Assembly (NCBI GenBank): GCA_965223855.1
Contig: CBDCXM010000009.1
Location: 1,472,001 to 1,536,000 of the forward strand
Direction: 5' to 3'
From: Candidatus Multivoradales bacterium
GTDB taxonomy: Bacteria; Acidobacteriota; Thermoanaerobaculia; Multivoradales; JAHEKO01
DNA length: 64,000 bases
This document shows, one piece after another, positions 1 through 64,000 of the stretch. The number at the start of each line of letters is the position of its first letter. Positions within the stretch are counted from its first letter, which is position 1. The position numbers and the translations under genes are program-made. A model generated the notes under the pieces. That model searched no databases. It had not been told where the DNA came from and worked only from the letters and a program-made list of their open reading frames with translations.

Positions 1-9820: not shown

Positions 9821-11157
9821 CTCGAGCCCGCGAGTATGCCGGCCGGCCGTATCCGGTCGTCGGCGCCGTCGAGCGAGAGGAGGTGCGGCAGATGCCTGCC
9901 CACCAGCCAGACGATCCGTTGCCGGTCCAGTTCCCGGAAGAGCCGGCGATTCGCCGCCTGGAGCTTCGCGTAGCTTCCGGCGGCGACCGACTCGCCCCAG
10001 CCCGGGGCGATCTCGGTCTCGTCGCCGAGCCGCCAGACGAAGAGGGGAACGTGCAGGGACTCCAGGTAGCGGCGGGCCATCGACGGCTCGATCGAGCTGT
10101 CGTCGCGGTCCGAGCCCGAGAGCAGCAGCAGGACGCCGCGGCGGTGGTTCGAGGCCGCTACGGTGACGCCCGCGACGGCGACGGCGTCGGCCAGCCGCGA
10201 GGCACCGTCCCCTTCCGGCGGCAGGACGCCGAACAGCAGTTGGGGCATCGCCGCCTCTTCACCCAGGAATCTCTGGGAGTGCGGGAAGAGATCGAACGAG
10301 GCGCCCGACGGGCCGGTGCGCTCGGGAACCGGATAGAGGAACTCGATGCGCCGGTCGAGATCGGTCCGCACGGACGATTCCCTCAACTCCGGACGGACCG
10401 CGTTGGGTGCGGCGATCGCGGTCACCTCTCGTGGAGCACGCCGGTAGATCTCGGCGAGCGCTTCCCTGGCTCCCATGTCCGGGACGACGACGAGATCGAG
10501 GGGGCCGCGATCGACCGCCGCGACCTCGAGAGCCCGGCCGCCAACCGTGATCCGGCCGGCGAGCTCGTCTGCGGTGGGGGACTTGCGCCTCGATTCGACC
10601 GTCACCGGCAGGGCCGTCATTTCGCTCTCGACCTTGTCGGCGAAGGAGCCTCCGAACACCAGTTCCGCCGTCGAGACCAACCCCTCGCCGAACACGACCT
10701 CGGCGCGGAGGAAGTGGAGCTGCTCGAGCTCGAGGGGCGGCAGGGCGATGGTCGAGACATCTTCGACCGCCAGCGGCAGGCCGTCGAGTGCCACCGCGAT
10801 CGACTGCGGTTCGCGCCCGGCGACCACGGCCCAGTCCAGGCGGACCGCCGTCGGCACTCCGTCGCCGTCTTCGATCAGGGACAGACTGAGCTCCGTCGGC
10901 TCGCGGGGCAGGTTGATCCACTGGCGGATCCGGCCGACCTCTCCTCCGAGGCCGTCCCGGGCGATGGCCATCAACTCGTGCGGCAGCAGCTCGGAACCGA
11001 AGTCGCAGACTGCCCGCCAGGGAGGTTCCATGACGAGGCCGAACCTCTCGCCGTCGAGCAGGAACTCGACCTCGGCGACCTCGCCGCCGACGGCGACCTC
11101 CACCGGATGCGCACCGAGGGTGAGGCCGAGAAAGAGGCTGGCGAAACTCAGAGACAC
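9817..11157 (-). CDS. Hypothetical exported protein (Ig-like N-terminus, degenerate VWA-like C-terminus)
   Basis: Long ORF with normal amino acid composition; stop overlaps start of 8504..9820 (ATGA), so likely co-transcribed. Confidence 0.6.
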   Translation of the reverse strand: MSLSFASLFLGLTLGAHPVEVAVGGEVAEVEFLLDGERFGLVMEPPWRAVCDFGSELLPHELMAIARDGLGGEVGRIRQWINLPREPTELSLSLIEDGDGVPTAVRLDWAVVAGREPQSIAVALDGLPLAVEDVSTIALPPLELEQLHFLRAEVVFGEGLVSTAELVFGGSFADKVESEMTALPVTVESRRKSPTADELAGRITVGGRALEVAAVDRGPLDLVVVPDMGAREALAEIYRRAPREVTAIAAPNAVRPELRESSVRTDLDRRIEFLYPVPERTGPSGASFDLFPHSQRFLGEEAAMPQLLFGVLPPEGDGASRLADAVAVAGVTVAASNHRRGVLLLLSGSDRDDSSIEPSMARRYLESLHVPLFVWRLGDETEIAPGWGESVAAGSYAKLQAANRRLFRELDRQRIVWLVGRHLPHLLSLDGADDRIRPAGILAGSR

Positions 11158-11203
11158 TCCGGATCTCCCATGGCGAAGCTCAGCTCGGGTCCTCGGCCGC
11201 CGC

Positions 11204-12235
11204 CTAGGGGACGGTGTTGGACCAGGATGTGGTGTCGCCGCTCTCGAAGCCGTCCTCGAAGACGAGGTTGCTGGCGTTCAGGATCTCACTCCTGATTTCT
11301 CCGTTGGGGAAGGCCGCAGAGTGAATGTTGACGTAGAGCTCACCGCCGAAGAGGTCGTCGATCAGGTCCGTGAGATCGACCGCCGGCACGAAGATCGGAC
11401 TCGTCGGGTCACCGAGGTCCCTCACGATCGGCCCGTTCATCCCCGGTGCCCCTCTGTGGATGTGTGCCCCCGTCGGATTGGCCACGTCGTGATCGATCTC
11501 GACCCAGAAGATGAGACCGCCGGGCACGTTCGGCCCGAGCCGAACCGTGCCGTGCGCCGCAGTATTCACCGGCGGCACCTCCTGACTGCCGTCCGCCATG
11601 CCGCCGTGGGGGGAGACCTGAAGCCCGGTTCGCAGAGCTCTCAGCGCCGGCGCGCCGTTGCGGCAGTCCTCGTCCGGATTGTCCGGTGGATCGCCCTTCC
11701 AGCACGGGTTGATGGCCGTGCCCGCGCTCTCGTCGGTGCCGAGGAACTGCCCCGGGGTCTGACTCCCGTCGAGGATCGTGCAGGCCGATGTGATCTGGAC
11801 GGCGTCCAGGCCGACCGAGAAGCGCCCCGAAGCCTGCAGGACCGTCGTCACCCATCTGCGGGAGGCTGGGAAGTTCGGGACGTTCTGGACGACGTCCTGC
11901 GTCGGGCCGGCCACGATCGCGTTCGGCTTCATCGGCCCGGCACCGATGAGCGCTCGACGAACCTGGGCGGTGATCGGCATCGTCGAAGCGCCGGTCGTCT
12001 CGGTCGCCTCGATCTGCACGGCGTTGATGAAGTAGTTGCCGCCGTCGAGACAGACCGGCGGCACGACGATCTCCGAGCAGTACTCGACGACGGAGCCGGG
12101 CTGCGCACCCAGACCGTTCTCGTTTGTGCCGTCGAACGGCATGAGGGTGCATGGATCCTGAGCCGCCGCGGGACCGGCCAGGGTGGCCAGCAGCGCAAGG
12201 GTCGGCGACCAGTGGATGCGGGAGTCGTGCGTCAT
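11204..12235 (-). CDS. Secreted CHRD-domain protein with C-terminal DGFESG tail
   Basis: Signal peptide (AAA-Q); CHRD motifs GSQEVPP, AHIHRG, GELYVNIHS..FPNGEIR; ends VFEDGFESGDTTSWSNTVP. Confidence 0.85.
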   Translation of the reverse strand: MTHDSRIHWSPTLALLATLAGPAAAQDPCTLMPFDGTNENGLGAQPGSVVEYCSEIVVPPVCLDGGNYFINAVQIEATETTGASTMPITAQVRRALIGAGPMKPNAIVAGPTQDVVQNVPNFPASRRWVTTVLQASGRFSVGLDAVQITSACTILDGSQTPGQFLGTDESAGTAINPCWKGDPPDNPDEDCRNGAPALRALRTGLQVSPHGGMADGSQEVPPVNTAAHGTVRLGPNVPGGLIFWVEIDHDVANPTGAHIHRGAPGMNGPIVRDLGDPTSPIFVPAVDLTDLIDDLFGGELYVNIHSAAFPNGEIRSEILNASNLVFEDGFESGDTTSWSNTVP

Positions 12236-12388
12236 GGGACTCGCTCCTGATGGGCTTCTTTGGGATCGAGCCCTGATCGTACCAAGTGCTCGATGGACTG
12301 GCGGTGCCTCGGTGGGCGCAGCCCGTTGCAGGGGAGTGCGGGCAGGCACTCCAACGCCGCTCATCCACCGGCTGCGGAGGCCCGTGGG

Positions 12389-14404
12389 TCAGCTCTGGCC
12401 GTCGTCGACCATCGGCTCGAGTCCCACGCGATCGCCTCCAGTGCGCAGGCTCACCACGAGCCATCGCTCGTCGGCCTCGCCGGCGCGGAAGGGCACTGCG
12501 GCCGAGCCGACGATCTCGAGACCATGGCCCTCGACCCATGCTTCGGCACCCCTGCGGCCGCCGGTGAAGGCCTCGGCATGGAGGACGAGGGTGCCAAAGC
12601 CGCGCGCCCGGAGTTCGGCCGGCTTCGCCGTCGTCTCGATCAGCACCACCTTGCGGCTGCCGTAGGGGCGCCACAGTGAAGCGCGGGCCTCTCGCGCAAC
12701 TCCCATGACAGCGACTTCGCGCTCCGCAGGGTCGAGGAAGGCTCGCACCGGCGCCAGCGCATCGCGACGGCTGCGGTGTGCCTGGTAGACGCGGCGGGCG
12801 CGTTCGACCGCAGGCGATGTCGGCAGGCGATCGAGGACCGGCTCGACCGGCAGCAGCGGTCGCGCCGGGTGGACGAAAAGCACGGGCAGAATGGACAGAG
12901 CGCACAGCGCGGCCGCGGCCCGCCACCAGCGGGCGCGAATCAGGCGCCGATGGCCGGCCGGCAGTAGCAGGAAGGCGACTCCCAGCGGGTAGTAGGGAGC
13001 CAGCAGGCGGGCGGTCGCCTCGCTGCCCATACGTGTCATGTAGACGAGGAGAGCGACGGCGCCACCGGCAAGGATCGCCGCCGTGTGGCTTCGGGACGGC
13101 CTCGGCGCGGGAGAGCTCCCTCGAAAAGGAAGCTGGGAGCGTGGAAGTGGCGGTGCGGAGGCTCTTTCCCGGAACCACACGCCCGAGATCGCCGAGACCA
13201 CCAGCAGTGCCGCCAGTGGCAGCCCCAGTCCGCGATCGCCGGCGCCGGGGAGCTCGGCGACTCGCAGGCTGAACCGGGGGAATTTGCGATCGAGCCAGCT
13301 CACAACCGATGAGGGCAGGGCCTTCTCTACGACCCGGTTCCAGCTCGTCGCCCCGGGAAGCACCGTAGGCGAGAAGTTGGCGTTCGCCAGTTGGAGAGAG
13401 TTGCCGATCACGCCCGCGAGCGGGCTCTCGAGCTGCAGTTCCTTCGCGTTGCCCGGGTCGCCGGAGTAGTGGCCGGTCTCGGCGTGGTTGATCGCCGCAT
13501 TCGGAGCGGCCGAGCAGAGAAGACCGAGAACGAGGCCGACCGCCGTGGCGGGCAACCCGCGCCGCAGAGGGTTCAGGGCCGGCAGCAGCGCGATCGCCAG
13601 TGGCAGCAACAGGGGTACGTTGGAAAGCTTGAAGGAGGTCGCCAAGGCTGCCGCCAGAATCGCGAGCACCACGAAGGCGGGCTGGTGCGTCCGGCGGGCG
13701 CGGAGGGCGAAGACCAGAGACGCGAGCAGGAAGGTCGCGGCGACGGCGTCGTTGCCGACGTCGGCGGCCTGCATCGCGTAGACGACGCCGGTCGGCAGCA
13801 GCCACATCCACGACCAGGCGACCCTGGGACTCACGCCGAGCAGTGTGAAGGCCTGGAAGACGAGGCCGGGCAGCAGGAGGAAGCCGATGAAGTTGAAGAG
13901 GAAGAACAGGCGGTCGGTGCCGAACAGCACGAAGGGCACCGCCAGCATCCACTCGAGGCCGCTGGCGGCGATGTTGATGAGCGGCTCGCGCGCGCCCTCG
14001 ATCCACTGCCACTCTCCCTCCCATGCCCAGTGGAAGAGGCGTGGCAGGCGGTAGGTCAGGGCGTCCGCCTGGGAGGTGGTGTAGAGACTGCCTGCGAGAA
14101 AGGTTGTCGCTGCCACCAGGAAGTAGGCTCGAGGCAGCCAGCGTCGAGACCGCCGGCGCGCTCGCTGCAGACCTCTCCGGCACCGATGCAGGACGCTCCC
14201 GGGTCGCGGCCGACCGACGAACCAGAACCCTGCCGCGAGCAGGGGAAGGGTGGTCAGATAGCCGGTGACCGTCAGCGCCCCGGCCGCGGAAAGGAGCCAG
14301 CCGGCCGTCTGACACCAGGCGGCGAGAACGACCCAGCACGCGGCTTCGGCCCCGGGAAAGCACTGGGGGCGTGCGGCAGCAGCGGTTGGGACCTCGTGAG
14401 CGAT
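12389..14404 (-). CDS. Polytopic membrane protein, probable GT-C fold glycosyltransferase
   Basis: Many TM helices; DALTYRLPR loop, ND and K motifs. Frame stays open 96 codons upstream of the called GTG (14116) with more TM helices, up to ATC at 14404. Confidence 0.65.
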   Translation of the reverse strand: MAHEVPTAAAARPQCFPGAEAACWVVLAAWCQTAGWLLSAAGALTVTGYLTTLPLLAAGFWFVGRPRPGSVLHRCRRGLQRARRRSRRWLPRAYFLVAATTFLAGSLYTTSQADALTYRLPRLFHWAWEGEWQWIEGAREPLINIAASGLEWMLAVPFVLFGTDRLFFLFNFIGFLLLPGLVFQAFTLLGVSPRVAWSWMWLLPTGVVYAMQAADVGNDAVAATFLLASLVFALRARRTHQPAFVVLAILAAALATSFKLSNVPLLLPLAIALLPALNPLRRGLPATAVGLVLGLLCSAAPNAAINHAETGHYSGDPGNAKELQLESPLAGVIGNSLQLANANFSPTVLPGATSWNRVVEKALPSSVVSWLDRKFPRFSLRVAELPGAGDRGLGLPLAALLVVSAISGVWFRERASAPPLPRSQLPFRGSSPAPRPSRSHTAAILAGGAVALLVYMTRMGSEATARLLAPYYPLGVAFLLLPAGHRRLIRARWWRAAAALCALSILPVLFVHPARPLLPVEPVLDRLPTSPAVERARRVYQAHRSRRDALAPVRAFLDPAEREVAVMGVAREARASLWRPYGSRKVVLIETTAKPAELRARGFGTLVLHAEAFTGGRRGAEAWVEGHGLEIVGSAAVPFRAGEADERWLVVSLRTGGDRVGLEPMVDDGQS

Positions 14405-14506
14405 GGAGCGAGTCTAGCCCGCCTACTTCGGGGGTCGTGCCGGCTTCAGTCGGCCCGGTGCAACCGAAACGCATGCGCGAGCGGACTGAAGTTGTAGGAG
14501 GTCCTG

Positions 14507-14899
14507 ATGCACAGATTCGCTCTCGCTACTCTCGTGTTCGTCTCTGCCCTTGCCGCGCTACCGGTCGAAGGTCAGGAGCCGTCCCCGCCGTCGACGGAAG
14601 CTCTCGCCGGCACCTGGACGGTCGACCTGCGCCCCACCCCGGACTCCGAGCCCTACTTTCAGGAGTTCACGCTCGAGTGGGGCGACGAGGGTCCGGTCGG
14701 CACGTTCTACGGCACGTCGATCGAGGAGGTCCGCACCAACACCGCGTGGGGGGTGATCTGGATCGCCTTCGTCACCCGCGACGGATCGGGGGCGTACCAC
14801 ACGACGGCGAAGCTCGTTGGCGATCGCCTGGAGGGGACGACCCACTCCCTCGGCCGCGGCTTCCTGTCGCCCTGGACGGCTGTTCGTTCGATCCCCTGA
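14507..14899 (+). CDS. Small secreted beta-barrel-like hypothetical protein
   Basis: AGGAGG SD; signal peptide; LAGTW motif. Confidence 0.75.
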   Translation: MHRFALATLVFVSALAALPVEGQEPSPPSTEALAGTWTVDLRPTPDSEPYFQEFTLEWGDEGPVGTFYGTSIEEVRTNTAWGVIWIAFVTRDGSGAYHTTAKLVGDRLEGTTHSLGRGFLSPWTAVRSIP

Positions 14900-14968
14900 G
14901 TGGAGATCTCTCCGCCTGATCGAACGCGGTCGATGGATCTCAGCTTCAGCGGTGGGCCGACGACTCTC

Positions 14969-16741
14969 TCAGGGGGGGCGCGCCACCCGGAATCCGTTGC
15001 CGTCGAACCGCTCGCTCGGGTCCATCCCGAAGCGGTACGGCGTGCCGGAGCCGCGTGGTGCGTTGCCCCAGCCGCCACCTCGCAGAGTGCGTCTCCCGCC
15101 TTCGTCGATGACGGGATCGACGGCGCCCCCGGGATAGCGGGCGTAGGCGTCTTCGAGGAAGGAGTCTCGGCACCATTCCCAGGCGTTGCCGAAGAGGTCG
15201 TGGAAGCCCCAGGCGTTGGGCCGGAACGAACCCACCGGCGAGCTGACGACGAAGCCGTCGTCCCATGAGAAGGCGTCCCAGTCCATCGCCGGCACGGTCG
15301 CCTTCGCCGCCTCGTTGAAGCCGTTGCCCCACCCCCGTCCGGCGTCGGGATCCTCCCCCCATGGATAGCGGGTCTTCGTCCCGGCGCGGGCCGCGTACTC
15401 CCACTCCGCCTCGGTCGGCAGACGAAAGCCGAAGTGGCTGGCGAAGGCGGCAGCGTCCTCCCAGGAGACGTCGACCGCGGGCATGGTCTCCGCGTCCAAA
15501 GTCAGATCTTCGGCGCGGTAGAAGGTCCCGCTCGCATGGTCGGGGCGGAAGCGGCGCATCTGCTCGTTGGTGACTTCATACCGGCCGAGATAGAACGCCC
15601 GGGTCAACTGAACGCGATGCCGGGGACGTTCGTTGGCGCGGTCGAAATGGTCTCCGGCGCCGGCCCCCCGCGCATAGTCTCCCGGTGCCACGAGCAGCAA
15701 TTCGACACCCGAGGTGGCGTGTTCGATCCGCCACGGCAGGCCGGTGGCGAGGAGCGCCCGGCGTTCAGACTCGGAGGCGATCACACCGGGGTCGGGCTCC
15801 CATTCGAGCACGTGTGCCCAGTCGGGCGCCTCGAGTCGGGCGGTCAGATACTTGCCGCGAACGAGCGTTCGTTCCTCTCCGTCTTCGAGCGACACGCTGA
15901 CGATCGCCGGCATGCGCGGCGCCTGCTCCGCGAAATCTGTGCGGGTGAAAGTGACCGCTCTGTCGTCCGGCGAGACGTGAGGGTCGAGCACGGCGTAGCC
16001 GTTGCCCGCGGCCAACGTCCGCTCCCCGCCGGTGGCGAGATCGTGGAGCACGAGCGAGAACACACCCTCGGTGACCCGGACGAACACGAGCCGGCTGCCG
16101 TCGCTCGACCAGTCCGGGTGGAACTCGTCGGACTCCGGAGTGCGGGTGACCTGCGTCCGCTCGCCGCTGATCGGGTGGATCGTCCAGATGTCTCCCGCCT
16201 CGTCGTCGCCCGACCGCCCGACGAAGGCGACCTCGCTGCCGTCCGGCGACCAGCGCGGGCTCGTTTCCTGAAAGCCGGTGGTCGAGGTCAGCGGCTCGAT
16301 GGCGCCTGACTCGGGGTCCATCAGCATCAGGTCGCGGGCGTCCGGCCGGTCGACGTGGAAGACGAGACGACTGCCGTCTGGCGAGTAATCAGGATCGCCG
16401 CCCGCCATCTCCCGGCTCGACAGTGCCTGCAGATCGGTCCCGTCTGCCGCGACTCGCATCAGTAGCGGACTGCCGTCGATGTTGGCGGTGAAAACGAGGT
16501 GCGAGCCGTCCGGAGACCACTCCGGGCGATAGTCGCGATGACGTCGAACCACCAGCGGACGTGAGTTCGATCCGTCAGGGTCGGCGAGATAGATGTGCTC
16601 GGGACCGCCGATGAAGCTGAAGGCGATGCGGGTTCCGTCCGGGGACCACGCGGCAGCGTCGGTCGAGCCGGCGACGAACCAGCCGGATACCGCCAGAAGA
16701 CTGGTGGCCGTGAGGAGGTTCCAGCGGGCAGGGGTGCGCAT
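14969..16741 (-). CDS. TolB-like beta-propeller (PD40 repeats) fused to a formylglycine-generating enzyme (SUMF1/FGE-sulfatase) domain
   Basis: Repeated P.WSPDG; RLPTEAEWEYAAR, PNAWGFHDLFGNAWEW, RGGGW, GFRVAR. Confidence 0.9.
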   Translation of the reverse strand: MRTPARWNLLTATSLLAVSGWFVAGSTDAAAWSPDGTRIAFSFIGGPEHIYLADPDGSNSRPLVVRRHRDYRPEWSPDGSHLVFTANIDGSPLLMRVAADGTDLQALSSREMAGGDPDYSPDGSRLVFHVDRPDARDLMLMDPESGAIEPLTSTTGFQETSPRWSPDGSEVAFVGRSGDDEAGDIWTIHPISGERTQVTRTPESDEFHPDWSSDGSRLVFVRVTEGVFSLVLHDLATGGERTLAAGNGYAVLDPHVSPDDRAVTFTRTDFAEQAPRMPAIVSVSLEDGEERTLVRGKYLTARLEAPDWAHVLEWEPDPGVIASESERRALLATGLPWRIEHATSGVELLLVAPGDYARGAGAGDHFDRANERPRHRVQLTRAFYLGRYEVTNEQMRRFRPDHASGTFYRAEDLTLDAETMPAVDVSWEDAAAFASHFGFRLPTEAEWEYAARAGTKTRYPWGEDPDAGRGWGNGFNEAAKATVPAMDWDAFSWDDGFVVSSPVGSFRPNAWGFHDLFGNAWEWCRDSFLEDAYARYPGGAVDPVIDEGGRRTLRGGGWGNAPRGSGTPYRFGMDPSERFDGNGFRVARPP

Positions 16742-16907
16742 CCGTGGAGTCTAGGTGGAGTGCTCGGCTCGGTCGGACCTTGCGCAGCGAGAGTGCCCGA
16801 GGATGCAGGGAGCTGCAGACCCGGGCCGGGTCGGGACCACGCAGGAGGGCGCCTCCCGGTGGTCGGGGCGGCTACAATCGAGCGACTGATCCCCTGGAGG
16901 AAGAACG

Positions 16908-18155
16908 ATGGAGTGCACCCTGTCGATCCGGCCGGCTCGTGCCGTGGCCGTGGTTCTGATCGTCCTGACGAGCTCCGGCTGCGCCATCTGTAGCCGGCCT
17001 CCGTCCTCGCCCGTATCGCCGGCAGCCGACGAAGCGGTCGCGTCGCCTGAGCGGTCGGACTGCCGGTTCCTCTTCGACGCCGGCAGCAGCGGCAGCCGGC
17101 TCTACCTCTACGAGCACACGGATGCCGGCTGGGTGGAGCATCGCGGCAACGGCGATCTTCCCGCGCTGGCCGATCCGGTGCGCGAGATCCGGGGCATGAC
17201 GTGGGACGACATCGATCGCGTGGTCGCCGAGATCGTCGGCGCGCTCCCGGCGATGGTCGAAGACGGGCCGCTCGACGACGGCGAGCCGGCCTGGACGGGC
17301 TTCGACTGGCGGACGCACTGCAACGTGCTTTCGGCGGGCATCTACGCCACCGCGGGTATGCGGATCGCCGAGCAGACGCACCGTGCCCGAGCGGCCGAGT
17401 TGTGGCCGCTGCTCGAGCGCGGACTGGCGGCGACGCTCGGGGACGGGGTCGCGGTGAGCGCGCGGACTCTGAGCGGCTTCGAGGAGGGGCTCTTCACTTG
17501 GCTCGCGCTCCGGGAGACGGCGGGCTCGAACGACTTCGGGATCGCCGAGATGGGTGGCGCCTCGACCCAGGTCGCCTACCCGTGCCCCCAGTGCGCCGAG
17601 GACGCCGAGGACGTCCGCACCGTGATCGTCGATGGCGAGCCGCTGCGATTGTTCAGCTACTCGTTCCTGGGGCTCGGCGTCGACGAGGCTTCGAAGAGCC
17701 TCGGCTTCCCGATGTCGTGCCGCTACGGGATCGGTGAGCTCAACCCGGGGTGGCAGGAGGAGCATTGCGCCTCGCGAATCGACTTCAGCGGCGCGAGCGG
17801 CGGCATCTACGACCCCTACAACTTCGGCGACGGCAGATACGGCATCGACACCGACCTTCCGACCGCCGACGCGACGGTGTCGAAGTGGTACCTCAACGAC
17901 GTCTTCTCCTACATGAGCGCCGACGACCTCGACCGCTGCTGCCGCACCAGCGGCGAGTGCTACCAGGCGGAGACCGCCTGCTTCCGGGCGGTCTACCTGC
18001 GCAAGTACCTCGCGGCGCTCGGCCTCGAGGACGGCACGCCGACCCGGGAGCGGTGGACGAAGGGCGCCAACCTCTGTCTGGCGGAGGACTGTCTCTCGGC
18101 GGCGAAACCGGCTCCGATCTGCCGTTGGGCGGAGGAGGGGTGCCTGGGAGAGTAG
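16908..18155 (+). CDS. GDA1/CD39 family nucleoside triphosphate diphosphohydrolase (apyrase), probable lipoprotein
   Basis: Apyrase conserved regions: DAGSSGSR, YATAGMR, EEG, EMGGASTQV, WTKG; SSGC lipobox-like; GGAGG SD. Confidence 0.85.
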   Translation: MECTLSIRPARAVAVVLIVLTSSGCAICSRPPSSPVSPAADEAVASPERSDCRFLFDAGSSGSRLYLYEHTDAGWVEHRGNGDLPALADPVREIRGMTWDDIDRVVAEIVGALPAMVEDGPLDDGEPAWTGFDWRTHCNVLSAGIYATAGMRIAEQTHRARAAELWPLLERGLAATLGDGVAVSARTLSGFEEGLFTWLALRETAGSNDFGIAEMGGASTQVAYPCPQCAEDAEDVRTVIVDGEPLRLFSYSFLGLGVDEASKSLGFPMSCRYGIGELNPGWQEEHCASRIDFSGASGGIYDPYNFGDGRYGIDTDLPTADATVSKWYLNDVFSYMSADDLDRCCRTSGECYQAETACFRAVYLRKYLAALGLEDGTPTRERWTKGANLCLAEDCLSAAKPAPICRWAEEGCLGE

Positions 18156-18214
18156 GCCGTTCCTGGCCCGCACGGCGCGGAGAATCCGTTGCATTGGAGG
18201 AAGGGAGACAAAGA

Positions 18215-19657
18215 ATGAAGGCTCGTGGCAGTTGGATCTCCAGACTCGCAGGGCTGGGCCTGCTGGCGGTATCGACCGCCACCCCCCTGGGCGCTGCTCC
18301 GTGGGGGTCCGAGAGGGAGTCCCATCAACGTCTGTACGACCGGAGCGACGCACTCCTGATCGGAGTCAGCGACTACACCGACGGCTGGGAGGACCTGCCG
18401 AGCATCCCGCGCGAGCTCGACGACATCCAGACCGCGCTCCAGGCCCACGACTTCCAGGTGTGGAGGCTCGACGATCCCACCAGCGCGGAGCTCAACCAAG
18501 CCCTCGTCGACTTCGTTCGTGAGCGCGGTATCGGCTCCTACAACAAGAGGCTCCTCATCTTCTTCGCCGGGCATGGTGAGACGCTCGAGCTCGTCGACGC
18601 GCGCACCCGCGGCTACATCGTGCCCGCAGACGCGCCGCTGCCGTCGCGCGACCCCGAAGGCTTCAAGCGGATGGCGATCAGCATGGACACGATCGAGCAT
18701 CTGGCGGGGGAGATCGAAGCCAAGCACGCCCTCTTCGTGTTCGACAGCTGTTTCTCGGGCAGTCTGATCAAGGTCCGCTCGTCAGGTGCGCGACCGCCGC
18801 TTCACATCACGTCGGTGACCGACCGGCCGGTGCGGCAGTTCATCACGGCGGGAACCGACGGCCAGAAGGTGCCGGGAAAGAGCATCTTCAGCCCGCTCTT
18901 CGTGCGCGCCCTCGCCGGCGGAGCCGACAGGAACGACGACGGCTACGTCACCGGCACCGAGCTCGGCTCCTACCTCCACGAGGAGGTCGTCGATCGCTCA
19001 CACAACCTTCAGACTCCCCAGCGGGGCAAGATCCGCGACGTCGATCTCGACGAAGGGGACTTCGTGTTCGCCGTCGGCGGCGGGGTTCCCGCTCCGGAGC
19101 TGGGCGATCTGGACTACGACGCGGGCAGTCGGCGCGACGACGGCCGCTCGACCCTGACGAACCTTGCGCTCGGTCGCCCGGTGGCCGTGGATCCGGAGAG
19201 TCGGGAGGCCCATGCGGCGCACCGCCGGCTGGGATCGGAACCCCGATCCGCCTGGCAGCCGGGCGTGGAGCAACTTGCCGTCGACGGCAATCCGGGCACG
19301 GTGTGGAACGCCGGCCGATTTCCCGGGAGAACGCGCCATGGCACTTTGGCTCCAGCGTGGATCGAGATCGACCTCGGAGGGCCTCGCCAGGTGAGCGCGG
19401 TCGTCCTGACGCCTGCCTACAGCTCGGCGACGAAGAACGCCGTGCACCTCGTCTGGGGTTACCTGGCGAGCGGCACACGCAGGTTTCTCGGCGAGATTCG
19501 CGGTGAATCGCGAACCGCAGCCCCTGTGGAGATCGCGGTGGAGCCCCATCAGGGGGATGGCTTGGTCAGCGTGCGTGTCGAGACCCAGAACGTGATGTCG
19601 TGGGAGGGAGAGACCGAGTGGGTGGCGTGGTACGAGATCGAGGTGCGAGGCCGGTAG
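18215..19657 (+). CDS. Exported caspase-family protease with C-terminal F5/8 type C (discoidin)-like domain
   Basis: Signal peptide; ALLIG, FAGHG, DSCFSG, QTPQ; C-terminal NLALGRPV..AVDGN..T.W..WIEIDLG..EIEV.G. Confidence 0.85.
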   Translation: MKARGSWISRLAGLGLLAVSTATPLGAAPWGSERESHQRLYDRSDALLIGVSDYTDGWEDLPSIPRELDDIQTALQAHDFQVWRLDDPTSAELNQALVDFVRERGIGSYNKRLLIFFAGHGETLELVDARTRGYIVPADAPLPSRDPEGFKRMAISMDTIEHLAGEIEAKHALFVFDSCFSGSLIKVRSSGARPPLHITSVTDRPVRQFITAGTDGQKVPGKSIFSPLFVRALAGGADRNDDGYVTGTELGSYLHEEVVDRSHNLQTPQRGKIRDVDLDEGDFVFAVGGGVPAPELGDLDYDAGSRRDDGRSTLTNLALGRPVAVDPESREAHAAHRRLGSEPRSAWQPGVEQLAVDGNPGTVWNAGRFPGRTRHGTLAPAWIEIDLGGPRQVSAVVLTPAYSSATKNAVHLVWGYLASGTRRFLGEIRGESRTAAPVEIAVEPHQGDGLVSVRVETQNVMSWEGETEWVAWYEIEVRGR

Positions 19658-19662
19658 GTCCA

Positions 19663-20127
19663 CTAGCGTCGATCGACGCGCAGCCGCGCCTCTCGCTGGC
19701 GGGCGCAAGTATCGAGCCACGCGCGCGAGCGGGGTCGTAGCAGGAGCGTGGCGATCGCGGTCATCAGCAGCATCAGCAGGGCTGCGTGGAGGTTCCATGG
19801 CCCGCGCAGCACGATCAGAAGCGCTCGCGCTGCCAGGAAGCCGAGAACGATGTGCGCGGCGAGGCGATAGCCGCGCCGCAGGAAAACGCGGGCGCCGATC
19901 AGCACCGGCAGGAGCGCCATCGAGAGGACGGGGTTGCCCAGCCCGCCGGGGATTCGCGGTCGTCCTCGAAGCCAGAGACCCCACGGATCGCCGCCGCCGG
20001 TCCCGTCGAGCGCCGGCAAGTAGTCCAGAAGGCTCGAGCCGATCAGATACAGCCGATAGAGGATCAGAACGGCGATCAGGGCGAGGGCGGTGCGCACCGC
20101 CGGCGGGGGAGCGGGTCTGGACATCAT
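19663..20127 (-). CDS. Hypothetical membrane protein (4 TM)
   Basis: Hydrophobic helices; start MMSRPAPP after TAGACT box. Confidence 0.6.
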   Translation of the reverse strand: MMSRPAPPPAVRTALALIAVLILYRLYLIGSSLLDYLPALDGTGGGDPWGLWLRGRPRIPGGLGNPVLSMALLPVLIGARVFLRRGYRLAAHIVLGFLAARALLIVLRGPWNLHAALLMLLMTAIATLLLRPRSRAWLDTCARQREARLRVDRR

Positions 20128-20296
20128 GGTCGAGTCTACGAACACCTCGAGAGACGGTTTCACCGGCTGTCCGAAGCCGAAGCTTGGAGTGAGACCCTCC
20201 TACCCGGAAGGGTGGAGCCCCTACTCCCTGAGGCTCTAGACTGCGGGCACAACTGATCCGAGACAGGGCACGGCCGCAGGTGGCCGCGTTGCCCCA

Positions 20297-21994
20297 ATGG
20301 CGTCGTCCGCAACCACATCGCTGGCCCTCTGGCCCCTCATCGTCGGTCTCTTCGGCGGCCTGGCGCTGTTCCTCTACGGGATGGACAAGATGGCCGAGGC
20401 GCTCAAGGCGGTCGCCGGCGAGCGGATGCGTTCGATCCTCGGACGTCTGACGAGCCACCGCATCGCGGGAGCTTTGACCGGCGCCTTCGTGACCGCGATT
20501 CTGCAGTCGTCGTCGGTGACGACGGTGATGGTCGTCGGCTTCATCACCGCCAACCTGCTGACCTTCGCGCAGTCGATCGGCATCATCATGGGTGCCAACA
20601 TCGGCACGACGATCACGGCCCAGCTCCTCGCCTTCAAGACCACGGGACTCGGCCTCGTGCTGGTCGCCCTCGGCTTCGCCCTCTCTTTGCTGGGGAGAGG
20701 GGAGCGCGCCCGCCAGTACGGCGCCGGACTCATGGGCCTCGGCCTCGTCTTCTTCGGCATGACGATCATGGGCGAAGCGATGGCGCCGCTGCGCAGCTAC
20801 CCGCCCTTCATCGAGGCGATGCAGCGCATGGCGTCGCCGGCGCTCGGCATCCTCGCCGGTGCGCTTTTCACCGCAGTCGTCCAGTCGAGCTCGGCGACCA
20901 CGGCGGTCGTGATCGTCATGGCGAGCCAGGGCCTCATCTCCCTGCCCGCGGGAATCGCCCTGATCTTCGGCGCCAACGTCGGCACCTGCGTGACCGCCCT
21001 GCTGGCGACGATCGGCAAGCCGCGCGAAGCGACCAGGGCGGCGATCGCTCACGTGCTCTTCAACGTCGCAGGCGTCGTGATCTGGCTACCCTTCATCGGG
21101 CCGCTGGCCGAACTCGTCGTCGCCGTCTCTCCCGCATCGCCGCACCTCGAGGGAGCGGCGCGCCTCGCGGCCGACACGCCGCGACAGATCGCGAACGCGC
21201 ACACCGTCTTCAACGTCGGCAACACCCTGCTGCTGATCGGTTTCGTGCCGCAGCTCGCCTGGCTGATCTGCCGGCTGGTGCCCGATCGCGCGACGGTTCC
21301 CGACGAGCGCTCCCGTGCCCGCTACCTGGACGAAGAGCTGTTGGGCACCCCGGCCCTGGCTCTCGAAAGGGTGCGTTTGGAGACCCTCGGCATGGGAGAA
21401 CAGGTCGGCGAGATGCTGCGCCGGATTCTCCCCGCGGTGCTCGACGGAGATCGCCAGGATCTGCTCGAGGTCCGCGACATGGACGACGTGGTCGATGAGC
21501 TCCACGGCCAGGTCGTCACCTACCTCGGCAAGGTGAGTCAGATGGCTCTCACCGAGGCCCAGACGAGAGAGGTGCTCGACCTGATGGAGGTGGTCAACGA
21601 TCTCGAGAACATCGGCGACATCGTCGAGATGAACCTCGTGGGGCTCGGCCTCGAGCGGCTCTCACACCAGATCTCGGTGAGTCCCAGCACCCGGGAGCTG
21701 CTGACCGGGTTCCACGATGCGGTCTGCGATGCGGTCGAGGGAGCGACCCAGGCGGTGACCTTGCGCAGCGCCGAGGCGGCGGAGAACGTGACTCGGAGGA
21801 AGGGTGAGATCAATCGCCTCGCGGAAGCCGCCGCGACGCATCAGGTCGATCGTCTGGTCGCCGAAGAGCCGAACCGGCTGCCGGCCTTCAAGATCGAGAG
21901 CGACCTGCTGCAGAACCTCAAGCGGATCTACTACTTCGCGAAGCGCATGGCCCGCGCCTCGACGCGAGCGGACTCAGGGACCGCTGGAGACTGA
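20297..21994 (+). CDS. Na+/Pi cotransporter family protein with PhoU-like C-terminal domain
   Basis: Two QSSS repeats, GANIGTT and GANVGT, NDLENIGD PhoU-like region. Confidence 0.93.
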   Translation: MASSATTSLALWPLIVGLFGGLALFLYGMDKMAEALKAVAGERMRSILGRLTSHRIAGALTGAFVTAILQSSSVTTVMVVGFITANLLTFAQSIGIIMGANIGTTITAQLLAFKTTGLGLVLVALGFALSLLGRGERARQYGAGLMGLGLVFFGMTIMGEAMAPLRSYPPFIEAMQRMASPALGILAGALFTAVVQSSSATTAVVIVMASQGLISLPAGIALIFGANVGTCVTALLATIGKPREATRAAIAHVLFNVAGVVIWLPFIGPLAELVVAVSPASPHLEGAARLAADTPRQIANAHTVFNVGNTLLLIGFVPQLAWLICRLVPDRATVPDERSRARYLDEELLGTPALALERVRLETLGMGEQVGEMLRRILPAVLDGDRQDLLEVRDMDDVVDELHGQVVTYLGKVSQMALTEAQTREVLDLMEVVNDLENIGDIVEMNLVGLGLERLSHQISVSPSTRELLTGFHDAVCDAVEGATQAVTLRSAEAAENVTRRKGEINRLAEAAATHQVDRLVAEEPNRLPAFKIESDLLQNLKRIYYFAKRMARASTRADSGTAGD

Positions 21995-22005
21995 GGGAGA
22001 TCGTC

Positions 22006-23109
22006 ATGGCGAAGAAGCGACAGCGCACACGCCAGCCAAGTTGGAAGCGGATGGGCCTGACGCCGCGCATCCGCAAGTCGGTGGCGGAGTTCGTAGAGAA
22101 GCTGCCGGTCGATGAACCGGCGGAAGCGGCGCGTTCGGCCCGCCGGCAGCTCACCGGCAAGCAGGCGAAGAAGATCGTCCAGAGCGCCCTCGAGCGCTTC
22201 TTCGAGAAGCAGGAGCTGGCGCCCTACCAGGCCGAGTTGATCAAGATGCACCGGCATCTGGAGGCGCGCGGTCGCAAGCTCATCGTCCTTTTCGACGGCA
22301 GAGACGCCTCGGGGAAGGGAGGGACGATCCGGCGGGTGGTGCGCTATCTGAACGAGAAGCAGTATCGCGTCGTTGCGCTCGGCAAGCCGACCGAGGAGCA
22401 GAAGACCGAGCTCCACATGAAGCGCTACATCGAGTGCCTTCCGCACGCGGGCGAGATCGTGCTCTTTGATCGCAGTTGGTACAACCGCGCCATGATCGAG
22501 CCGGTGATGGGCTTCTGCACCGAGCCGCAGTATCGCGAGTTCATGAAGCGGGTCGTCGGCTACGAGGAGCGGATGCTGGCCGATCGCACCACGACCCTCA
22601 TCAAGCTCTACTTCTCGGTGTCGAAAGAGGAGCAGAAGCGGCGATTCGACCGCCGTCGCGACGACCCGCTTCGACAGTGGAAGCTCAGCGAGGTCGACCT
22701 CCAGGCGCAGGCGCTGTGGGACGAGTTCACGGAACGCAAGTACCACCTGCTACGCAAGACCCACACCGACAAGACGCCCTGGTACGTGATTCGCTCGGAC
22801 GACAAGCGGATTGCCCGCCGCGAGACCATCAAGCTGATCCTGAAACTCAACTCCTATCGCGGCCGCAGTCGCTCCCTGAACTTCGACCTCGACCCGGAAG
22901 TGGTGCTCACGGGGGACGAGGAGCTGCGGCTCATGCAGCGTCAGCGCCGCAGGCTTGGCCGTTTTGCGTGCGTTGATCCGGAGCGGACGCTAGCCCGCCT
23001 GCTCTACGGGATCGTCGAGCTCCAGTTCGAGGTGTCGCCGGTCTCGAACCCGTCGAGGAAGATCGTTGCACCGAAGCAGACCGAGTTGACGCAGGTGGAG
23101 AGCGAGTAG
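22006..23109 (+). CDS. ppk2: Polyphosphate kinase 2 (last ~45 aa may be artefactual)
   Basis: GRDASGKGG Walker A, FDRSWYNR, WKLS..D; 11 nt downstream of the Na/Pi transporter. Confidence 0.92.
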   Translation: MAKKRQRTRQPSWKRMGLTPRIRKSVAEFVEKLPVDEPAEAARSARRQLTGKQAKKIVQSALERFFEKQELAPYQAELIKMHRHLEARGRKLIVLFDGRDASGKGGTIRRVVRYLNEKQYRVVALGKPTEEQKTELHMKRYIECLPHAGEIVLFDRSWYNRAMIEPVMGFCTEPQYREFMKRVVGYEERMLADRTTTLIKLYFSVSKEEQKRRFDRRRDDPLRQWKLSEVDLQAQALWDEFTERKYHLLRKTHTDKTPWYVIRSDDKRIARRETIKLILKLNSYRGRSRSLNFDLDPEVVLTGDEELRLMQRQRRRLGRFACVDPERTLARLLYGIVELQFEVSPVSNPSRKIVAPKQTELTQVESE

Positions 23110-23858
23110 AAGTAGGTCTGGCCCGGCGCCAGGACGCGGCGCTGCTGAAAGCCGGCCGTGAAGTCACCGGGTCCGAAGGGGGTGCCGGTGCCGGTGAAGT
23201 CGTCGAGCGCGTTGTCGTTGAGGGCGTCGCGCACGGCCGGCCACGCCTCGACCCGATAGCCGATCCCCGGCGACGCACTGAGCCACGCCTCGGAGGTCTC
23301 GCTGGCGATCACCGTGTCCGGAGAGAACCTGATGGCGGAGTCGCCGCCGGCGCTTCCGTCGACGTCCATGTCCGCGTACGGAAAGACGGTGAGGTCGAGA
23401 TTCGAGCCGGAGATATTCGTCACGGTAAGGGCGGTGCCCAGAAACCCGCCCGAGCCGCTGACGCTGACGAAGAAGAACATCTGAGCGTCGAAGAGGCCGC
23501 GACCGTCGACGTCCGACCAGGTCAGAGTCGCCGTGTCCCCGCTGTAGCTCTCGCTGTCGGGCGGCGGCATGATCGTCTCCGCCGTGTCCCCGGCGACGCG
23601 GTACCAGAACCAGCGCGCGAACTCGTGGTCGGTGCCGATCGGCACCTCGAAGTCGGTGACGATGCCTTCCGGACCGAAGCCAGGCTGAACCCTCCAGAGG
23701 TTGGTCCCGTCGGTGATCTCCCCTCCTAAGACGACGCCCTGGGTGACCTCGCTTCGGGGGACATCACGGCGGGCGGAGAGCTCCTTGTCCTTCCCCCGGA
23801 CCGGAGCGGATACCAGCAGGATGCCGACCGTCATCGCCGTGCAGGACAGCTTCTTCAT
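23004..23858 (-). CDS. Secreted hypothetical protein with C-terminal DGFETG tail
   Basis: GGGAGG SD; signal peptide MKKLS...VRG; beta-rich body; ends IFLDGFETGDTSNWSSTIP. Confidence 0.85.
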   Translation of the reverse strand: MKKLSCTAMTVGILLVSAPVRGKDKELSARRDVPRSEVTQGVVLGGEITDGTNLWRVQPGFGPEGIVTDFEVPIGTDHEFARWFWYRVAGDTAETIMPPPDSESYSGDTATLTWSDVDGRGLFDAQMFFFVSVSGSGGFLGTALTVTNISGSNLDLTVFPYADMDVDGSAGGDSAIRFSPDTVIASETSEAWLSASPGIGYRVEAWPAVRDALNDNALDDFTGTGTPFGPGDFTAGFQQRRVLAPGQTYFYSLSTCVNSVCFGATIFLDGFETGDTSNWSSTIP

Positions 23859-24169
23859 GACTCCCTCCCGACCTCGCGGTCGTCGTTTCGGGCTGCCTGC
23901 CGGCTGCCCGTGTGGGCTCTTCGAGTGCAGGATCTCGGAGAAGGTAGCACGCCTCCGAGTGCAGTGATTTCGGCCATCCGGACGTGCTCAAGCGCCATGC
24001 ATGCACACCGGGGCAGATCATCGTTGCTCGGCTCGCGCATCGTCGTCATCACGACCCTCTACCCGAAGGAACGCGGAGCTCGAAGCTCCGGGGCCACTGT
24101 CATCGTCCCGATGTCGTCTGGGATAGTGGCGTCGGGGCCTCCGAGTGCCGGGAGGTAGCCTGGGAAAGA

Positions 24170-24598
24170 TCAGAGCCGAACGAGGTGCTCCGAGTGGGCC
24201 GCGGGTACGGCGTCGATGGGGATCGCACGATCGAATGTGACGAGTCGTCCGTCATGTCTCACCGCAAGCGCCAGGAGGTAGGCGTCGGTCACCTGGCGAG
24301 GGCCGTGGAGGCGCTCGGGTTCCAGCAGCGAGCGGTCCAGGAGACTCAGGTCGCACGGCCAGAACTCGTGGTGGTCAGTGTCCGTTGCGGTTCTCAGGCG
24401 AGCTGCCGCCTGGCTTGGAGACACCGGGCTCGGGTAGCGGGGTTGGCTGAGAACGCGCACGAAGCCGTTCTCCGTCAGGGCGCACGATGCCCAGCCGTGG
24501 GCGATCTCACCGGCGAGCCAGGTGCGCGCCGTTCGATGATCGATGTGATCGGCATCAAGCAGCGCCAGCAGGACATTGATGTCGAGCAGGGCGCGCAC
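24170..24598 (-). CDS. vapC: VapC family PIN-domain toxin
   Basis: LLDINVL, TENGFVR, QVTDAYLLALA, LVTFD. Confidence 0.92.
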   Translation of the reverse strand: MRALLDINVLLALLDADHIDHRTARTWLAGEIAHGWASCALTENGFVRVLSQPRYPSPVSPSQAAARLRTATDTDHHEFWPCDLSLLDRSLLEPERLHGPRQVTDAYLLALAVRHDGRLVTFDRAIPIDAVPAAHSEHLVRL

Positions 24599-24840
24599 TA
24601 CTCCGGCTCTTCTTCGAGCAGGCGATCGATCAGGTCGTTGGAGACGGCACTCCCGCGCCTCGGCAGCGGCTCGAAACCGTAGAAACCTTGCGGTTCGGCG
24701 ACCTCGCCTGCCGTGCGCTCGCCGATCAGGCCTTTGCGGGCCATCTCCGAAAGCACCTCCCCCGCCGAGCGACCCTCGCGACGGGCTCGTTCCCTCACAG
24801 CGTGAAGGACGTCATCGGCGATGTTCAGTGTGGTGCGCAC
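24598..24840 (-). CDS. vapB: VapB-type antitoxin (RHH)
   Basis: MRTTLNIADD N-terminus; 1-nt overlap with vapC. Confidence 0.88.
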   Translation of the reverse strand: MRTTLNIADDVLHAVRERARREGRSAGEVLSEMARKGLIGERTAGEVAEPQGFYGFEPLPRRGSAVSNDLIDRLLEEEPE

Positions 24841-24850
24841 GCATCAGATG

Positions 24851-26236
24851 CTATCGCATCACGTCCTGGCTGTCTGGGCTTCGCCTTGCTTCGTCCCAAC
24901 TGCCGTCGCGCTGCCGGACCGCGAGCCCGACGATCTGTCCCTCCGAGTTCCGCTCGAAGCGCACCAGGGCGCCCGGGACGCGCGGTAGCTCGAACTCTTC
25001 GTTTCCGAGCGGGCGGAGCACGAGCTTCGGGGCGACTCTTCTGGTTCCGCTGCCCGGCTGCCGGGAGTCCGCTACGTCGATCCGTTGAAGATGGAGCTCG
25101 CCGCCGTCCAGAGTGATCCGGCGATTGCCGTAGAGGCCGACGTAGTCCTCGGCGCCTTCGAGCGGCGGTGGCGCCTCCCGCTCGACACCGAGCTCCGCGA
25201 GGGCGCGATCGAGTGCGCCCTCGGCGCTCACCTCCAGGTGGGGCGTCACTCCCGTGCCTTCCCAATCGAGGCCGGTGTGGGGATCGAACGTGCGCCCGAC
25301 GGGGAGGAAGACCTCGAAGCGTCCGCCGCCGAAGCTCTCGACTCCGCCGTAGTGACCGGCGCCGCCGGTCGCGGTTCCGACCAGGGTGGCTCGCCCGCTC
25401 GCCTTGAGCGCCAACGCCAGGTGCTCGCAGGCGGAGCCGGTACCGCCGGTGAGCACATAGACCGGCGTGGCGGTCCACGGGCCCTCCGGGTCCTGCGGGT
25501 CGGCCCAGTGGAAGCGACGCACCAACCCGTCCGGGGCCGGCTCGCGAGTCAGCGTCGCAGACTCGGAGAACACCGCGCCGCTGCTGCGCTCGGCCTCGGC
25601 GCGGGTGTCCATCGTGACGAGGTGAGTGCGCTGTCCGTAGAGGCGCGAGAAGAGGACGTCCATCACCGGCAGCGTGCCGCCGGGACAGGCGCGCAGGTCG
25701 AGGATCAGCGCCCGGGCGCCCTCGTACTCGGCGAGAAAGTCGGCCATCGCCTGCTGGCTGGCTTCGTCCCCCGGGAGCAGGTTGACGGCCACATAGGCGA
25801 CGTCGTCCGCGATCCACCGGGCACCCGAGAGCGCCTGGCCCGCCGGCATCCCGAGCGGACGTCGGCGCCGGGGCGCCTCACGCTGGTCGCCGATAGCGGT
25901 GACGCGAAGATGGGCATCCTCGTGCACTCCGTTGAGTTCGGCTTCGAACGCCGCGGCGAGCTCGGCCGGGTCGGTCATCGCGTCGTAGGCACCACCGGCG
26001 ACGCGTTCGCGCAGATGCGCCGAGTACCGGGCGCCCACTTCGGGGAAGACGTAGTTCTCCTCCAGCAGCTCCGCAAGCTCGGTCGCGCTGTTCCGGATGT
26101 CGGCGGGGTCGAGTCCGCCTGTGGGCTCCGTTGCGCCACGGCTTGGCACAGCCGCGCTGCCGACGAGCAGAAGGACGAGCAGGAGGATCCTGACCGGGCT
26201 GGGAGTGGGCGAAACGTTGGTGTCTGCAGGGGGCAT
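24851..26236 (-). CDS. S41 family peptidase (IRBP-like), secreted
   Basis: NYVFPE, DAHL, ILDLR..PGG, TGSACE, WEGTGVTP; signal peptide. Confidence 0.88.
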   Translation of the reverse strand: MPPADTNVSPTPSPVRILLLVLLLVGSAAVPSRGATEPTGGLDPADIRNSATELAELLEENYVFPEVGARYSAHLRERVAGGAYDAMTDPAELAAAFEAELNGVHEDAHLRVTAIGDQREAPRRRRPLGMPAGQALSGARWIADDVAYVAVNLLPGDEASQQAMADFLAEYEGARALILDLRACPGGTLPVMDVLFSRLYGQRTHLVTMDTRAEAERSSGAVFSESATLTREPAPDGLVRRFHWADPQDPEGPWTATPVYVLTGGTGSACEHLALALKASGRATLVGTATGGAGHYGGVESFGGGRFEVFLPVGRTFDPHTGLDWEGTGVTPHLEVSAEGALDRALAELGVEREAPPPLEGAEDYVGLYGNRRITLDGGELHLQRIDVADSRQPGSGTRRVAPKLVLRPLGNEEFELPRVPGALVRFERNSEGQIVGLAVRQRDGSWDEARRSPDSQDVMR

Positions 26237-26354
26237 GCACAGCTCCTTTCGACCGAGGTGCTCTCGGTGTGTCGGCTTCCACTCCTAGCAACGCCGCTGC
26301 ACCGGAAGCGTTCCCGTCGAGGTCGCTGGCGGGCCTGTCCGGCGAAGGCTGTCT

Positions 26355-26719
26355 CTATGGGTCTTCGGGCGGTTCCCAGAGTTCGATCTTGTTGCCCTCG
26401 GGGTCGTAGACCCAGGCGAACCTGCCGTACTCCTCGTCCTGTCGCTCATTGTCGATCGAGACGCCGGCCGCGGCGAGCCGCTCGAGGAGTCCGTCGAGAT
26501 CCCGCACTCGAAGGTTGACCATGAACTGCTGCTCGTCGCGGCCGAAGTAGTCGGTGTTGCGAGCGAACGGCGCGAAGACGGTGGCGCCCGCCTCTTGAGT
26601 CCACACGCCGCCCTGGCTGCCCTGGGCGATGCCGAAGTGCTCCTCGTACCAGCCGCAAGGCCGCTCGGATCGTCCGCGCGGAAGAACAGCCCTCCGATGC
26701 CGAGCACGTGAGAGGTCAT
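26355..26719 (-). pseudogene. VOC/glyoxalase family protein with one frameshift near 26652 (probably a sequencing error)
   Basis: MTSHVLGIGGLFFRADDP in one frame; WYEEHFG...YGRFAWVYDPEGNKIELWEP in another; 365 nt total, one base short. Confidence 0.85.
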
Positions 26720-26738
26720 GGGGGAGTTATAGCAGGGT

Positions 26739-27644
26739 CTATCGCGAGGCCCGGTCGCAGCGAAAACTCGTCCCGTCGCGTTCGAAGGACTCCTCGCCGG
26801 TCGGCGGCCGCAGCGCGCCGCGCCAGTCGCGGTACCAGGTCTCGGGATCTTCGTCGCTGCGATAGTCGGCCGAGAACGAACTCCAGTCGGCGGCGAAGTC
26901 GAGCACGATGTCGCCCTCGCCGTCGTCATCGAACCAGCGGCCGGTGAAGCGGTGCCCGTCGAGAGTACCGGCAATGCGGCCCGCCACGTTGCGGGGGGCG
27001 ATCGAGTAGTACCCCGTCAGCTGGGCAAGAGAGCCGTGGGCAGGAGAGCTCAGTTCGCCGGCGAACCGCAGGTCGAATTCGCCGTGAGGCGTGCAGTAGC
27101 GCAAGATCCGCGCGGCGGGCTCCGCTGCCGGCCGGCGCCGGGTGGGTGTCCGGCCTACGACGGTCCACGTCCGGCCTTCGTCCCCGGACCGCTCGTCGAG
27201 CACCACGAACGAGTCCGGGCCGATCTCGGTGGCCCGCAGTCGCTTGCGCTCCGCGCCCTCGTCCCCGAGCCGCTCGAAGAGCACGTCCTCGCCGTCGGCG
27301 CGCCAGCGGTAGCGGGCGCTGCCGCCGTGACTGAAGAGCAGGGTCTCGTGCAGCTCACCCGATCCGGGATCGATCGCTGCCAGCGAGACGAAGCCGAGGC
27401 TCCCGTCCGCGCTCTCGAAGCGCTGGCTCACACCGCAGCCGCCGGCGACGGGTACGACGACGAGGGTGCCGAGTGTCTCCTCTTCCTCGGCTCCCTGGAA
27501 CTCGGTCCAGGTGCCGATGAACGGCCGGGTGAGCGCGCCGACGGTGTCCTCGCAGCCGGTCTCGGCGAGCGCCTCCGCAGCTGCGGGGCCGAGACCGGCG
27601 ACGACCAGCCAGGCGAGACAGAGCGTGCTCGGGCGCTTTCTCAT
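26739..27644 (-). CDS. Secreted hypothetical protein (two beta-rich domains)
   Basis: Signal peptide; FIGTW-type beta-barrel start; no family recognised. Confidence 0.65.
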   Translation of the reverse strand: MRKRPSTLCLAWLVVAGLGPAAAEALAETGCEDTVGALTRPFIGTWTEFQGAEEEETLGTLVVVPVAGGCGVSQRFESADGSLGFVSLAAIDPGSGELHETLLFSHGGSARYRWRADGEDVLFERLGDEGAERKRLRATEIGPDSFVVLDERSGDEGRTWTVVGRTPTRRRPAAEPAARILRYCTPHGEFDLRFAGELSSPAHGSLAQLTGYYSIAPRNVAGRIAGTLDGHRFTGRWFDDDGEGDIVLDFAADWSSFSADYRSDEDPETWYRDWRGALRPPTGEESFERDGTSFRCDRASR

Positions 27645-27662
27645 CTTCCGGAGAAATCCCGG

Positions 27663-29933
27663 CTAGCGACCGCTCGTGGAAGCGAAGCTCGACATCGGCC
27701 TCGGGGCTGTTCGTTGCGGCAGGGCACGACCGGCCGGCACCACCCGGACCGGTGTGCGGACCATCTCGGCCAGCACTTCACCGGGCCGCGGATCGTCGTC
27801 GGAGAGAGCGGTCTGGCCGCCGAGAACGTAGACGTGACCGTCGTCGAACCAGGTGACCGCTCCGATGAGCGGGCGGGGCAGCGCGACGTCGAGCACCCGC
27901 CACCGGTCGGTCTCGATGTCGTAGAGCTGGATCGCCGCCGTCGTGGCACTGCCATGTCCTGCGCCGCCCAGGAGCAGCAGGTGGCGCTCGTCGATCGCGA
28001 CGATCTGATGGCCGACGTGATGGACGGCGATCGGCAGGTCGGCGAGCCGGCTCCAGCGGTCGCTCTCGAAGTCGTAGCGGTGGGCGTAGGGGTGGGCGAT
28101 GTAGGCACCGGGCGCAGCGTCCTCGTCCTCCTCGGCCGCCGTCGCCGCATGGCCGTGCTCACCGCCCACCAGGTAGAGCGAGAGCCCGAGTGGGCCGCGG
28201 AGAGTGACGGAGCCGAAATGATCGCTGGCGACAGGCCTGTCGCGGTGGCGACGCCAGCCGCCGGATCCGCCCGACTCGAGGATCCAGTGCTCGCGGCACG
28301 GCGTCTTGCGGTCCTCGAGGTCGCCGGGGAAGAGGTGGAGTTGCCCACGCCAGTAGGCGAGCGCTCCGCAGTAGCGCGGCACCGGCAGGTCCGGAAGCCG
28401 CGACCACGTGTCGGTGGTGGCGGAGAGCATCCAGCACGATCGCAGTGCACGAGCGTAGCGGGGGCCGCGCTGTCCGGCCACCAGGTAGACGTTGCCCGAG
28501 TCGTCGTGGCAGATCCCGCCGTGAGAGCGGGCGATCTCGGCATCGGTCCCATCCGGGAAGGGCGGTCCCGGGCTCCAGTCGAGGTTGTCCAGGTCGAGCC
28601 ATACGGGCGGCCCGGTGTTGACGTCCCAATAGGTCTGGCCGAAGCCGCCGAAGAGCAGCAACCGTCGGCCCACCCGGCAGGCGTGAGCCTCGATGTGAGG
28701 TGCCGGGGAGCCCTTGCCGGTCCGTTCCCACTTGCCGATCTCGACTACCGGTCGCTTCCTCACGCGCTCGAGGACCTCGAGCCACTCCCTCGCCTGGCGG
28801 CGTTCGGTGAAGCTGCGACGGACCCGCCGCAGCCCCGCCTCGCCGAACGACCGCGCCAGCTCGGGGTGGCTCCGCAGATAGTCCATCTGGTCGACCACGG
28901 TAGCGAGGTCCTCCGTCCCGTGAAGCCAGCCGGTCACGCGATGGAGGACGATCTCGACCGTGCCGCCGAGGTCGGTGCCTAGGACCGGCAGGCCGTAGGC
29001 CATCGCCTCGATCGACACCCGGCCGAACGCTTCACCCGGCGGGAGGGAGTGCACCACGAGAAGGTCGGCCGCCGCATAGTGATCACCGACTTCAGCCGTC
29101 GGTGGCTCGAAGTGAACCAGCTCCCGCCGACGCTCCGGCCACGCTTCGAGGTCGGAGCGGATCGTCGCCGCCTCGCCGACGTCGTGGGCGCCGACGAGCA
29201 CCAGATGGGGAGGGGAGGGCTCGTCCTCTCCCAGACGCTCGAGCCATCGTCCGAAAGCCCGGGTGACGAGGCGACTCCCCTTGTGCGGCAGCACGCCCAC
29301 GACCAGCACCACGAAGGCGTCGCGGGGGATGCCGAGTCGGGTACGGGTGCGGCGACGCGGCGCTCCGGCGCGAACCCGAGGCTCGAGGCTCGACTCCTGA
29401 GCTCGGGCATCGACCGCCGCGCTGAGGAAGTCGTCGGTGAGACCGGGGTGGATCACCTCCCATGCGGAGTCGAGGGGACGGTCGTGGGGCGTCCACGCTT
29501 CGCGGCAGACGTGCGAATCGAAGACCGCTTGCCCGGCCCGCAGCACCTTAGCCCGAGCCTCCGGCGAGACGTACGGTGCTCCCGCTTCGTGCAGCCAGAA
29601 GATCGTCCGGGCGGCCAGCCGGCGGGCCAGCGCATCGCCGGGCGCGATCAACTCCTCGAACCAGGGACGGGGCAACGAGGTGTTGACCACGATCACGTCG
29701 TAGCCCTCGTCGATCGCCCGCCGGTCCGACGGATCGGGTAGCTCCAGTCGCTCGATCCCGTGTCGGGCGAAGAACGCCCCGAAATGGGGATGCTCGTCGA
29801 TCCCCTCGTAGGCGGCGAGCGACACCCGCCATCCTTCGCGGCGCCACAGAGCCGCGACCTCGGCACACAGCAGTGGCGCACCGGAGAGAGACAGATCGTG
29901 GCTGATCAGCAGGACGCGCAGCGGATCGGGCAT
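27663..29933 (-). CDS. GT4 (GT-B) glycosyltransferase fused to a Kelch-repeat beta-propeller
   Basis: SHDLSLSGAP, EAFGRVSIEAMAYGLPV, GGTVEIV; C-terminal Kelch repeats (LLFGG, YLVGG, YVLGG with W spacing). Confidence 0.85.
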   Translation of the reverse strand: MPDPLRVLLISHDLSLSGAPLLCAEVAALWRREGWRVSLAAYEGIDEHPHFGAFFARHGIERLELPDPSDRRAIDEGYDVIVVNTSLPRPWFEELIAPGDALARRLAARTIFWLHEAGAPYVSPEARAKVLRAGQAVFDSHVCREAWTPHDRPLDSAWEVIHPGLTDDFLSAAVDARAQESSLEPRVRAGAPRRRTRTRLGIPRDAFVVLVVGVLPHKGSRLVTRAFGRWLERLGEDEPSPPHLVLVGAHDVGEAATIRSDLEAWPERRRELVHFEPPTAEVGDHYAAADLLVVHSLPPGEAFGRVSIEAMAYGLPVLGTDLGGTVEIVLHRVTGWLHGTEDLATVVDQMDYLRSHPELARSFGEAGLRRVRRSFTERRQAREWLEVLERVRKRPVVEIGKWERTGKGSPAPHIEAHACRVGRRLLLFGGFGQTYWDVNTGPPVWLDLDNLDWSPGPPFPDGTDAEIARSHGGICHDDSGNVYLVAGQRGPRYARALRSCWMLSATTDTWSRLPDLPVPRYCGALAYWRGQLHLFPGDLEDRKTPCREHWILESGGSGGWRRHRDRPVASDHFGSVTLRGPLGLSLYLVGGEHGHAATAAEEDEDAAPGAYIAHPYAHRYDFESDRWSRLADLPIAVHHVGHQIVAIDERHLLLLGGAGHGSATTAAIQLYDIETDRWRVLDVALPRPLIGAVTWFDDGHVYVLGGQTALSDDDPRPGEVLAEMVRTPVRVVPAGRALPQRTAPRPMSSFASTSGR

Positions 29934-30160
29934 TCGCGGCCCATTCTTGCGCAGCGCGAGCCGCCCGGCATCGACTGGGTGTGGATCGGCACTGCCGGTC
30001 CGGCCTTTCGAGCTCCACAGCCCACGCTGGATCCCCGGGATGCCCCCCAACGCGGGGAAGTCGAGCGACGTCGGGTCTCGCGGTGCGACGAGGCGGGCGA
30101 ACCGTCGTATCCTCTGCTCCGTCCTGAGGTGCCACGATGGACGCCCGCGGAGATCTCATC

Positions 30161-31333
30161 ATGCCTGCGAAGCCGTCACCAGTCAGTGCCAGACCGCCCA
30201 GTGCCAGACCGCCCAGTGACAGACTGGCCAGTGACAGACTGGCCAGTGACAGACTGGCCAGTGCCAGCGCCGTGAGCACACTGGTGCTCGTTTCCTTTCT
30301 CGCGGTCACGGGAGTTTCCGCGCAGGGCAATGCCTATGGCATCAACGTCCACGCGCCGGCGGGCTCCCAGCTCAACTTCCTCTTCGACAAGGTCGAGGCC
30401 GCCGGCATCGGCTGGGTGCGGATCGACCTGGTCTGGGCGAACGTCGAGGCACAGGAGGACGTCTACAACTGGGCGCTCTACGACGCGCTGGTCGCAGCAG
30501 CCCAGGCTCGCGGTCTCAAGATCCTGGCGATCGTCGCCTACACACCCGGCTGGGCGACCGACGGTCCGCCCGTCGCCGGAGTGCCGCGCGACGTCACCGA
30601 CTGGGAGGAGTTCTGCTTCCTGGCGGCGGATCGCTACGCCGACACGATCCATGCCTGGGAGATCTGGAACGAGCCCAACCTCGACCACTTCTGGGACGGC
30701 ACCCGCAGTGAGTACATCAACCTGATCCTGCGGCCCGGCACCGACGCCATCCGCGCGGCCGATCCCGACGCCCAGGTCGGCGGCCCCGGCCTGGCGCACC
30801 TCGTCTCCGGCGACCAGGACTGGTATCGCTGGTTGCTGGAGATCCTGCAGCAGGCCGGGGACAGGTTCGACTTCGCCACCCATCACGCCTACGACAACGA
30901 CGGTCGAGTGGACGTCACCGAGAAGCTGAACGAGGACACCCTGTTCGGCGACGACCCCGATCTGTGGGACCTCGTGCCGCCGTCGACTCGTGAGGTGCTG
31001 ATCGAGGCCGGTTGGTTTCCGCGCCCGGTCTGGCTGACCGAGACCGGCTGGGCGACCGACCAGGTCACCGAGGCACAGCAGGCTGTCTACTACGGCGACT
31101 TCCTGTCCCGGTGGTTCGTCGGCGACCCCGGCCACGACTGGATCGACAGGATCTTCTTCTACGTGATCCAGGACTTCACGACTCCCGGGATCCCGCAGTG
31201 GGGGGTGCTGCGCACCGACGGCAGCGAGAAGCCCGCCTACGTCGTCTACCGCGACTTCATCGGCGGCGACACGATCTTCCAGGACGGCTTCGAGTCCGGC
31301 AACACGGCGGCCTGGTCGGCGACGGTGCCTTAG
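30161..31333 (+). CDS. Secreted clan GH-A glycoside hydrolase (GH5/GH39-like) with C-terminal DGFESG tail
   Basis: WEIWNEPN acid/base, VWLTETGW nucleophile; signal peptide; ends IFQDGFESGNTAAWSATVP. Confidence 0.88.
   Translation: MPAKPSPVSARPPSARPPSDRLASDRLASDRLASASAVSTLVLVSFLAVTGVSAQGNAYGINVHAPAGSQLNFLFDKVEAAGIGWVRIDLVWANVEAQEDVYNWALYDALVAAAQARGLKILAIVAYTPGWATDGPPVAGVPRDVTDWEEFCFLAADRYADTIHAWEIWNEPNLDHFWDGTRSEYINLILRPGTDAIRAADPDAQVGGPGLAHLVSGDQDWYRWLLEILQQAGDRFDFATHHAYDNDGRVDVTEKLNEDTLFGDDPDLWDLVPPSTREVLIEAGWFPRPVWLTETGWATDQVTEAQQAVYYGDFLSRWFVGDPGHDWIDRIFFYVIQDFTTPGIPQWGVLRTDGSEKPAYVVYRDFIGGDTIFQDGFESGNTAAWSATVP
30184..30267 (+). repeat. 15-bp tandem repeat, about 5.6 copies
   Basis: CAGTGCCAGACCGCC x2, CAGTGACAGACTGGC x3, then partial CAGTGCCAG; encodes SARPP/SDRLA. 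Confidence 0.95.
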
Positions 31334-31383
31334 CGGCGGCTGCCTTTCTCACCCTGAATCCCTGGGATGCCATCAGGCGAACG

Positions 31384-32991
31384 TCAGCCTGCGAGCCACT
31401 CCCGGCAGCGCGACTGCTGGGAGTCCTCACCCTCGGCGGGGTAGCCGTCGCACGCTGAGCTCACCAGTTGTCGCACGCTCTCGACGACGGCGTCGTGTTC
31501 GCCGTCCTCGTTCCACGCCCCGAAGGCGCGCTCGAGCTGCCCGAGCCGCAGGCTGTTGCCCAGGGCGAAGGCGTCGCCGTGGGTCAGGAGCTCTCCCAAT
31601 ACCTCGCGCGCCGCCGCCTCGATCGTCTCCGGGCGCTCGGGAGTGAGCTCCATGAGTTGCCGCAGATAGTTGGATCCCCACCGGAATCGGGTGTAGCGGC
31701 CGTTGGCCCCCTCCCACGCCTGGCGGTAGAGGTCGATCGCTTCGTCGTTCTCGCCGGCCTCCTTCTTGAGGCTCGCCAGCCAGGACATGAAGTAGTACGG
31801 GGCTTCGGTGCCGGCGAGGTTGTCGGCGAGGAGTTGCTGTGCCTCCTCCGGGAGGCCCGCATCGTCGAGCACCGCTGCCGCCGTGTTGAGGAGCGTCTGC
31901 ATCTCGCCGCCGTCCTTGGACGCACCGACGGCCCAGGCGACCCGTTCCCGCACGTGGTCGACCAGCGCCGCGGGCAGCGGTGAGTCCTCTTCCTCCGCTG
32001 CCAGACGAGCGAGGTCCATCCGGGTGGAGACGGCGGTCAGGCGGTCGTCGGTCGACAGTTCTTCGTCGGCCTCGAGGCGCTGCGCCGCCTGCTCCCAGGC
32101 CTCGATCAACGCCGTCCGCTCGGCCCCCGGTTCCGGCGTCAGCAGCGAGACGACGCTCGTCGCCCGATAGGTGACGTCGAAGACGTTCTCGCGGCACAGG
32201 TCCGGGTCTGCGAGCATCGCCAGCAGCGCCGGCGTCACCTCCTCGCGCGCGGCATCGTCGAGCACCGGGTCGTCTCCCTCTTCGGCGCCGCGGGCCAGAC
32301 GCGCCGCCTCGCCGAGGTAGAGACCGAGGAACCGTGCCCGGGGACCCGCCAGCTCGGCGGGCGTCTCACGCCACAACCGCGCGAAGGTGCCGAGGCGCGC
32401 CTCTTCTTCGAGCGCGATCTGACTGTCCTGACCCCAGGAGTAGTAGGCCAGCAGGTCGAGGTCGCCCGGGTCGGAAGCAGCGGGGCCGGCGGCGAGTACG
32501 CTCTCCAGGATCTCACTCACCGGGCGGTCGAGCCGCAGCGCGCGCTCCATCACCGCGGCGTAGCGCGACACCGGCACGTCGGAGGGCATCCGCAGCAGCT
32601 CCTCCCCCTCGGCGCTGTAGACCATCACGGTGGGGTAGCCCTGGACGTCGAGCTGCTCGCCCAGCACCTGGGCACCCTCCTCGTCGCCGTCGAGATAGAC
32701 GGCGATGAAGTCGCGCGAGCGCTCCACGAAGTCGGGCTGGGAGAAGATCTTGTCCTTGAGGTAGTGGCAAGGCGGGCACCACTCCGCGCCCCAGTAAAGG
32801 AAGAGCGGCTTGCCGACCTCCTTCGCCAGGGCGAAGGCCTCGTCCGCGCTGCCCTCGAACCAGGCGACGCCGGGAGCTTCGACCGCGGGTTCGGTAGCCG
32901 CCGACTCCGACGGCTGCGATCGCCCGCAGCCGTCGAGGGCGAGGGCGAGAGTGGAGACGACGAAAGCGACCTGCCAGGTGGATCTGCTCAT
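31384..32991 (-). CDS. Thioredoxin-fold lipoprotein with helical (TPR-like) C-terminus
   Basis: WGAEWCPPC, GYPT cis-Pro loop; lipobox-like LDGC; GAGG SD. Confidence 0.85.
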   Translation of the reverse strand: MSRSTWQVAFVVSTLALALDGCGRSQPSESAATEPAVEAPGVAWFEGSADEAFALAKEVGKPLFLYWGAEWCPPCHYLKDKIFSQPDFVERSRDFIAVYLDGDEEGAQVLGEQLDVQGYPTVMVYSAEGEELLRMPSDVPVSRYAAVMERALRLDRPVSEILESVLAAGPAASDPGDLDLLAYYSWGQDSQIALEEEARLGTFARLWRETPAELAGPRARFLGLYLGEAARLARGAEEGDDPVLDDAAREEVTPALLAMLADPDLCRENVFDVTYRATSVVSLLTPEPGAERTALIEAWEQAAQRLEADEELSTDDRLTAVSTRMDLARLAAEEEDSPLPAALVDHVRERVAWAVGASKDGGEMQTLLNTAAAVLDDAGLPEEAQQLLADNLAGTEAPYYFMSWLASLKKEAGENDEAIDLYRQAWEGANGRYTRFRWGSNYLRQLMELTPERPETIEAAAREVLGELLTHGDAFALGNSLRLGQLERAFGAWNEDGEHDAVVESVRQLVSSACDGYPAEGEDSQQSRCREWLAG

Positions 32992-33165
32992 GGCGTACCT
33001 CTTGTCGGGAGTGCCGGCGGGTCGGCCCGGCCGGTCCTGCGATTCTAGTGGTCTCTCCAACAGCTACGGATTCGCTGCTCGAGAGTTCCGCGGAGGCTCG
33101 CTGCCACGAGGAGTCCCAGGCCGGTCGCGGGGGCGGTGATAGCTTCCCCTGGTGAGGTCGCAACG

Positions 33166-34359
33166 GTGAGGTGGAGGATCGCAGCGAAGTGGTCCGGGGC
33201 CAGGAGGAACGCGACGGTGACCCTGATCGCGGCGCTCGCGCTCGGGGCGGGCCAAGTCTCCGCCCAGACGGCTTGCTCCGACATCGAGGGCCTCAAGTTC
33301 GTCGAGGTCGATCTGGCCGACGGTATCGACCCGGTCGCCGCGCCCGGCGGCAGCACCGCAGGGCCGCAGGGGACCTGGACGGTCCAGTGCCCGGATGGGG
33401 CCTCGCCCTGTCCGTTCCCGTCCGGCTCACTCTTCCAGCCGCTCTACAACGGTGAGCATCTGGTCCAGTACACCCCGTCGACCGCTGCGACCGGCGGCTG
33501 CAGCTACAGCCTCCACGTCGGGCCACCGGGTCTTCAGGTGGAGCTGGTCTGGGAGTGGGACTCCGCGCTCGGCCCCGACACGGTCGATCTCGACCTTCAC
33601 CTTCATCGGCCGTCGAGCACCGCGCCCTGGGGCGGCAACAGCGGCACTCCGGACGACTGTGCCTGGGACAACTGCAAGGCGGCGAGCTTCGACCCCGGCG
33701 CACCGAACCCGATCGCTCCCGACTGGTTCGACGGCACCGCGCCGCCCGAGCCGGTCGACTGGTACGAGTCGCCGGTGTTCGAGGAGAACTCCTGCTACTT
33801 CATGCCGCAGGACGGCACGGTTTGGGCGTCCTACGGCCTCGGCTGCCACAACCCTCGGCTATCGCTCGACAACATCTCCTGCGACCCGGTCGAAACCGAC
33901 CCGGCGGACATCGAGTACTGTCATCCCGAGACCACCAACATCGACTACATGCCGCACCACCGCTGGACCCGCATCGGCGTGCACTACTTCAGTGCCGCAG
34001 GCCAGAGCTACGACGTGCATCCGAAGGTTCGGATCTACTGCGGCCGCCGGCTCTTGCTGACCCTCGGTGACGCGACGGCCGGCCCGCCCGGATACTCGCA
34101 GGAGGTGACCTTCACCCCGGCCGACGGAGGCGACATGTTCTGGCTCGTCGCCGACGTCGTCTTCCCGGCGGACCCGGGACCGGGAGAGCCCGCCTGCGAG
34201 ATCGCCCCGCTCTACGCCGACGCCAACCGTGCGCCCTACTACAGCACCGTCACCGAGGTGCAGCAGACCCTCGGACCTCCGTACCCGGGTGCGCAGCCGG
34301 TCTTCAGCGACGGCTTCGAGTCCGGGGACCTGTCGGCGTGGTCGACCGTCTTGCCCTGA
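33166..34359 (+). CDS. Secreted Cys-rich protein (DLDLH motif, YfaP/DUF2135-like) with C-terminal DGFESG tail
   Basis: Signal peptide (VSA-Q); VDLDLHL, NPRLSLDN, PETTNI; ends VFSDGFESGDLSAWSTVLP; start could be 33136 or 33166. Confidence 0.78.
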   Translation: MRWRIAAKWSGARRNATVTLIAALALGAGQVSAQTACSDIEGLKFVEVDLADGIDPVAAPGGSTAGPQGTWTVQCPDGASPCPFPSGSLFQPLYNGEHLVQYTPSTAATGGCSYSLHVGPPGLQVELVWEWDSALGPDTVDLDLHLHRPSSTAPWGGNSGTPDDCAWDNCKAASFDPGAPNPIAPDWFDGTAPPEPVDWYESPVFEENSCYFMPQDGTVWASYGLGCHNPRLSLDNISCDPVETDPADIEYCHPETTNIDYMPHHRWTRIGVHYFSAAGQSYDVHPKVRIYCGRRLLLTLGDATAGPPGYSQEVTFTPADGGDMFWLVADVVFPADPGPGEPACEIAPLYADANRAPYYSTVTEVQQTLGPPYPGAQPVFSDGFESGDLSAWSTVLP

Positions 34360-34594
34360 GGTCGTGCGGGACGCTGAGCCGTGGCCGATTCGTGAGGGAC
34401 GGACCTTGCGAGCGCCTACACCAGCGAGGCGGGACTCGAAGCCCGTGCCAGTCCCCCCGGGTTCCGTGCTCTAATCCGTCCAGCATCCAACGAGGTCGAG
34501 GAGGGTTCGTCCACGCGGAGTCGCCGCGGGCGAGAAGCGTTGCGGGAGGTTGCTCCCGCGCGGCCCTGCGACCTGACAATCAGGAGGGAAGAGC

Positions 34595-35101
34595 ATGACC
34601 GCATCTACATCCGGGAGCCCCAGTCGCGCCGCGTTTCTCGCCGCGGCGTTGCTTGCGCTCGTCGCAGGAAACGCCTTCGCCGAGACCGCGGAGAGCGGCG
34701 TGGCGGGGGAGATCAAGGCGCTGATCAAGGCGGACAACGAGTACGTGAAGGCGAATCTCAAGGATCGGGAGGGCGGCGTCTCGGCAGAGGGCTCGCTCGA
34801 GTTCTGGTCGAGCGGGGGCCTCATGCAGTGGTCCGCCCCCGACGACAACCTGACGGAGTACGACCGGTTCACCATCACGCCCAAGCACATCAAGGTCATC
34901 GAGCTGCCGGGCGGGGAGGCCGCGGTGGCGATGTACTACTCCGAGGGCACGATGGCTCGCAAGGGGGCGGCGGCGGTGACCAACTACTTCACCCGCGTCA
35001 CCCAGGTGTTCGTCAAGGAGAACGGCGAGTGGGTGAGCCGGGCAGCTCACTGGTCGCCGGTCCAGGGCGGCTCGGGCACCAACCAGACCGCCGTAGATTG
35101 A
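34595..35101 (+). CDS. Secreted NTF2-like/DUF4440 protein
   Basis: AGGAGG SD; signal peptide; RVTQVFVKENGEW..AAHWS. Confidence 0.8.
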   Translation: MTASTSGSPSRAAFLAAALLALVAGNAFAETAESGVAGEIKALIKADNEYVKANLKDREGGVSAEGSLEFWSSGGLMQWSAPDDNLTEYDRFTITPKHIKVIELPGGEAAVAMYYSEGTMARKGAAAVTNYFTRVTQVFVKENGEWVSRAAHWSPVQGGSGTNQTAVD

Positions 35102-35181
35102 TTCTGGGGCAGTTCCGGTGCCGGCCAGTGCCGCCATCAGGCGACGCTGCGCTTCGGCACCGGGCTGTCGCCCCGCCTCGT

Positions 35182-36087
35182 TCAGCCGTCCTTGAGGAAC
35201 GTCCCCCGGTCGAGCTCCTCGTACGCCTCCTGGAGTTCGGCCTGGGTGTTCATGACGATCGGCCCGTACCAGGCGACAGGCTCCCTCAGCGGCCGGCCGG
35301 AGACGAGGAGGAAGCGGATCCCCTCCTCGCCAGCCTCGACGGTCACTTCGTCGCCACGGTCGAAGAGGACCAGCGATCGGTTGTCGGCCTCGGCCGAGGG
35401 TGCCGCGTCAGCCCAGCCGACCCCTTCGGTGGGGACGGCGAGTGGGTCCGAGGCGTTGCAGAACCGCCCGCTGCCCGCGAAGACGTAGGCGAAGGCGTGG
35501 CTCGTGGTCTCGACCGGCAGGGTCCGGCGCGTGCCCGGCGGCACCGAGACGTCGACGTAGACCGGGTCGGCGGTGATGCCGTCCACGGGCCCGGTCTGCC
35601 CCCAGAAGGTTCCGCAGACGATCCGGGCGCGGGTGCCGTCATCTTCCGTCACCTCCGGGATGTCGGCGCTCGCGACCTCCTGATAGCGCGGTGGAGTCAT
35701 CTTGAGCGACGACGGCAGGTTCGCCCACAGCTGGAAGCCGTGCATCCGGCCCCGGTCGTCGCCGCGCGGCATCTCCTGATGGAGGATGCCGCTGCCGGCG
35801 GTCATCCACTGGATGTCTCCCGCCTCAATCGCACCCCGGTTGCCCAGGCTGTCGCCATGCTCGACCGAGCCTGCCAGCACGTAGGTGATTGTCTCGATTC
35901 CCCGGTGCGGGTGCCAGGGGAAGCCGGCGAGATAGTCCTCCGGGCGCTCGTTGCGGAAGTCGTCGAAGAGCAGGAACGGATCGAAGTCCGAGGTGTTGCC
36001 GAAGCCGAAGGCGCGGTCGAGGCGGACACCCGCCCCTTCCATGGTGGGCTTTGCCTTGACGAGACGCTTGACCGGACGGATCGACAT
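35182..36087 (-). CDS. Pirin family protein
   Basis: DPFLLFD, GFPWHPHRGIETITY, QWMTAGSGILHQE, GPIVMNT. Confidence 0.95.
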   Translation of the reverse strand: MSIRPVKRLVKAKPTMEGAGVRLDRAFGFGNTSDFDPFLLFDDFRNERPEDYLAGFPWHPHRGIETITYVLAGSVEHGDSLGNRGAIEAGDIQWMTAGSGILHQEMPRGDDRGRMHGFQLWANLPSSLKMTPPRYQEVASADIPEVTEDDGTRARIVCGTFWGQTGPVDGITADPVYVDVSVPPGTRRTLPVETTSHAFAYVFAGSGRFCNASDPLAVPTEGVGWADAAPSAEADNRSLVLFDRGDEVTVEAGEEGIRFLLVSGRPLREPVAWYGPIVMNTQAELQEAYEELDRGTFLKDG

Positions 36088-36255
36088 CGTGGGCCCAGCC
36101 GACTGGCGGGACTGTCGTGCAAGGACTCTATCCAATGGCACAGACTCGTCGGACCGAGTTGCCGTGTCTCCGGGACCCGGATCGCGCTTGCCGCCGGTTG
36201 CGCCGGATAGACTTCCGGCACTCTCGGATGAAAGGCAGGCCATGAACGAACGGCG

Positions 36256-38928
36256 GTGCGCCTGAACGACTGCGTCCGGTGCGGCGCCGCGAACGAGGAG
36301 AGCAGCCGCTTCTGTGGCGGGTGCGGGGCGGAGCTGTCGGTTTCGTCGCTCCCGACCGTCGCGTTCGGCCACGGCGCGGCGAGTCCGGCGGAAGCCGCCG
36401 AGCGCTTCCTGCCGGGTCAGATCCTCGGTGATCGCTATCGGATCGTGGCGCCGCTGGGTCGCGGCGGGATGGGCGAGGTCTACCGGGCCGATGACCTCAA
36501 GCTGGGCCAGACGGTAGCGATCAAGCTGCTGCCCGAGCGCTACGAGAAGGACCCGGCCTACCTGGAGCGGCTACGCAACGAGGTGCGACTGTCGCTCCAG
36601 GTGACCCACCCGAACGTCTGCCGGGTGTTCGATCTCGGGGAGGCCGACGGACGCCACTTCCTGTCGATGGAGTACGTCGACGGCGAGGACCTCGCCTCGC
36701 TCCTGCGGCGCATCGGACGCCTGCCGGGGGGCAAGGCGGTCGATGTCGCCCGGCAGCTGTGCGCCGGGCTGGCGGCGGCGCACGAGCGCGGCGTGCTCCA
36801 TCGCGATCTCAAGCCGGCCAACGTGATGATCGACGGCCGGGGCCATGCCAAGATCACCGACTTCGGTCTCGCCGGCGCCACCGAGGGGATCGAGGGCGGA
36901 GAGGCGCGAGTGGGCACTCCGGGCTATCAGGCGCCGGAGCAGCTCGCCGGAGACAGGCTGACGACGGCGACCGACCTCTACGCCCTGGGGCTGGTTCTCT
37001 ACGAGCTCTTCACCGGGCAGCGCGCGTTCCCGGGAGACCGTTCGGCGGATGTCGTGCGCCGGGAGCGCAGCTCCCAGCCTTCGTCGCCGTCGAGCCACGT
37101 CGCCGAAATCGACCCGGTCGTCGAGCGGGTCGTCATGCACTGCCTGGAATCCGACCCCGGCGCTCGCCCAGCTTCCGCGCTCGCGGTGGCCGCGGCCCTG
37201 CCGGGCGGGGATCCCCTCGCCGCAGCGCTCGCTGCGGGCGAGACACCCTCGCCGGAGATGGTCGCCCAGGCGGGCGACGAAGGGAGCTTGCGGCCGGCGG
37301 TCGCCGTTTCGATGCTGGCGGCGATTCTCCTGGGCCTCGCACTCCTTCCCTGGCTGCCCGACCGGCGGCTCCTCGACCACATCGAGCTTCCGATTCCACC
37401 TCAGGAGTTGGCTCGCACTGCGCGGGACCTCGCGTCGGAGATCGGCTATCCCGATATCCCGGTTGATCGGGCCTGGGACTTCGCCAGCAACCAGGACTAC
37501 TTCGACTACGTCGTGTCGCGCTCGGACGAGCCGGATCGCTGGGACGACCTCGGCCGGGTGCGACCCAGCCCGGTCGATTTCTGGTACCGGGAGTCGCCCG
37601 TTCACATCGTGCCTCACCGCGTAAACGCGGCGATCAGCCCGTCGAGGCCGGCTCTCAGGCTCTCGGGCGAGATCCTGATCCGTCTCGATCCCGAAGGGCG
37701 GTTGCTGTTCTTCAAGGCGGTGCCACCACATCTCATGGATGCTGGGCCGGCTCGGGGCGAGGTCGACTGGGAGGCGCTCTTCCTTCACGCAGGGCTGGAC
37801 CGCGCCTTCTTCGTGGAGGATCGCCCCAGGTGGACGGAGCTCGTCGCGAGCGATGCGCGGAAAGCCTGGAAGAGCGGAAAGGTCGATGGGGTGGGAGGGG
37901 AGCTGCGGGTCGAGGCGGCCTCCCTTCAGGGGGTGCCGGTCTACTTTGCCGTGATCGCGCCGTGGATGGAGGCCGAGCGCATGTCCGACCCCTCGCGGGA
38001 CTTCGGCGTTCAAGTGCTCGGAACGATGACCGTCTTCGTCCTGATCGCCGCCGGCAGTATCTTCCTGGCTCGCCGGAATCGCCGCCTGGGCCGCAGTCAT
38101 GGTCAGGGAGCCCGACGCGTCGCGATCGCGATGTTTGCTCTGAGATTCGTCTCCATAGTCGTCGAGAGCAACCACACGCCTACGCCGTGGGAGCTCATCG
38201 CGCTGATCGAGACGATCGCGTGGTCGCTTCTTTTCGGTGCACTGGGATGGGTTCTTTACACCGCGATCGAGCCGTACGGCCGCAAGCTCTGGCCTAACGT
38301 GCTGATCGGTTGGACACGGCTGCTCAACGGTCGCGTCCGCGACCCGCTGGTGGGCAGAACCCTCCTTCTTGGTGGCGTTGTCGGGGTCGTGTGGGCTGTG
38401 GCGGCGGTCGGCATCGGTCACCTCACCACAGCCCTGGGTGCGCCACCGCCACCTCCCTGGACCCGGGCGGACGCTCTCGTGATGCAGGCCCCCTGGAACC
38501 TGGCGGCCGCCTATCTGATCGACCAACTGATTCCCAGCCTGGTTTTTCCGCTCTGGACTCTTACGGCACTCGTCATCCTGCGGGTAGTCGCGCGCTCCCA
38601 GCGTCTCGCCTCCGTGCTTTTCGTCGTCGGTCTTTCCGTCGTGCTGCGGGGGTGGCACGGTGACGGTCTTCCTTTCTGGATCGGCATCGTCGTGAGCGCC
38701 CTCTTCTGGGGGGCTGCCTGGTACGTCCTCACCCGTCACGGCTTTCTCGCCGTCGGGGCGATGGTCCTCTTCGTCTCCCTGTCGAGCATGGCGATCGGTG
38801 CCGACCCCGGCACCTGGCACTTTCCGAGGATCTTCGTGCCACTCCTCCTGCTGGCGGCCGTGGCGATCTACGGCTTCGTCGTCTCTCTCGGCGGGCAGAA
38901 GCTCTTCCGCGACGTGCTGGCGGACTGA
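36256..38928 (+). CDS. Hanks-type Ser/Thr protein kinase with zinc ribbon, extracytoplasmic domain and multi-pass membrane C-terminus
   Basis: CxxC..CxxC; LGRGGMGEVY, HRDLKPAN, DFG, APE. Confidence 0.93.
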   Translation: MRLNDCVRCGAANEESSRFCGGCGAELSVSSLPTVAFGHGAASPAEAAERFLPGQILGDRYRIVAPLGRGGMGEVYRADDLKLGQTVAIKLLPERYEKDPAYLERLRNEVRLSLQVTHPNVCRVFDLGEADGRHFLSMEYVDGEDLASLLRRIGRLPGGKAVDVARQLCAGLAAAHERGVLHRDLKPANVMIDGRGHAKITDFGLAGATEGIEGGEARVGTPGYQAPEQLAGDRLTTATDLYALGLVLYELFTGQRAFPGDRSADVVRRERSSQPSSPSSHVAEIDPVVERVVMHCLESDPGARPASALAVAAALPGGDPLAAALAAGETPSPEMVAQAGDEGSLRPAVAVSMLAAILLGLALLPWLPDRRLLDHIELPIPPQELARTARDLASEIGYPDIPVDRAWDFASNQDYFDYVVSRSDEPDRWDDLGRVRPSPVDFWYRESPVHIVPHRVNAAISPSRPALRLSGEILIRLDPEGRLLFFKAVPPHLMDAGPARGEVDWEALFLHAGLDRAFFVEDRPRWTELVASDARKAWKSGKVDGVGGELRVEAASLQGVPVYFAVIAPWMEAERMSDPSRDFGVQVLGTMTVFVLIAAGSIFLARRNRRLGRSHGQGARRVAIAMFALRFVSIVVESNHTPTPWELIALIETIAWSLLFGALGWVLYTAIEPYGRKLWPNVLIGWTRLLNGRVRDPLVGRTLLLGGVVGVVWAVAAVGIGHLTTALGAPPPPPWTRADALVMQAPWNLAAAYLIDQLIPSLVFPLWTLTALVILRVVARSQRLASVLFVVGLSVVLRGWHGDGLPFWIGIVVSALFWGAAWYVLTRHGFLAVGAMVLFVSLSSMAIGADPGTWHFPRIFVPLLLLAAVAIYGFVVSLGGQKLFRDVLAD

Positions 38929-38952
38929 GCGGCCTTCTCAGCACTCACAGGT

Positions 38953-39717
38953 GTGAGCGATGATCGGATCGGCGCGTTCCATGGCACAGTCCGAGCCGAC
39001 GAGGCGCACGGCTTGAGCGCCCAGGCGGTCAGAGCCGAGCTGCGGGCTCTCGCCGACCCCGAGAAGGCTGCCCACTCCCGGGCCTTCTTCAAGGCGGGGC
39101 CCGGCCAGTACGGCGAGGGCGATCGCTTCCTCGGGGTGACCGTGCCGGCGCAGCGCAAGGTGGCCAGGCGCTATCGCGACCTCCCGCTCCGCAGCGTGCG
39201 GAGCCTGCTGTGCGATCCGCATCACGAATGCCGCCTGACGGCGCTCCTGATCCTCGTGCTGCAGTTCGAGAGAGGGGGAGAGGCGGAGCGCTCGCGCATC
39301 GTGAGCTTCTACCTCGAGCACCTCGACTTCGTGAACAGCTGGGACCTCGTCGACAGCTCGGCTCACCAGATCCTCGGTGCCTGGCTGGAGGGGCGGGACC
39401 GGTCGGTCCTCGACGAGCTGGCCGCGAGCGGCCACCTCTGGCGCCAGCGGGTGGCGATGATCGCCACCTACCACTTCATCCGGCAGGGTGAGTTCGACGA
39501 CGCGCTGAGACTCTCCCGCACACTCCTCGACCACGAGCACGACCTCATCCACAAGGCGGTGGGGTGGATGCTGCGCGAGGTCGGCAACCGGAATCTCGAG
39601 GTGGAGGAGCGCTTCCTCGAACGGCACTATCGCCGGATGCCCCGGACGATGCTGCGCTACGCCATCGAGAAGTTCGAGAAGGCAGAGCGCAGGGCGTATC
39701 TGGAGGGGCGTGTGTAG
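38953..39717 (+). CDS. DNA alkylation repair protein (AlkD-like)
   Basis: GEGDRFLGV, NSWDLVD, DLIHKAVGWMLRE, MPRTMLRYAIE. Confidence 0.92.
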   Translation: MSDDRIGAFHGTVRADEAHGLSAQAVRAELRALADPEKAAHSRAFFKAGPGQYGEGDRFLGVTVPAQRKVARRYRDLPLRSVRSLLCDPHHECRLTALLILVLQFERGGEAERSRIVSFYLEHLDFVNSWDLVDSSAHQILGAWLEGRDRSVLDELAASGHLWRQRVAMIATYHFIRQGEFDDALRLSRTLLDHEHDLIHKAVGWMLREVGNRNLEVEERFLERHYRRMPRTMLRYAIEKFEKAERRAYLEGRV

Positions 39718-39753
39718 GGCGCGCCCCGCTGCCCGCTTGCTGGTACCGCCAGG

Positions 39754-41043
39754 TCAATCCAGGGCGACGACGACACCGCCTTGCACCACGAGGACGACGT
39801 TCGCGAGCGAGTCGAGACTCTCCAGCGGGTTCCCGTCGACCACGATCAGATCGGCCAGCTTCCCGGGCTCGAGGCTGCCGAGGTCGTCGCCGCGCCCGAG
39901 AAACTCGGCCGCCCCCAGCGTCGCTGTTCGAAGGACAGCCGCTGTGTCGATGCCGGCCCCGGAAAGCAACTCGAGCTCCCGGTGGTACGCCTCGGCGGGG
40001 GCCAGGTGAGGGCTGTCCGTGCCGAGCGCGAGAGTGTCGCTATCGGCCGCGGCGATGGCGGCGACCGCCCATGTCTGTGCCTCGAGGTCGCGCGCGAGCC
40101 CCGCCGCCATCTCTTCCTGTCCCTCGTCGCGGAGATCTTCGACCCAGTCCGCCAGCACCACGAGGGTGGTGGAGACCCTCGCTTCGTGTTTGCGCATCGC
40201 CGCGAGCAGACGGTCGGCGTCGGCGGTCTTCATCGAGTGAATCACCGGAACGTGGACGAGACGATCGAGCCCGGCCTCGACGGCCGCGATCGCCTGGTCC
40301 ACGCCCGAAACATGAGCGTAGGCGAGGAGGCCTTCGGCGTGGATGGCCTCGATCAGCGCAGTCACGAGGTTGCCGTCGAGGGCCGGAAACTCGCTCTCGT
40401 TGACGACGAACTTGACGAAATCGACTCCTGCGCCGGCGAGCTCCGACACGACGTCTCCGGCTTCTTCCACCGTGGCCACCTCGCGCGCCGCATTCTCGCG
40501 ACACCACGGATTGGGACCTCCGGAATCGAGGAAGCCGCAGAGGGTGACGACCGGGTGGCCCTCGACGGCGGTGACGACCGGCCCTGAGGTGAGCAACCTC
40601 GGTCCCGCCACATCCCCGGAACGAATGCGCCCCCGCACTTCGAGGATGAACGGCCAGTAGTCACCGGTCGAAGCCACGGTCGTGATGCCCGTCCGCAGAA
40701 ACTCGCGCAGTCGGTCGGGCAGCCGGTTCGTGAGGTAATCCTCGAGATCGGAAGCCTTCCGCGGTTGTCGCGAGATGTCCTCGATGCTCAGGTGGACGTG
40801 CGCGTCGATCAACCCGGGCAGGACGGTCTTGCCGCTCGCATCGATTCGCTCGGCGTCGGCTGCAGCGATCGGCTCGCCTGAGACAGCGACGATTCGATCG
40901 CCCGCCATCGCGACGAACCCCGGCTCGAGCACGCTCCCGTCTCCGACGACTACGCGGCCGTTCTCGACCACGAGCGTTATCTCCTGCGCCGTGCCCTGCC
41001 CGGCGATCAGTGCCAGCAGGACCGCCCACACCGCGAGCTTCAT
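39754..41043 (-). CDS. Secreted amidohydrolase family protein
   Basis: PGLIDAHVH, GTD, GSLEPGKLADL; signal peptide. Confidence 0.9.
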   Translation of the reverse strand: MKLAVWAVLLALIAGQGTAQEITLVVENGRVVVGDGSVLEPGFVAMAGDRIVAVSGEPIAAADAERIDASGKTVLPGLIDAHVHLSIEDISRQPRKASDLEDYLTNRLPDRLREFLRTGITTVASTGDYWPFILEVRGRIRSGDVAGPRLLTSGPVVTAVEGHPVVTLCGFLDSGGPNPWCRENAAREVATVEEAGDVVSELAGAGVDFVKFVVNESEFPALDGNLVTALIEAIHAEGLLAYAHVSGVDQAIAAVEAGLDRLVHVPVIHSMKTADADRLLAAMRKHEARVSTTLVVLADWVEDLRDEGQEEMAAGLARDLEAQTWAVAAIAAADSDTLALGTDSPHLAPAEAYHRELELLSGAGIDTAAVLRTATLGAAEFLGRGDDLGSLEPGKLADLIVVDGNPLESLDSLANVVLVVQGGVVVALD

Positions 41044-41314
41044 ACGGGCCTCCTTCTCCTGTCTGATGCGGTCGTATCCTACCGAAGCGTGGCTCCGGTC
41101 GGGGGCGCCAGGTCGGTCTCGGCGCCCCGGGGGCGCTCCCCCGGACTCTGGCTCCCATGGCTACCGGCATCAGCCCCGGGGTCGGACCGCGGGAACCCTT
41201 GCGTCGGCGAATCTGGAGGGCGCGATCAGAACCCGCATCGCCTCATCGAAAAGGCTCCCGGCCGGCGCGGTGGCCGACCGGGAGCAGGTTCCGGAAGACG
41301 GAGGACGGGCTCGC

Positions 41315-43660
<2,346 letters not shown>

Positions 43661-43662
<2 letters not shown>

Positions 43663-44569
43663 GGAGATTCACCAGCTTCGCTACTTCCTCGCTGTCGCAG
43701 AGACCGGCAGCTTCACGGCCGCAGCGAAGCGGTGTCACGTCGCCCAGCCGTCGCTGAGTCAGCAGGTGCGCCGGCTCGAAGAGCAGACCGGCTTCCGGCT
43801 CTTCGACCGCCTTCCGAAAGGCGCGGCGCTCACCGATGCGGGGCGCGCCCTGCTACCGAGGGCGCGACGGATTCTCGCCGACGTTGCCGACGCCGCGGCG
43901 GCGGTCGCCGACGACCTCGAGACCGGCCGGGGTGCCCTCGTCGTCGGGGCGATCCCGACCATGGCGCCCTACCTGCTGCCGGCCATGGCACCTCGCTTTC
44001 TTCGCCGCTTCCCGGAGTGTGAGCTGACCCTGGTCGAGGACTACACCGAGCGGCTTCTCGACAAGCTGATCGACCAGTCGATCGACATGGCGATCCTGAG
44101 CACGCCGATCGACAGCGAGGCCGTTGCCGTCTCTGTGGTCGGTAGCGAGCGGCTCCTCATCGCCGCCCACCGTGACCATGAACTCGTCGCCGAGCTCGAC
44201 TCCCGCACGATCGAGGACCTCGACGGCCAACCGACCGTCGTGCTCGACGAACTCCATTGCCTCGGTCAGCAGCTCGAGTCCTTCTGTGCCGCGCGGAGCT
44301 TCAGCCGCAGGATCGTGTGCCGCTCCACCCAGTTGGAGACGATTCTGCGCCTCGTCGCCCTCGGGCTCGGCATCTCCTTCGTCCCCGAGATGTGCGCTCG
44401 AGCCGACCGCTCGACCAGCCGGCGCTACCTCCGTCTGCGCGACGGCGGACCGGAACGCGAGATCGCAGTCGCCCGGCACGCAGGCCGCCCGCCCTCCCGA
44501 CTCGCCTCGGCGTTCGCCGAGCTGTTGAAGGAGGATCTGGAGGCGGGGCGACATCGCGTCGTCCCGTAG
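43661..44569 (+). CDS. oxyR: OxyR-like LysR-type regulator
   Basis: LysR HTH (SFTAAAKRCHVAQPSLS); HCLGQQLESFC matches the spacing of the OxyR redox pair C199/C208; divergent from katG. Confidence 0.85.
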
Positions 44570-44661
44570 GCCCGCGCTCTTGCGTTGTGCGATCTGCAGA
44601 CTCCAGCTTCCGGCTGCGACAGGCGCGTTTCGCGAGGAACTACTGAAGGTGGTTTGGAGCC

Positions 44662-45735
44662 TCACTCGTACGAGGCATGACCGGCTATGAGTGCTTCGGC
44701 GAGGCTCCAAGGCGTATCCCAGTCGACCCGGCGTCCGTCGTCAGTGGCGGCGCGATGGACGAATACGAGGTCGAGCTCTCTGATGACGAGCATCAGGTGA
44801 CCGCCGGAGCCCTGCGCGGCGACGAGGTTCAGAGTGTCGAGCACCGGCCTACCAGCCGGCTGCGATCCGCGCGGGTAGACCCACCACATGAAGCCGAAAC
44901 CTGCCCCTGCTCGGAAGTCGCCGGTGTAGCCGCCGCCCTCGCCGAAAGTGGTCTTTGCCCGCGTGCTCCGCTCGATCCAGGACTCTGGAACGATGGATCG
45001 TCCGTTCCAGTTGCCGCCGTTGAGGACGAGCTGGCCGTAGCGCGCCAGGTCGCGCGCGCTGATGCGAAGCGGGTAGGCGGGGTGCTTCGAGATGGCGGGC
45101 TCGAGAAGGTACTCGCCATCAGAGGCTTCGAAGTCCTGCATGCCGATCGGGCGGGCGATGGCGCGGTAGAACTCGTCGAAGAAGCGTCGGCCGGTTTGCT
45201 GCTCGAAGACCGTGAGCAGCACGTTGAAATCCCAGTTGTTCGACCAGAAGTGAGTGCCCGGCCTGTGACTGCCGCGCGCGGGACGCTCGCGTTTCTTGCC
45301 AGCCGTCTCGTAGGCCGCGGGGTGGTAGACACCCGAACGGCCGCCGAGGAGATCGACCACTCGTGCCTGCTTCTCACCGGCCGAGAGCCGCGAAACATCG
45401 TCGATATCGAGATCCGCGAGTGTCGCCTCTAGGTCGATTGCCCCCGTGCCGACGTGAACACCGAAGAGACCGCTCAAGAGTGACTTGCGAATCGAGTGTG
45501 CGCTGAGCTTCTTCTCGATCTCGCCCAAGGAGAGCAGAACCTTCCCTTGGTAGACGACGAAGAGGGCTGCAGAGCCGGCATCCTCTGCATGTTGAACGAC
45601 TTCAGACACAGTTTCCTGCGCCCACCCAGCTTGGCCGGGACCCTGCCATGTCGGCCAGTCAGCGTAGGCCGCATTGGCCGCGTTCGCGACCACTGTAGCG
45701 CTGAGGAGGGCGGCCAGACGAGCATACGTGCGCAT
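44662..45735 (-). CDS. Serine hydrolase, beta-lactamase/NylB-like family, secreted
   Basis: SIRK (SxxK), NNWDFN, SARDLARYG; signal peptide. Confidence 0.88.
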   Translation of the reverse strand: MRTYARLAALLSATVVANAANAAYADWPTWQGPGQAGWAQETVSEVVQHAEDAGSAALFVVYQGKVLLSLGEIEKKLSAHSIRKSLLSGLFGVHVGTGAIDLEATLADLDIDDVSRLSAGEKQARVVDLLGGRSGVYHPAAYETAGKKRERPARGSHRPGTHFWSNNWDFNVLLTVFEQQTGRRFFDEFYRAIARPIGMQDFEASDGEYLLEPAISKHPAYPLRISARDLARYGQLVLNGGNWNGRSIVPESWIERSTRAKTTFGEGGGYTGDFRAGAGFGFMWWVYPRGSQPAGRPVLDTLNLVAAQGSGGHLMLVIRELDLVFVHRAATDDGRRVDWDTPWSLAEALIAGHASYE

Positions 45736-45859
45736 GCCCCGACCAGCCGGCTCGGCGCACTCGGCGTGCGACCCTGCGTGAGCGCGGTCCGGAACTCCTT
45801 TCGCGCTCGCTCTGTCAAAGCTATCGACCGTTCTGGCTCTCATTCTTCTTGGAGGCTTC

Positions 45860-46636
45860 TTGTCTCGATACCTGTTGGTCTGCGTAGCTCTCATGGCTCT
45901 CCTCGGCGCTTGCCTGATTGTTCCATCGGCAGTCCACGGAATCGTGATGCGTCACGATCGCCCCGACGAGGCCTACCGCCACCTCGCGACCGACCTCCCC
46001 TTCTGTTCGCTCGAGCTCGGCGGCTGGGGCGGCGGTTGCACCTTGGTCGACCCGTCGTGGCTGGTGACGGCCGCTCACGCCGCTTCGCGCCTCGAGCCAG
46101 GCGGCCCCGTCGAGGTCGATGGCCGAGGGGCGACGATAGCGGAGGTCATCGTTCACCCCGACTTCGACATCACTGACTATCGCAACGACATAGCCCTGAT
46201 CCGTTTGAGCGCACCGCTTCGAGGAGCGGAGGTCGTGCAGCTGCACGGAGGTCGCGACGAATCCGGCTTGACCGCGATCTTTGTCGGTCGGGGCTACTTG
46301 GGGACCGGAAGATCCGGGGCGATCGAGCCTGACAAGGTCGTGCGGGGGGCGGAGAATCGGGTCGAGGCGACGACCGACCACTGGCTCCGTTTTGTTTTCG
46401 ATGCACCGCCTGCCGGCCTGGGCCTGGAGGGGATCAGCGGTCCTGGAGACTCCGGTGGCCCCGCGCTTCTTCGCATCGACAACGGCTGGTCGCTGATTGG
46501 GATCAGTTCCTGGCAGCACCAGGGAGAGGCCGAGATCGGTGGCGTTTACGGCGTGACCGAGTACTACACGAGGGTCTCCTCCTACGTGGAGTGGATTGTC
46601 GAGACCCTCGAGTATCGGCAACTGGGGTCGCACTGA
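45860..46636 (+). CDS. Trypsin-like (S1) serine protease, secreted
   Basis: TAAH, DIAL, GDSGGP catalytic triad; signal peptide. Confidence 0.92.
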   Translation: MSRYLLVCVALMALLGACLIVPSAVHGIVMRHDRPDEAYRHLATDLPFCSLELGGWGGGCTLVDPSWLVTAAHAASRLEPGGPVEVDGRGATIAEVIVHPDFDITDYRNDIALIRLSAPLRGAEVVQLHGGRDESGLTAIFVGRGYLGTGRSGAIEPDKVVRGAENRVEATTDHWLRFVFDAPPAGLGLEGISGPGDSGGPALLRIDNGWSLIGISSWQHQGEAEIGGVYGVTEYYTRVSSYVEWIVETLEYRQLGSH

Positions 46637-46644
46637 GGTCGCAG

Positions 46645-47916
46645 TCATCGGTCAGCTCTTTCGGAGCTCACGACCCGCCCGTCTCGAACGACGAGGGATA
46701 CGTTTTCGAGGTCCTCTAGCCTCCGAAGTGGATCGCCTTCGACGAGCACCAGGTCTGCAAGATAGCCCGGCGCCAACCGTCCAAGGTCGTCGCTCCGGCC
46801 GACGGCGAAGGCGGCGTGGCCGGTAGCGGCGCAGAGAATCTCCGTCGGAGTCAGGCCTCCCGACTCGAGCAGTTTCATCTCGAGTAGCGGCAGTCCCGGG
46901 TCGTGGAACGCTGGTGCATCGGTGCCGAGAGCGACGCGCCCACCGAGGTCGAGGTACCGGCGCAGGTTGTATTGGACGGCGCGCAATCGCTCGGGAGTCT
47001 CGCGCCACAGGCTGGCGGTGCTCACCAGCACGAAATCCGCAGCTGCCGCCGCCGCCAGGGTGCGGTCCGGGATGGGCTCTGCCGGCGCATGGGCGGCATT
47101 GTCGACGCCCATCTCGATTATCGCCGCGAGTTCGCCTGGTTGCGTTACATGGGCAGAGACCCTCAGTTTCCGGCGGTTCGCGAGAGCCACGATTCGCTCG
47201 ACCGTTGCGGGTTTCAGCACAGGCCAGCCGTCGTCATGAAGATCGCTGGCAAAGCCACGATCGAAGGAGATCTTCAAGTGATCGACCATCGGCGGATCGA
47301 GCAGATGGGCGAGCGCGGATTCGACCTCTTGCGGTCGATCGATCTCGAGCGCCGACGAGCGTCGCCCGACGAACGGATAGCCCCCCGGCGCCGTCACGAT
47401 CGGTCCGGCAATCAGGAGCCGCGGTCCCCTAGGGAATCGAGCGGCGAGTTCCTCACGCCACCGTGAGGGATCGTGGGGCGTGCCCATGTCGACGATAGTG
47501 GTCACTCCCGCAACGAGCCAGGCGCCTACCGCATCGGTTCCCTCGCGCAAGGCGGAGGCGAGGTGGACGTGGGCATCGAAGAGGCCCGGTAGCGCCACGG
47601 CGCCCTCGCCGTCGATCACATGCGCGAGGTCGGGTACCTGGATTCGTGTCGCAGGTCCGCTGGCAGCGATTCGTCGACCCTCGATTACCACCGCCGCGTC
47701 CGGGATCGGCTCCGCGCCGCAGCCCTCGATCAGGCGAACGTTTGCGAGAACCAGTGGCTGCGGCGATGGACTATTCGTGGCACGACCGCCACACGCGGCG
47801 AGCAGACTCACAGCGAAACAGGTGGCGCCCGCAGTTCGGAACTTCGCGAGGATCGTGGTCTCGCGGCTGCGAGCAGCGAGGCGCGCGCGGTGGATGGTCT
47901 GTTGCTGATGGCCCAT
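46645..47916 (-). CDS. Amidohydrolase family protein, probable lipoprotein
   Basis: PGLFDAHVH, ALGTD, GYLADL; LAAC lipobox; start uncertain. Confidence 0.85.
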   Translation of the reverse strand: MGHQQQTIHRARLAARSRETTILAKFRTAGATCFAVSLLAACGGRATNSPSPQPLVLANVRLIEGCGAEPIPDAAVVIEGRRIAASGPATRIQVPDLAHVIDGEGAVALPGLFDAHVHLASALREGTDAVGAWLVAGVTTIVDMGTPHDPSRWREELAARFPRGPRLLIAGPIVTAPGGYPFVGRRSSALEIDRPQEVESALAHLLDPPMVDHLKISFDRGFASDLHDDGWPVLKPATVERIVALANRRKLRVSAHVTQPGELAAIIEMGVDNAAHAPAEPIPDRTLAAAAAADFVLVSTASLWRETPERLRAVQYNLRRYLDLGGRVALGTDAPAFHDPGLPLLEMKLLESGGLTPTEILCAATGHAAFAVGRSDDLGRLAPGYLADLVLVEGDPLRRLEDLENVSLVVRDGRVVSSERADR

Positions 47917-48065
47917 GAGTACAGGTCCAGTCGAAGGAGATCGCGGCGAGCCGGCGATCGTCACCATCCGCCATCCTGTTGCCGATTCCCTAGCCCGAGA
48001 CCCTGCACAGCCCGAGCGAGTTCCCGCAGCGCCGACGGGCGGCAGGAAGCGGCTAGACTCCCTGG

Positions 48066-48596
48066 GTGGCGTCGAACATCTCCCTTCTCGAGGAGTTTCT
48101 TCCCGAGTACGAAGTCCGCAGCTGCCACGCAGTCCTGATCGCAGCGCCGAGCGAGAGGGTCATGACGGCCGGCAGCGGACTCGACCTCGAGGCGTCGAGG
48201 TCCGTGCGGTGGCTCTTCCGATTGCGGGGAATTCCGACTGCGGATCTGACTCTGGACGGGATGTTCAGACTCGGCTTCCTCCACCTCGCCGAGAGGGAAG
48301 ACGAGTTGCTCCTCGGGATCGTCGGCAAGTTCTGGACCCCGACCGGGCACCTCGTCGAACTGACGCCCGACGAGTTCCGGTCGTTCCGCCGGCCGGGATA
48401 CGCGAAGGCGGCCTTCAACTTCAGGGTGGTGCCGGTCGGGGAGGGCGACACCCAGCTGAGCACGGAGACCCGCGTCGCGACCTTCTCGCGGTCGCTGCGG
48501 TTCCGGCTCTACTGGTTCTTCGTCGCGCCCTTCAGCGGCTGGATTCGCCGCGAGATGTTGCGGTTGATCAAGGTACGGGCCGAAGGAGAGATCTGA
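48066..48596 (+). CDS. Conserved hypothetical protein (DUF2867-like)
   Basis: LFRLRG, GKFW, PGYAKAAFNF, LSTETRV, FRLYW..V.PFSGWIRR. Confidence 0.8.
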   Translation: MASNISLLEEFLPEYEVRSCHAVLIAAPSERVMTAGSGLDLEASRSVRWLFRLRGIPTADLTLDGMFRLGFLHLAEREDELLLGIVGKFWTPTGHLVELTPDEFRSFRRPGYAKAAFNFRVVPVGEGDTQLSTETRVATFSRSLRFRLYWFFVAPFSGWIRREMLRLIKVRAEGEI

Positions 48597-48696
48597 AACT
48601 GCTTCCGGATCGATCCGCCCGAGTCGGTCCCGAGGAACGGCGGGCGACACCACTCAGGTGCCGCCCGCCGGATTGGGTTGACTGGACTCGTTACAG

Positions 48697-49896
48697 CTAC
48701 TGCGCCGACGTCCCCTCGAGCCGGTCGAGGCGCTCCTGGAGCGCGCCGAGCAGCTCTTCCTGACGGGAGATGGTGTCCTGCTGCTCGAGGGTGTAGAGCG
48801 TGAGCTCTTCGATCTTCTCGAGCAGGGTCATCTGCATCTTGGAGAGGTTGACCGGGCCGGCGAGCTCTTCCGCGGAAGGCACGTTCGGCAGGTGCTTGTT
48901 CTCGGTGATGAAGGACTCGAGCTCGTCGAGCGAGAGCAGATCGTAGTCGTCCTCGAACACGTAGTCGGGAGCGCACGGGCTGCCGGAGCAGGTGTTCGAG
49001 AAGAAGTCGCCGTCGATCGTCAGGTTGCCGTTGCCCGCGAAGGTGAAGGTCGGGCCGCTGAACTTGATGAAGGCGAAGTCGCCGCTGTTGAGCACGTCGA
49101 AGTTCCAGATGCCGCCGTTGGAGGGCACGGAACCGTTGATGATCTCGAAGCGCGGGCGGCCGGCTGCGTTCTCGAGCGAGAGCAGGTTCAGCGTCGAGCT
49201 GGAGCTGCCTTCTACGTGGACGCCGTCGTCGGTGCCGCTGTAGTTGACATGCAGGCTCGCGTCCGGGGAGGTCGTGCCGATGCCGATGTCGCCGTCGCCG
49301 GCGATGTTGAGGGCGTTCGACGGCGAACCGGGGAAGATCCGGAAGGGCAGCGTCGAGCCGTTCGAGGCGTCGCGAATGAAGAAGCTCGTCTCGTTGCCGG
49401 CGACGTCCCAGCTCTGGGGGGCGAAGCCGCTCGAGCCGTCCTGCTCGAGGCGGAGCGTCGGCGTGTCACCGTCCCGGGAGTGGAGATCGACCACGGGAGT
49501 CGAGGTGCCGAAGCCGATCCGGCCGCCATCGTCGACATAGAGCGAGTTGCTCGGCGCGTTGCCTTCGATGCGGAAGATCGTCCTCCCGGCGGTGGCGTCG
49601 TCGACCGAGAAGTGGTTGAGGCCGCCGCTCGCGTTCGAGTTGGCGACCAGCCGCCAGTCGGTCGAGGGGAACGAGCCCACCGACGTGTCGAGGAAGTGGA
49701 TCCGGAGGTTGTTCTCCTTGAGCCGGATCGTGTCGGAACCGAAGACTTCGCCGTTGACGCAGTCGAAGCCGACACAGAGGCTCCGGAGGATCAGGACGTC
49801 GTCGTTGTGGATGATGTCGGCACCGGCCGGCGTGACCGGAGCCAGGGTCAGCACGCCGGCCGCGATCGCGACGGCGCTGAAAGTTCGCAGAGTCAT
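48697..49896 (-). CDS. Secreted tail-fibre-like beta-repeat protein with C-terminal S74/ICA-related chaperone and coiled coil
   Basis: Signal peptide; G.IG.GT..P repeats; PDYVF..Y.L..L...NKHLPNVPS...LLEKIEELTLY. Confidence 0.85.
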   Translation of the reverse strand: MTLRTFSAVAIAAGVLTLAPVTPAGADIIHNDDVLILRSLCVGFDCVNGEVFGSDTIRLKENNLRIHFLDTSVGSFPSTDWRLVANSNASGGLNHFSVDDATAGRTIFRIEGNAPSNSLYVDDGGRIGFGTSTPVVDLHSRDGDTPTLRLEQDGSSGFAPQSWDVAGNETSFFIRDASNGSTLPFRIFPGSPSNALNIAGDGDIGIGTTSPDASLHVNYSGTDDGVHVEGSSSSTLNLLSLENAAGRPRFEIINGSVPSNGGIWNFDVLNSGDFAFIKFSGPTFTFAGNGNLTIDGDFFSNTCSGSPCAPDYVFEDDYDLLSLDELESFITENKHLPNVPSAEELAGPVNLSKMQMTLLEKIEELTLYTLEQQDTISRQEELLGALQERLDRLEGTSAQ

Positions 49897-49923
49897 GTCA
49901 GGGTCCTTTCGCTGGCAGCGAGG

Positions 49924-50397
49924 TCAGTCGACCTGGCGTTCGGCGGGGTCGTCTTCGACGAGCGAGGAGTCGACGACGGCGCCGTTGACGATCATGAAGG
50001 AGCCGCTCACCGTCCAGCCGTGCATGTCGATGCGCTCGCGCTCGGTGTGGGTTGCGGTGTCACGCCCGTTGGCGGGATCGTGCACGACGTTGTTCACCGG
50101 CTGGAACTCCTGGGTGAGTTCCCACGTGTAGGTACCGTCGGGGCGCGATGCGCCGTCACGATCGTAGAGGCTGAAGACCGGCGTCGCGCCGCGAGTGAAG
50201 CGCTCGGTGACCTCCGTGCCCGGGCCCGAAACGGTGAGCATCACGAGGTCGGCGGGGGCGTCGGCGGCGAAGGCGACTTCCGCTCCCAGGGGCGTTGCGA
50301 CGACGGCCGGGTCCTTGGCCATCGCCAGCGGTGCGACCGCGAGGGCCGCCACTGCGAAGGCGAGGATCCAGGAAGTTCGGGGCTGATGCTGCATCAT
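49924..50397 (-). CDS. Secreted hypothetical protein, upstream partner of the fibre gene
   Basis: GGAGAGGAG SD; signal peptide (AMA-K); DGTYTWEL...SGSF.I..G. Confidence 0.8.
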   Translation of the reverse strand: MMQHQPRTSWILAFAVAALAVAPLAMAKDPAVVATPLGAEVAFAADAPADLVMLTVSGPGTEVTERFTRGATPVFSLYDRDGASRPDGTYTWELTQEFQPVNNVVHDPANGRDTATHTERERIDMHGWTVSGSFMIVNGAVVDSSLVEDDPAERQVD

Positions 50398-50615
50398 TCT
50401 CTCCTCTCCGTTGGTGGGTCTGGATGGGTTTCGCTTTAGGTGGATAGGCGACCGACGGGGCAACTTTGTTACGACGAACACGCCGCGTGTCTCTCGGCGT
50501 CGAGCAGGCGGCGCCCGACGACACCCGCCGTTTGGCTATGCTCCGGCCCCGGGGCACTCCGGCACCCGGGCACTCCGGTACCCAGGAGCAGCCTCCACCT
50601 CTGCGACCCGAGAAG

Positions 50616-51159
50616 ATGACTTCGAGCCCTCTCCGAGCCTTCGTCGCCGCCGCCTGCCTGGGCGCCGTCTCGACCGTAGGAGACTGGATCTGGGCACGCT
50701 GGATCCCGGACGGCGCGGTCGTTCCCGGGATCGTGCACGGCCTGCTGTTCTTCGTCGCTCTGGCGGTCGTGCTCGGCTGGGCCGGAGGGGTGCAGGACTC
50801 GACGAGGTCGCTACTCGCGACCCTGCCGGTCGCAGGACTCGCCCTGGCGGCGCTCTTCTACCCGGTCGCCGCGGCGATCGGCTACCTCGGGAGCCTGCTC
50901 GTGACCTGGGCGGGCATGTGGCTCACGCTGGCCTGGTTGCTCCGTCGCGCGCTCCATGACCGGGAAAGCGGCGTCCGAACCCTCGGGCGTGCTGCGATCG
51001 CGATGATCGGCTCGGGGCTCGCTCTTCTGGGCCGTCTCCGGCGTGTGGACCCGGCCTGCCGCCGAGACCGGCTACGGGCTCCGGTTCGTCTACTGGACGA
51101 TCGCTTTCCTTCCCGGACTGCTCGCCCTCCTGGCCGGCCGCGACCAGCCAAGAGCCTGA
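50616..51159 (+). pseudogene. Membrane protein (about 6 TM) with one frameshift near 51023 (probably a sequencing error)
   Basis: Hydrophobic frame continues as FWAVSGVWTRP...YWTIAFLPGLLALL..TGA 51157 in the shifted frame; 544 nt. Confidence 0.7.
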
Positions 51160-51313
51160 CAAACCCGGGTGCCCACCGAGAGATCTGTGCAGCGGGGTCT
51201 CGGCGTGCCGCTCCGAGGACTCCGGACCAGGGAGGCTCCGCGCTCGGGGAACTCTCCCGCGTGGGACCGGGTCTACCTCGACGAACCCGAACAACCTCGA
51301 GAGGAGGCCGGTC

Positions 51314-51955
51314 ATGTCGGAAGGCTCGCTGATGCAACTCATGCACGACGGAGGCTGGGTCATGTGGGTGCTGCTGTTGTTCTCCGGGGCTACGGTGGCG
51401 GTGGCGCTGCAACGGGTGGCGGTTCTGGGGCGTGCCGGTGGCAACGCCGCACCGGCGCTGCGCCGACTGCGCAAGCTGCTCGCAGCTGGAAGGCCGCACC
51501 GGGCTGCCGCGGAAGAGCTGGCCGCGGATGGAAGTTCCGTCGGCACCCTCCTGGCCGCCGGGCTGAGCCGGTCCGAAGGGTCGCGGGAGGAGCTCGAGGG
51601 GCATCTCGAGAGTGTGGCTCTGCGGGAGCTTCGCCGTCTCAACCGCGGCCTTGCCGTCCTCGCGGCGGTCGCCACAACGGCGCCGCTGCTCGGCTTCCTG
51701 GGCACCGTCACCGGCATGATCGACTCTTTCGGCACCCTCGTCGAGGTGAGCCTGAGCAGGCCGGATCTCGTCGCTCGCGGCATCAAGGAGGCGCTGACGA
51801 CGACCGCCGGCGGGCTGATGGTGGCCGTGCCGGCGCAGCTGCTCCTGCAGTGGTTGCGAGCCCGCATCGAGAGGATCGAAGGCGAGCTCGAGGCGGCGGC
51901 CAACGGCCTCCTCGACCTCGTCCGAAGGCGGGGAGGGGGCGTGGCGGCACCCTGA
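51314..51955 (+). CDS. MotA/TolQ/ExbB proton channel family protein
   Basis: GGWVMW, APLLGFLGTVTGMI, GIKEALTTTAGGL.VAVP; GAGGAGG SD. Confidence 0.92.
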   Translation: MSEGSLMQLMHDGGWVMWVLLLFSGATVAVALQRVAVLGRAGGNAAPALRRLRKLLAAGRPHRAAAEELAADGSSVGTLLAAGLSRSEGSREELEGHLESVALRELRRLNRGLAVLAAVATTAPLLGFLGTVTGMIDSFGTLVEVSLSRPDLVARGIKEALTTTAGGLMVAVPAQLLLQWLRARIERIEGELEAAANGLLDLVRRRGGGVAAP

Positions 51956-51959
51956 CGGG

Positions 51960-52625
51960 TCAGCGGCGGTAGGTTGCGCTCGGTACCCGTGAGGGCTCGG
52001 CGACCGCCCTGAGGTCGACGCCCAGCAGCACCCAGCCGAGAGCGACGATGACATTGCCGGCCACGGCGCCCCACAGGCCGGGCATCGTCGCACCGAGCAC
52101 TGGCACCAGCACCAGGCCCGAGAGGAAGGCAGCCGGTCCACGCCAAGGCAACAAGCCCTGACGCAGGATCACGATCGACATCGCTATCCAGCCGAGAGCG
52201 AAGACACCCGCCGAAACGGCGAAGGCTCTGTCGTAGGCTGTGAGGCTTCCGTCCCCTTCGATTCGAGCGAAGACCTGCGGGATCGTCGTGGCGAGGTCGC
52301 GGATCAGGGTGAACTGAACGAACTCGAGCCAGAAGGTGAGCACGCAGCCAAAGCCGGCGAGCAGGAAGGTGAACGCGCCGAGCCGCAGTCGGTCGGCGTG
52401 CGCCAGGTAGAGACCGATCACCCCCAGAGCCAACAGGGCGACGGAGACGCTGGCGAGTCCCATACGGGCGAAGAACGCGGAAGAGGACGCAACCGCCACC
52501 GTGCCCTCAGAGTAGGGGAGCCTCGGTGTCCACACGACGTTCGCCAGCGCTGCCAGAGCGCCCGCTGCGATCAGGCTGCTTCCGCAGAAGCGCATCACCC
52601 CGATTCGCCACTCTTCTTTCTGCAT
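51960..52625 (-). CDS. Hypothetical membrane protein (about 6 TM)
   Basis: Hydrophobic helices throughout. Confidence 0.7.
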   Translation of the reverse strand: MQKEEWRIGVMRFCGSSLIAAGALAALANVVWTPRLPYSEGTVAVASSSAFFARMGLASVSVALLALGVIGLYLAHADRLRLGAFTFLLAGFGCVLTFWLEFVQFTLIRDLATTIPQVFARIEGDGSLTAYDRAFAVSAGVFALGWIAMSIVILRQGLLPWRGPAAFLSGLVLVPVLGATMPGLWGAVAGNVIVALGWVLLGVDLRAVAEPSRVPSATYRR

Positions 52626-52735
52626 GGGTCGCGCCAGTCTAGCCTGCCGATCTCACTCCGCCCCTATCCCGTGGTTCGGGCATCAGGGGACCGAGCTGCC
52701 TGGGGCCGTTCGCGATCGGCCTTATGCTGGCCGTC

Positions 52736-53590
52736 ATGCGTGCCCTGACTTCGCGCACCATCGCCGGGACCTTGCTGGCCTTGCTCGCCTTCGCGGGCAA
52801 CTCGGTGCTGTGCCGCATGGCTCTCGGCGGTGCGTCGATCGATCCCGCCGGCTTCACGATTCTCAGGCTGGTCGCCGGCGCCGCCTCCCTCTGGCTCTGG
52901 GTCGGCCTCGGCCGGCATCGCTGGCAGGTCGGCCTGTCCGGCCGCCGGTTGATCTCCGGGCTGTGGCTTGCGGTCTACGCAGTCGGCTTCTCTATCGCTT
53001 ATCTGGAGCTGACGACCGGTACCGGCGCACTGATCCTCTTCGGCGCCGTGCAGTTGACGATGCTCATTGGCGGTGCGTTGCGTGGGGAGCGGCCCGGTTG
53101 GAAGGAGTGCCTGGGTGCCGCGAGCGCTCTCGGAGGGCTGGTCTATCTGCTCTCGCCGACGGTCGAGCGGCCCACGCCCACGAGCGGATTGCTGATGCTC
53201 GTGGCGGGCATCGCCTGGGGGCTCTACTCACTGCGTGGAAGAGGGGCTGCCGACCCGGTCGAGGAGACGGCGGGCAACTTCGTGGCGGCGCTCCCCTGGG
53301 CGCTGCTGGCGCTGCTGCCGTTCTACGGCCGGCTCGCCGTGTCCTCCGAGGGTGCGTGGCTCGCCGTGATCTCGGGCGCCGTCACCTCCGGGCTCGGCTA
53401 CGTCGTCTGGTACTCGGTCGTGGGCCGGCTGACCGCCACCCAGGCCGCGACGGCGCAGCTCACGGTGCCCGTCCTCACCGCGGCGGCTGGGGTCGCGGCG
53501 CTGGGGGAGGCGATCTCGCCCCGCTGGGTGCTTGCCGCTATTCTGGTGCTGGGAGGAGCGGCACTGACCCTCGGCCGCCGCTCCGGCTGA
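52736..53590 (+). CDS. DMT/EamA family transporter
   Basis: AFAGNSVLCR, GALILFGAVQ, SGAVTSGLGY; about 10 TM. Confidence 0.9.
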   Translation: MRALTSRTIAGTLLALLAFAGNSVLCRMALGGASIDPAGFTILRLVAGAASLWLWVGLGRHRWQVGLSGRRLISGLWLAVYAVGFSIAYLELTTGTGALILFGAVQLTMLIGGALRGERPGWKECLGAASALGGLVYLLSPTVERPTPTSGLLMLVAGIAWGLYSLRGRGAADPVEETAGNFVAALPWALLALLPFYGRLAVSSEGAWLAVISGAVTSGLGYVVWYSVVGRLTATQAATAQLTVPVLTAAAGVAALGEAISPRWVLAAILVLGGAALTLGRRSG

Positions 53591-53677
53591 CCCTGCTTCC
53601 GATGTCCTGCTCCTGATGCCCGCTTACCCCGACGAGATCGCCAGGAACTCTCGAGCCGCCGCCGAGGTCCTTTCAGC

Positions 53678-55334
53678 TTGAAGCCGATCCTCGTGGCGTG
53701 GGGTGTCGCCGGCGCGCTGGCCCTGGCGCTGGCCTGGGACTCCTCCGTCAAGGTCCTCCATGGCCCCCACGACAGCTCGCTCTACGTCGAGCGGGCCGAC
53801 GACATCCTGGAGGGTGAAGTCGCCCCGTACGACCCTCTGGTTCTGATGCGACTGCCGGGGTATCCGGCTCTGCTGGCCTTCAACGGTCGGCTGGGATGGC
53901 CGCTTCACGTAACGCAGCAGGTGCTGCATCTGCTGAGTGTGCTGGCGCTGCTGATCGCTCTCCATGCGGTCGGAGTGCCGCGCCGGCTTCTGGCGGCTCT
54001 GGCGGTGCTTTCCGCCTTCCATCCCGCCTTCTTCGTCCAGACGACGATCGCCTACTCGGAGGGACTCTCGACACCTGCACTGACCGCCTCGGTCGCAGCT
54101 CTCCTGGGTCTGCTGGCGGCGTCGGGCGCCGGTGCGGGACTCGCGAGGACGAGTCAGCTGATGGCGCCTCTCGCCTGGAGCGCACTGCTCGCTGTCTCGC
54201 TCTCGGTCCTGTGGAACACACGGCCGGACTCGGTGGTGGTCGTGCCCTCCGCACTCCTCGTGGCGATCCTGTGGGTGCGCTTCGCCTGGCGGACGCCCGG
54301 CCGGGGAAGTGCGGTCGACCTCGTTCGCGTGTTGTTCCTCCTGCTGGCTCCCGTGATCGCGGTCTTCGCGACGAGTCGCGTACGTGGCGCACTTCAACGT
54401 CGATCGCTACGGATTCGAAGGGCGCTACGAGCTCGAAGAGACGAACTTCCGAAGCGCCTTCGAGACCCTGGCGCGGCTGGCGCCGGAGTCACGGATCCGG
54501 CAGGTGCCTGTCTCCCGCGCCGGTCTGGAAGCCGCCTGCGAGCACAGCCCGAGCTTCCTTCCCCTCGAGCGGTACCTTTCCTGGCAGAAGGGCGGCAAGG
54601 GGTTCACCGGACCCGGCTGCCGGCAGTACGAACTATGCGACGAGTTCGTGGGCGGCGTCGCCTTCATCGCTCTGCGTCATGCCGCCTGGCAGGCGGGCAT
54701 GCATGCCTCGGCGGAGGCTGCGAGCGACTTCTACGGCCGTGTGCATCGGGAGCTCGAGGAGGCGTGCTCCGAAGGAGCCCTGTCCTGTAGCGCCAACCCG
54801 ACCGGCACCCTCTACTCCACGCCGCTGCGCCTCGAGGATCTACCCCACGTCGCGGCGTCGGCCGGACGGGTCGGCTGGGATTGGCTGACGCTCGGCGGCC
54901 TCTACTCGATGACGCAGCAGCTTTCCGTTCCGAGGGAGGTCGACGAGGAACTCGTCGGGGCGTTTCGCCGGGTGACCCACGATGTGGACTCGCCCTGGCG
55001 CTACTGGGCGGGTCGAGCGACGCGAGTGCACATGCTGTCGTTCGCGGCACTGCAGATCCTGGTTCTGCCGTTGGCCCTGGTCGCGGGGGTCCGCCGGTGG
55101 AAGCAGCGCCCTTCGCGATCGCGGTTCGGCCCCGCCCTGGCCTGCCTGCTGCTCGTCGTCGCCGGTCAACTCGCGCTGGTCGCGTTCCTGGACGCGATGG
55201 GCCTTCCCTTCAGGATTCGCTTCCTGCTGCCGATCTACCCGGCGACGCTCGCGCTTCTGGGTGTGCTGGTGGCGCACCTGCGACCACCAAGGCCGTCTCT
55301 CCCGGCAAGCGCATTCGGGGAGACGGACAGCTGA
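53678..55334 (+). pseudogene. Polytopic membrane protein (GT-C-like) split by one frameshift near 54378 (probably a sequencing error)
   Basis: HDSSLY, PGYP, TRPD in the first frame; AHFNVDRYG...RFLLP in the second; 1657 nt. Confidence 0.65.
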
Positions 55335-55376
55335 GACGGGTCCACTCGACGCAGGGCTGTCCGGCGGGTCAGCCGG

Positions 55377-56744
55377 CTACCCGAGATCGACGCCGCTGCG
55401 CCGCAGGACTGCATCGAGCGCCTCGCCGGCCCGGCGCCGGATCTCGACCGGGTCGAGGTGGGTGAGGCGGCCCTCTTCGACCAGCAGGCGACCGTCCACC
55501 ACGACGTGGCGCACATCGGCGCGGGAGCTCGAGTAGGCGACCAGGTCGTGCGGATCGGCGAGATGGCTCCAACTCTCGGGCCGCTCCCTGGAGAGCACCA
55601 GCACGTCGGCGGCCTGTCCCGGAGCGAGGGTGCCGGTGCTCCCTCCGAGACCGATCGCCCGCGCCCCTTCGCTGGTCGCCAGCCGCAGGGCGTCGAGACC
55701 GGAGAAGGCCTCCGGCCCGTGCCGCACGTGCTGCAGGAGGGCGGCGAGTCGCAGCTCTTTCAAAGCGTCGAGGTCGTTGCTGCACGGTGCGCCGTCCGCT
55801 CCCAGGCCGACCGGGATGCCGGCGGCACGGATGCCGACCACGTCGGCGATTCCCGAGCCGAGCTTCAGGTTCGAGCTCGGGCAGTGGACGACGCTGAAGC
55901 GGGAGCCGTCGACGCGGCGCAGGTGCGGTTGCTCCAGCTGGACGCCGTGAGCGATGCACAGATGCCGGGCCAGCACGCCGGTGTCGTCGAAGTACTCGAT
56001 CTCGTCCCGGCCGCCCTTGAGCTGTCGCACAGCAGCGGTCTCCTCTTTCTGCTCCAGGGCGTGGGTGTGGATCGGCCAGCCACGGGCTGAGGAGAGATCC
56101 CGCAACCCCTGCCACAGCTCATCGGAGCAGCTCAGGATGAAGCGCGGGTTGAGCCCGTAGCGCAGTCGCCCGCCGTCGCCGCCGTCGAACGCCGAGCCGA
56201 GCTCGGCGGTGTGGGCGAGGGTGGCGTCGGTGTCTTCGCGCATCGCGCCCGGCAGCGCGTCGCCCGCGTCCATCAGGCACTTGCCGGCCAGCGCGCGCAG
56301 CCCCGAGTCCTCGAGCGCCCGCAGCAGGCCGGCCGCCCCCGGGCCGATGCCGATGTCCTGCACCGTCGTCGTGCCGGACAGCAGACACTCGGCGGCGCCG
56401 AGCATCGAACACCAGTAGGCGCTCTCGTCGTCGTGCCCGGCCTCGAACGGCCAGATGCGTTCCTCGAGCCAGGGGAGGAGTCTGCGCCGTTCGGCCAGGC
56501 CACGGAAGATCGTCTGCCCGAGGTGGACATGACCCTGGATCAGGCCGGGGAGGACGAAGCAGTCGCCGACATCGAGCACCCGGGCGTCCTCCGGTGCTTC
56601 GAGCGAGGGACCCAGCGCTTCGATGAGCCCACCCCGCAGCAGCAGGTCGCCGGCAACCACGCTCGCTCCAGCGTCGAGCGTCAGCAGGGTGCCGCCCTTG
56701 AGCAGCAGCGGCGAGCGCGGAATGGAGGCCGGACGGTCGCTCAT
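55377..56744 (-). CDS. Nucleoside/purine deaminase of the amidohydrolase superfamily (5'-deoxyadenosine/MTA-SAH deaminase-like)
   Basis: PGLIQGHVH, HTHALE, HCPSSNLKLGSG, GADG..CSN. Confidence 0.88.
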   Translation of the reverse strand: MSDRPASIPRSPLLLKGGTLLTLDAGASVVAGDLLLRGGLIEALGPSLEAPEDARVLDVGDCFVLPGLIQGHVHLGQTIFRGLAERRRLLPWLEERIWPFEAGHDDESAYWCSMLGAAECLLSGTTTVQDIGIGPGAAGLLRALEDSGLRALAGKCLMDAGDALPGAMREDTDATLAHTAELGSAFDGGDGGRLRYGLNPRFILSCSDELWQGLRDLSSARGWPIHTHALEQKEETAAVRQLKGGRDEIEYFDDTGVLARHLCIAHGVQLEQPHLRRVDGSRFSVVHCPSSNLKLGSGIADVVGIRAAGIPVGLGADGAPCSNDLDALKELRLAALLQHVRHGPEAFSGLDALRLATSEGARAIGLGGSTGTLAPGQAADVLVLSRERPESWSHLADPHDLVAYSSSRADVRHVVVDGRLLVEEGRLTHLDPVEIRRRAGEALDAVLRRSGVDLG

Positions 56745-56798
56745 CGGTCTTCGATTGTAGTGGCCGCTCGGCCTCCGGCCGGCGGTAGACTGACCGCA

Positions 56799-58091
56799 AT
56801 GCTCGAAAGGATGTTCCGACTTCGCGAACGGGGCACGTCCGCCGGGACCGAGGTGCGGGCCGGCACGGTGACCTTCCTCACCATGTCCTACATCCTGTTC
56901 GTCAACCCGAGGATCCTCGCGGAGGCGGGGTTGCCGGCCGAAGACGTCGCCGTCGCCACGGCGCTCGCCGCTGCCCTGGCGACCCTGGCGATGGGCCTGC
57001 TGGCCGACTATCCGTTCGCGCTCGCCCCGGGAATGGGCCTCAACGCCTACTTCACCTACGGCGTCGTGCTCGGCATGGGAGTCGAGTGGCAGGTCGCCCT
57101 GGCGGCCGTCTTCGTCGAGGGGGTGCTGTTCCTGCTGCTGGCACTGGGCGGTGCGCGCACGGCTCTCCTCAAGGCCATCCCGCCGTCGCTCAAGCTCGCG
57201 ACCATGAGCGGCATCGGCCTGTTCCTCGCCATCATCGGTTTCGAGAACGCCGGCTGGGTGGTCGATCACCCCGTGACGCTGGTCACCGCCGGAGACCTGA
57301 GCGATCCGGCGGCGCTCCTGGCGCTCGGCGGTCTGCTGCTGATCGCCGCTCTGATGGCGCGGCGCATCCGTGGCGCGATGCTGATCGGCATCGTGGCGGT
57401 GACGGCCGCGGTGTGGGCCGCCGGTGTCGCCGCGCCGCCGGAACGGCTGTTCAGCCTGCCGCACCTGCCGCGCGAGACCTTCCTCGCGCTCGACTTCAGC
57501 GGCCTGCTGGCCGGCAAGACCGTGATGGTGATCCTCGCCTTCCTGTTCGTCGATCTCTTCGACACCGCCGGCACGCTGATCGGCGTCGGCCGACTCGCCG
57601 GCCTGGTGGACGACAAGGGCGAGCTGCCACGCGCCGACCGCGCCTTCGCGGCGGACGCCCTCGGCACCTCGGCCGGAGCGCTGCTGGGGACCAGCACCGT
57701 GACGAGCTACGTCGAGTCCGCGACCGGAGTGGAGGAGGGGGGGCGCACCGGGCTGACAGCCGTGGTCACCAGCGGCTGGTTCCTGCTGGCGCTCTTCTTC
57801 ACTCCTCTCCTGGTCGCCGTGCCGGCGGCGGCGACCGCACCGGCGCTGGTGGCGGTCGGTGCCCTGATGCTCCAGGGGGCCCGGGAGGTCGATTGGAAGC
57901 GCGCCGACGAGGCGGTGCCGGCGTTCGTCACCATGGTGGCGATGCCGCTCACCTACTCGATCGCCAACGGGATCAGTCTCGGCATCGTCTCGTTCGTCGC
58001 CATCAAGGCGTTGGCCGGGCGGCTCAGGGAAGCACACCCGATCCTGATCGGCGTCGCGATCGCGCTGGTGATCTTCCATGGCCTGCGCTGA
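56799..58091 (+). CDS. NCS2/AzgA-type purine permease
   Basis: TFLTMSYILFVNP, APGMGLNAYF, DLFDTAGT, YVESATG...GGRTGL. Confidence 0.95.
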   Translation: MLERMFRLRERGTSAGTEVRAGTVTFLTMSYILFVNPRILAEAGLPAEDVAVATALAAALATLAMGLLADYPFALAPGMGLNAYFTYGVVLGMGVEWQVALAAVFVEGVLFLLLALGGARTALLKAIPPSLKLATMSGIGLFLAIIGFENAGWVVDHPVTLVTAGDLSDPAALLALGGLLLIAALMARRIRGAMLIGIVAVTAAVWAAGVAAPPERLFSLPHLPRETFLALDFSGLLAGKTVMVILAFLFVDLFDTAGTLIGVGRLAGLVDDKGELPRADRAFAADALGTSAGALLGTSTVTSYVESATGVEEGGRTGLTAVVTSGWFLLALFFTPLLVAVPAAATAPALVAVGALMLQGAREVDWKRADEAVPAFVTMVAMPLTYSIANGISLGIVSFVAIKALAGRLREAHPILIGVAIALVIFHGLR

Positions 58092-58100
58092 GGTGAGCTC

Positions 58101-59461
58101 CTGAGCCACACGCTCTCAGCCGTCACCGGGCGGCGGGTGGTGACGCCCGACGGTGTCCGGCCGGCGACGATCCGGTTCGAGGGGGGGCGGATCGCCGCTG
58201 TGGAGGACTACGGCCGGGAACCGACCGGACCCGAGGTCCTCGACGCCGGGGATCGGGTGGTGTCGCCCGGCCTGATCGACAGCCACGTCCACGTCAACGA
58301 ACCCGGGCGGACCGACTGGGAAGGGTTCGCGTCAGCGACTCGCGCCGCCGCGGCCGGTGGGATCACCACGCTGATCGACATGCCGCTCAACTCGATTCCG
58401 GCAACGACGACGGTCGAGGCTCTGGAGACCAAGCGGGGAGCCGCCGCCGGCCGGTGCCGGGTCGACGTCGGCTTCTGGGGCGGCGTGGTCCCCGGCAACT
58501 CCACCGAACTCGCCGGCCTGGCAGCCGCCGGAGTCTGCGGATTCAAGGCGTTCCTGGTCGACTCGGGAGTGGAGGAGTTCGAAGCGATCTCGCTCGAAGA
58601 GCTGGCCGCGATGGCGCCGGAAGATCGTCGAAGACCGGTCTGCCGCTGCTGGTCCACAGCGAGGCGGCGGAGGTGATCCGCAGGGCGCAGGCCGCTTCCG
58701 GGTCGGGCCGCGAGTACGCCAGCTACCTGGCCAGCCGCCCGGCCGAAGCCGAACTGGCGGCGATCGAGGGGCTCCTGGCGATCGCCGAGGAGTCTGGTCT
58801 GCGCCTCCACATCGTGCATCTCGCTGCGGACCAGCCACTGCCGCGACTCCGGGAAGCGCGGTCGCGCGGGGTGAGCGTCACCGTCGAAACCTGCCCGCAC
58901 TACCTTAACCTTCGCCGCCGAGGAGATCGAGGACGGAGCGACCGAGTTCAAGTGTGCACCGCCCATTCGGAGCTCGGCGGTGCGAGAGGCCCTGTGGGAT
59001 GCGTTGATCGACGGCGATCTCGACATGGTGGCGAGCGACCACTCTCCGAGCCCGCCCGAACTGAAGGACACCGACGACTTCTTCACCGCCTGGGGCGGCA
59101 TCGCCTCGCTCCAGCTGCTGCTTCCCGCGACCTGGACCGGTGCCGTGGCCCGAGGGGTCGATCTCGGGACGCTGTCGCGGTGGCTGTCCGAGCGCCCGGC
59201 CGCGCTCGCCGGCCTCGGTCGACGCAAGGGGCAGGCTGGCGCCGGGGCTGGGACGCCGACCTGGTGATCTGGGACCCCGACGCCAAGTTCGAGGTCGACC
59301 CGAGCCGCCTCGAGCACCGCCACCCGGTGACCCCCTACGCGGGACGACGCCTCCGGGGAGTCATCGAAGCCACTATCCTCGGGGGTGCACTGATCCATGA
59401 TCGGGGCCGACAGCTCGGTCCCGCCGCCGGTTCACTCCTGACACCCCGACTCGCCCGATGA
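58101..59461 (+). pseudogene. allB: Allantoinase with three apparent frameshift sites (likely homopolymer errors; gene probably intact)
   Basis: [60 protein letters not shown] spread across frames; start at CTG 58101 or GTG 58137. Confidence 0.9.
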
Positions 59462-60987
59462 ACGACCTCGACCTTCCCGACTTCCTGGACCTTCCCGATC
59501 TCGCCTGCGCCCGCCTCGGCGGGGAAGTGCTGGCCGCCAACGACGACTTCTTCGCCGAGAAAGAGAACCTCGTTCTCGACTCGGCACCGCACTGGGATCC
59601 CGATCGCTACACCGACCGCGGCAAGTGGATGGACGGCTGGGAGACGCGGCGGCGGCGTGACGAGGGCTACGACTGGTGCATCGTCCGCCTCGGCCTGCCG
59701 GGGATCGTCCGCGGGGTCGTCGTCGATACCGCCCACTTCCGCGGCAACTACCCGGAGAGCTGCTCGATCGAAGGCTGCTGCCTGCCGGACGGAGCGTCGG
59801 CCGAGGAGGTCCTGGCCGAGGAGATCGAGTGGCTGGAGATCCTCGCTCGCGCTCCGCTCGAAGGAAACAGCGAGAACCGGTTCGCCGTCGATACCCCCTT
59901 CCGCTTCACCCACCTGCGGCTCAACATCTATCCCGACGGCGGGGTGGCGCGTCTGCGGGTTCACGGCGAGGTCGTACCCGCGCTCGAGTGCCTGACCTCC
60001 GAAGCCGCCATGGATCTCCTCGCCCTCGAGCACGGCGGCCGGGTGCTCGGCGCCAGCGACCGCTTCTTCAGCTCCCCCGAGAACCTGCTGCGGCCCGGCG
60101 ATCCCACCGGCATGCACGACGGCTGGGAGACCAAACGCCGACGCGGGCGCGGCAACGATTGGGCCGTCTTCCGACTCGCCGCCCCCGGGGTACCGAACCG
60201 GGTCGAGGTCGACACCCGCTTCTTCAAGGGCAACGCCCCCGGAAGCTGCTCGATCGAGGCCCTCACGCTGCCTCTCGAGGACGACGCCCGAGCGCTCGAG
60301 GATGATGCCGAGTGGCAGACCCTCCTCCCCAGGACCGACCTCCAACCGCACCATCAGCACGCCTTCGATCTCGAGCAGCCTTCGGGGCCGATCACCCACC
60401 TGCGACTCCAGACCTACCCCGACGGCGGCGTCGCCCGCCTCAGGTTGTGGGGCGTGCCTGACAGAAAGGCGGCTCCGGCGCTCGCCCTCCGCGAGCTCAA
60501 CTGCCTGCCACCCGCACTGGCCGGTGCCAGACTCCTCGACTGCTGCGGCGCCTCCACCTGGGCCGCCGCGATGACCGCGCGCCGACCCTTCCCCGACCCG
60601 GCGAGTCTCCGAACCGCCGCCGAGGAGGAAGCCGACCGCCTCACTGACGACCAGTGGCTCGAGGCCTTCGCTGCTCACCCGCCGATCGGCGGCGACCAGG
60701 CCGAACGACCCCGCGGCGAGACCTCCGCCCGCTGGTCGAGCCAGGAACAGTCCGGCGTCGCAGAGGCCGGCGACGAAGTCCGAGCCCGCCTCGCCGAGGC
60801 CAACCGCCTCTACCGCGAGCGCTTCGGCTACGGCTTCATCGTCTGCGCCACCGGCAAGACGGCGGAAGAGATGCTCGCCCTGATCGAAGAGAGAATGACC
60901 CACGACCCATCGGAGGAGATCGCCGTGGCGGCCGAAGAAGAGAAAAAGATCATGCGCCTGAGACTCGAACGGCTGGTGCCCGCATGA
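59458..60987 (+). CDS. alc: Allantoicase fused to OHCU decarboxylase (Alc-UraD)
   Basis: Two DGWET(R/K)R...PDGGVARLR repeats; C-terminal CCGA..W, AHPPIG, S.QEQSG, N..Y..RFGY.FIVCATG. Confidence 0.92.
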   Translation: MNDLDLPDFLDLPDLACARLGGEVLAANDDFFAEKENLVLDSAPHWDPDRYTDRGKWMDGWETRRRRDEGYDWCIVRLGLPGIVRGVVVDTAHFRGNYPESCSIEGCCLPDGASAEEVLAEEIEWLEILARAPLEGNSENRFAVDTPFRFTHLRLNIYPDGGVARLRVHGEVVPALECLTSEAAMDLLALEHGGRVLGASDRFFSSPENLLRPGDPTGMHDGWETKRRRGRGNDWAVFRLAAPGVPNRVEVDTRFFKGNAPGSCSIEALTLPLEDDARALEDDAEWQTLLPRTDLQPHHQHAFDLEQPSGPITHLRLQTYPDGGVARLRLWGVPDRKAAPALALRELNCLPPALAGARLLDCCGASTWAAAMTARRPFPDPASLRTAAEEEADRLTDDQWLEAFAAHPPIGGDQAERPRGETSARWSSQEQSGVAEAGDEVRARLAEANRLYRERFGYGFIVCATGKTAEEMLALIEERMTHDPSEEIAVAAEEEKKIMRLRLERLVPA

Positions 60988-61328
60988 GCATCACCACCCA
61001 CGTCCTCGACCTCGCCCGGGGCCGCCCCGCCGAAGGAATCGAAGTCACCCTCGAGATGGCCGACAGGACCGGCTCCTTCTGGCACCCGATCGGCACCGAC
61101 CACACCAACCCCGACGGCCGAGCCCAGACCCTCGTCCCCGAAACCGCCAACCTCCAGCCCGGCCGCTACCGCCTCACCTTCCAAACCGCCCCCTACTTCG
61201 CCGCCCACGACACCGACACCTTCTACCCCCGAATCGTCATCGAGTTCCAGGTCCCCGACGAGACCCAGCACTACCACGTCCCCCTCCTCCTCAGCCCGTT
61301 CGGATACTCCACCTACCGCGGCAGCTGA
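60984..61328 (+). CDS. uraH: 5-hydroxyisourate hydrolase
   Basis: ITTHVLD, DGR, HYHVPLLLSP, C-terminal YRGS; ATGA overlap. Confidence 0.97.
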   Translation: MSITTHVLDLARGRPAEGIEVTLEMADRTGSFWHPIGTDHTNPDGRAQTLVPETANLQPGRYRLTFQTAPYFAAHDTDTFYPRIVIEFQVPDETQHYHVPLLLSPFGYSTYRGS

Positions 61329-61356
61329 ACCCGCCCTCTCTTCTCCCTCCCCAGCA

Positions 61357-61679
61357 GGGTTGTCTTGGAGGCCGCCCACATAAGACGATGGAAGGGAGGT
61401 CCGGTCCGTCAAGGCGGTGCCGATGTAACCGGCAGAGCGACCGCGACCTACCTTCAACCTCTCCATAGGGTCGTCTCGAGACCGACCATCTCAGGGCCGT
61501 GAGGCAAGGGCGACCACACCAGGCTCGGCAGGCCTCCAACGACTCCAGCCCGCAGCCGACAGAGCGGCGCCATCCACACAACCACCGGCAAAGCGCCGCG
61601 TGCGCTGAGATGGGCGGTCTCGAGATGACCCGGTACCCCGCGTGCCCGGAAATGGGTGGCCTCGATACGACCCGGCCGT
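61357..61679. repeat. Cluster of related 30-42 bp repeats, direct and inverted, between convergent genes
   Basis: Direct pair 61596-61637 / 61638-61679 (31 of the first 38 nt identical); inverted copy 61468-61497 (27/30 to unit 1); degenerate copy near 61357. Confidence 0.75.
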
Positions 61680-61681
61680 CG

Positions 61682-63025
61682 TCACCTCCGAGCGTCCAGA
61701 ATCCGCAAGAACGACCTCCCCCGAATCTCCTCCAGCGACAACCCCGTCCGCTCCACCGCCTCCCCCTCGCCGATCGCCCCACAATTCACCGCCCGAAGAA
61801 AGTAGTTCAACAACCCCTGCCCCGTCGCCGCATCGTCGAACACGTCGCCCACCAGCGTCGCCTGCGCCGCCTTGCCGACGAAGTTGCTCAGCCGCTCGGC
61901 CGCCGCGTCGATCCCCTCGAGGAAGAAGGCGTAGACCGCCGCGTAGCGGGTCGGCAGCTGAGCGGGATGGAGATCCCACCCCTGGTAGTAGGCGTGCTCG
62001 AGCGAGTGCCGCACATGGTCGTAGTGAAGCTGCCAGGCGTCGTGCACCGTGCGGCGGTTTTCGGCCTCCTGCTGTGGAGTGAGAGGCGGCCCGTCGGCCG
62101 CGGCGCGATGGGGCGCCACCGGCAGGACGTTGGTCGCGCCGTCGCTCAGCCACACTCCCGTGCCGCCGAGCGCCACCTGCATGACGTGCCGGGCGAAGTC
62201 GCACGCCGGATGCGTCATGTGCTGGTAGGCGGCGGTGATGTCGCAAGAGGCGGTGTAGTCGTAGGTGCCGAAGTGCGCGGCGACGCAGCGTCCGTTGCCG
62301 GCGGCGACGAGATCACCCAGGGCAATGCGGCCGGACGCGTCGAGGATCGACTGCGTCGTCTCGATCATCAACTCGAAGCGGAGCGGCTCCGAAAGGCCGA
62401 GACGCTCCTCGAGTTGCGCCAGCGTTTCCGTGAACACCACCACCTGCCCGGGGCTGGTGATCTTGGGGAGCGTGATGACGAAGTTCGGCGGCAGCGTGCC
62501 GCCGGCGGCGGCGACCAGCGAGGAGACGAAGAGATCGAGTGTCCGCAGGCTGCGCGCCTTGAGGTCCTCGGTCAGCGGCTTGATCCGGATGCCGAGAAAC
62601 GGCGGCAGCGTCCCCTCGTCGAGACCGGCGGCCGTCTCCTGCGCCGTGCGCACGGCGTCGCCGTCCTCCTCGTCGTCGGGCCGGTTGCCGTAGCCGTCCT
62701 CGAAATCGATGCGGAAGTCCTCGACCGGCTCACGCTCCAGCTTCTCGACGACCCGGCCGTGGATCGGCTCCGCCAGCTCCTTCGACAGCCCGATCGCTGC
62801 GCCGAAGGCGGCGGCGTCGGGGGCGTAGGCGTCGAGCGAAGCTCTGGCCAGGGCCCCCAGCCGCTCAGCGGTGTTGCGCTTGAAGATCTGCGCTCCGCCG
62901 TAGACCGTGTGGACCGGCTGGCGGCGGCCGTCATCGCCCGGGAAGAGCCGGGCGACCTCGGAATTGACCTCGGCAAGCTGTGTCAGAAGCGGAGCGAGGT
63001 CGTGGTCGTCGAGAGTCGGCTTCAT
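61682..63025 (-). CDS. HpcH/HpaI-citrate lyase-malate synthase-like TIM barrel protein (DUF6986-like)
   Basis: RQPVHTVYGGA, RIDFEDGYG, TLPK, MIET, HFGTYDY, SDGATN, QGWDLHPAQL. Confidence 0.8.
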   Translation of the reverse strand: MKPTLDDHDLAPLLTQLAEVNSEVARLFPGDDGRRQPVHTVYGGAQIFKRNTAERLGALARASLDAYAPDAAAFGAAIGLSKELAEPIHGRVVEKLEREPVEDFRIDFEDGYGNRPDDEEDGDAVRTAQETAAGLDEGTLPPFLGIRIKPLTEDLKARSLRTLDLFVSSLVAAAGGTLPPNFVITLPKITSPGQVVVFTETLAQLEERLGLSEPLRFELMIETTQSILDASGRIALGDLVAAGNGRCVAAHFGTYDYTASCDITAAYQHMTHPACDFARHVMQVALGGTGVWLSDGATNVLPVAPHRAAADGPPLTPQQEAENRRTVHDAWQLHYDHVRHSLEHAYYQGWDLHPAQLPTRYAAVYAFFLEGIDAAAERLSNFVGKAAQATLVGDVFDDAATGQGLLNYFLRAVNCGAIGEGEAVERTGLSLEEIRGRSFLRILDARR

Positions 63026-63861
63026 GTCATCTCCAGGGTCAAGCGGCGGACGACGCGCTCCAGCGAGAAGCGTCGGTACTGGGCAGTCGATCGCACGTCG
63101 TCGATCGGCTGGACGGCCTCGGCGGCCAGACGACCTGCCAGATCGGCGGTCGCATCGTCGGCCCGCCTGCCGACGATCTCCCCTTCCACCGAGGGGAAGC
63201 GAATGGGTATCGCGGCGACGCTCCCTGCTGCGAGGCGGTAGGTGGTGAAGGTGCCGCCCTCGATCGTCGCCAGCACGCAGACGACGACCTTGCTGATCGC
63301 CTGTGCCGCGCGCGTTCCGACCTTGCGGAATGCCTGCTGCGAGCCGGCGGGCGGTGACGGCAGCTCCAGAGCGACCAGCAGTTCGCCTTCCCGCAGCGCC
63401 GTCGTCCGGTAGCCGGTGTGGAACTCGGTGTAGGGCACGCGGCGCTCTCCGGCGGGTCCTGCGACCACCGCGACCGTCTCGAGCGCCAGCAGCACCGGAA
63501 GCGAGTCACCCGCAGGACTTGCGTTGGCGACGTTGCCGCCGAGGGTGGCGCGATTCTGAATCTGCCAGCCGCCGATCTCCGAGGCCGCCTGGGCGAGGGC
63601 GGGGTAGCGGCTGCGGATCGTCGAATGATGCCGCAGCTCGGAGAAGGTCGTCGTTGCGCCGATCGCCAGCCCGCCTTCGATCTCCCGCACCCCCCGCAGC
63701 TCGGGTACCGACCCCAGATCGATCACCGCCGGCAGGTCGGCGCGCGCCTCGGGCTCGGCGACCATGAGGTCGGTACAGCCGGCGACCGGGCGCAGCTCGG
63801 GGTCGGCGCCGAGGAGCTCGATCGCTTCGGTGAGCGAGGTCGGGGAGGCCGAGCGCGTCAT
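63022..63861 (-). CDS. Xanthine dehydrogenase-family FAD-binding subunit
   Basis: AGCTDL, QIQNRATLGGN..NASPAGD, PIDDVRSTAQYR. Confidence 0.93.
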   Translation of the reverse strand: MTRSASPTSLTEAIELLGADPELRPVAGCTDLMVAEPEARADLPAVIDLGSVPELRGVREIEGGLAIGATTTFSELRHHSTIRSRYPALAQAASEIGGWQIQNRATLGGNVANASPAGDSLPVLLALETVAVVAGPAGERRVPYTEFHTGYRTTALREGELLVALELPSPPAGSQQAFRKVGTRAAQAISKVVVCVLATIEGGTFTTYRLAAGSVAAIPIRFPSVEGEIVGRRADDATADLAGRLAAEAVQPIDDVRSTAQYRRFSLERVVRRLTLEMT

Positions 63862-64000
63862 TTGTTCTCTTCTCCAGCTTCGTCCCCGCCGGAGTGATCC
63901 ACCAGCGCCCGGAAGATCCCCTCGTAGCCGGTGCAGCGACACAGATTCCCCGCTAATGCCTCCTGCACCTGCTCGCGGCTCGGCCGAGCGTCATGCTCCA
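63858..64000 (-). CDS. Xanthine dehydrogenase-family (2Fe-2S) subunit, 3' end only
   Basis: My translation ...EQVQEALAGNLCRCTGYEGIFRAL...ENK*; ATGA overlap with the FAD subunit. Confidence 0.9.
   Translation of the reverse strand, partial: EHDARPSREQVQEALAGNLCRCTGYEGIFRALVDHSGGDEAGEENK

Follow-up and report, generated by a model that had tools for sequence, protein, structure and literature searches.

Why should four unrelated exported proteins, encoded on both strands of one 64,000-nucleotide stretch of DNA (here called the window), end in the same 19-residue tail, and what might that tail bind or be recognized by? A first-pass annotation of the window had described the four tails, and each of them was found where it had been placed, directly before a stop codon.

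Tail and genes in the window and in the genome

Tag 1 (VFEDGFESGDTTSWSNTVP plus stop, 19 amino acids [aa], from the translation; 11204..11263, minus strand) scores 39.8 bits against an HMM built from 77 tails. It forms the C-terminus of an exported CHRD-domain protein (11204..12364, minus strand; 386-aa open reading frame [ORF]), in which Pfam PF07452 CHRD matches residues 258 to 360 (E = 7.6e-18) and the signal peptide probably starts at the internal Met of MTHDSRIHWSPTLALLATLAGPAAAQ. Tag 2 (IFLDGFETGDTSNWSSTIP plus stop, 19 aa, from the ORF translation; 23004..23063, minus strand; 39.5 bits) ends an exported protein of 284 aa (23004..23858, minus strand) that has the signal-peptide-like N-terminus MKKLSCTAMTVGILLVSAPVRG and no Pfam or NCBIfam family in a whole-protein search. 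On the plus strand, tag 3 (IFQDGFESGNTAAWSATVP plus stop, 19 aa, from the ORF translation; 31274..31333; 42.2 bits) belongs to a clan GH-A-like glycoside hydrolase (30137..31333, plus strand), assigned by Pfam matches to Glyco_hydro_39 (E = 9.8e-14) and Cellulase (GH5; E = 7e-9), in which a repetitive N-terminal region comes first and a hydrophobic signal segment after it. Tag 4 (VFSDGFESGDLSAWSTVLP plus stop, 19 aa, from the ORF translation; 34300..34359, plus strand; 39.3 bits) closes an exported Cys-rich protein of 407 aa (33136..34359, plus strand) with the signal-peptide-like segment ATVTLIAALALGAGQVSAQT and, in a whole-protein search, no Pfam or NCBIfam family. All four proteins have signal-peptide-like N-termini when read from a plausible start, and their bodies (CHRD, GH39/GH5-like, and two without a Pfam family) are non-homologous, as the annotation had proposed.

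These four belong to a much larger set. Across the whole genome, about 85 to 90 exported proteins from unrelated families end in xIFxDGFESGDTSAWSxTVP. Six-frame ORFs of the 4.52-Mb genome contain the pattern F.DGFE.G 85 times, and in 77 of these occurrences the F lies exactly 18 residues before the stop. At the DNA level, the pattern has 72 matches in the source genome, and a backwards control pattern had none in all 41 genomes searched; the recurrence of the tail is far beyond chance. An HMM scan of the genome, which the annotation had suggested, returned 93 ORFs at 14 bits or more, that is, roughly 90 genes, mostly C-terminally tagged and signal-peptide bearing: the tag ends no more than 2 residues from the stop in 85 of the 93, and a signal-peptide-like N-terminus was called by a crude heuristic in 85 of the 93. 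Among the 42 tagged proteins scanned with Pfam, families included S8 and M12 peptidases, sulfatase, GSDH, ThuA, DUF2961, BNR and FG-GAP propellers, LamG, DUF11, and others, and 13 of the 42 had no Pfam family. The view of the tail as a modular tag on Sec-exported, non-homologous proteins therefore extends to the genome-wide set with its diverse Pfam content. An exactly C-terminal position holds for the four tails in the window but not for the whole genome, where two proteins carry the tag directly after the signal peptide and one has the motif at the start of an internal jelly-roll.

Conservation in 78 aligned tails is abrupt, running from position -19 through -1 with nothing conserved upstream (relative entropy per column, <0.5 bit upstream of -20 and 1.1 to 5.6 bits at -19 to -1). 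The residues D, G, F, E, G, and W are invariant, and the tag ends 5 residues past the Trp, with the consensus WSxTVP followed by the stop. As had been noted for the window, there is no transmembrane (TM) helix or basic cluster; none of the 78 tails has a hydrophobic run or an Arg/Lys cluster. The Ser at -12 is drawn from both codon boxes (AGC 28, TCG 24, TCC 12, AGT 5, TCA 2), identity at third codon positions of the tag is 0.62 versus 0.78 at positions 1 and 2, the stop codons are mixed (TGA 53, TAG 25), and the 60 nucleotides 3' of the stop show no conservation. The codon usage, the variable third positions, and the unconserved downstream DNA uphold the argument that selection acts on the peptide, and the stop mix, synonymous codons, and unconserved downstream DNA rule out a DNA repeat or read-through.

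Searches for an existing model of the tag, another check that had been proposed, gave none above its cut-off in NCBIfam or Pfam for either whole proteins or tails. Against NCBIfam, the tails alone (26 aa, E ≤ 10) hit only NTTRR-F1 (NF033675; E = 0.068, 13.3 bits versus a curated cut-off of 70 bits), and the whole window proteins (E ≤ 1) hit no sorting-signal model.

Homology of the tag to the start of a jelly-roll domain

The same motif, as (I/L)F-x-DGFE-S-GD-x-S-x-W-S-x-x-V, is the start of an uncatalogued ConA-like jelly-roll domain of ~200 residues that occurs in many bacteria; the consensus start of 221 complete domains is ..DLIFADGFESGDLSAWSSAVT..DGGDLSVT..AAL.G.YGL. When the 78 tails were compared with complete domains by hhalign, the probability was 97.4% (E = 9.7e-12, 72% consensus identity), with tail columns 1 to 18 aligned on domain columns 15 to 32; in a control comparison of the same tails with truncated proteins alone (described below), the probability was 0.4%. 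Judged by these profiles, the tag is homologous to the N-terminal ~19 residues of the jelly-roll domain. At public loci with the motif, the ORF continues into a domain in 21 of 131 cases, and in other phyla the motif is the first strand of the folded domain, after Ig/FN3-type modules. Internal occurrence had been named as an observation that would speak against a sorting tag; the motif is indeed internal in other phyla, as the first strand of a complete domain, and this alters how the tag is read without refuting it.

A complete domain was modelled with pLDDT 95 and pTM 0.90. In this model, the residues equivalent to the tag make up strands 3-5 and 17-20, i.e., two short strands with the Trp-bearing loop between them, and are buried parts of the 200-residue fold. 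VIA-align superposed this model on the PL20 glucuronan lyase 2zzj (Z = 20.9, rmsd 2.4 Å, 195 residues) over model residues 1 to 207, so that the N-terminal end is included. The complete domain shares its ConA-like fold with PL20 (2zzj), Cip1 (3zyp), CAZy X122 (8q28/8q29), and the PL7/14/18/36 lyases. By sequence, no PDB chain matched the domain, and no Pfam or NCBIfam family covers either the domain or the truncated protein. The nearest sequence families are matched at their own N-terminal ends: in proteins of other phyla, the motif falls on the opening positions of CBM_4_9, and the tag aligns to positions 2 to 22 of NTTRR-F1, with all matches below curated cut-offs (E = 3e-4 to 0.07). The best CBM_4_9 match (21.5 bits, E = 3.3e-4, versus a gathering cut-off of 25.9) was a motif-led domain from another phylum, and CBM_4_9 (PF02018) had no match in the source genome. 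The best NTTRR-F1 match in the source genome (26.5 bits) comes from two giant tagged proteins, in a C-terminal jelly-roll of another kind. Leads from the ESM Atlas were clusters of ~217 to 255 aa, with Acidobacteriota and Pseudomonadota as the commonest phyla, and one LamG-like cluster bearing PF21340.

The tag corresponds to the opening residues of a domain that, in other phyla, follows Ig/FN3-type modules in the same place. This would fit tails that are inert remnants of lost C-terminal jelly-roll domains, or else a DNA repeat inserted at gene ends. We consider this reading highly improbable: the six invariant residues persist in 78 tails despite Ser codons from both boxes, variable third positions, and a lack of conservation in the DNA past the stop, and dozens of independent decays would not share one end residue.

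A truncated secreted protein and its distribution

Fifteen motif-led domains from other phyla supplied phmmer queries, each consisting of the part after the motif, and 2 of the 15, both Chloroflexia domains, reached a single gene in the source genome (G000:C9:733685-734308, minus strand). This candidate partner gene, the only copy in the genome, encodes 208 aa and lies outside the window, in keeping with the earlier statement that the window holds no cognate gene. In its product, the next strand of the domain (NTLAVT...) begins right after the point of signal-peptide cleavage. Nineteen homologues from relatives are built in the same way, with a signal peptide, an AxA-type site, and then (N/T)(T/S)LxV, and the tag motif is present in 0 of these 19. 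A search of 1.84 billion proteins gave 3793 matches at E ≤ 1e-3; among the best 149 representatives, which were inspected, 40 are stand-alone proteins of at most 260 aa, with the motif in 0 of 40, and the other 109 are larger proteins, in which a motif-like strand lies just upstream in 173 of 265 domain copies. The truncated protein was modelled with pLDDT 92 to 96 over its mature part, and its strands map one-to-one on the rest of the complete domain; since AlphaFold folds it confidently without the tag, the protein may be stable alone.

The distribution of this small form follows that of the tag closely. Among 41 close relatives, it was found in 17 of 19 tag-rich genomes and in 0 of 15 genomes with no tag, two of the latter having other matches to the family (one complete motif-bearing domain and one match in a 601-aa ORF). 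In a class-level set of 151 genomes, each at least 90% complete, a family match was present in 19 of 19 pattern-positive genomes and absent from 128 of 132 pattern-negative ones; such a match includes complete, motif-carrying domains, which makes the 2x2 table partly circular in its low-count rows. The genomes in all these raw counts are related and hence non-independent. The annotation had asked for a gene family co-distributed with the tag, and this family is a candidate, with a match in all 19 class-level positives. Among 201 phylum-level genomes, the full-length small form occurred only in the four tag-rich genomes and in G025. Partner-bearing lineages with few strict-pattern matches have divergent C-terminal tags (38, 18, 14, and 5 looser matches), which were C-terminal in 11 of 12 sampled.

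Several genomes depart from this pattern. G035, which is 97% complete, has 38 pattern matches, C-terminal in 16 of 16 sampled sites, and no match to the partner protein or the partner profile. In G004, which is tag-rich, the partner was not detected, but this genome is only 77% complete. A partner profile search of G035, G004, G005, G006, and G014 gave no match. Conversely, G241 has a small-form match and 0 motif matches, and G025 has a strong partner match with only 7 looser motif matches.

The tag might act alone, as an acidic, aromatic and possibly Ca-binding hairpin that sticks to envelope polysaccharide or lipopolysaccharide or associates with itself. The invariant D, E, D, and W within a unit of 14 to 19 residues suit such a role, as does the conservation of short forms that end at the Trp, and related jelly-rolls have a structural Ca site according to PMC10916295. 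However, the same residues are buried in a 200-residue fold in the complete-domain model, and a tag acting alone predicts no link to the truncated protein, whereas the observed link is strong. We therefore regard a partner-free tail as quite unlikely.

A conventional sorting or secretion signal, read by an outer-membrane translocon, a periplasmic factor, or a C-terminal peptidase, is the more serious alternative, although still a rather unlikely one. The truncated jelly-roll would then be functionally unrelated, and the two would co-occur only because one domain family expanded in the same lineages. Such a signal fits the modular placement at the C-terminus of many different Sec-exported proteins, the patchy, all-or-none pattern of occurrence that is usual for a dedicated system, a genome (G035) with many tags and no detectable truncated protein, and a tag length past the Trp that varies freely between lineages, as for a recognition motif. 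LPXTG/sortase, PEP-CTERM and IPTL-CTERM/exosortase, GlyGly-CTERM/rhombosortase, and MYXO-CTERM likewise place a short tail on diverse Sec-exported proteins, in many copies and with a patchy distribution, but tripartite signals end in a TM segment followed by basic residues, both of which the tag lacks, and no NCBIfam model matched. The T9SS CTD, found on hydrolases and adhesins that a diderm secretes, is likewise C-terminal and beta-structured and has no membrane anchor; it is, however, a complete sandwich of ~70 to 100 aa, whereas conservation in the tag covers 19 aa only.

No candidate machinery for a sorting signal, be it an outer-membrane translocon or a peptidase, emerged from the searches. 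The exosortase family PF09721 had 0 matches in the source genome (92% complete), PF14349 (SprA_N) had no match there, yet none in control genomes either, and a screen of neighbour families around tagged genes yielded only generic multi-copy families and nothing specific. Only 6 of 41 relatives have the polytopic membrane protein linked to the partner gene (homologues of g1577), each time encoded next to that gene, and with this distribution it is ruled out as a core component. A sorting signal would also leave unexplained why the truncated protein starts just past the tag-equivalent segment, why the motif is absent from all 40 stand-alone forms, and why two proteins carry the tag at the N-terminus.

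Possible docking through a divided domain

We give a probability of roughly 0.5 to a docking system in which the tag, as the sequence boundaries suggest, would complete the truncated jelly-roll in trans. Slightly more tentatively, this may be a natural case of split-protein docking, in which one secreted lectin/lyase-like jelly-roll is completed by a peptide of 14 to 19 residues carried by ~2% of the proteome. The annotation had left two options, a strand that docks enzymes on a scaffold and a signal for a translocon or transpeptidase; the former is now favoured and the latter less so, because of the homology between the tag and the N-terminal strands of a jelly-roll, and because a secreted jelly-roll copy without exactly those strands is co-distributed with the tag. 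The tag directly after the signal peptide in two proteins also fits a docking peptide better than a signal specific to the C-terminus.

In the docking scheme, the segment would have become detached from its domain in Thermoanaerobaculia (Acidobacteriota) and been placed at the C-terminus of ~85 to 90 Sec-exported proteins. The tagged proteins are mostly hydrolases, propellers, and adhesin-like repeats, and two proteins have the tag at the mature N-terminus instead; the remainder of the domain would be encoded once, as the small secreted protein. Both partners would be exported by Sec, as their sequences indicate. The tag would then enter the open sandwich of the truncated jelly-roll, and strand complementation would rebuild the domain. 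We speculate that the completed lectin/lyase-like module tethers its cargo to a glycan of the envelope or matrix, or else serves as an adaptor for later export; the one hint for this last step is that the partner gene often lies among genes for GT2, sulfatase-family, and polytopic membrane proteins. With one partner gene per ~90 cargo genes, the scheme needs very high expression of the partner or a transient role for it.

In chaperone-usher pili (donor-strand complementation) and in type V pili (strand exchange), a Sec-exported, incomplete beta-sandwich receives a strand from another polypeptide. The sequence boundaries of the tag and the truncated protein appear to fit an incomplete sandwich and a donated strand; the likeness lies in the proposed mechanism, including the presumed binding, and not in sequence. 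The chaperone-usher fold is an Ig-like pilin, in contrast to the ConA-like jelly-roll here, and its strand is supplied by the next subunit or a chaperone rather than by ~90 unrelated enzymes. In the cohesin-dockerin system, many secreted enzymes share a small module with one common partner, which is the same idea as that proposed here. However, dockerins fold into modules of ~60 to 70 aa with duplicated Ca-binding loops and bind the surface of a complete cohesin, whereas the tag has 14 to 19 aa and would join its partner's own fold. Dockerin and cohesin Pfam families were absent among the reported matches for the four window proteins (E ≤ 1) and for 42 further tagged proteins (E ≤ 1e-5).

The homology between tag and domain, the candidate partner, and the co-distribution are new here; in the literature searched, outside subscription journals, no paper with DGFESGD in its text turned up, nor one on C-terminal secretion in Thermoanaerobaculia. 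If the docking scheme is correct, one domain has been cut in two and one half spread over the secretome, so that one detachable binding module, or one export adaptor, serves dozens of unrelated exo-enzymes. The system would parallel cohesin-dockerin in bacteria but rely on strand complementation, and it would be a third route for organizing a secretome next to those of membrane-anchored sorting signals and of folded docking modules. It would also show how hydrolases, peptidases, and adhesins stay near the cell and would give the tag a first partner in a class of Acidobacteriota that is uncultured and common in the environment. What was an orphan motif is now a directly testable pair, a peptide and a 185-residue protein, and a natural peptide/protein complementation pair this small could serve as a tool. 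Should binding fail, the co-distribution would still narrow the hunt for the real machinery.

Tag length differs between lineages, and some tags end at the Trp itself (8 of 15 sampled in G033, where most stop there, and 3 of 15 in G043). Compensation of a shorter tag by a longer partner N-terminus was considered and is not supported, as the G033 partner starts at the usual place, with an N-terminus no longer than usual despite the Trp-ending tags. The G043 partner has a 7-residue N-terminal extension, a single case.

Extent and conservation of the tag

Translation of the window placed the four C-terminal tails where the first-pass annotation had them, each followed immediately by a stop codon, and confirmed that the bodies of the proteins are non-homologous (a CHRD protein, a clan GH-A-like hydrolase, and two proteins without a Pfam or NCBIfam family). 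Given a plausible start, all four N-termini are signal-peptide-like, in keeping with the predicted export. The true start codon of the GH-A gene is uncertain because short tandem repeats (PPSAR twice and SDRLA three times; window positions 30137 to 30330) precede the hydrophobic signal segment in its 5' part; read on the opposite strand, this stretch gives GQSVT repeats.

The window covers C9:1472001-1536000 in the genome of Candidatus Multivoradales bacterium (G000; 4.52 Mb, 68% G+C, 9 contigs). In six-frame ORFs of this genome, F.DGFE.G occurred 85 times, and in 77 of them F lay at position -18, counting back from the stop. The genome scan with a tail HMM that had been proposed recovered 93 ORFs at ≥14 bits, including a few short fragments; the tag lay ≤2 residues from the stop in 85 of the 93, and 85 of the 93 were signal-peptide-like at the N-terminus by a crude hydrophobicity and charge rule. 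Tagged genes are scattered on both strands across the G000 contigs, as had been described for the window. Conservation among 78 tails was strong in columns -19 to -1 and nil upstream of -20, with the consensus IFaDGFESGDTSAWSxTVP and invariant D, G, F, E, G, and W. A DNA repeat and read-through are both ruled out, because codons vary synonymously (for Ser at -12: AGC, 28; TCG, 24; TCC, 12; AGT, 5; TCA, 2), the stop is either TGA (53) or TAG (25), and conservation does not extend into the 60 nt downstream; the codon variation and the unconserved downstream sequence also uphold the earlier view that selection acts on the peptide.

Pfam searches of 42 of the 93 proteins revealed a broad exoproteome, including S8 and M12 peptidases, sulfatase, GSDH, ThuA, DUF2961, BNR/sortilin and FG-GAP propellers, LamG, DUF11/DUF7933 giants, a MauG-like peroxidase, and beta-helices, and found no family in 13 of the 42. 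Two tags directly follow the signal peptide and are not C-terminal (C9:748660-749562, + strand, locus L137:661-1560; C9:2463250-2464260, - strand, locus L134:254-1261); one precedes a Pro-rich linker and the other a beta-helix body (Pfam Beta_helix, E = 2e-6). A distinct, NTTRR-F1-like C-terminal jelly-roll (26.5 and 15.6 bits) is found in two giant DUF11/DUF7933 repeat proteins (C8:534857-537073, - strand, L140:13061-15274; C8:651183-655910, - strand, L151:87-4811), where it opens with its own NGHFDCDLEGW start and is immediately followed by the tag. A family of ~300-aa proteins encoded at ≥9 loci in G000 (e.g., C9:525703-526617, C9:996162-997067, and C9:1071006-1071911), repeatedly ≤3 genes from tagged genes, may be a mobile element.

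The tag and a truncated candidate partner as proposed parts of one domain

From sequence evidence, the best-supported reading of the tag is a split-domain docking system, to which we assign a probability of about 0.5. A motif scan of one genome per GTDB species yielded at least 131 loci among the matches listed, and the titles of 80 of them mostly name Thermoanaerobaculia, Holophagae, or Acidobacteriota. The distance from F to the stop in the 131 loci listed was exactly 18 residues in 67, 13 to 30 in 39, and >30 in 4, with no stop inside the locus in 21. In these 21 loci, whose record titles name Chloroflexota classes, Actinomycetota, Fimbriimonas, Vicinamibacteria, a Bathyarchaeota MAG, and others, the ORF continues and the motif opens a ~200-residue domain, which follows a signal peptide, a Pro-rich linker, or FN3/Ig modules. 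Two relatives also have large proteins with tandem complete domains, each of which starts with the motif (e.g., WFSDGFESGDLSAWDVTDTGGGALSVQSSAALEGTYGL), and the consensus of 221 complete domains opens with ..DLIFADGFESGDLSAWSSAVT, followed by DGGDLSVT..AAL.G.YGL. In hhalign comparisons, columns 1 to 18 of the 78 tails matched columns 15 to 32 of the complete domains (probability 97.4%, E = 9.7e-12); the probability against the truncated proteins alone was 0.4%. Many of the large multidomain relatives (P0010-P0146) end in FESRRQTYIGP, a conserved segment after the domain.

The search of Pfam and NCBIfam for an existing model of the tag, also proposed earlier, gave only sub-threshold matches starting at the motif: CBM_4_9 from profile positions 1 to 4 onward against the motif-led domains (E = 3e-4 to 0.012) and NCBIfam NTTRR-F1 positions 2 to 22 against the tail alone (E = 0.068). 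No family in either database covers the complete or the truncated form, and no PDB chain matched the domain in sequence. The AlphaFold2 model of the complete domain (pLDDT 95, pTM 0.90) belongs among the ConA-like jelly-rolls by Foldseek and VIA-align, with matches to the PL20 glucuronan lyase 2zzj (Z = 20.9, rmsd 2.4 Å over 195 residues, model range 1-207), Cip1 (Z = 18.8), CAZy X122 domains (Z about 17), and alginate lyases. PMC10916295 reports that X122 adopts a jelly-roll fold containing a structural Ca site and that no function was identified for it.

With the portions of two Chloroflexia domains that follow the motif as queries, a search of G000 found one gene, the candidate partner (C9:733685-734308, - strand; 208 aa from MRKV). 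Its predicted signal peptide ends in GVAHA, and the mature protein would start at GANTLAVT, as the complete domain continues after the motif segment. In a joint alignment, the small proteins have their signal peptides where the tandem complete domains have the motif, and all 19 small homologues from relatives have a signal peptide, an AxA-type site, and (N/T)(T/S)LxV, with the motif in none. Among 1.84 billion representatives, a profile search returned 3793 matches at E ≤ 1e-3; the best 149 comprise 40 stand-alone proteins of ≤260 aa, with the motif in 0 of 40, and 109 larger proteins that together contain 265 domain copies. A motif-like strand lies ≤32 residues upstream of 173 of these copies. 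Because homology and boundaries match, we infer that the tag and the mature small protein are one domain, split in the turn after the second strand. In the models, tag-equivalent residues form strands 3-5 and 17-20 of the complete domain, and the small-protein strands map one-to-one on the remaining strands. The small protein (pLDDT <50 in the signal peptide and 92 to 96 in the mature part) is predicted to fold confidently alone, which counts against the split-domain reading.

This picture of an exact split holds for the genus of G000 and is not a general rule. In two other genomes, G033 and G043, 10 of 15 and 7 of 15 sampled tags end at or one residue past the Trp, and most sampled tags (loci L215-L244) have only ~14 residues (IFADGFESGDTTAW, then the stop), compared with the 19-residue WSxTVP form in G000. 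The minimal tag is therefore ~14 residues, and the N-terminus of the G033 partner is not extended despite the short tags. Stand-alone partners (partner-family alignment A1; P0075-P0154) end in D.[YF].S[TF]R, to which some add TLAP. Among the three ESM Atlas feature-clusters nearest the partner, two unnamed ones (238 and 255 aa) have Pseudomonadota as their most frequent phylum, so truncated proteins of this kind may exist outside Acidobacteriota, perhaps along with comparable tags.

Co-distribution of the tag and the candidate partner

Across 41 relatives, the DNA pattern for FxDGFExGDT was all-or-none, with 72 hits in G000, 8 to 86 in 18 others, 1 to 4 in 7, and none in 15; the backwards control pattern had no hit in any of the 41. 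The small form, verified as truncated, was present in 17 of the 19 tag-rich genomes (≥8 hits; counts ignore kinship), the exceptions being G004 (77% complete) and G035 (97% complete). Among low-hit genomes it was found only in G025 (1 of 7), and 13 of the 15 zero-hit genomes lacked any match to the partner; the other two matches are a complete domain that itself carries a degenerate motif (G010) and a match inside a 601-aa ORF (G007). Presence and absence alternate inside at least families f1, f6, f8, and f17. Partner-bearing genomes with few strict hits had looser tags (38, 18, 14, and 5), C-terminal at 11 of 12 sampled sites. Small forms were present in two further tag-rich records (113 and 66 looser hits), the first of which shares coordinates with G036 and is thus not independent, and absent from three further tag-poor records (2, 1, and 6 hits).

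At the phylum level (201 genomes, ≥90% complete), 4 genomes were tag-rich and 193 tag-free, and a full-length small form (profile 1-208; ORFs of 219 to 243 aa) was confined to the 4 tag-rich genomes plus G025; a 262-aa ORF in a tag-free genome has its own motif just upstream. At the class level (151 genomes), the pattern was present in 19, and a family match (E ≤ 1e-10), which also counts the motif-bearing complete domains, was found in 19 of 19 pattern-positive and 4 of 132 pattern-negative genomes (G331, G357, G241, and G343; none in 128), again ignoring kinship. By profile ranges, all 9 tag-rich class-level genomes had a near-full-length match starting within the signal-peptide part. Two genomes count against the split-domain reading: G035, where the pattern hits number 38 and all 16 sampled sites are C-terminal (F to stop 15 to 42 residues), has no match to the partner or its profile, and G241 has the small form and no motif hits.

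Proposed docking and the partner-gene neighborhood

Export signals, homology, boundaries, and co-distribution are indicated by sequence, and the partner and split-domain origin are supported by four independent kinds of such evidence. We propose that Sec would export cargo and truncated jelly-roll alike, that the tag would bind and complete the truncated sandwich by strand complementation, and, speculatively, that the completed lectin- or lyase-like module might either retain cargo on a glycan or itself act as a common adaptor. The first-pass annotation had read the tag either as a translocon or transpeptidase signal or as a beta-strand docking enzymes onto an S-layer or scaffold; split-domain homology and co-distribution favor docking, and the translocon or transpeptidase variant is less favored. 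The tag lacks the features that define tripartite sorting signals and those that define the T9SS CTD, and no exosortase was found in G000. The proposed system would resemble donor-strand complementation in pili in working principle and cohesin-dockerin pairs functionally and is a member of neither. Literature searches found no paper with the motif string or on C-terminal secretion in Thermoanaerobaculia; the tag is uncatalogued, and the proposed partner and split-domain origin are new.

The G000 partner gene lies between three sulfatase-family genes (PF00884), one GT2 gene, and two polytopic membrane proteins for which no family was found, a neighborhood that hints at an envelope-glycan setting. 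Sulfatase-family neighbors recur in G001-G003, G026, G037, G042, and G045, although in several only the neighbor's end is visible; for G019 the sole counterpart is a neighboring ORF that ends in FGYLQ. One neighboring membrane protein is found in 6 of the 41 relatives, every time adjoining the partner gene. The three flanking sulfatase-family proteins in G000 (C9:727000-742000, L152) share a conserved (E/R)ALGYL(N) ending, also seen on partner-gene neighbors in other genomes (L177, L178, and L202). Just upstream of the G042 partner gene, an ORF (L178:226-999, + strand) ends in a degenerate tag-like tail, LLFFDGFETQTEERWSSSTGS.
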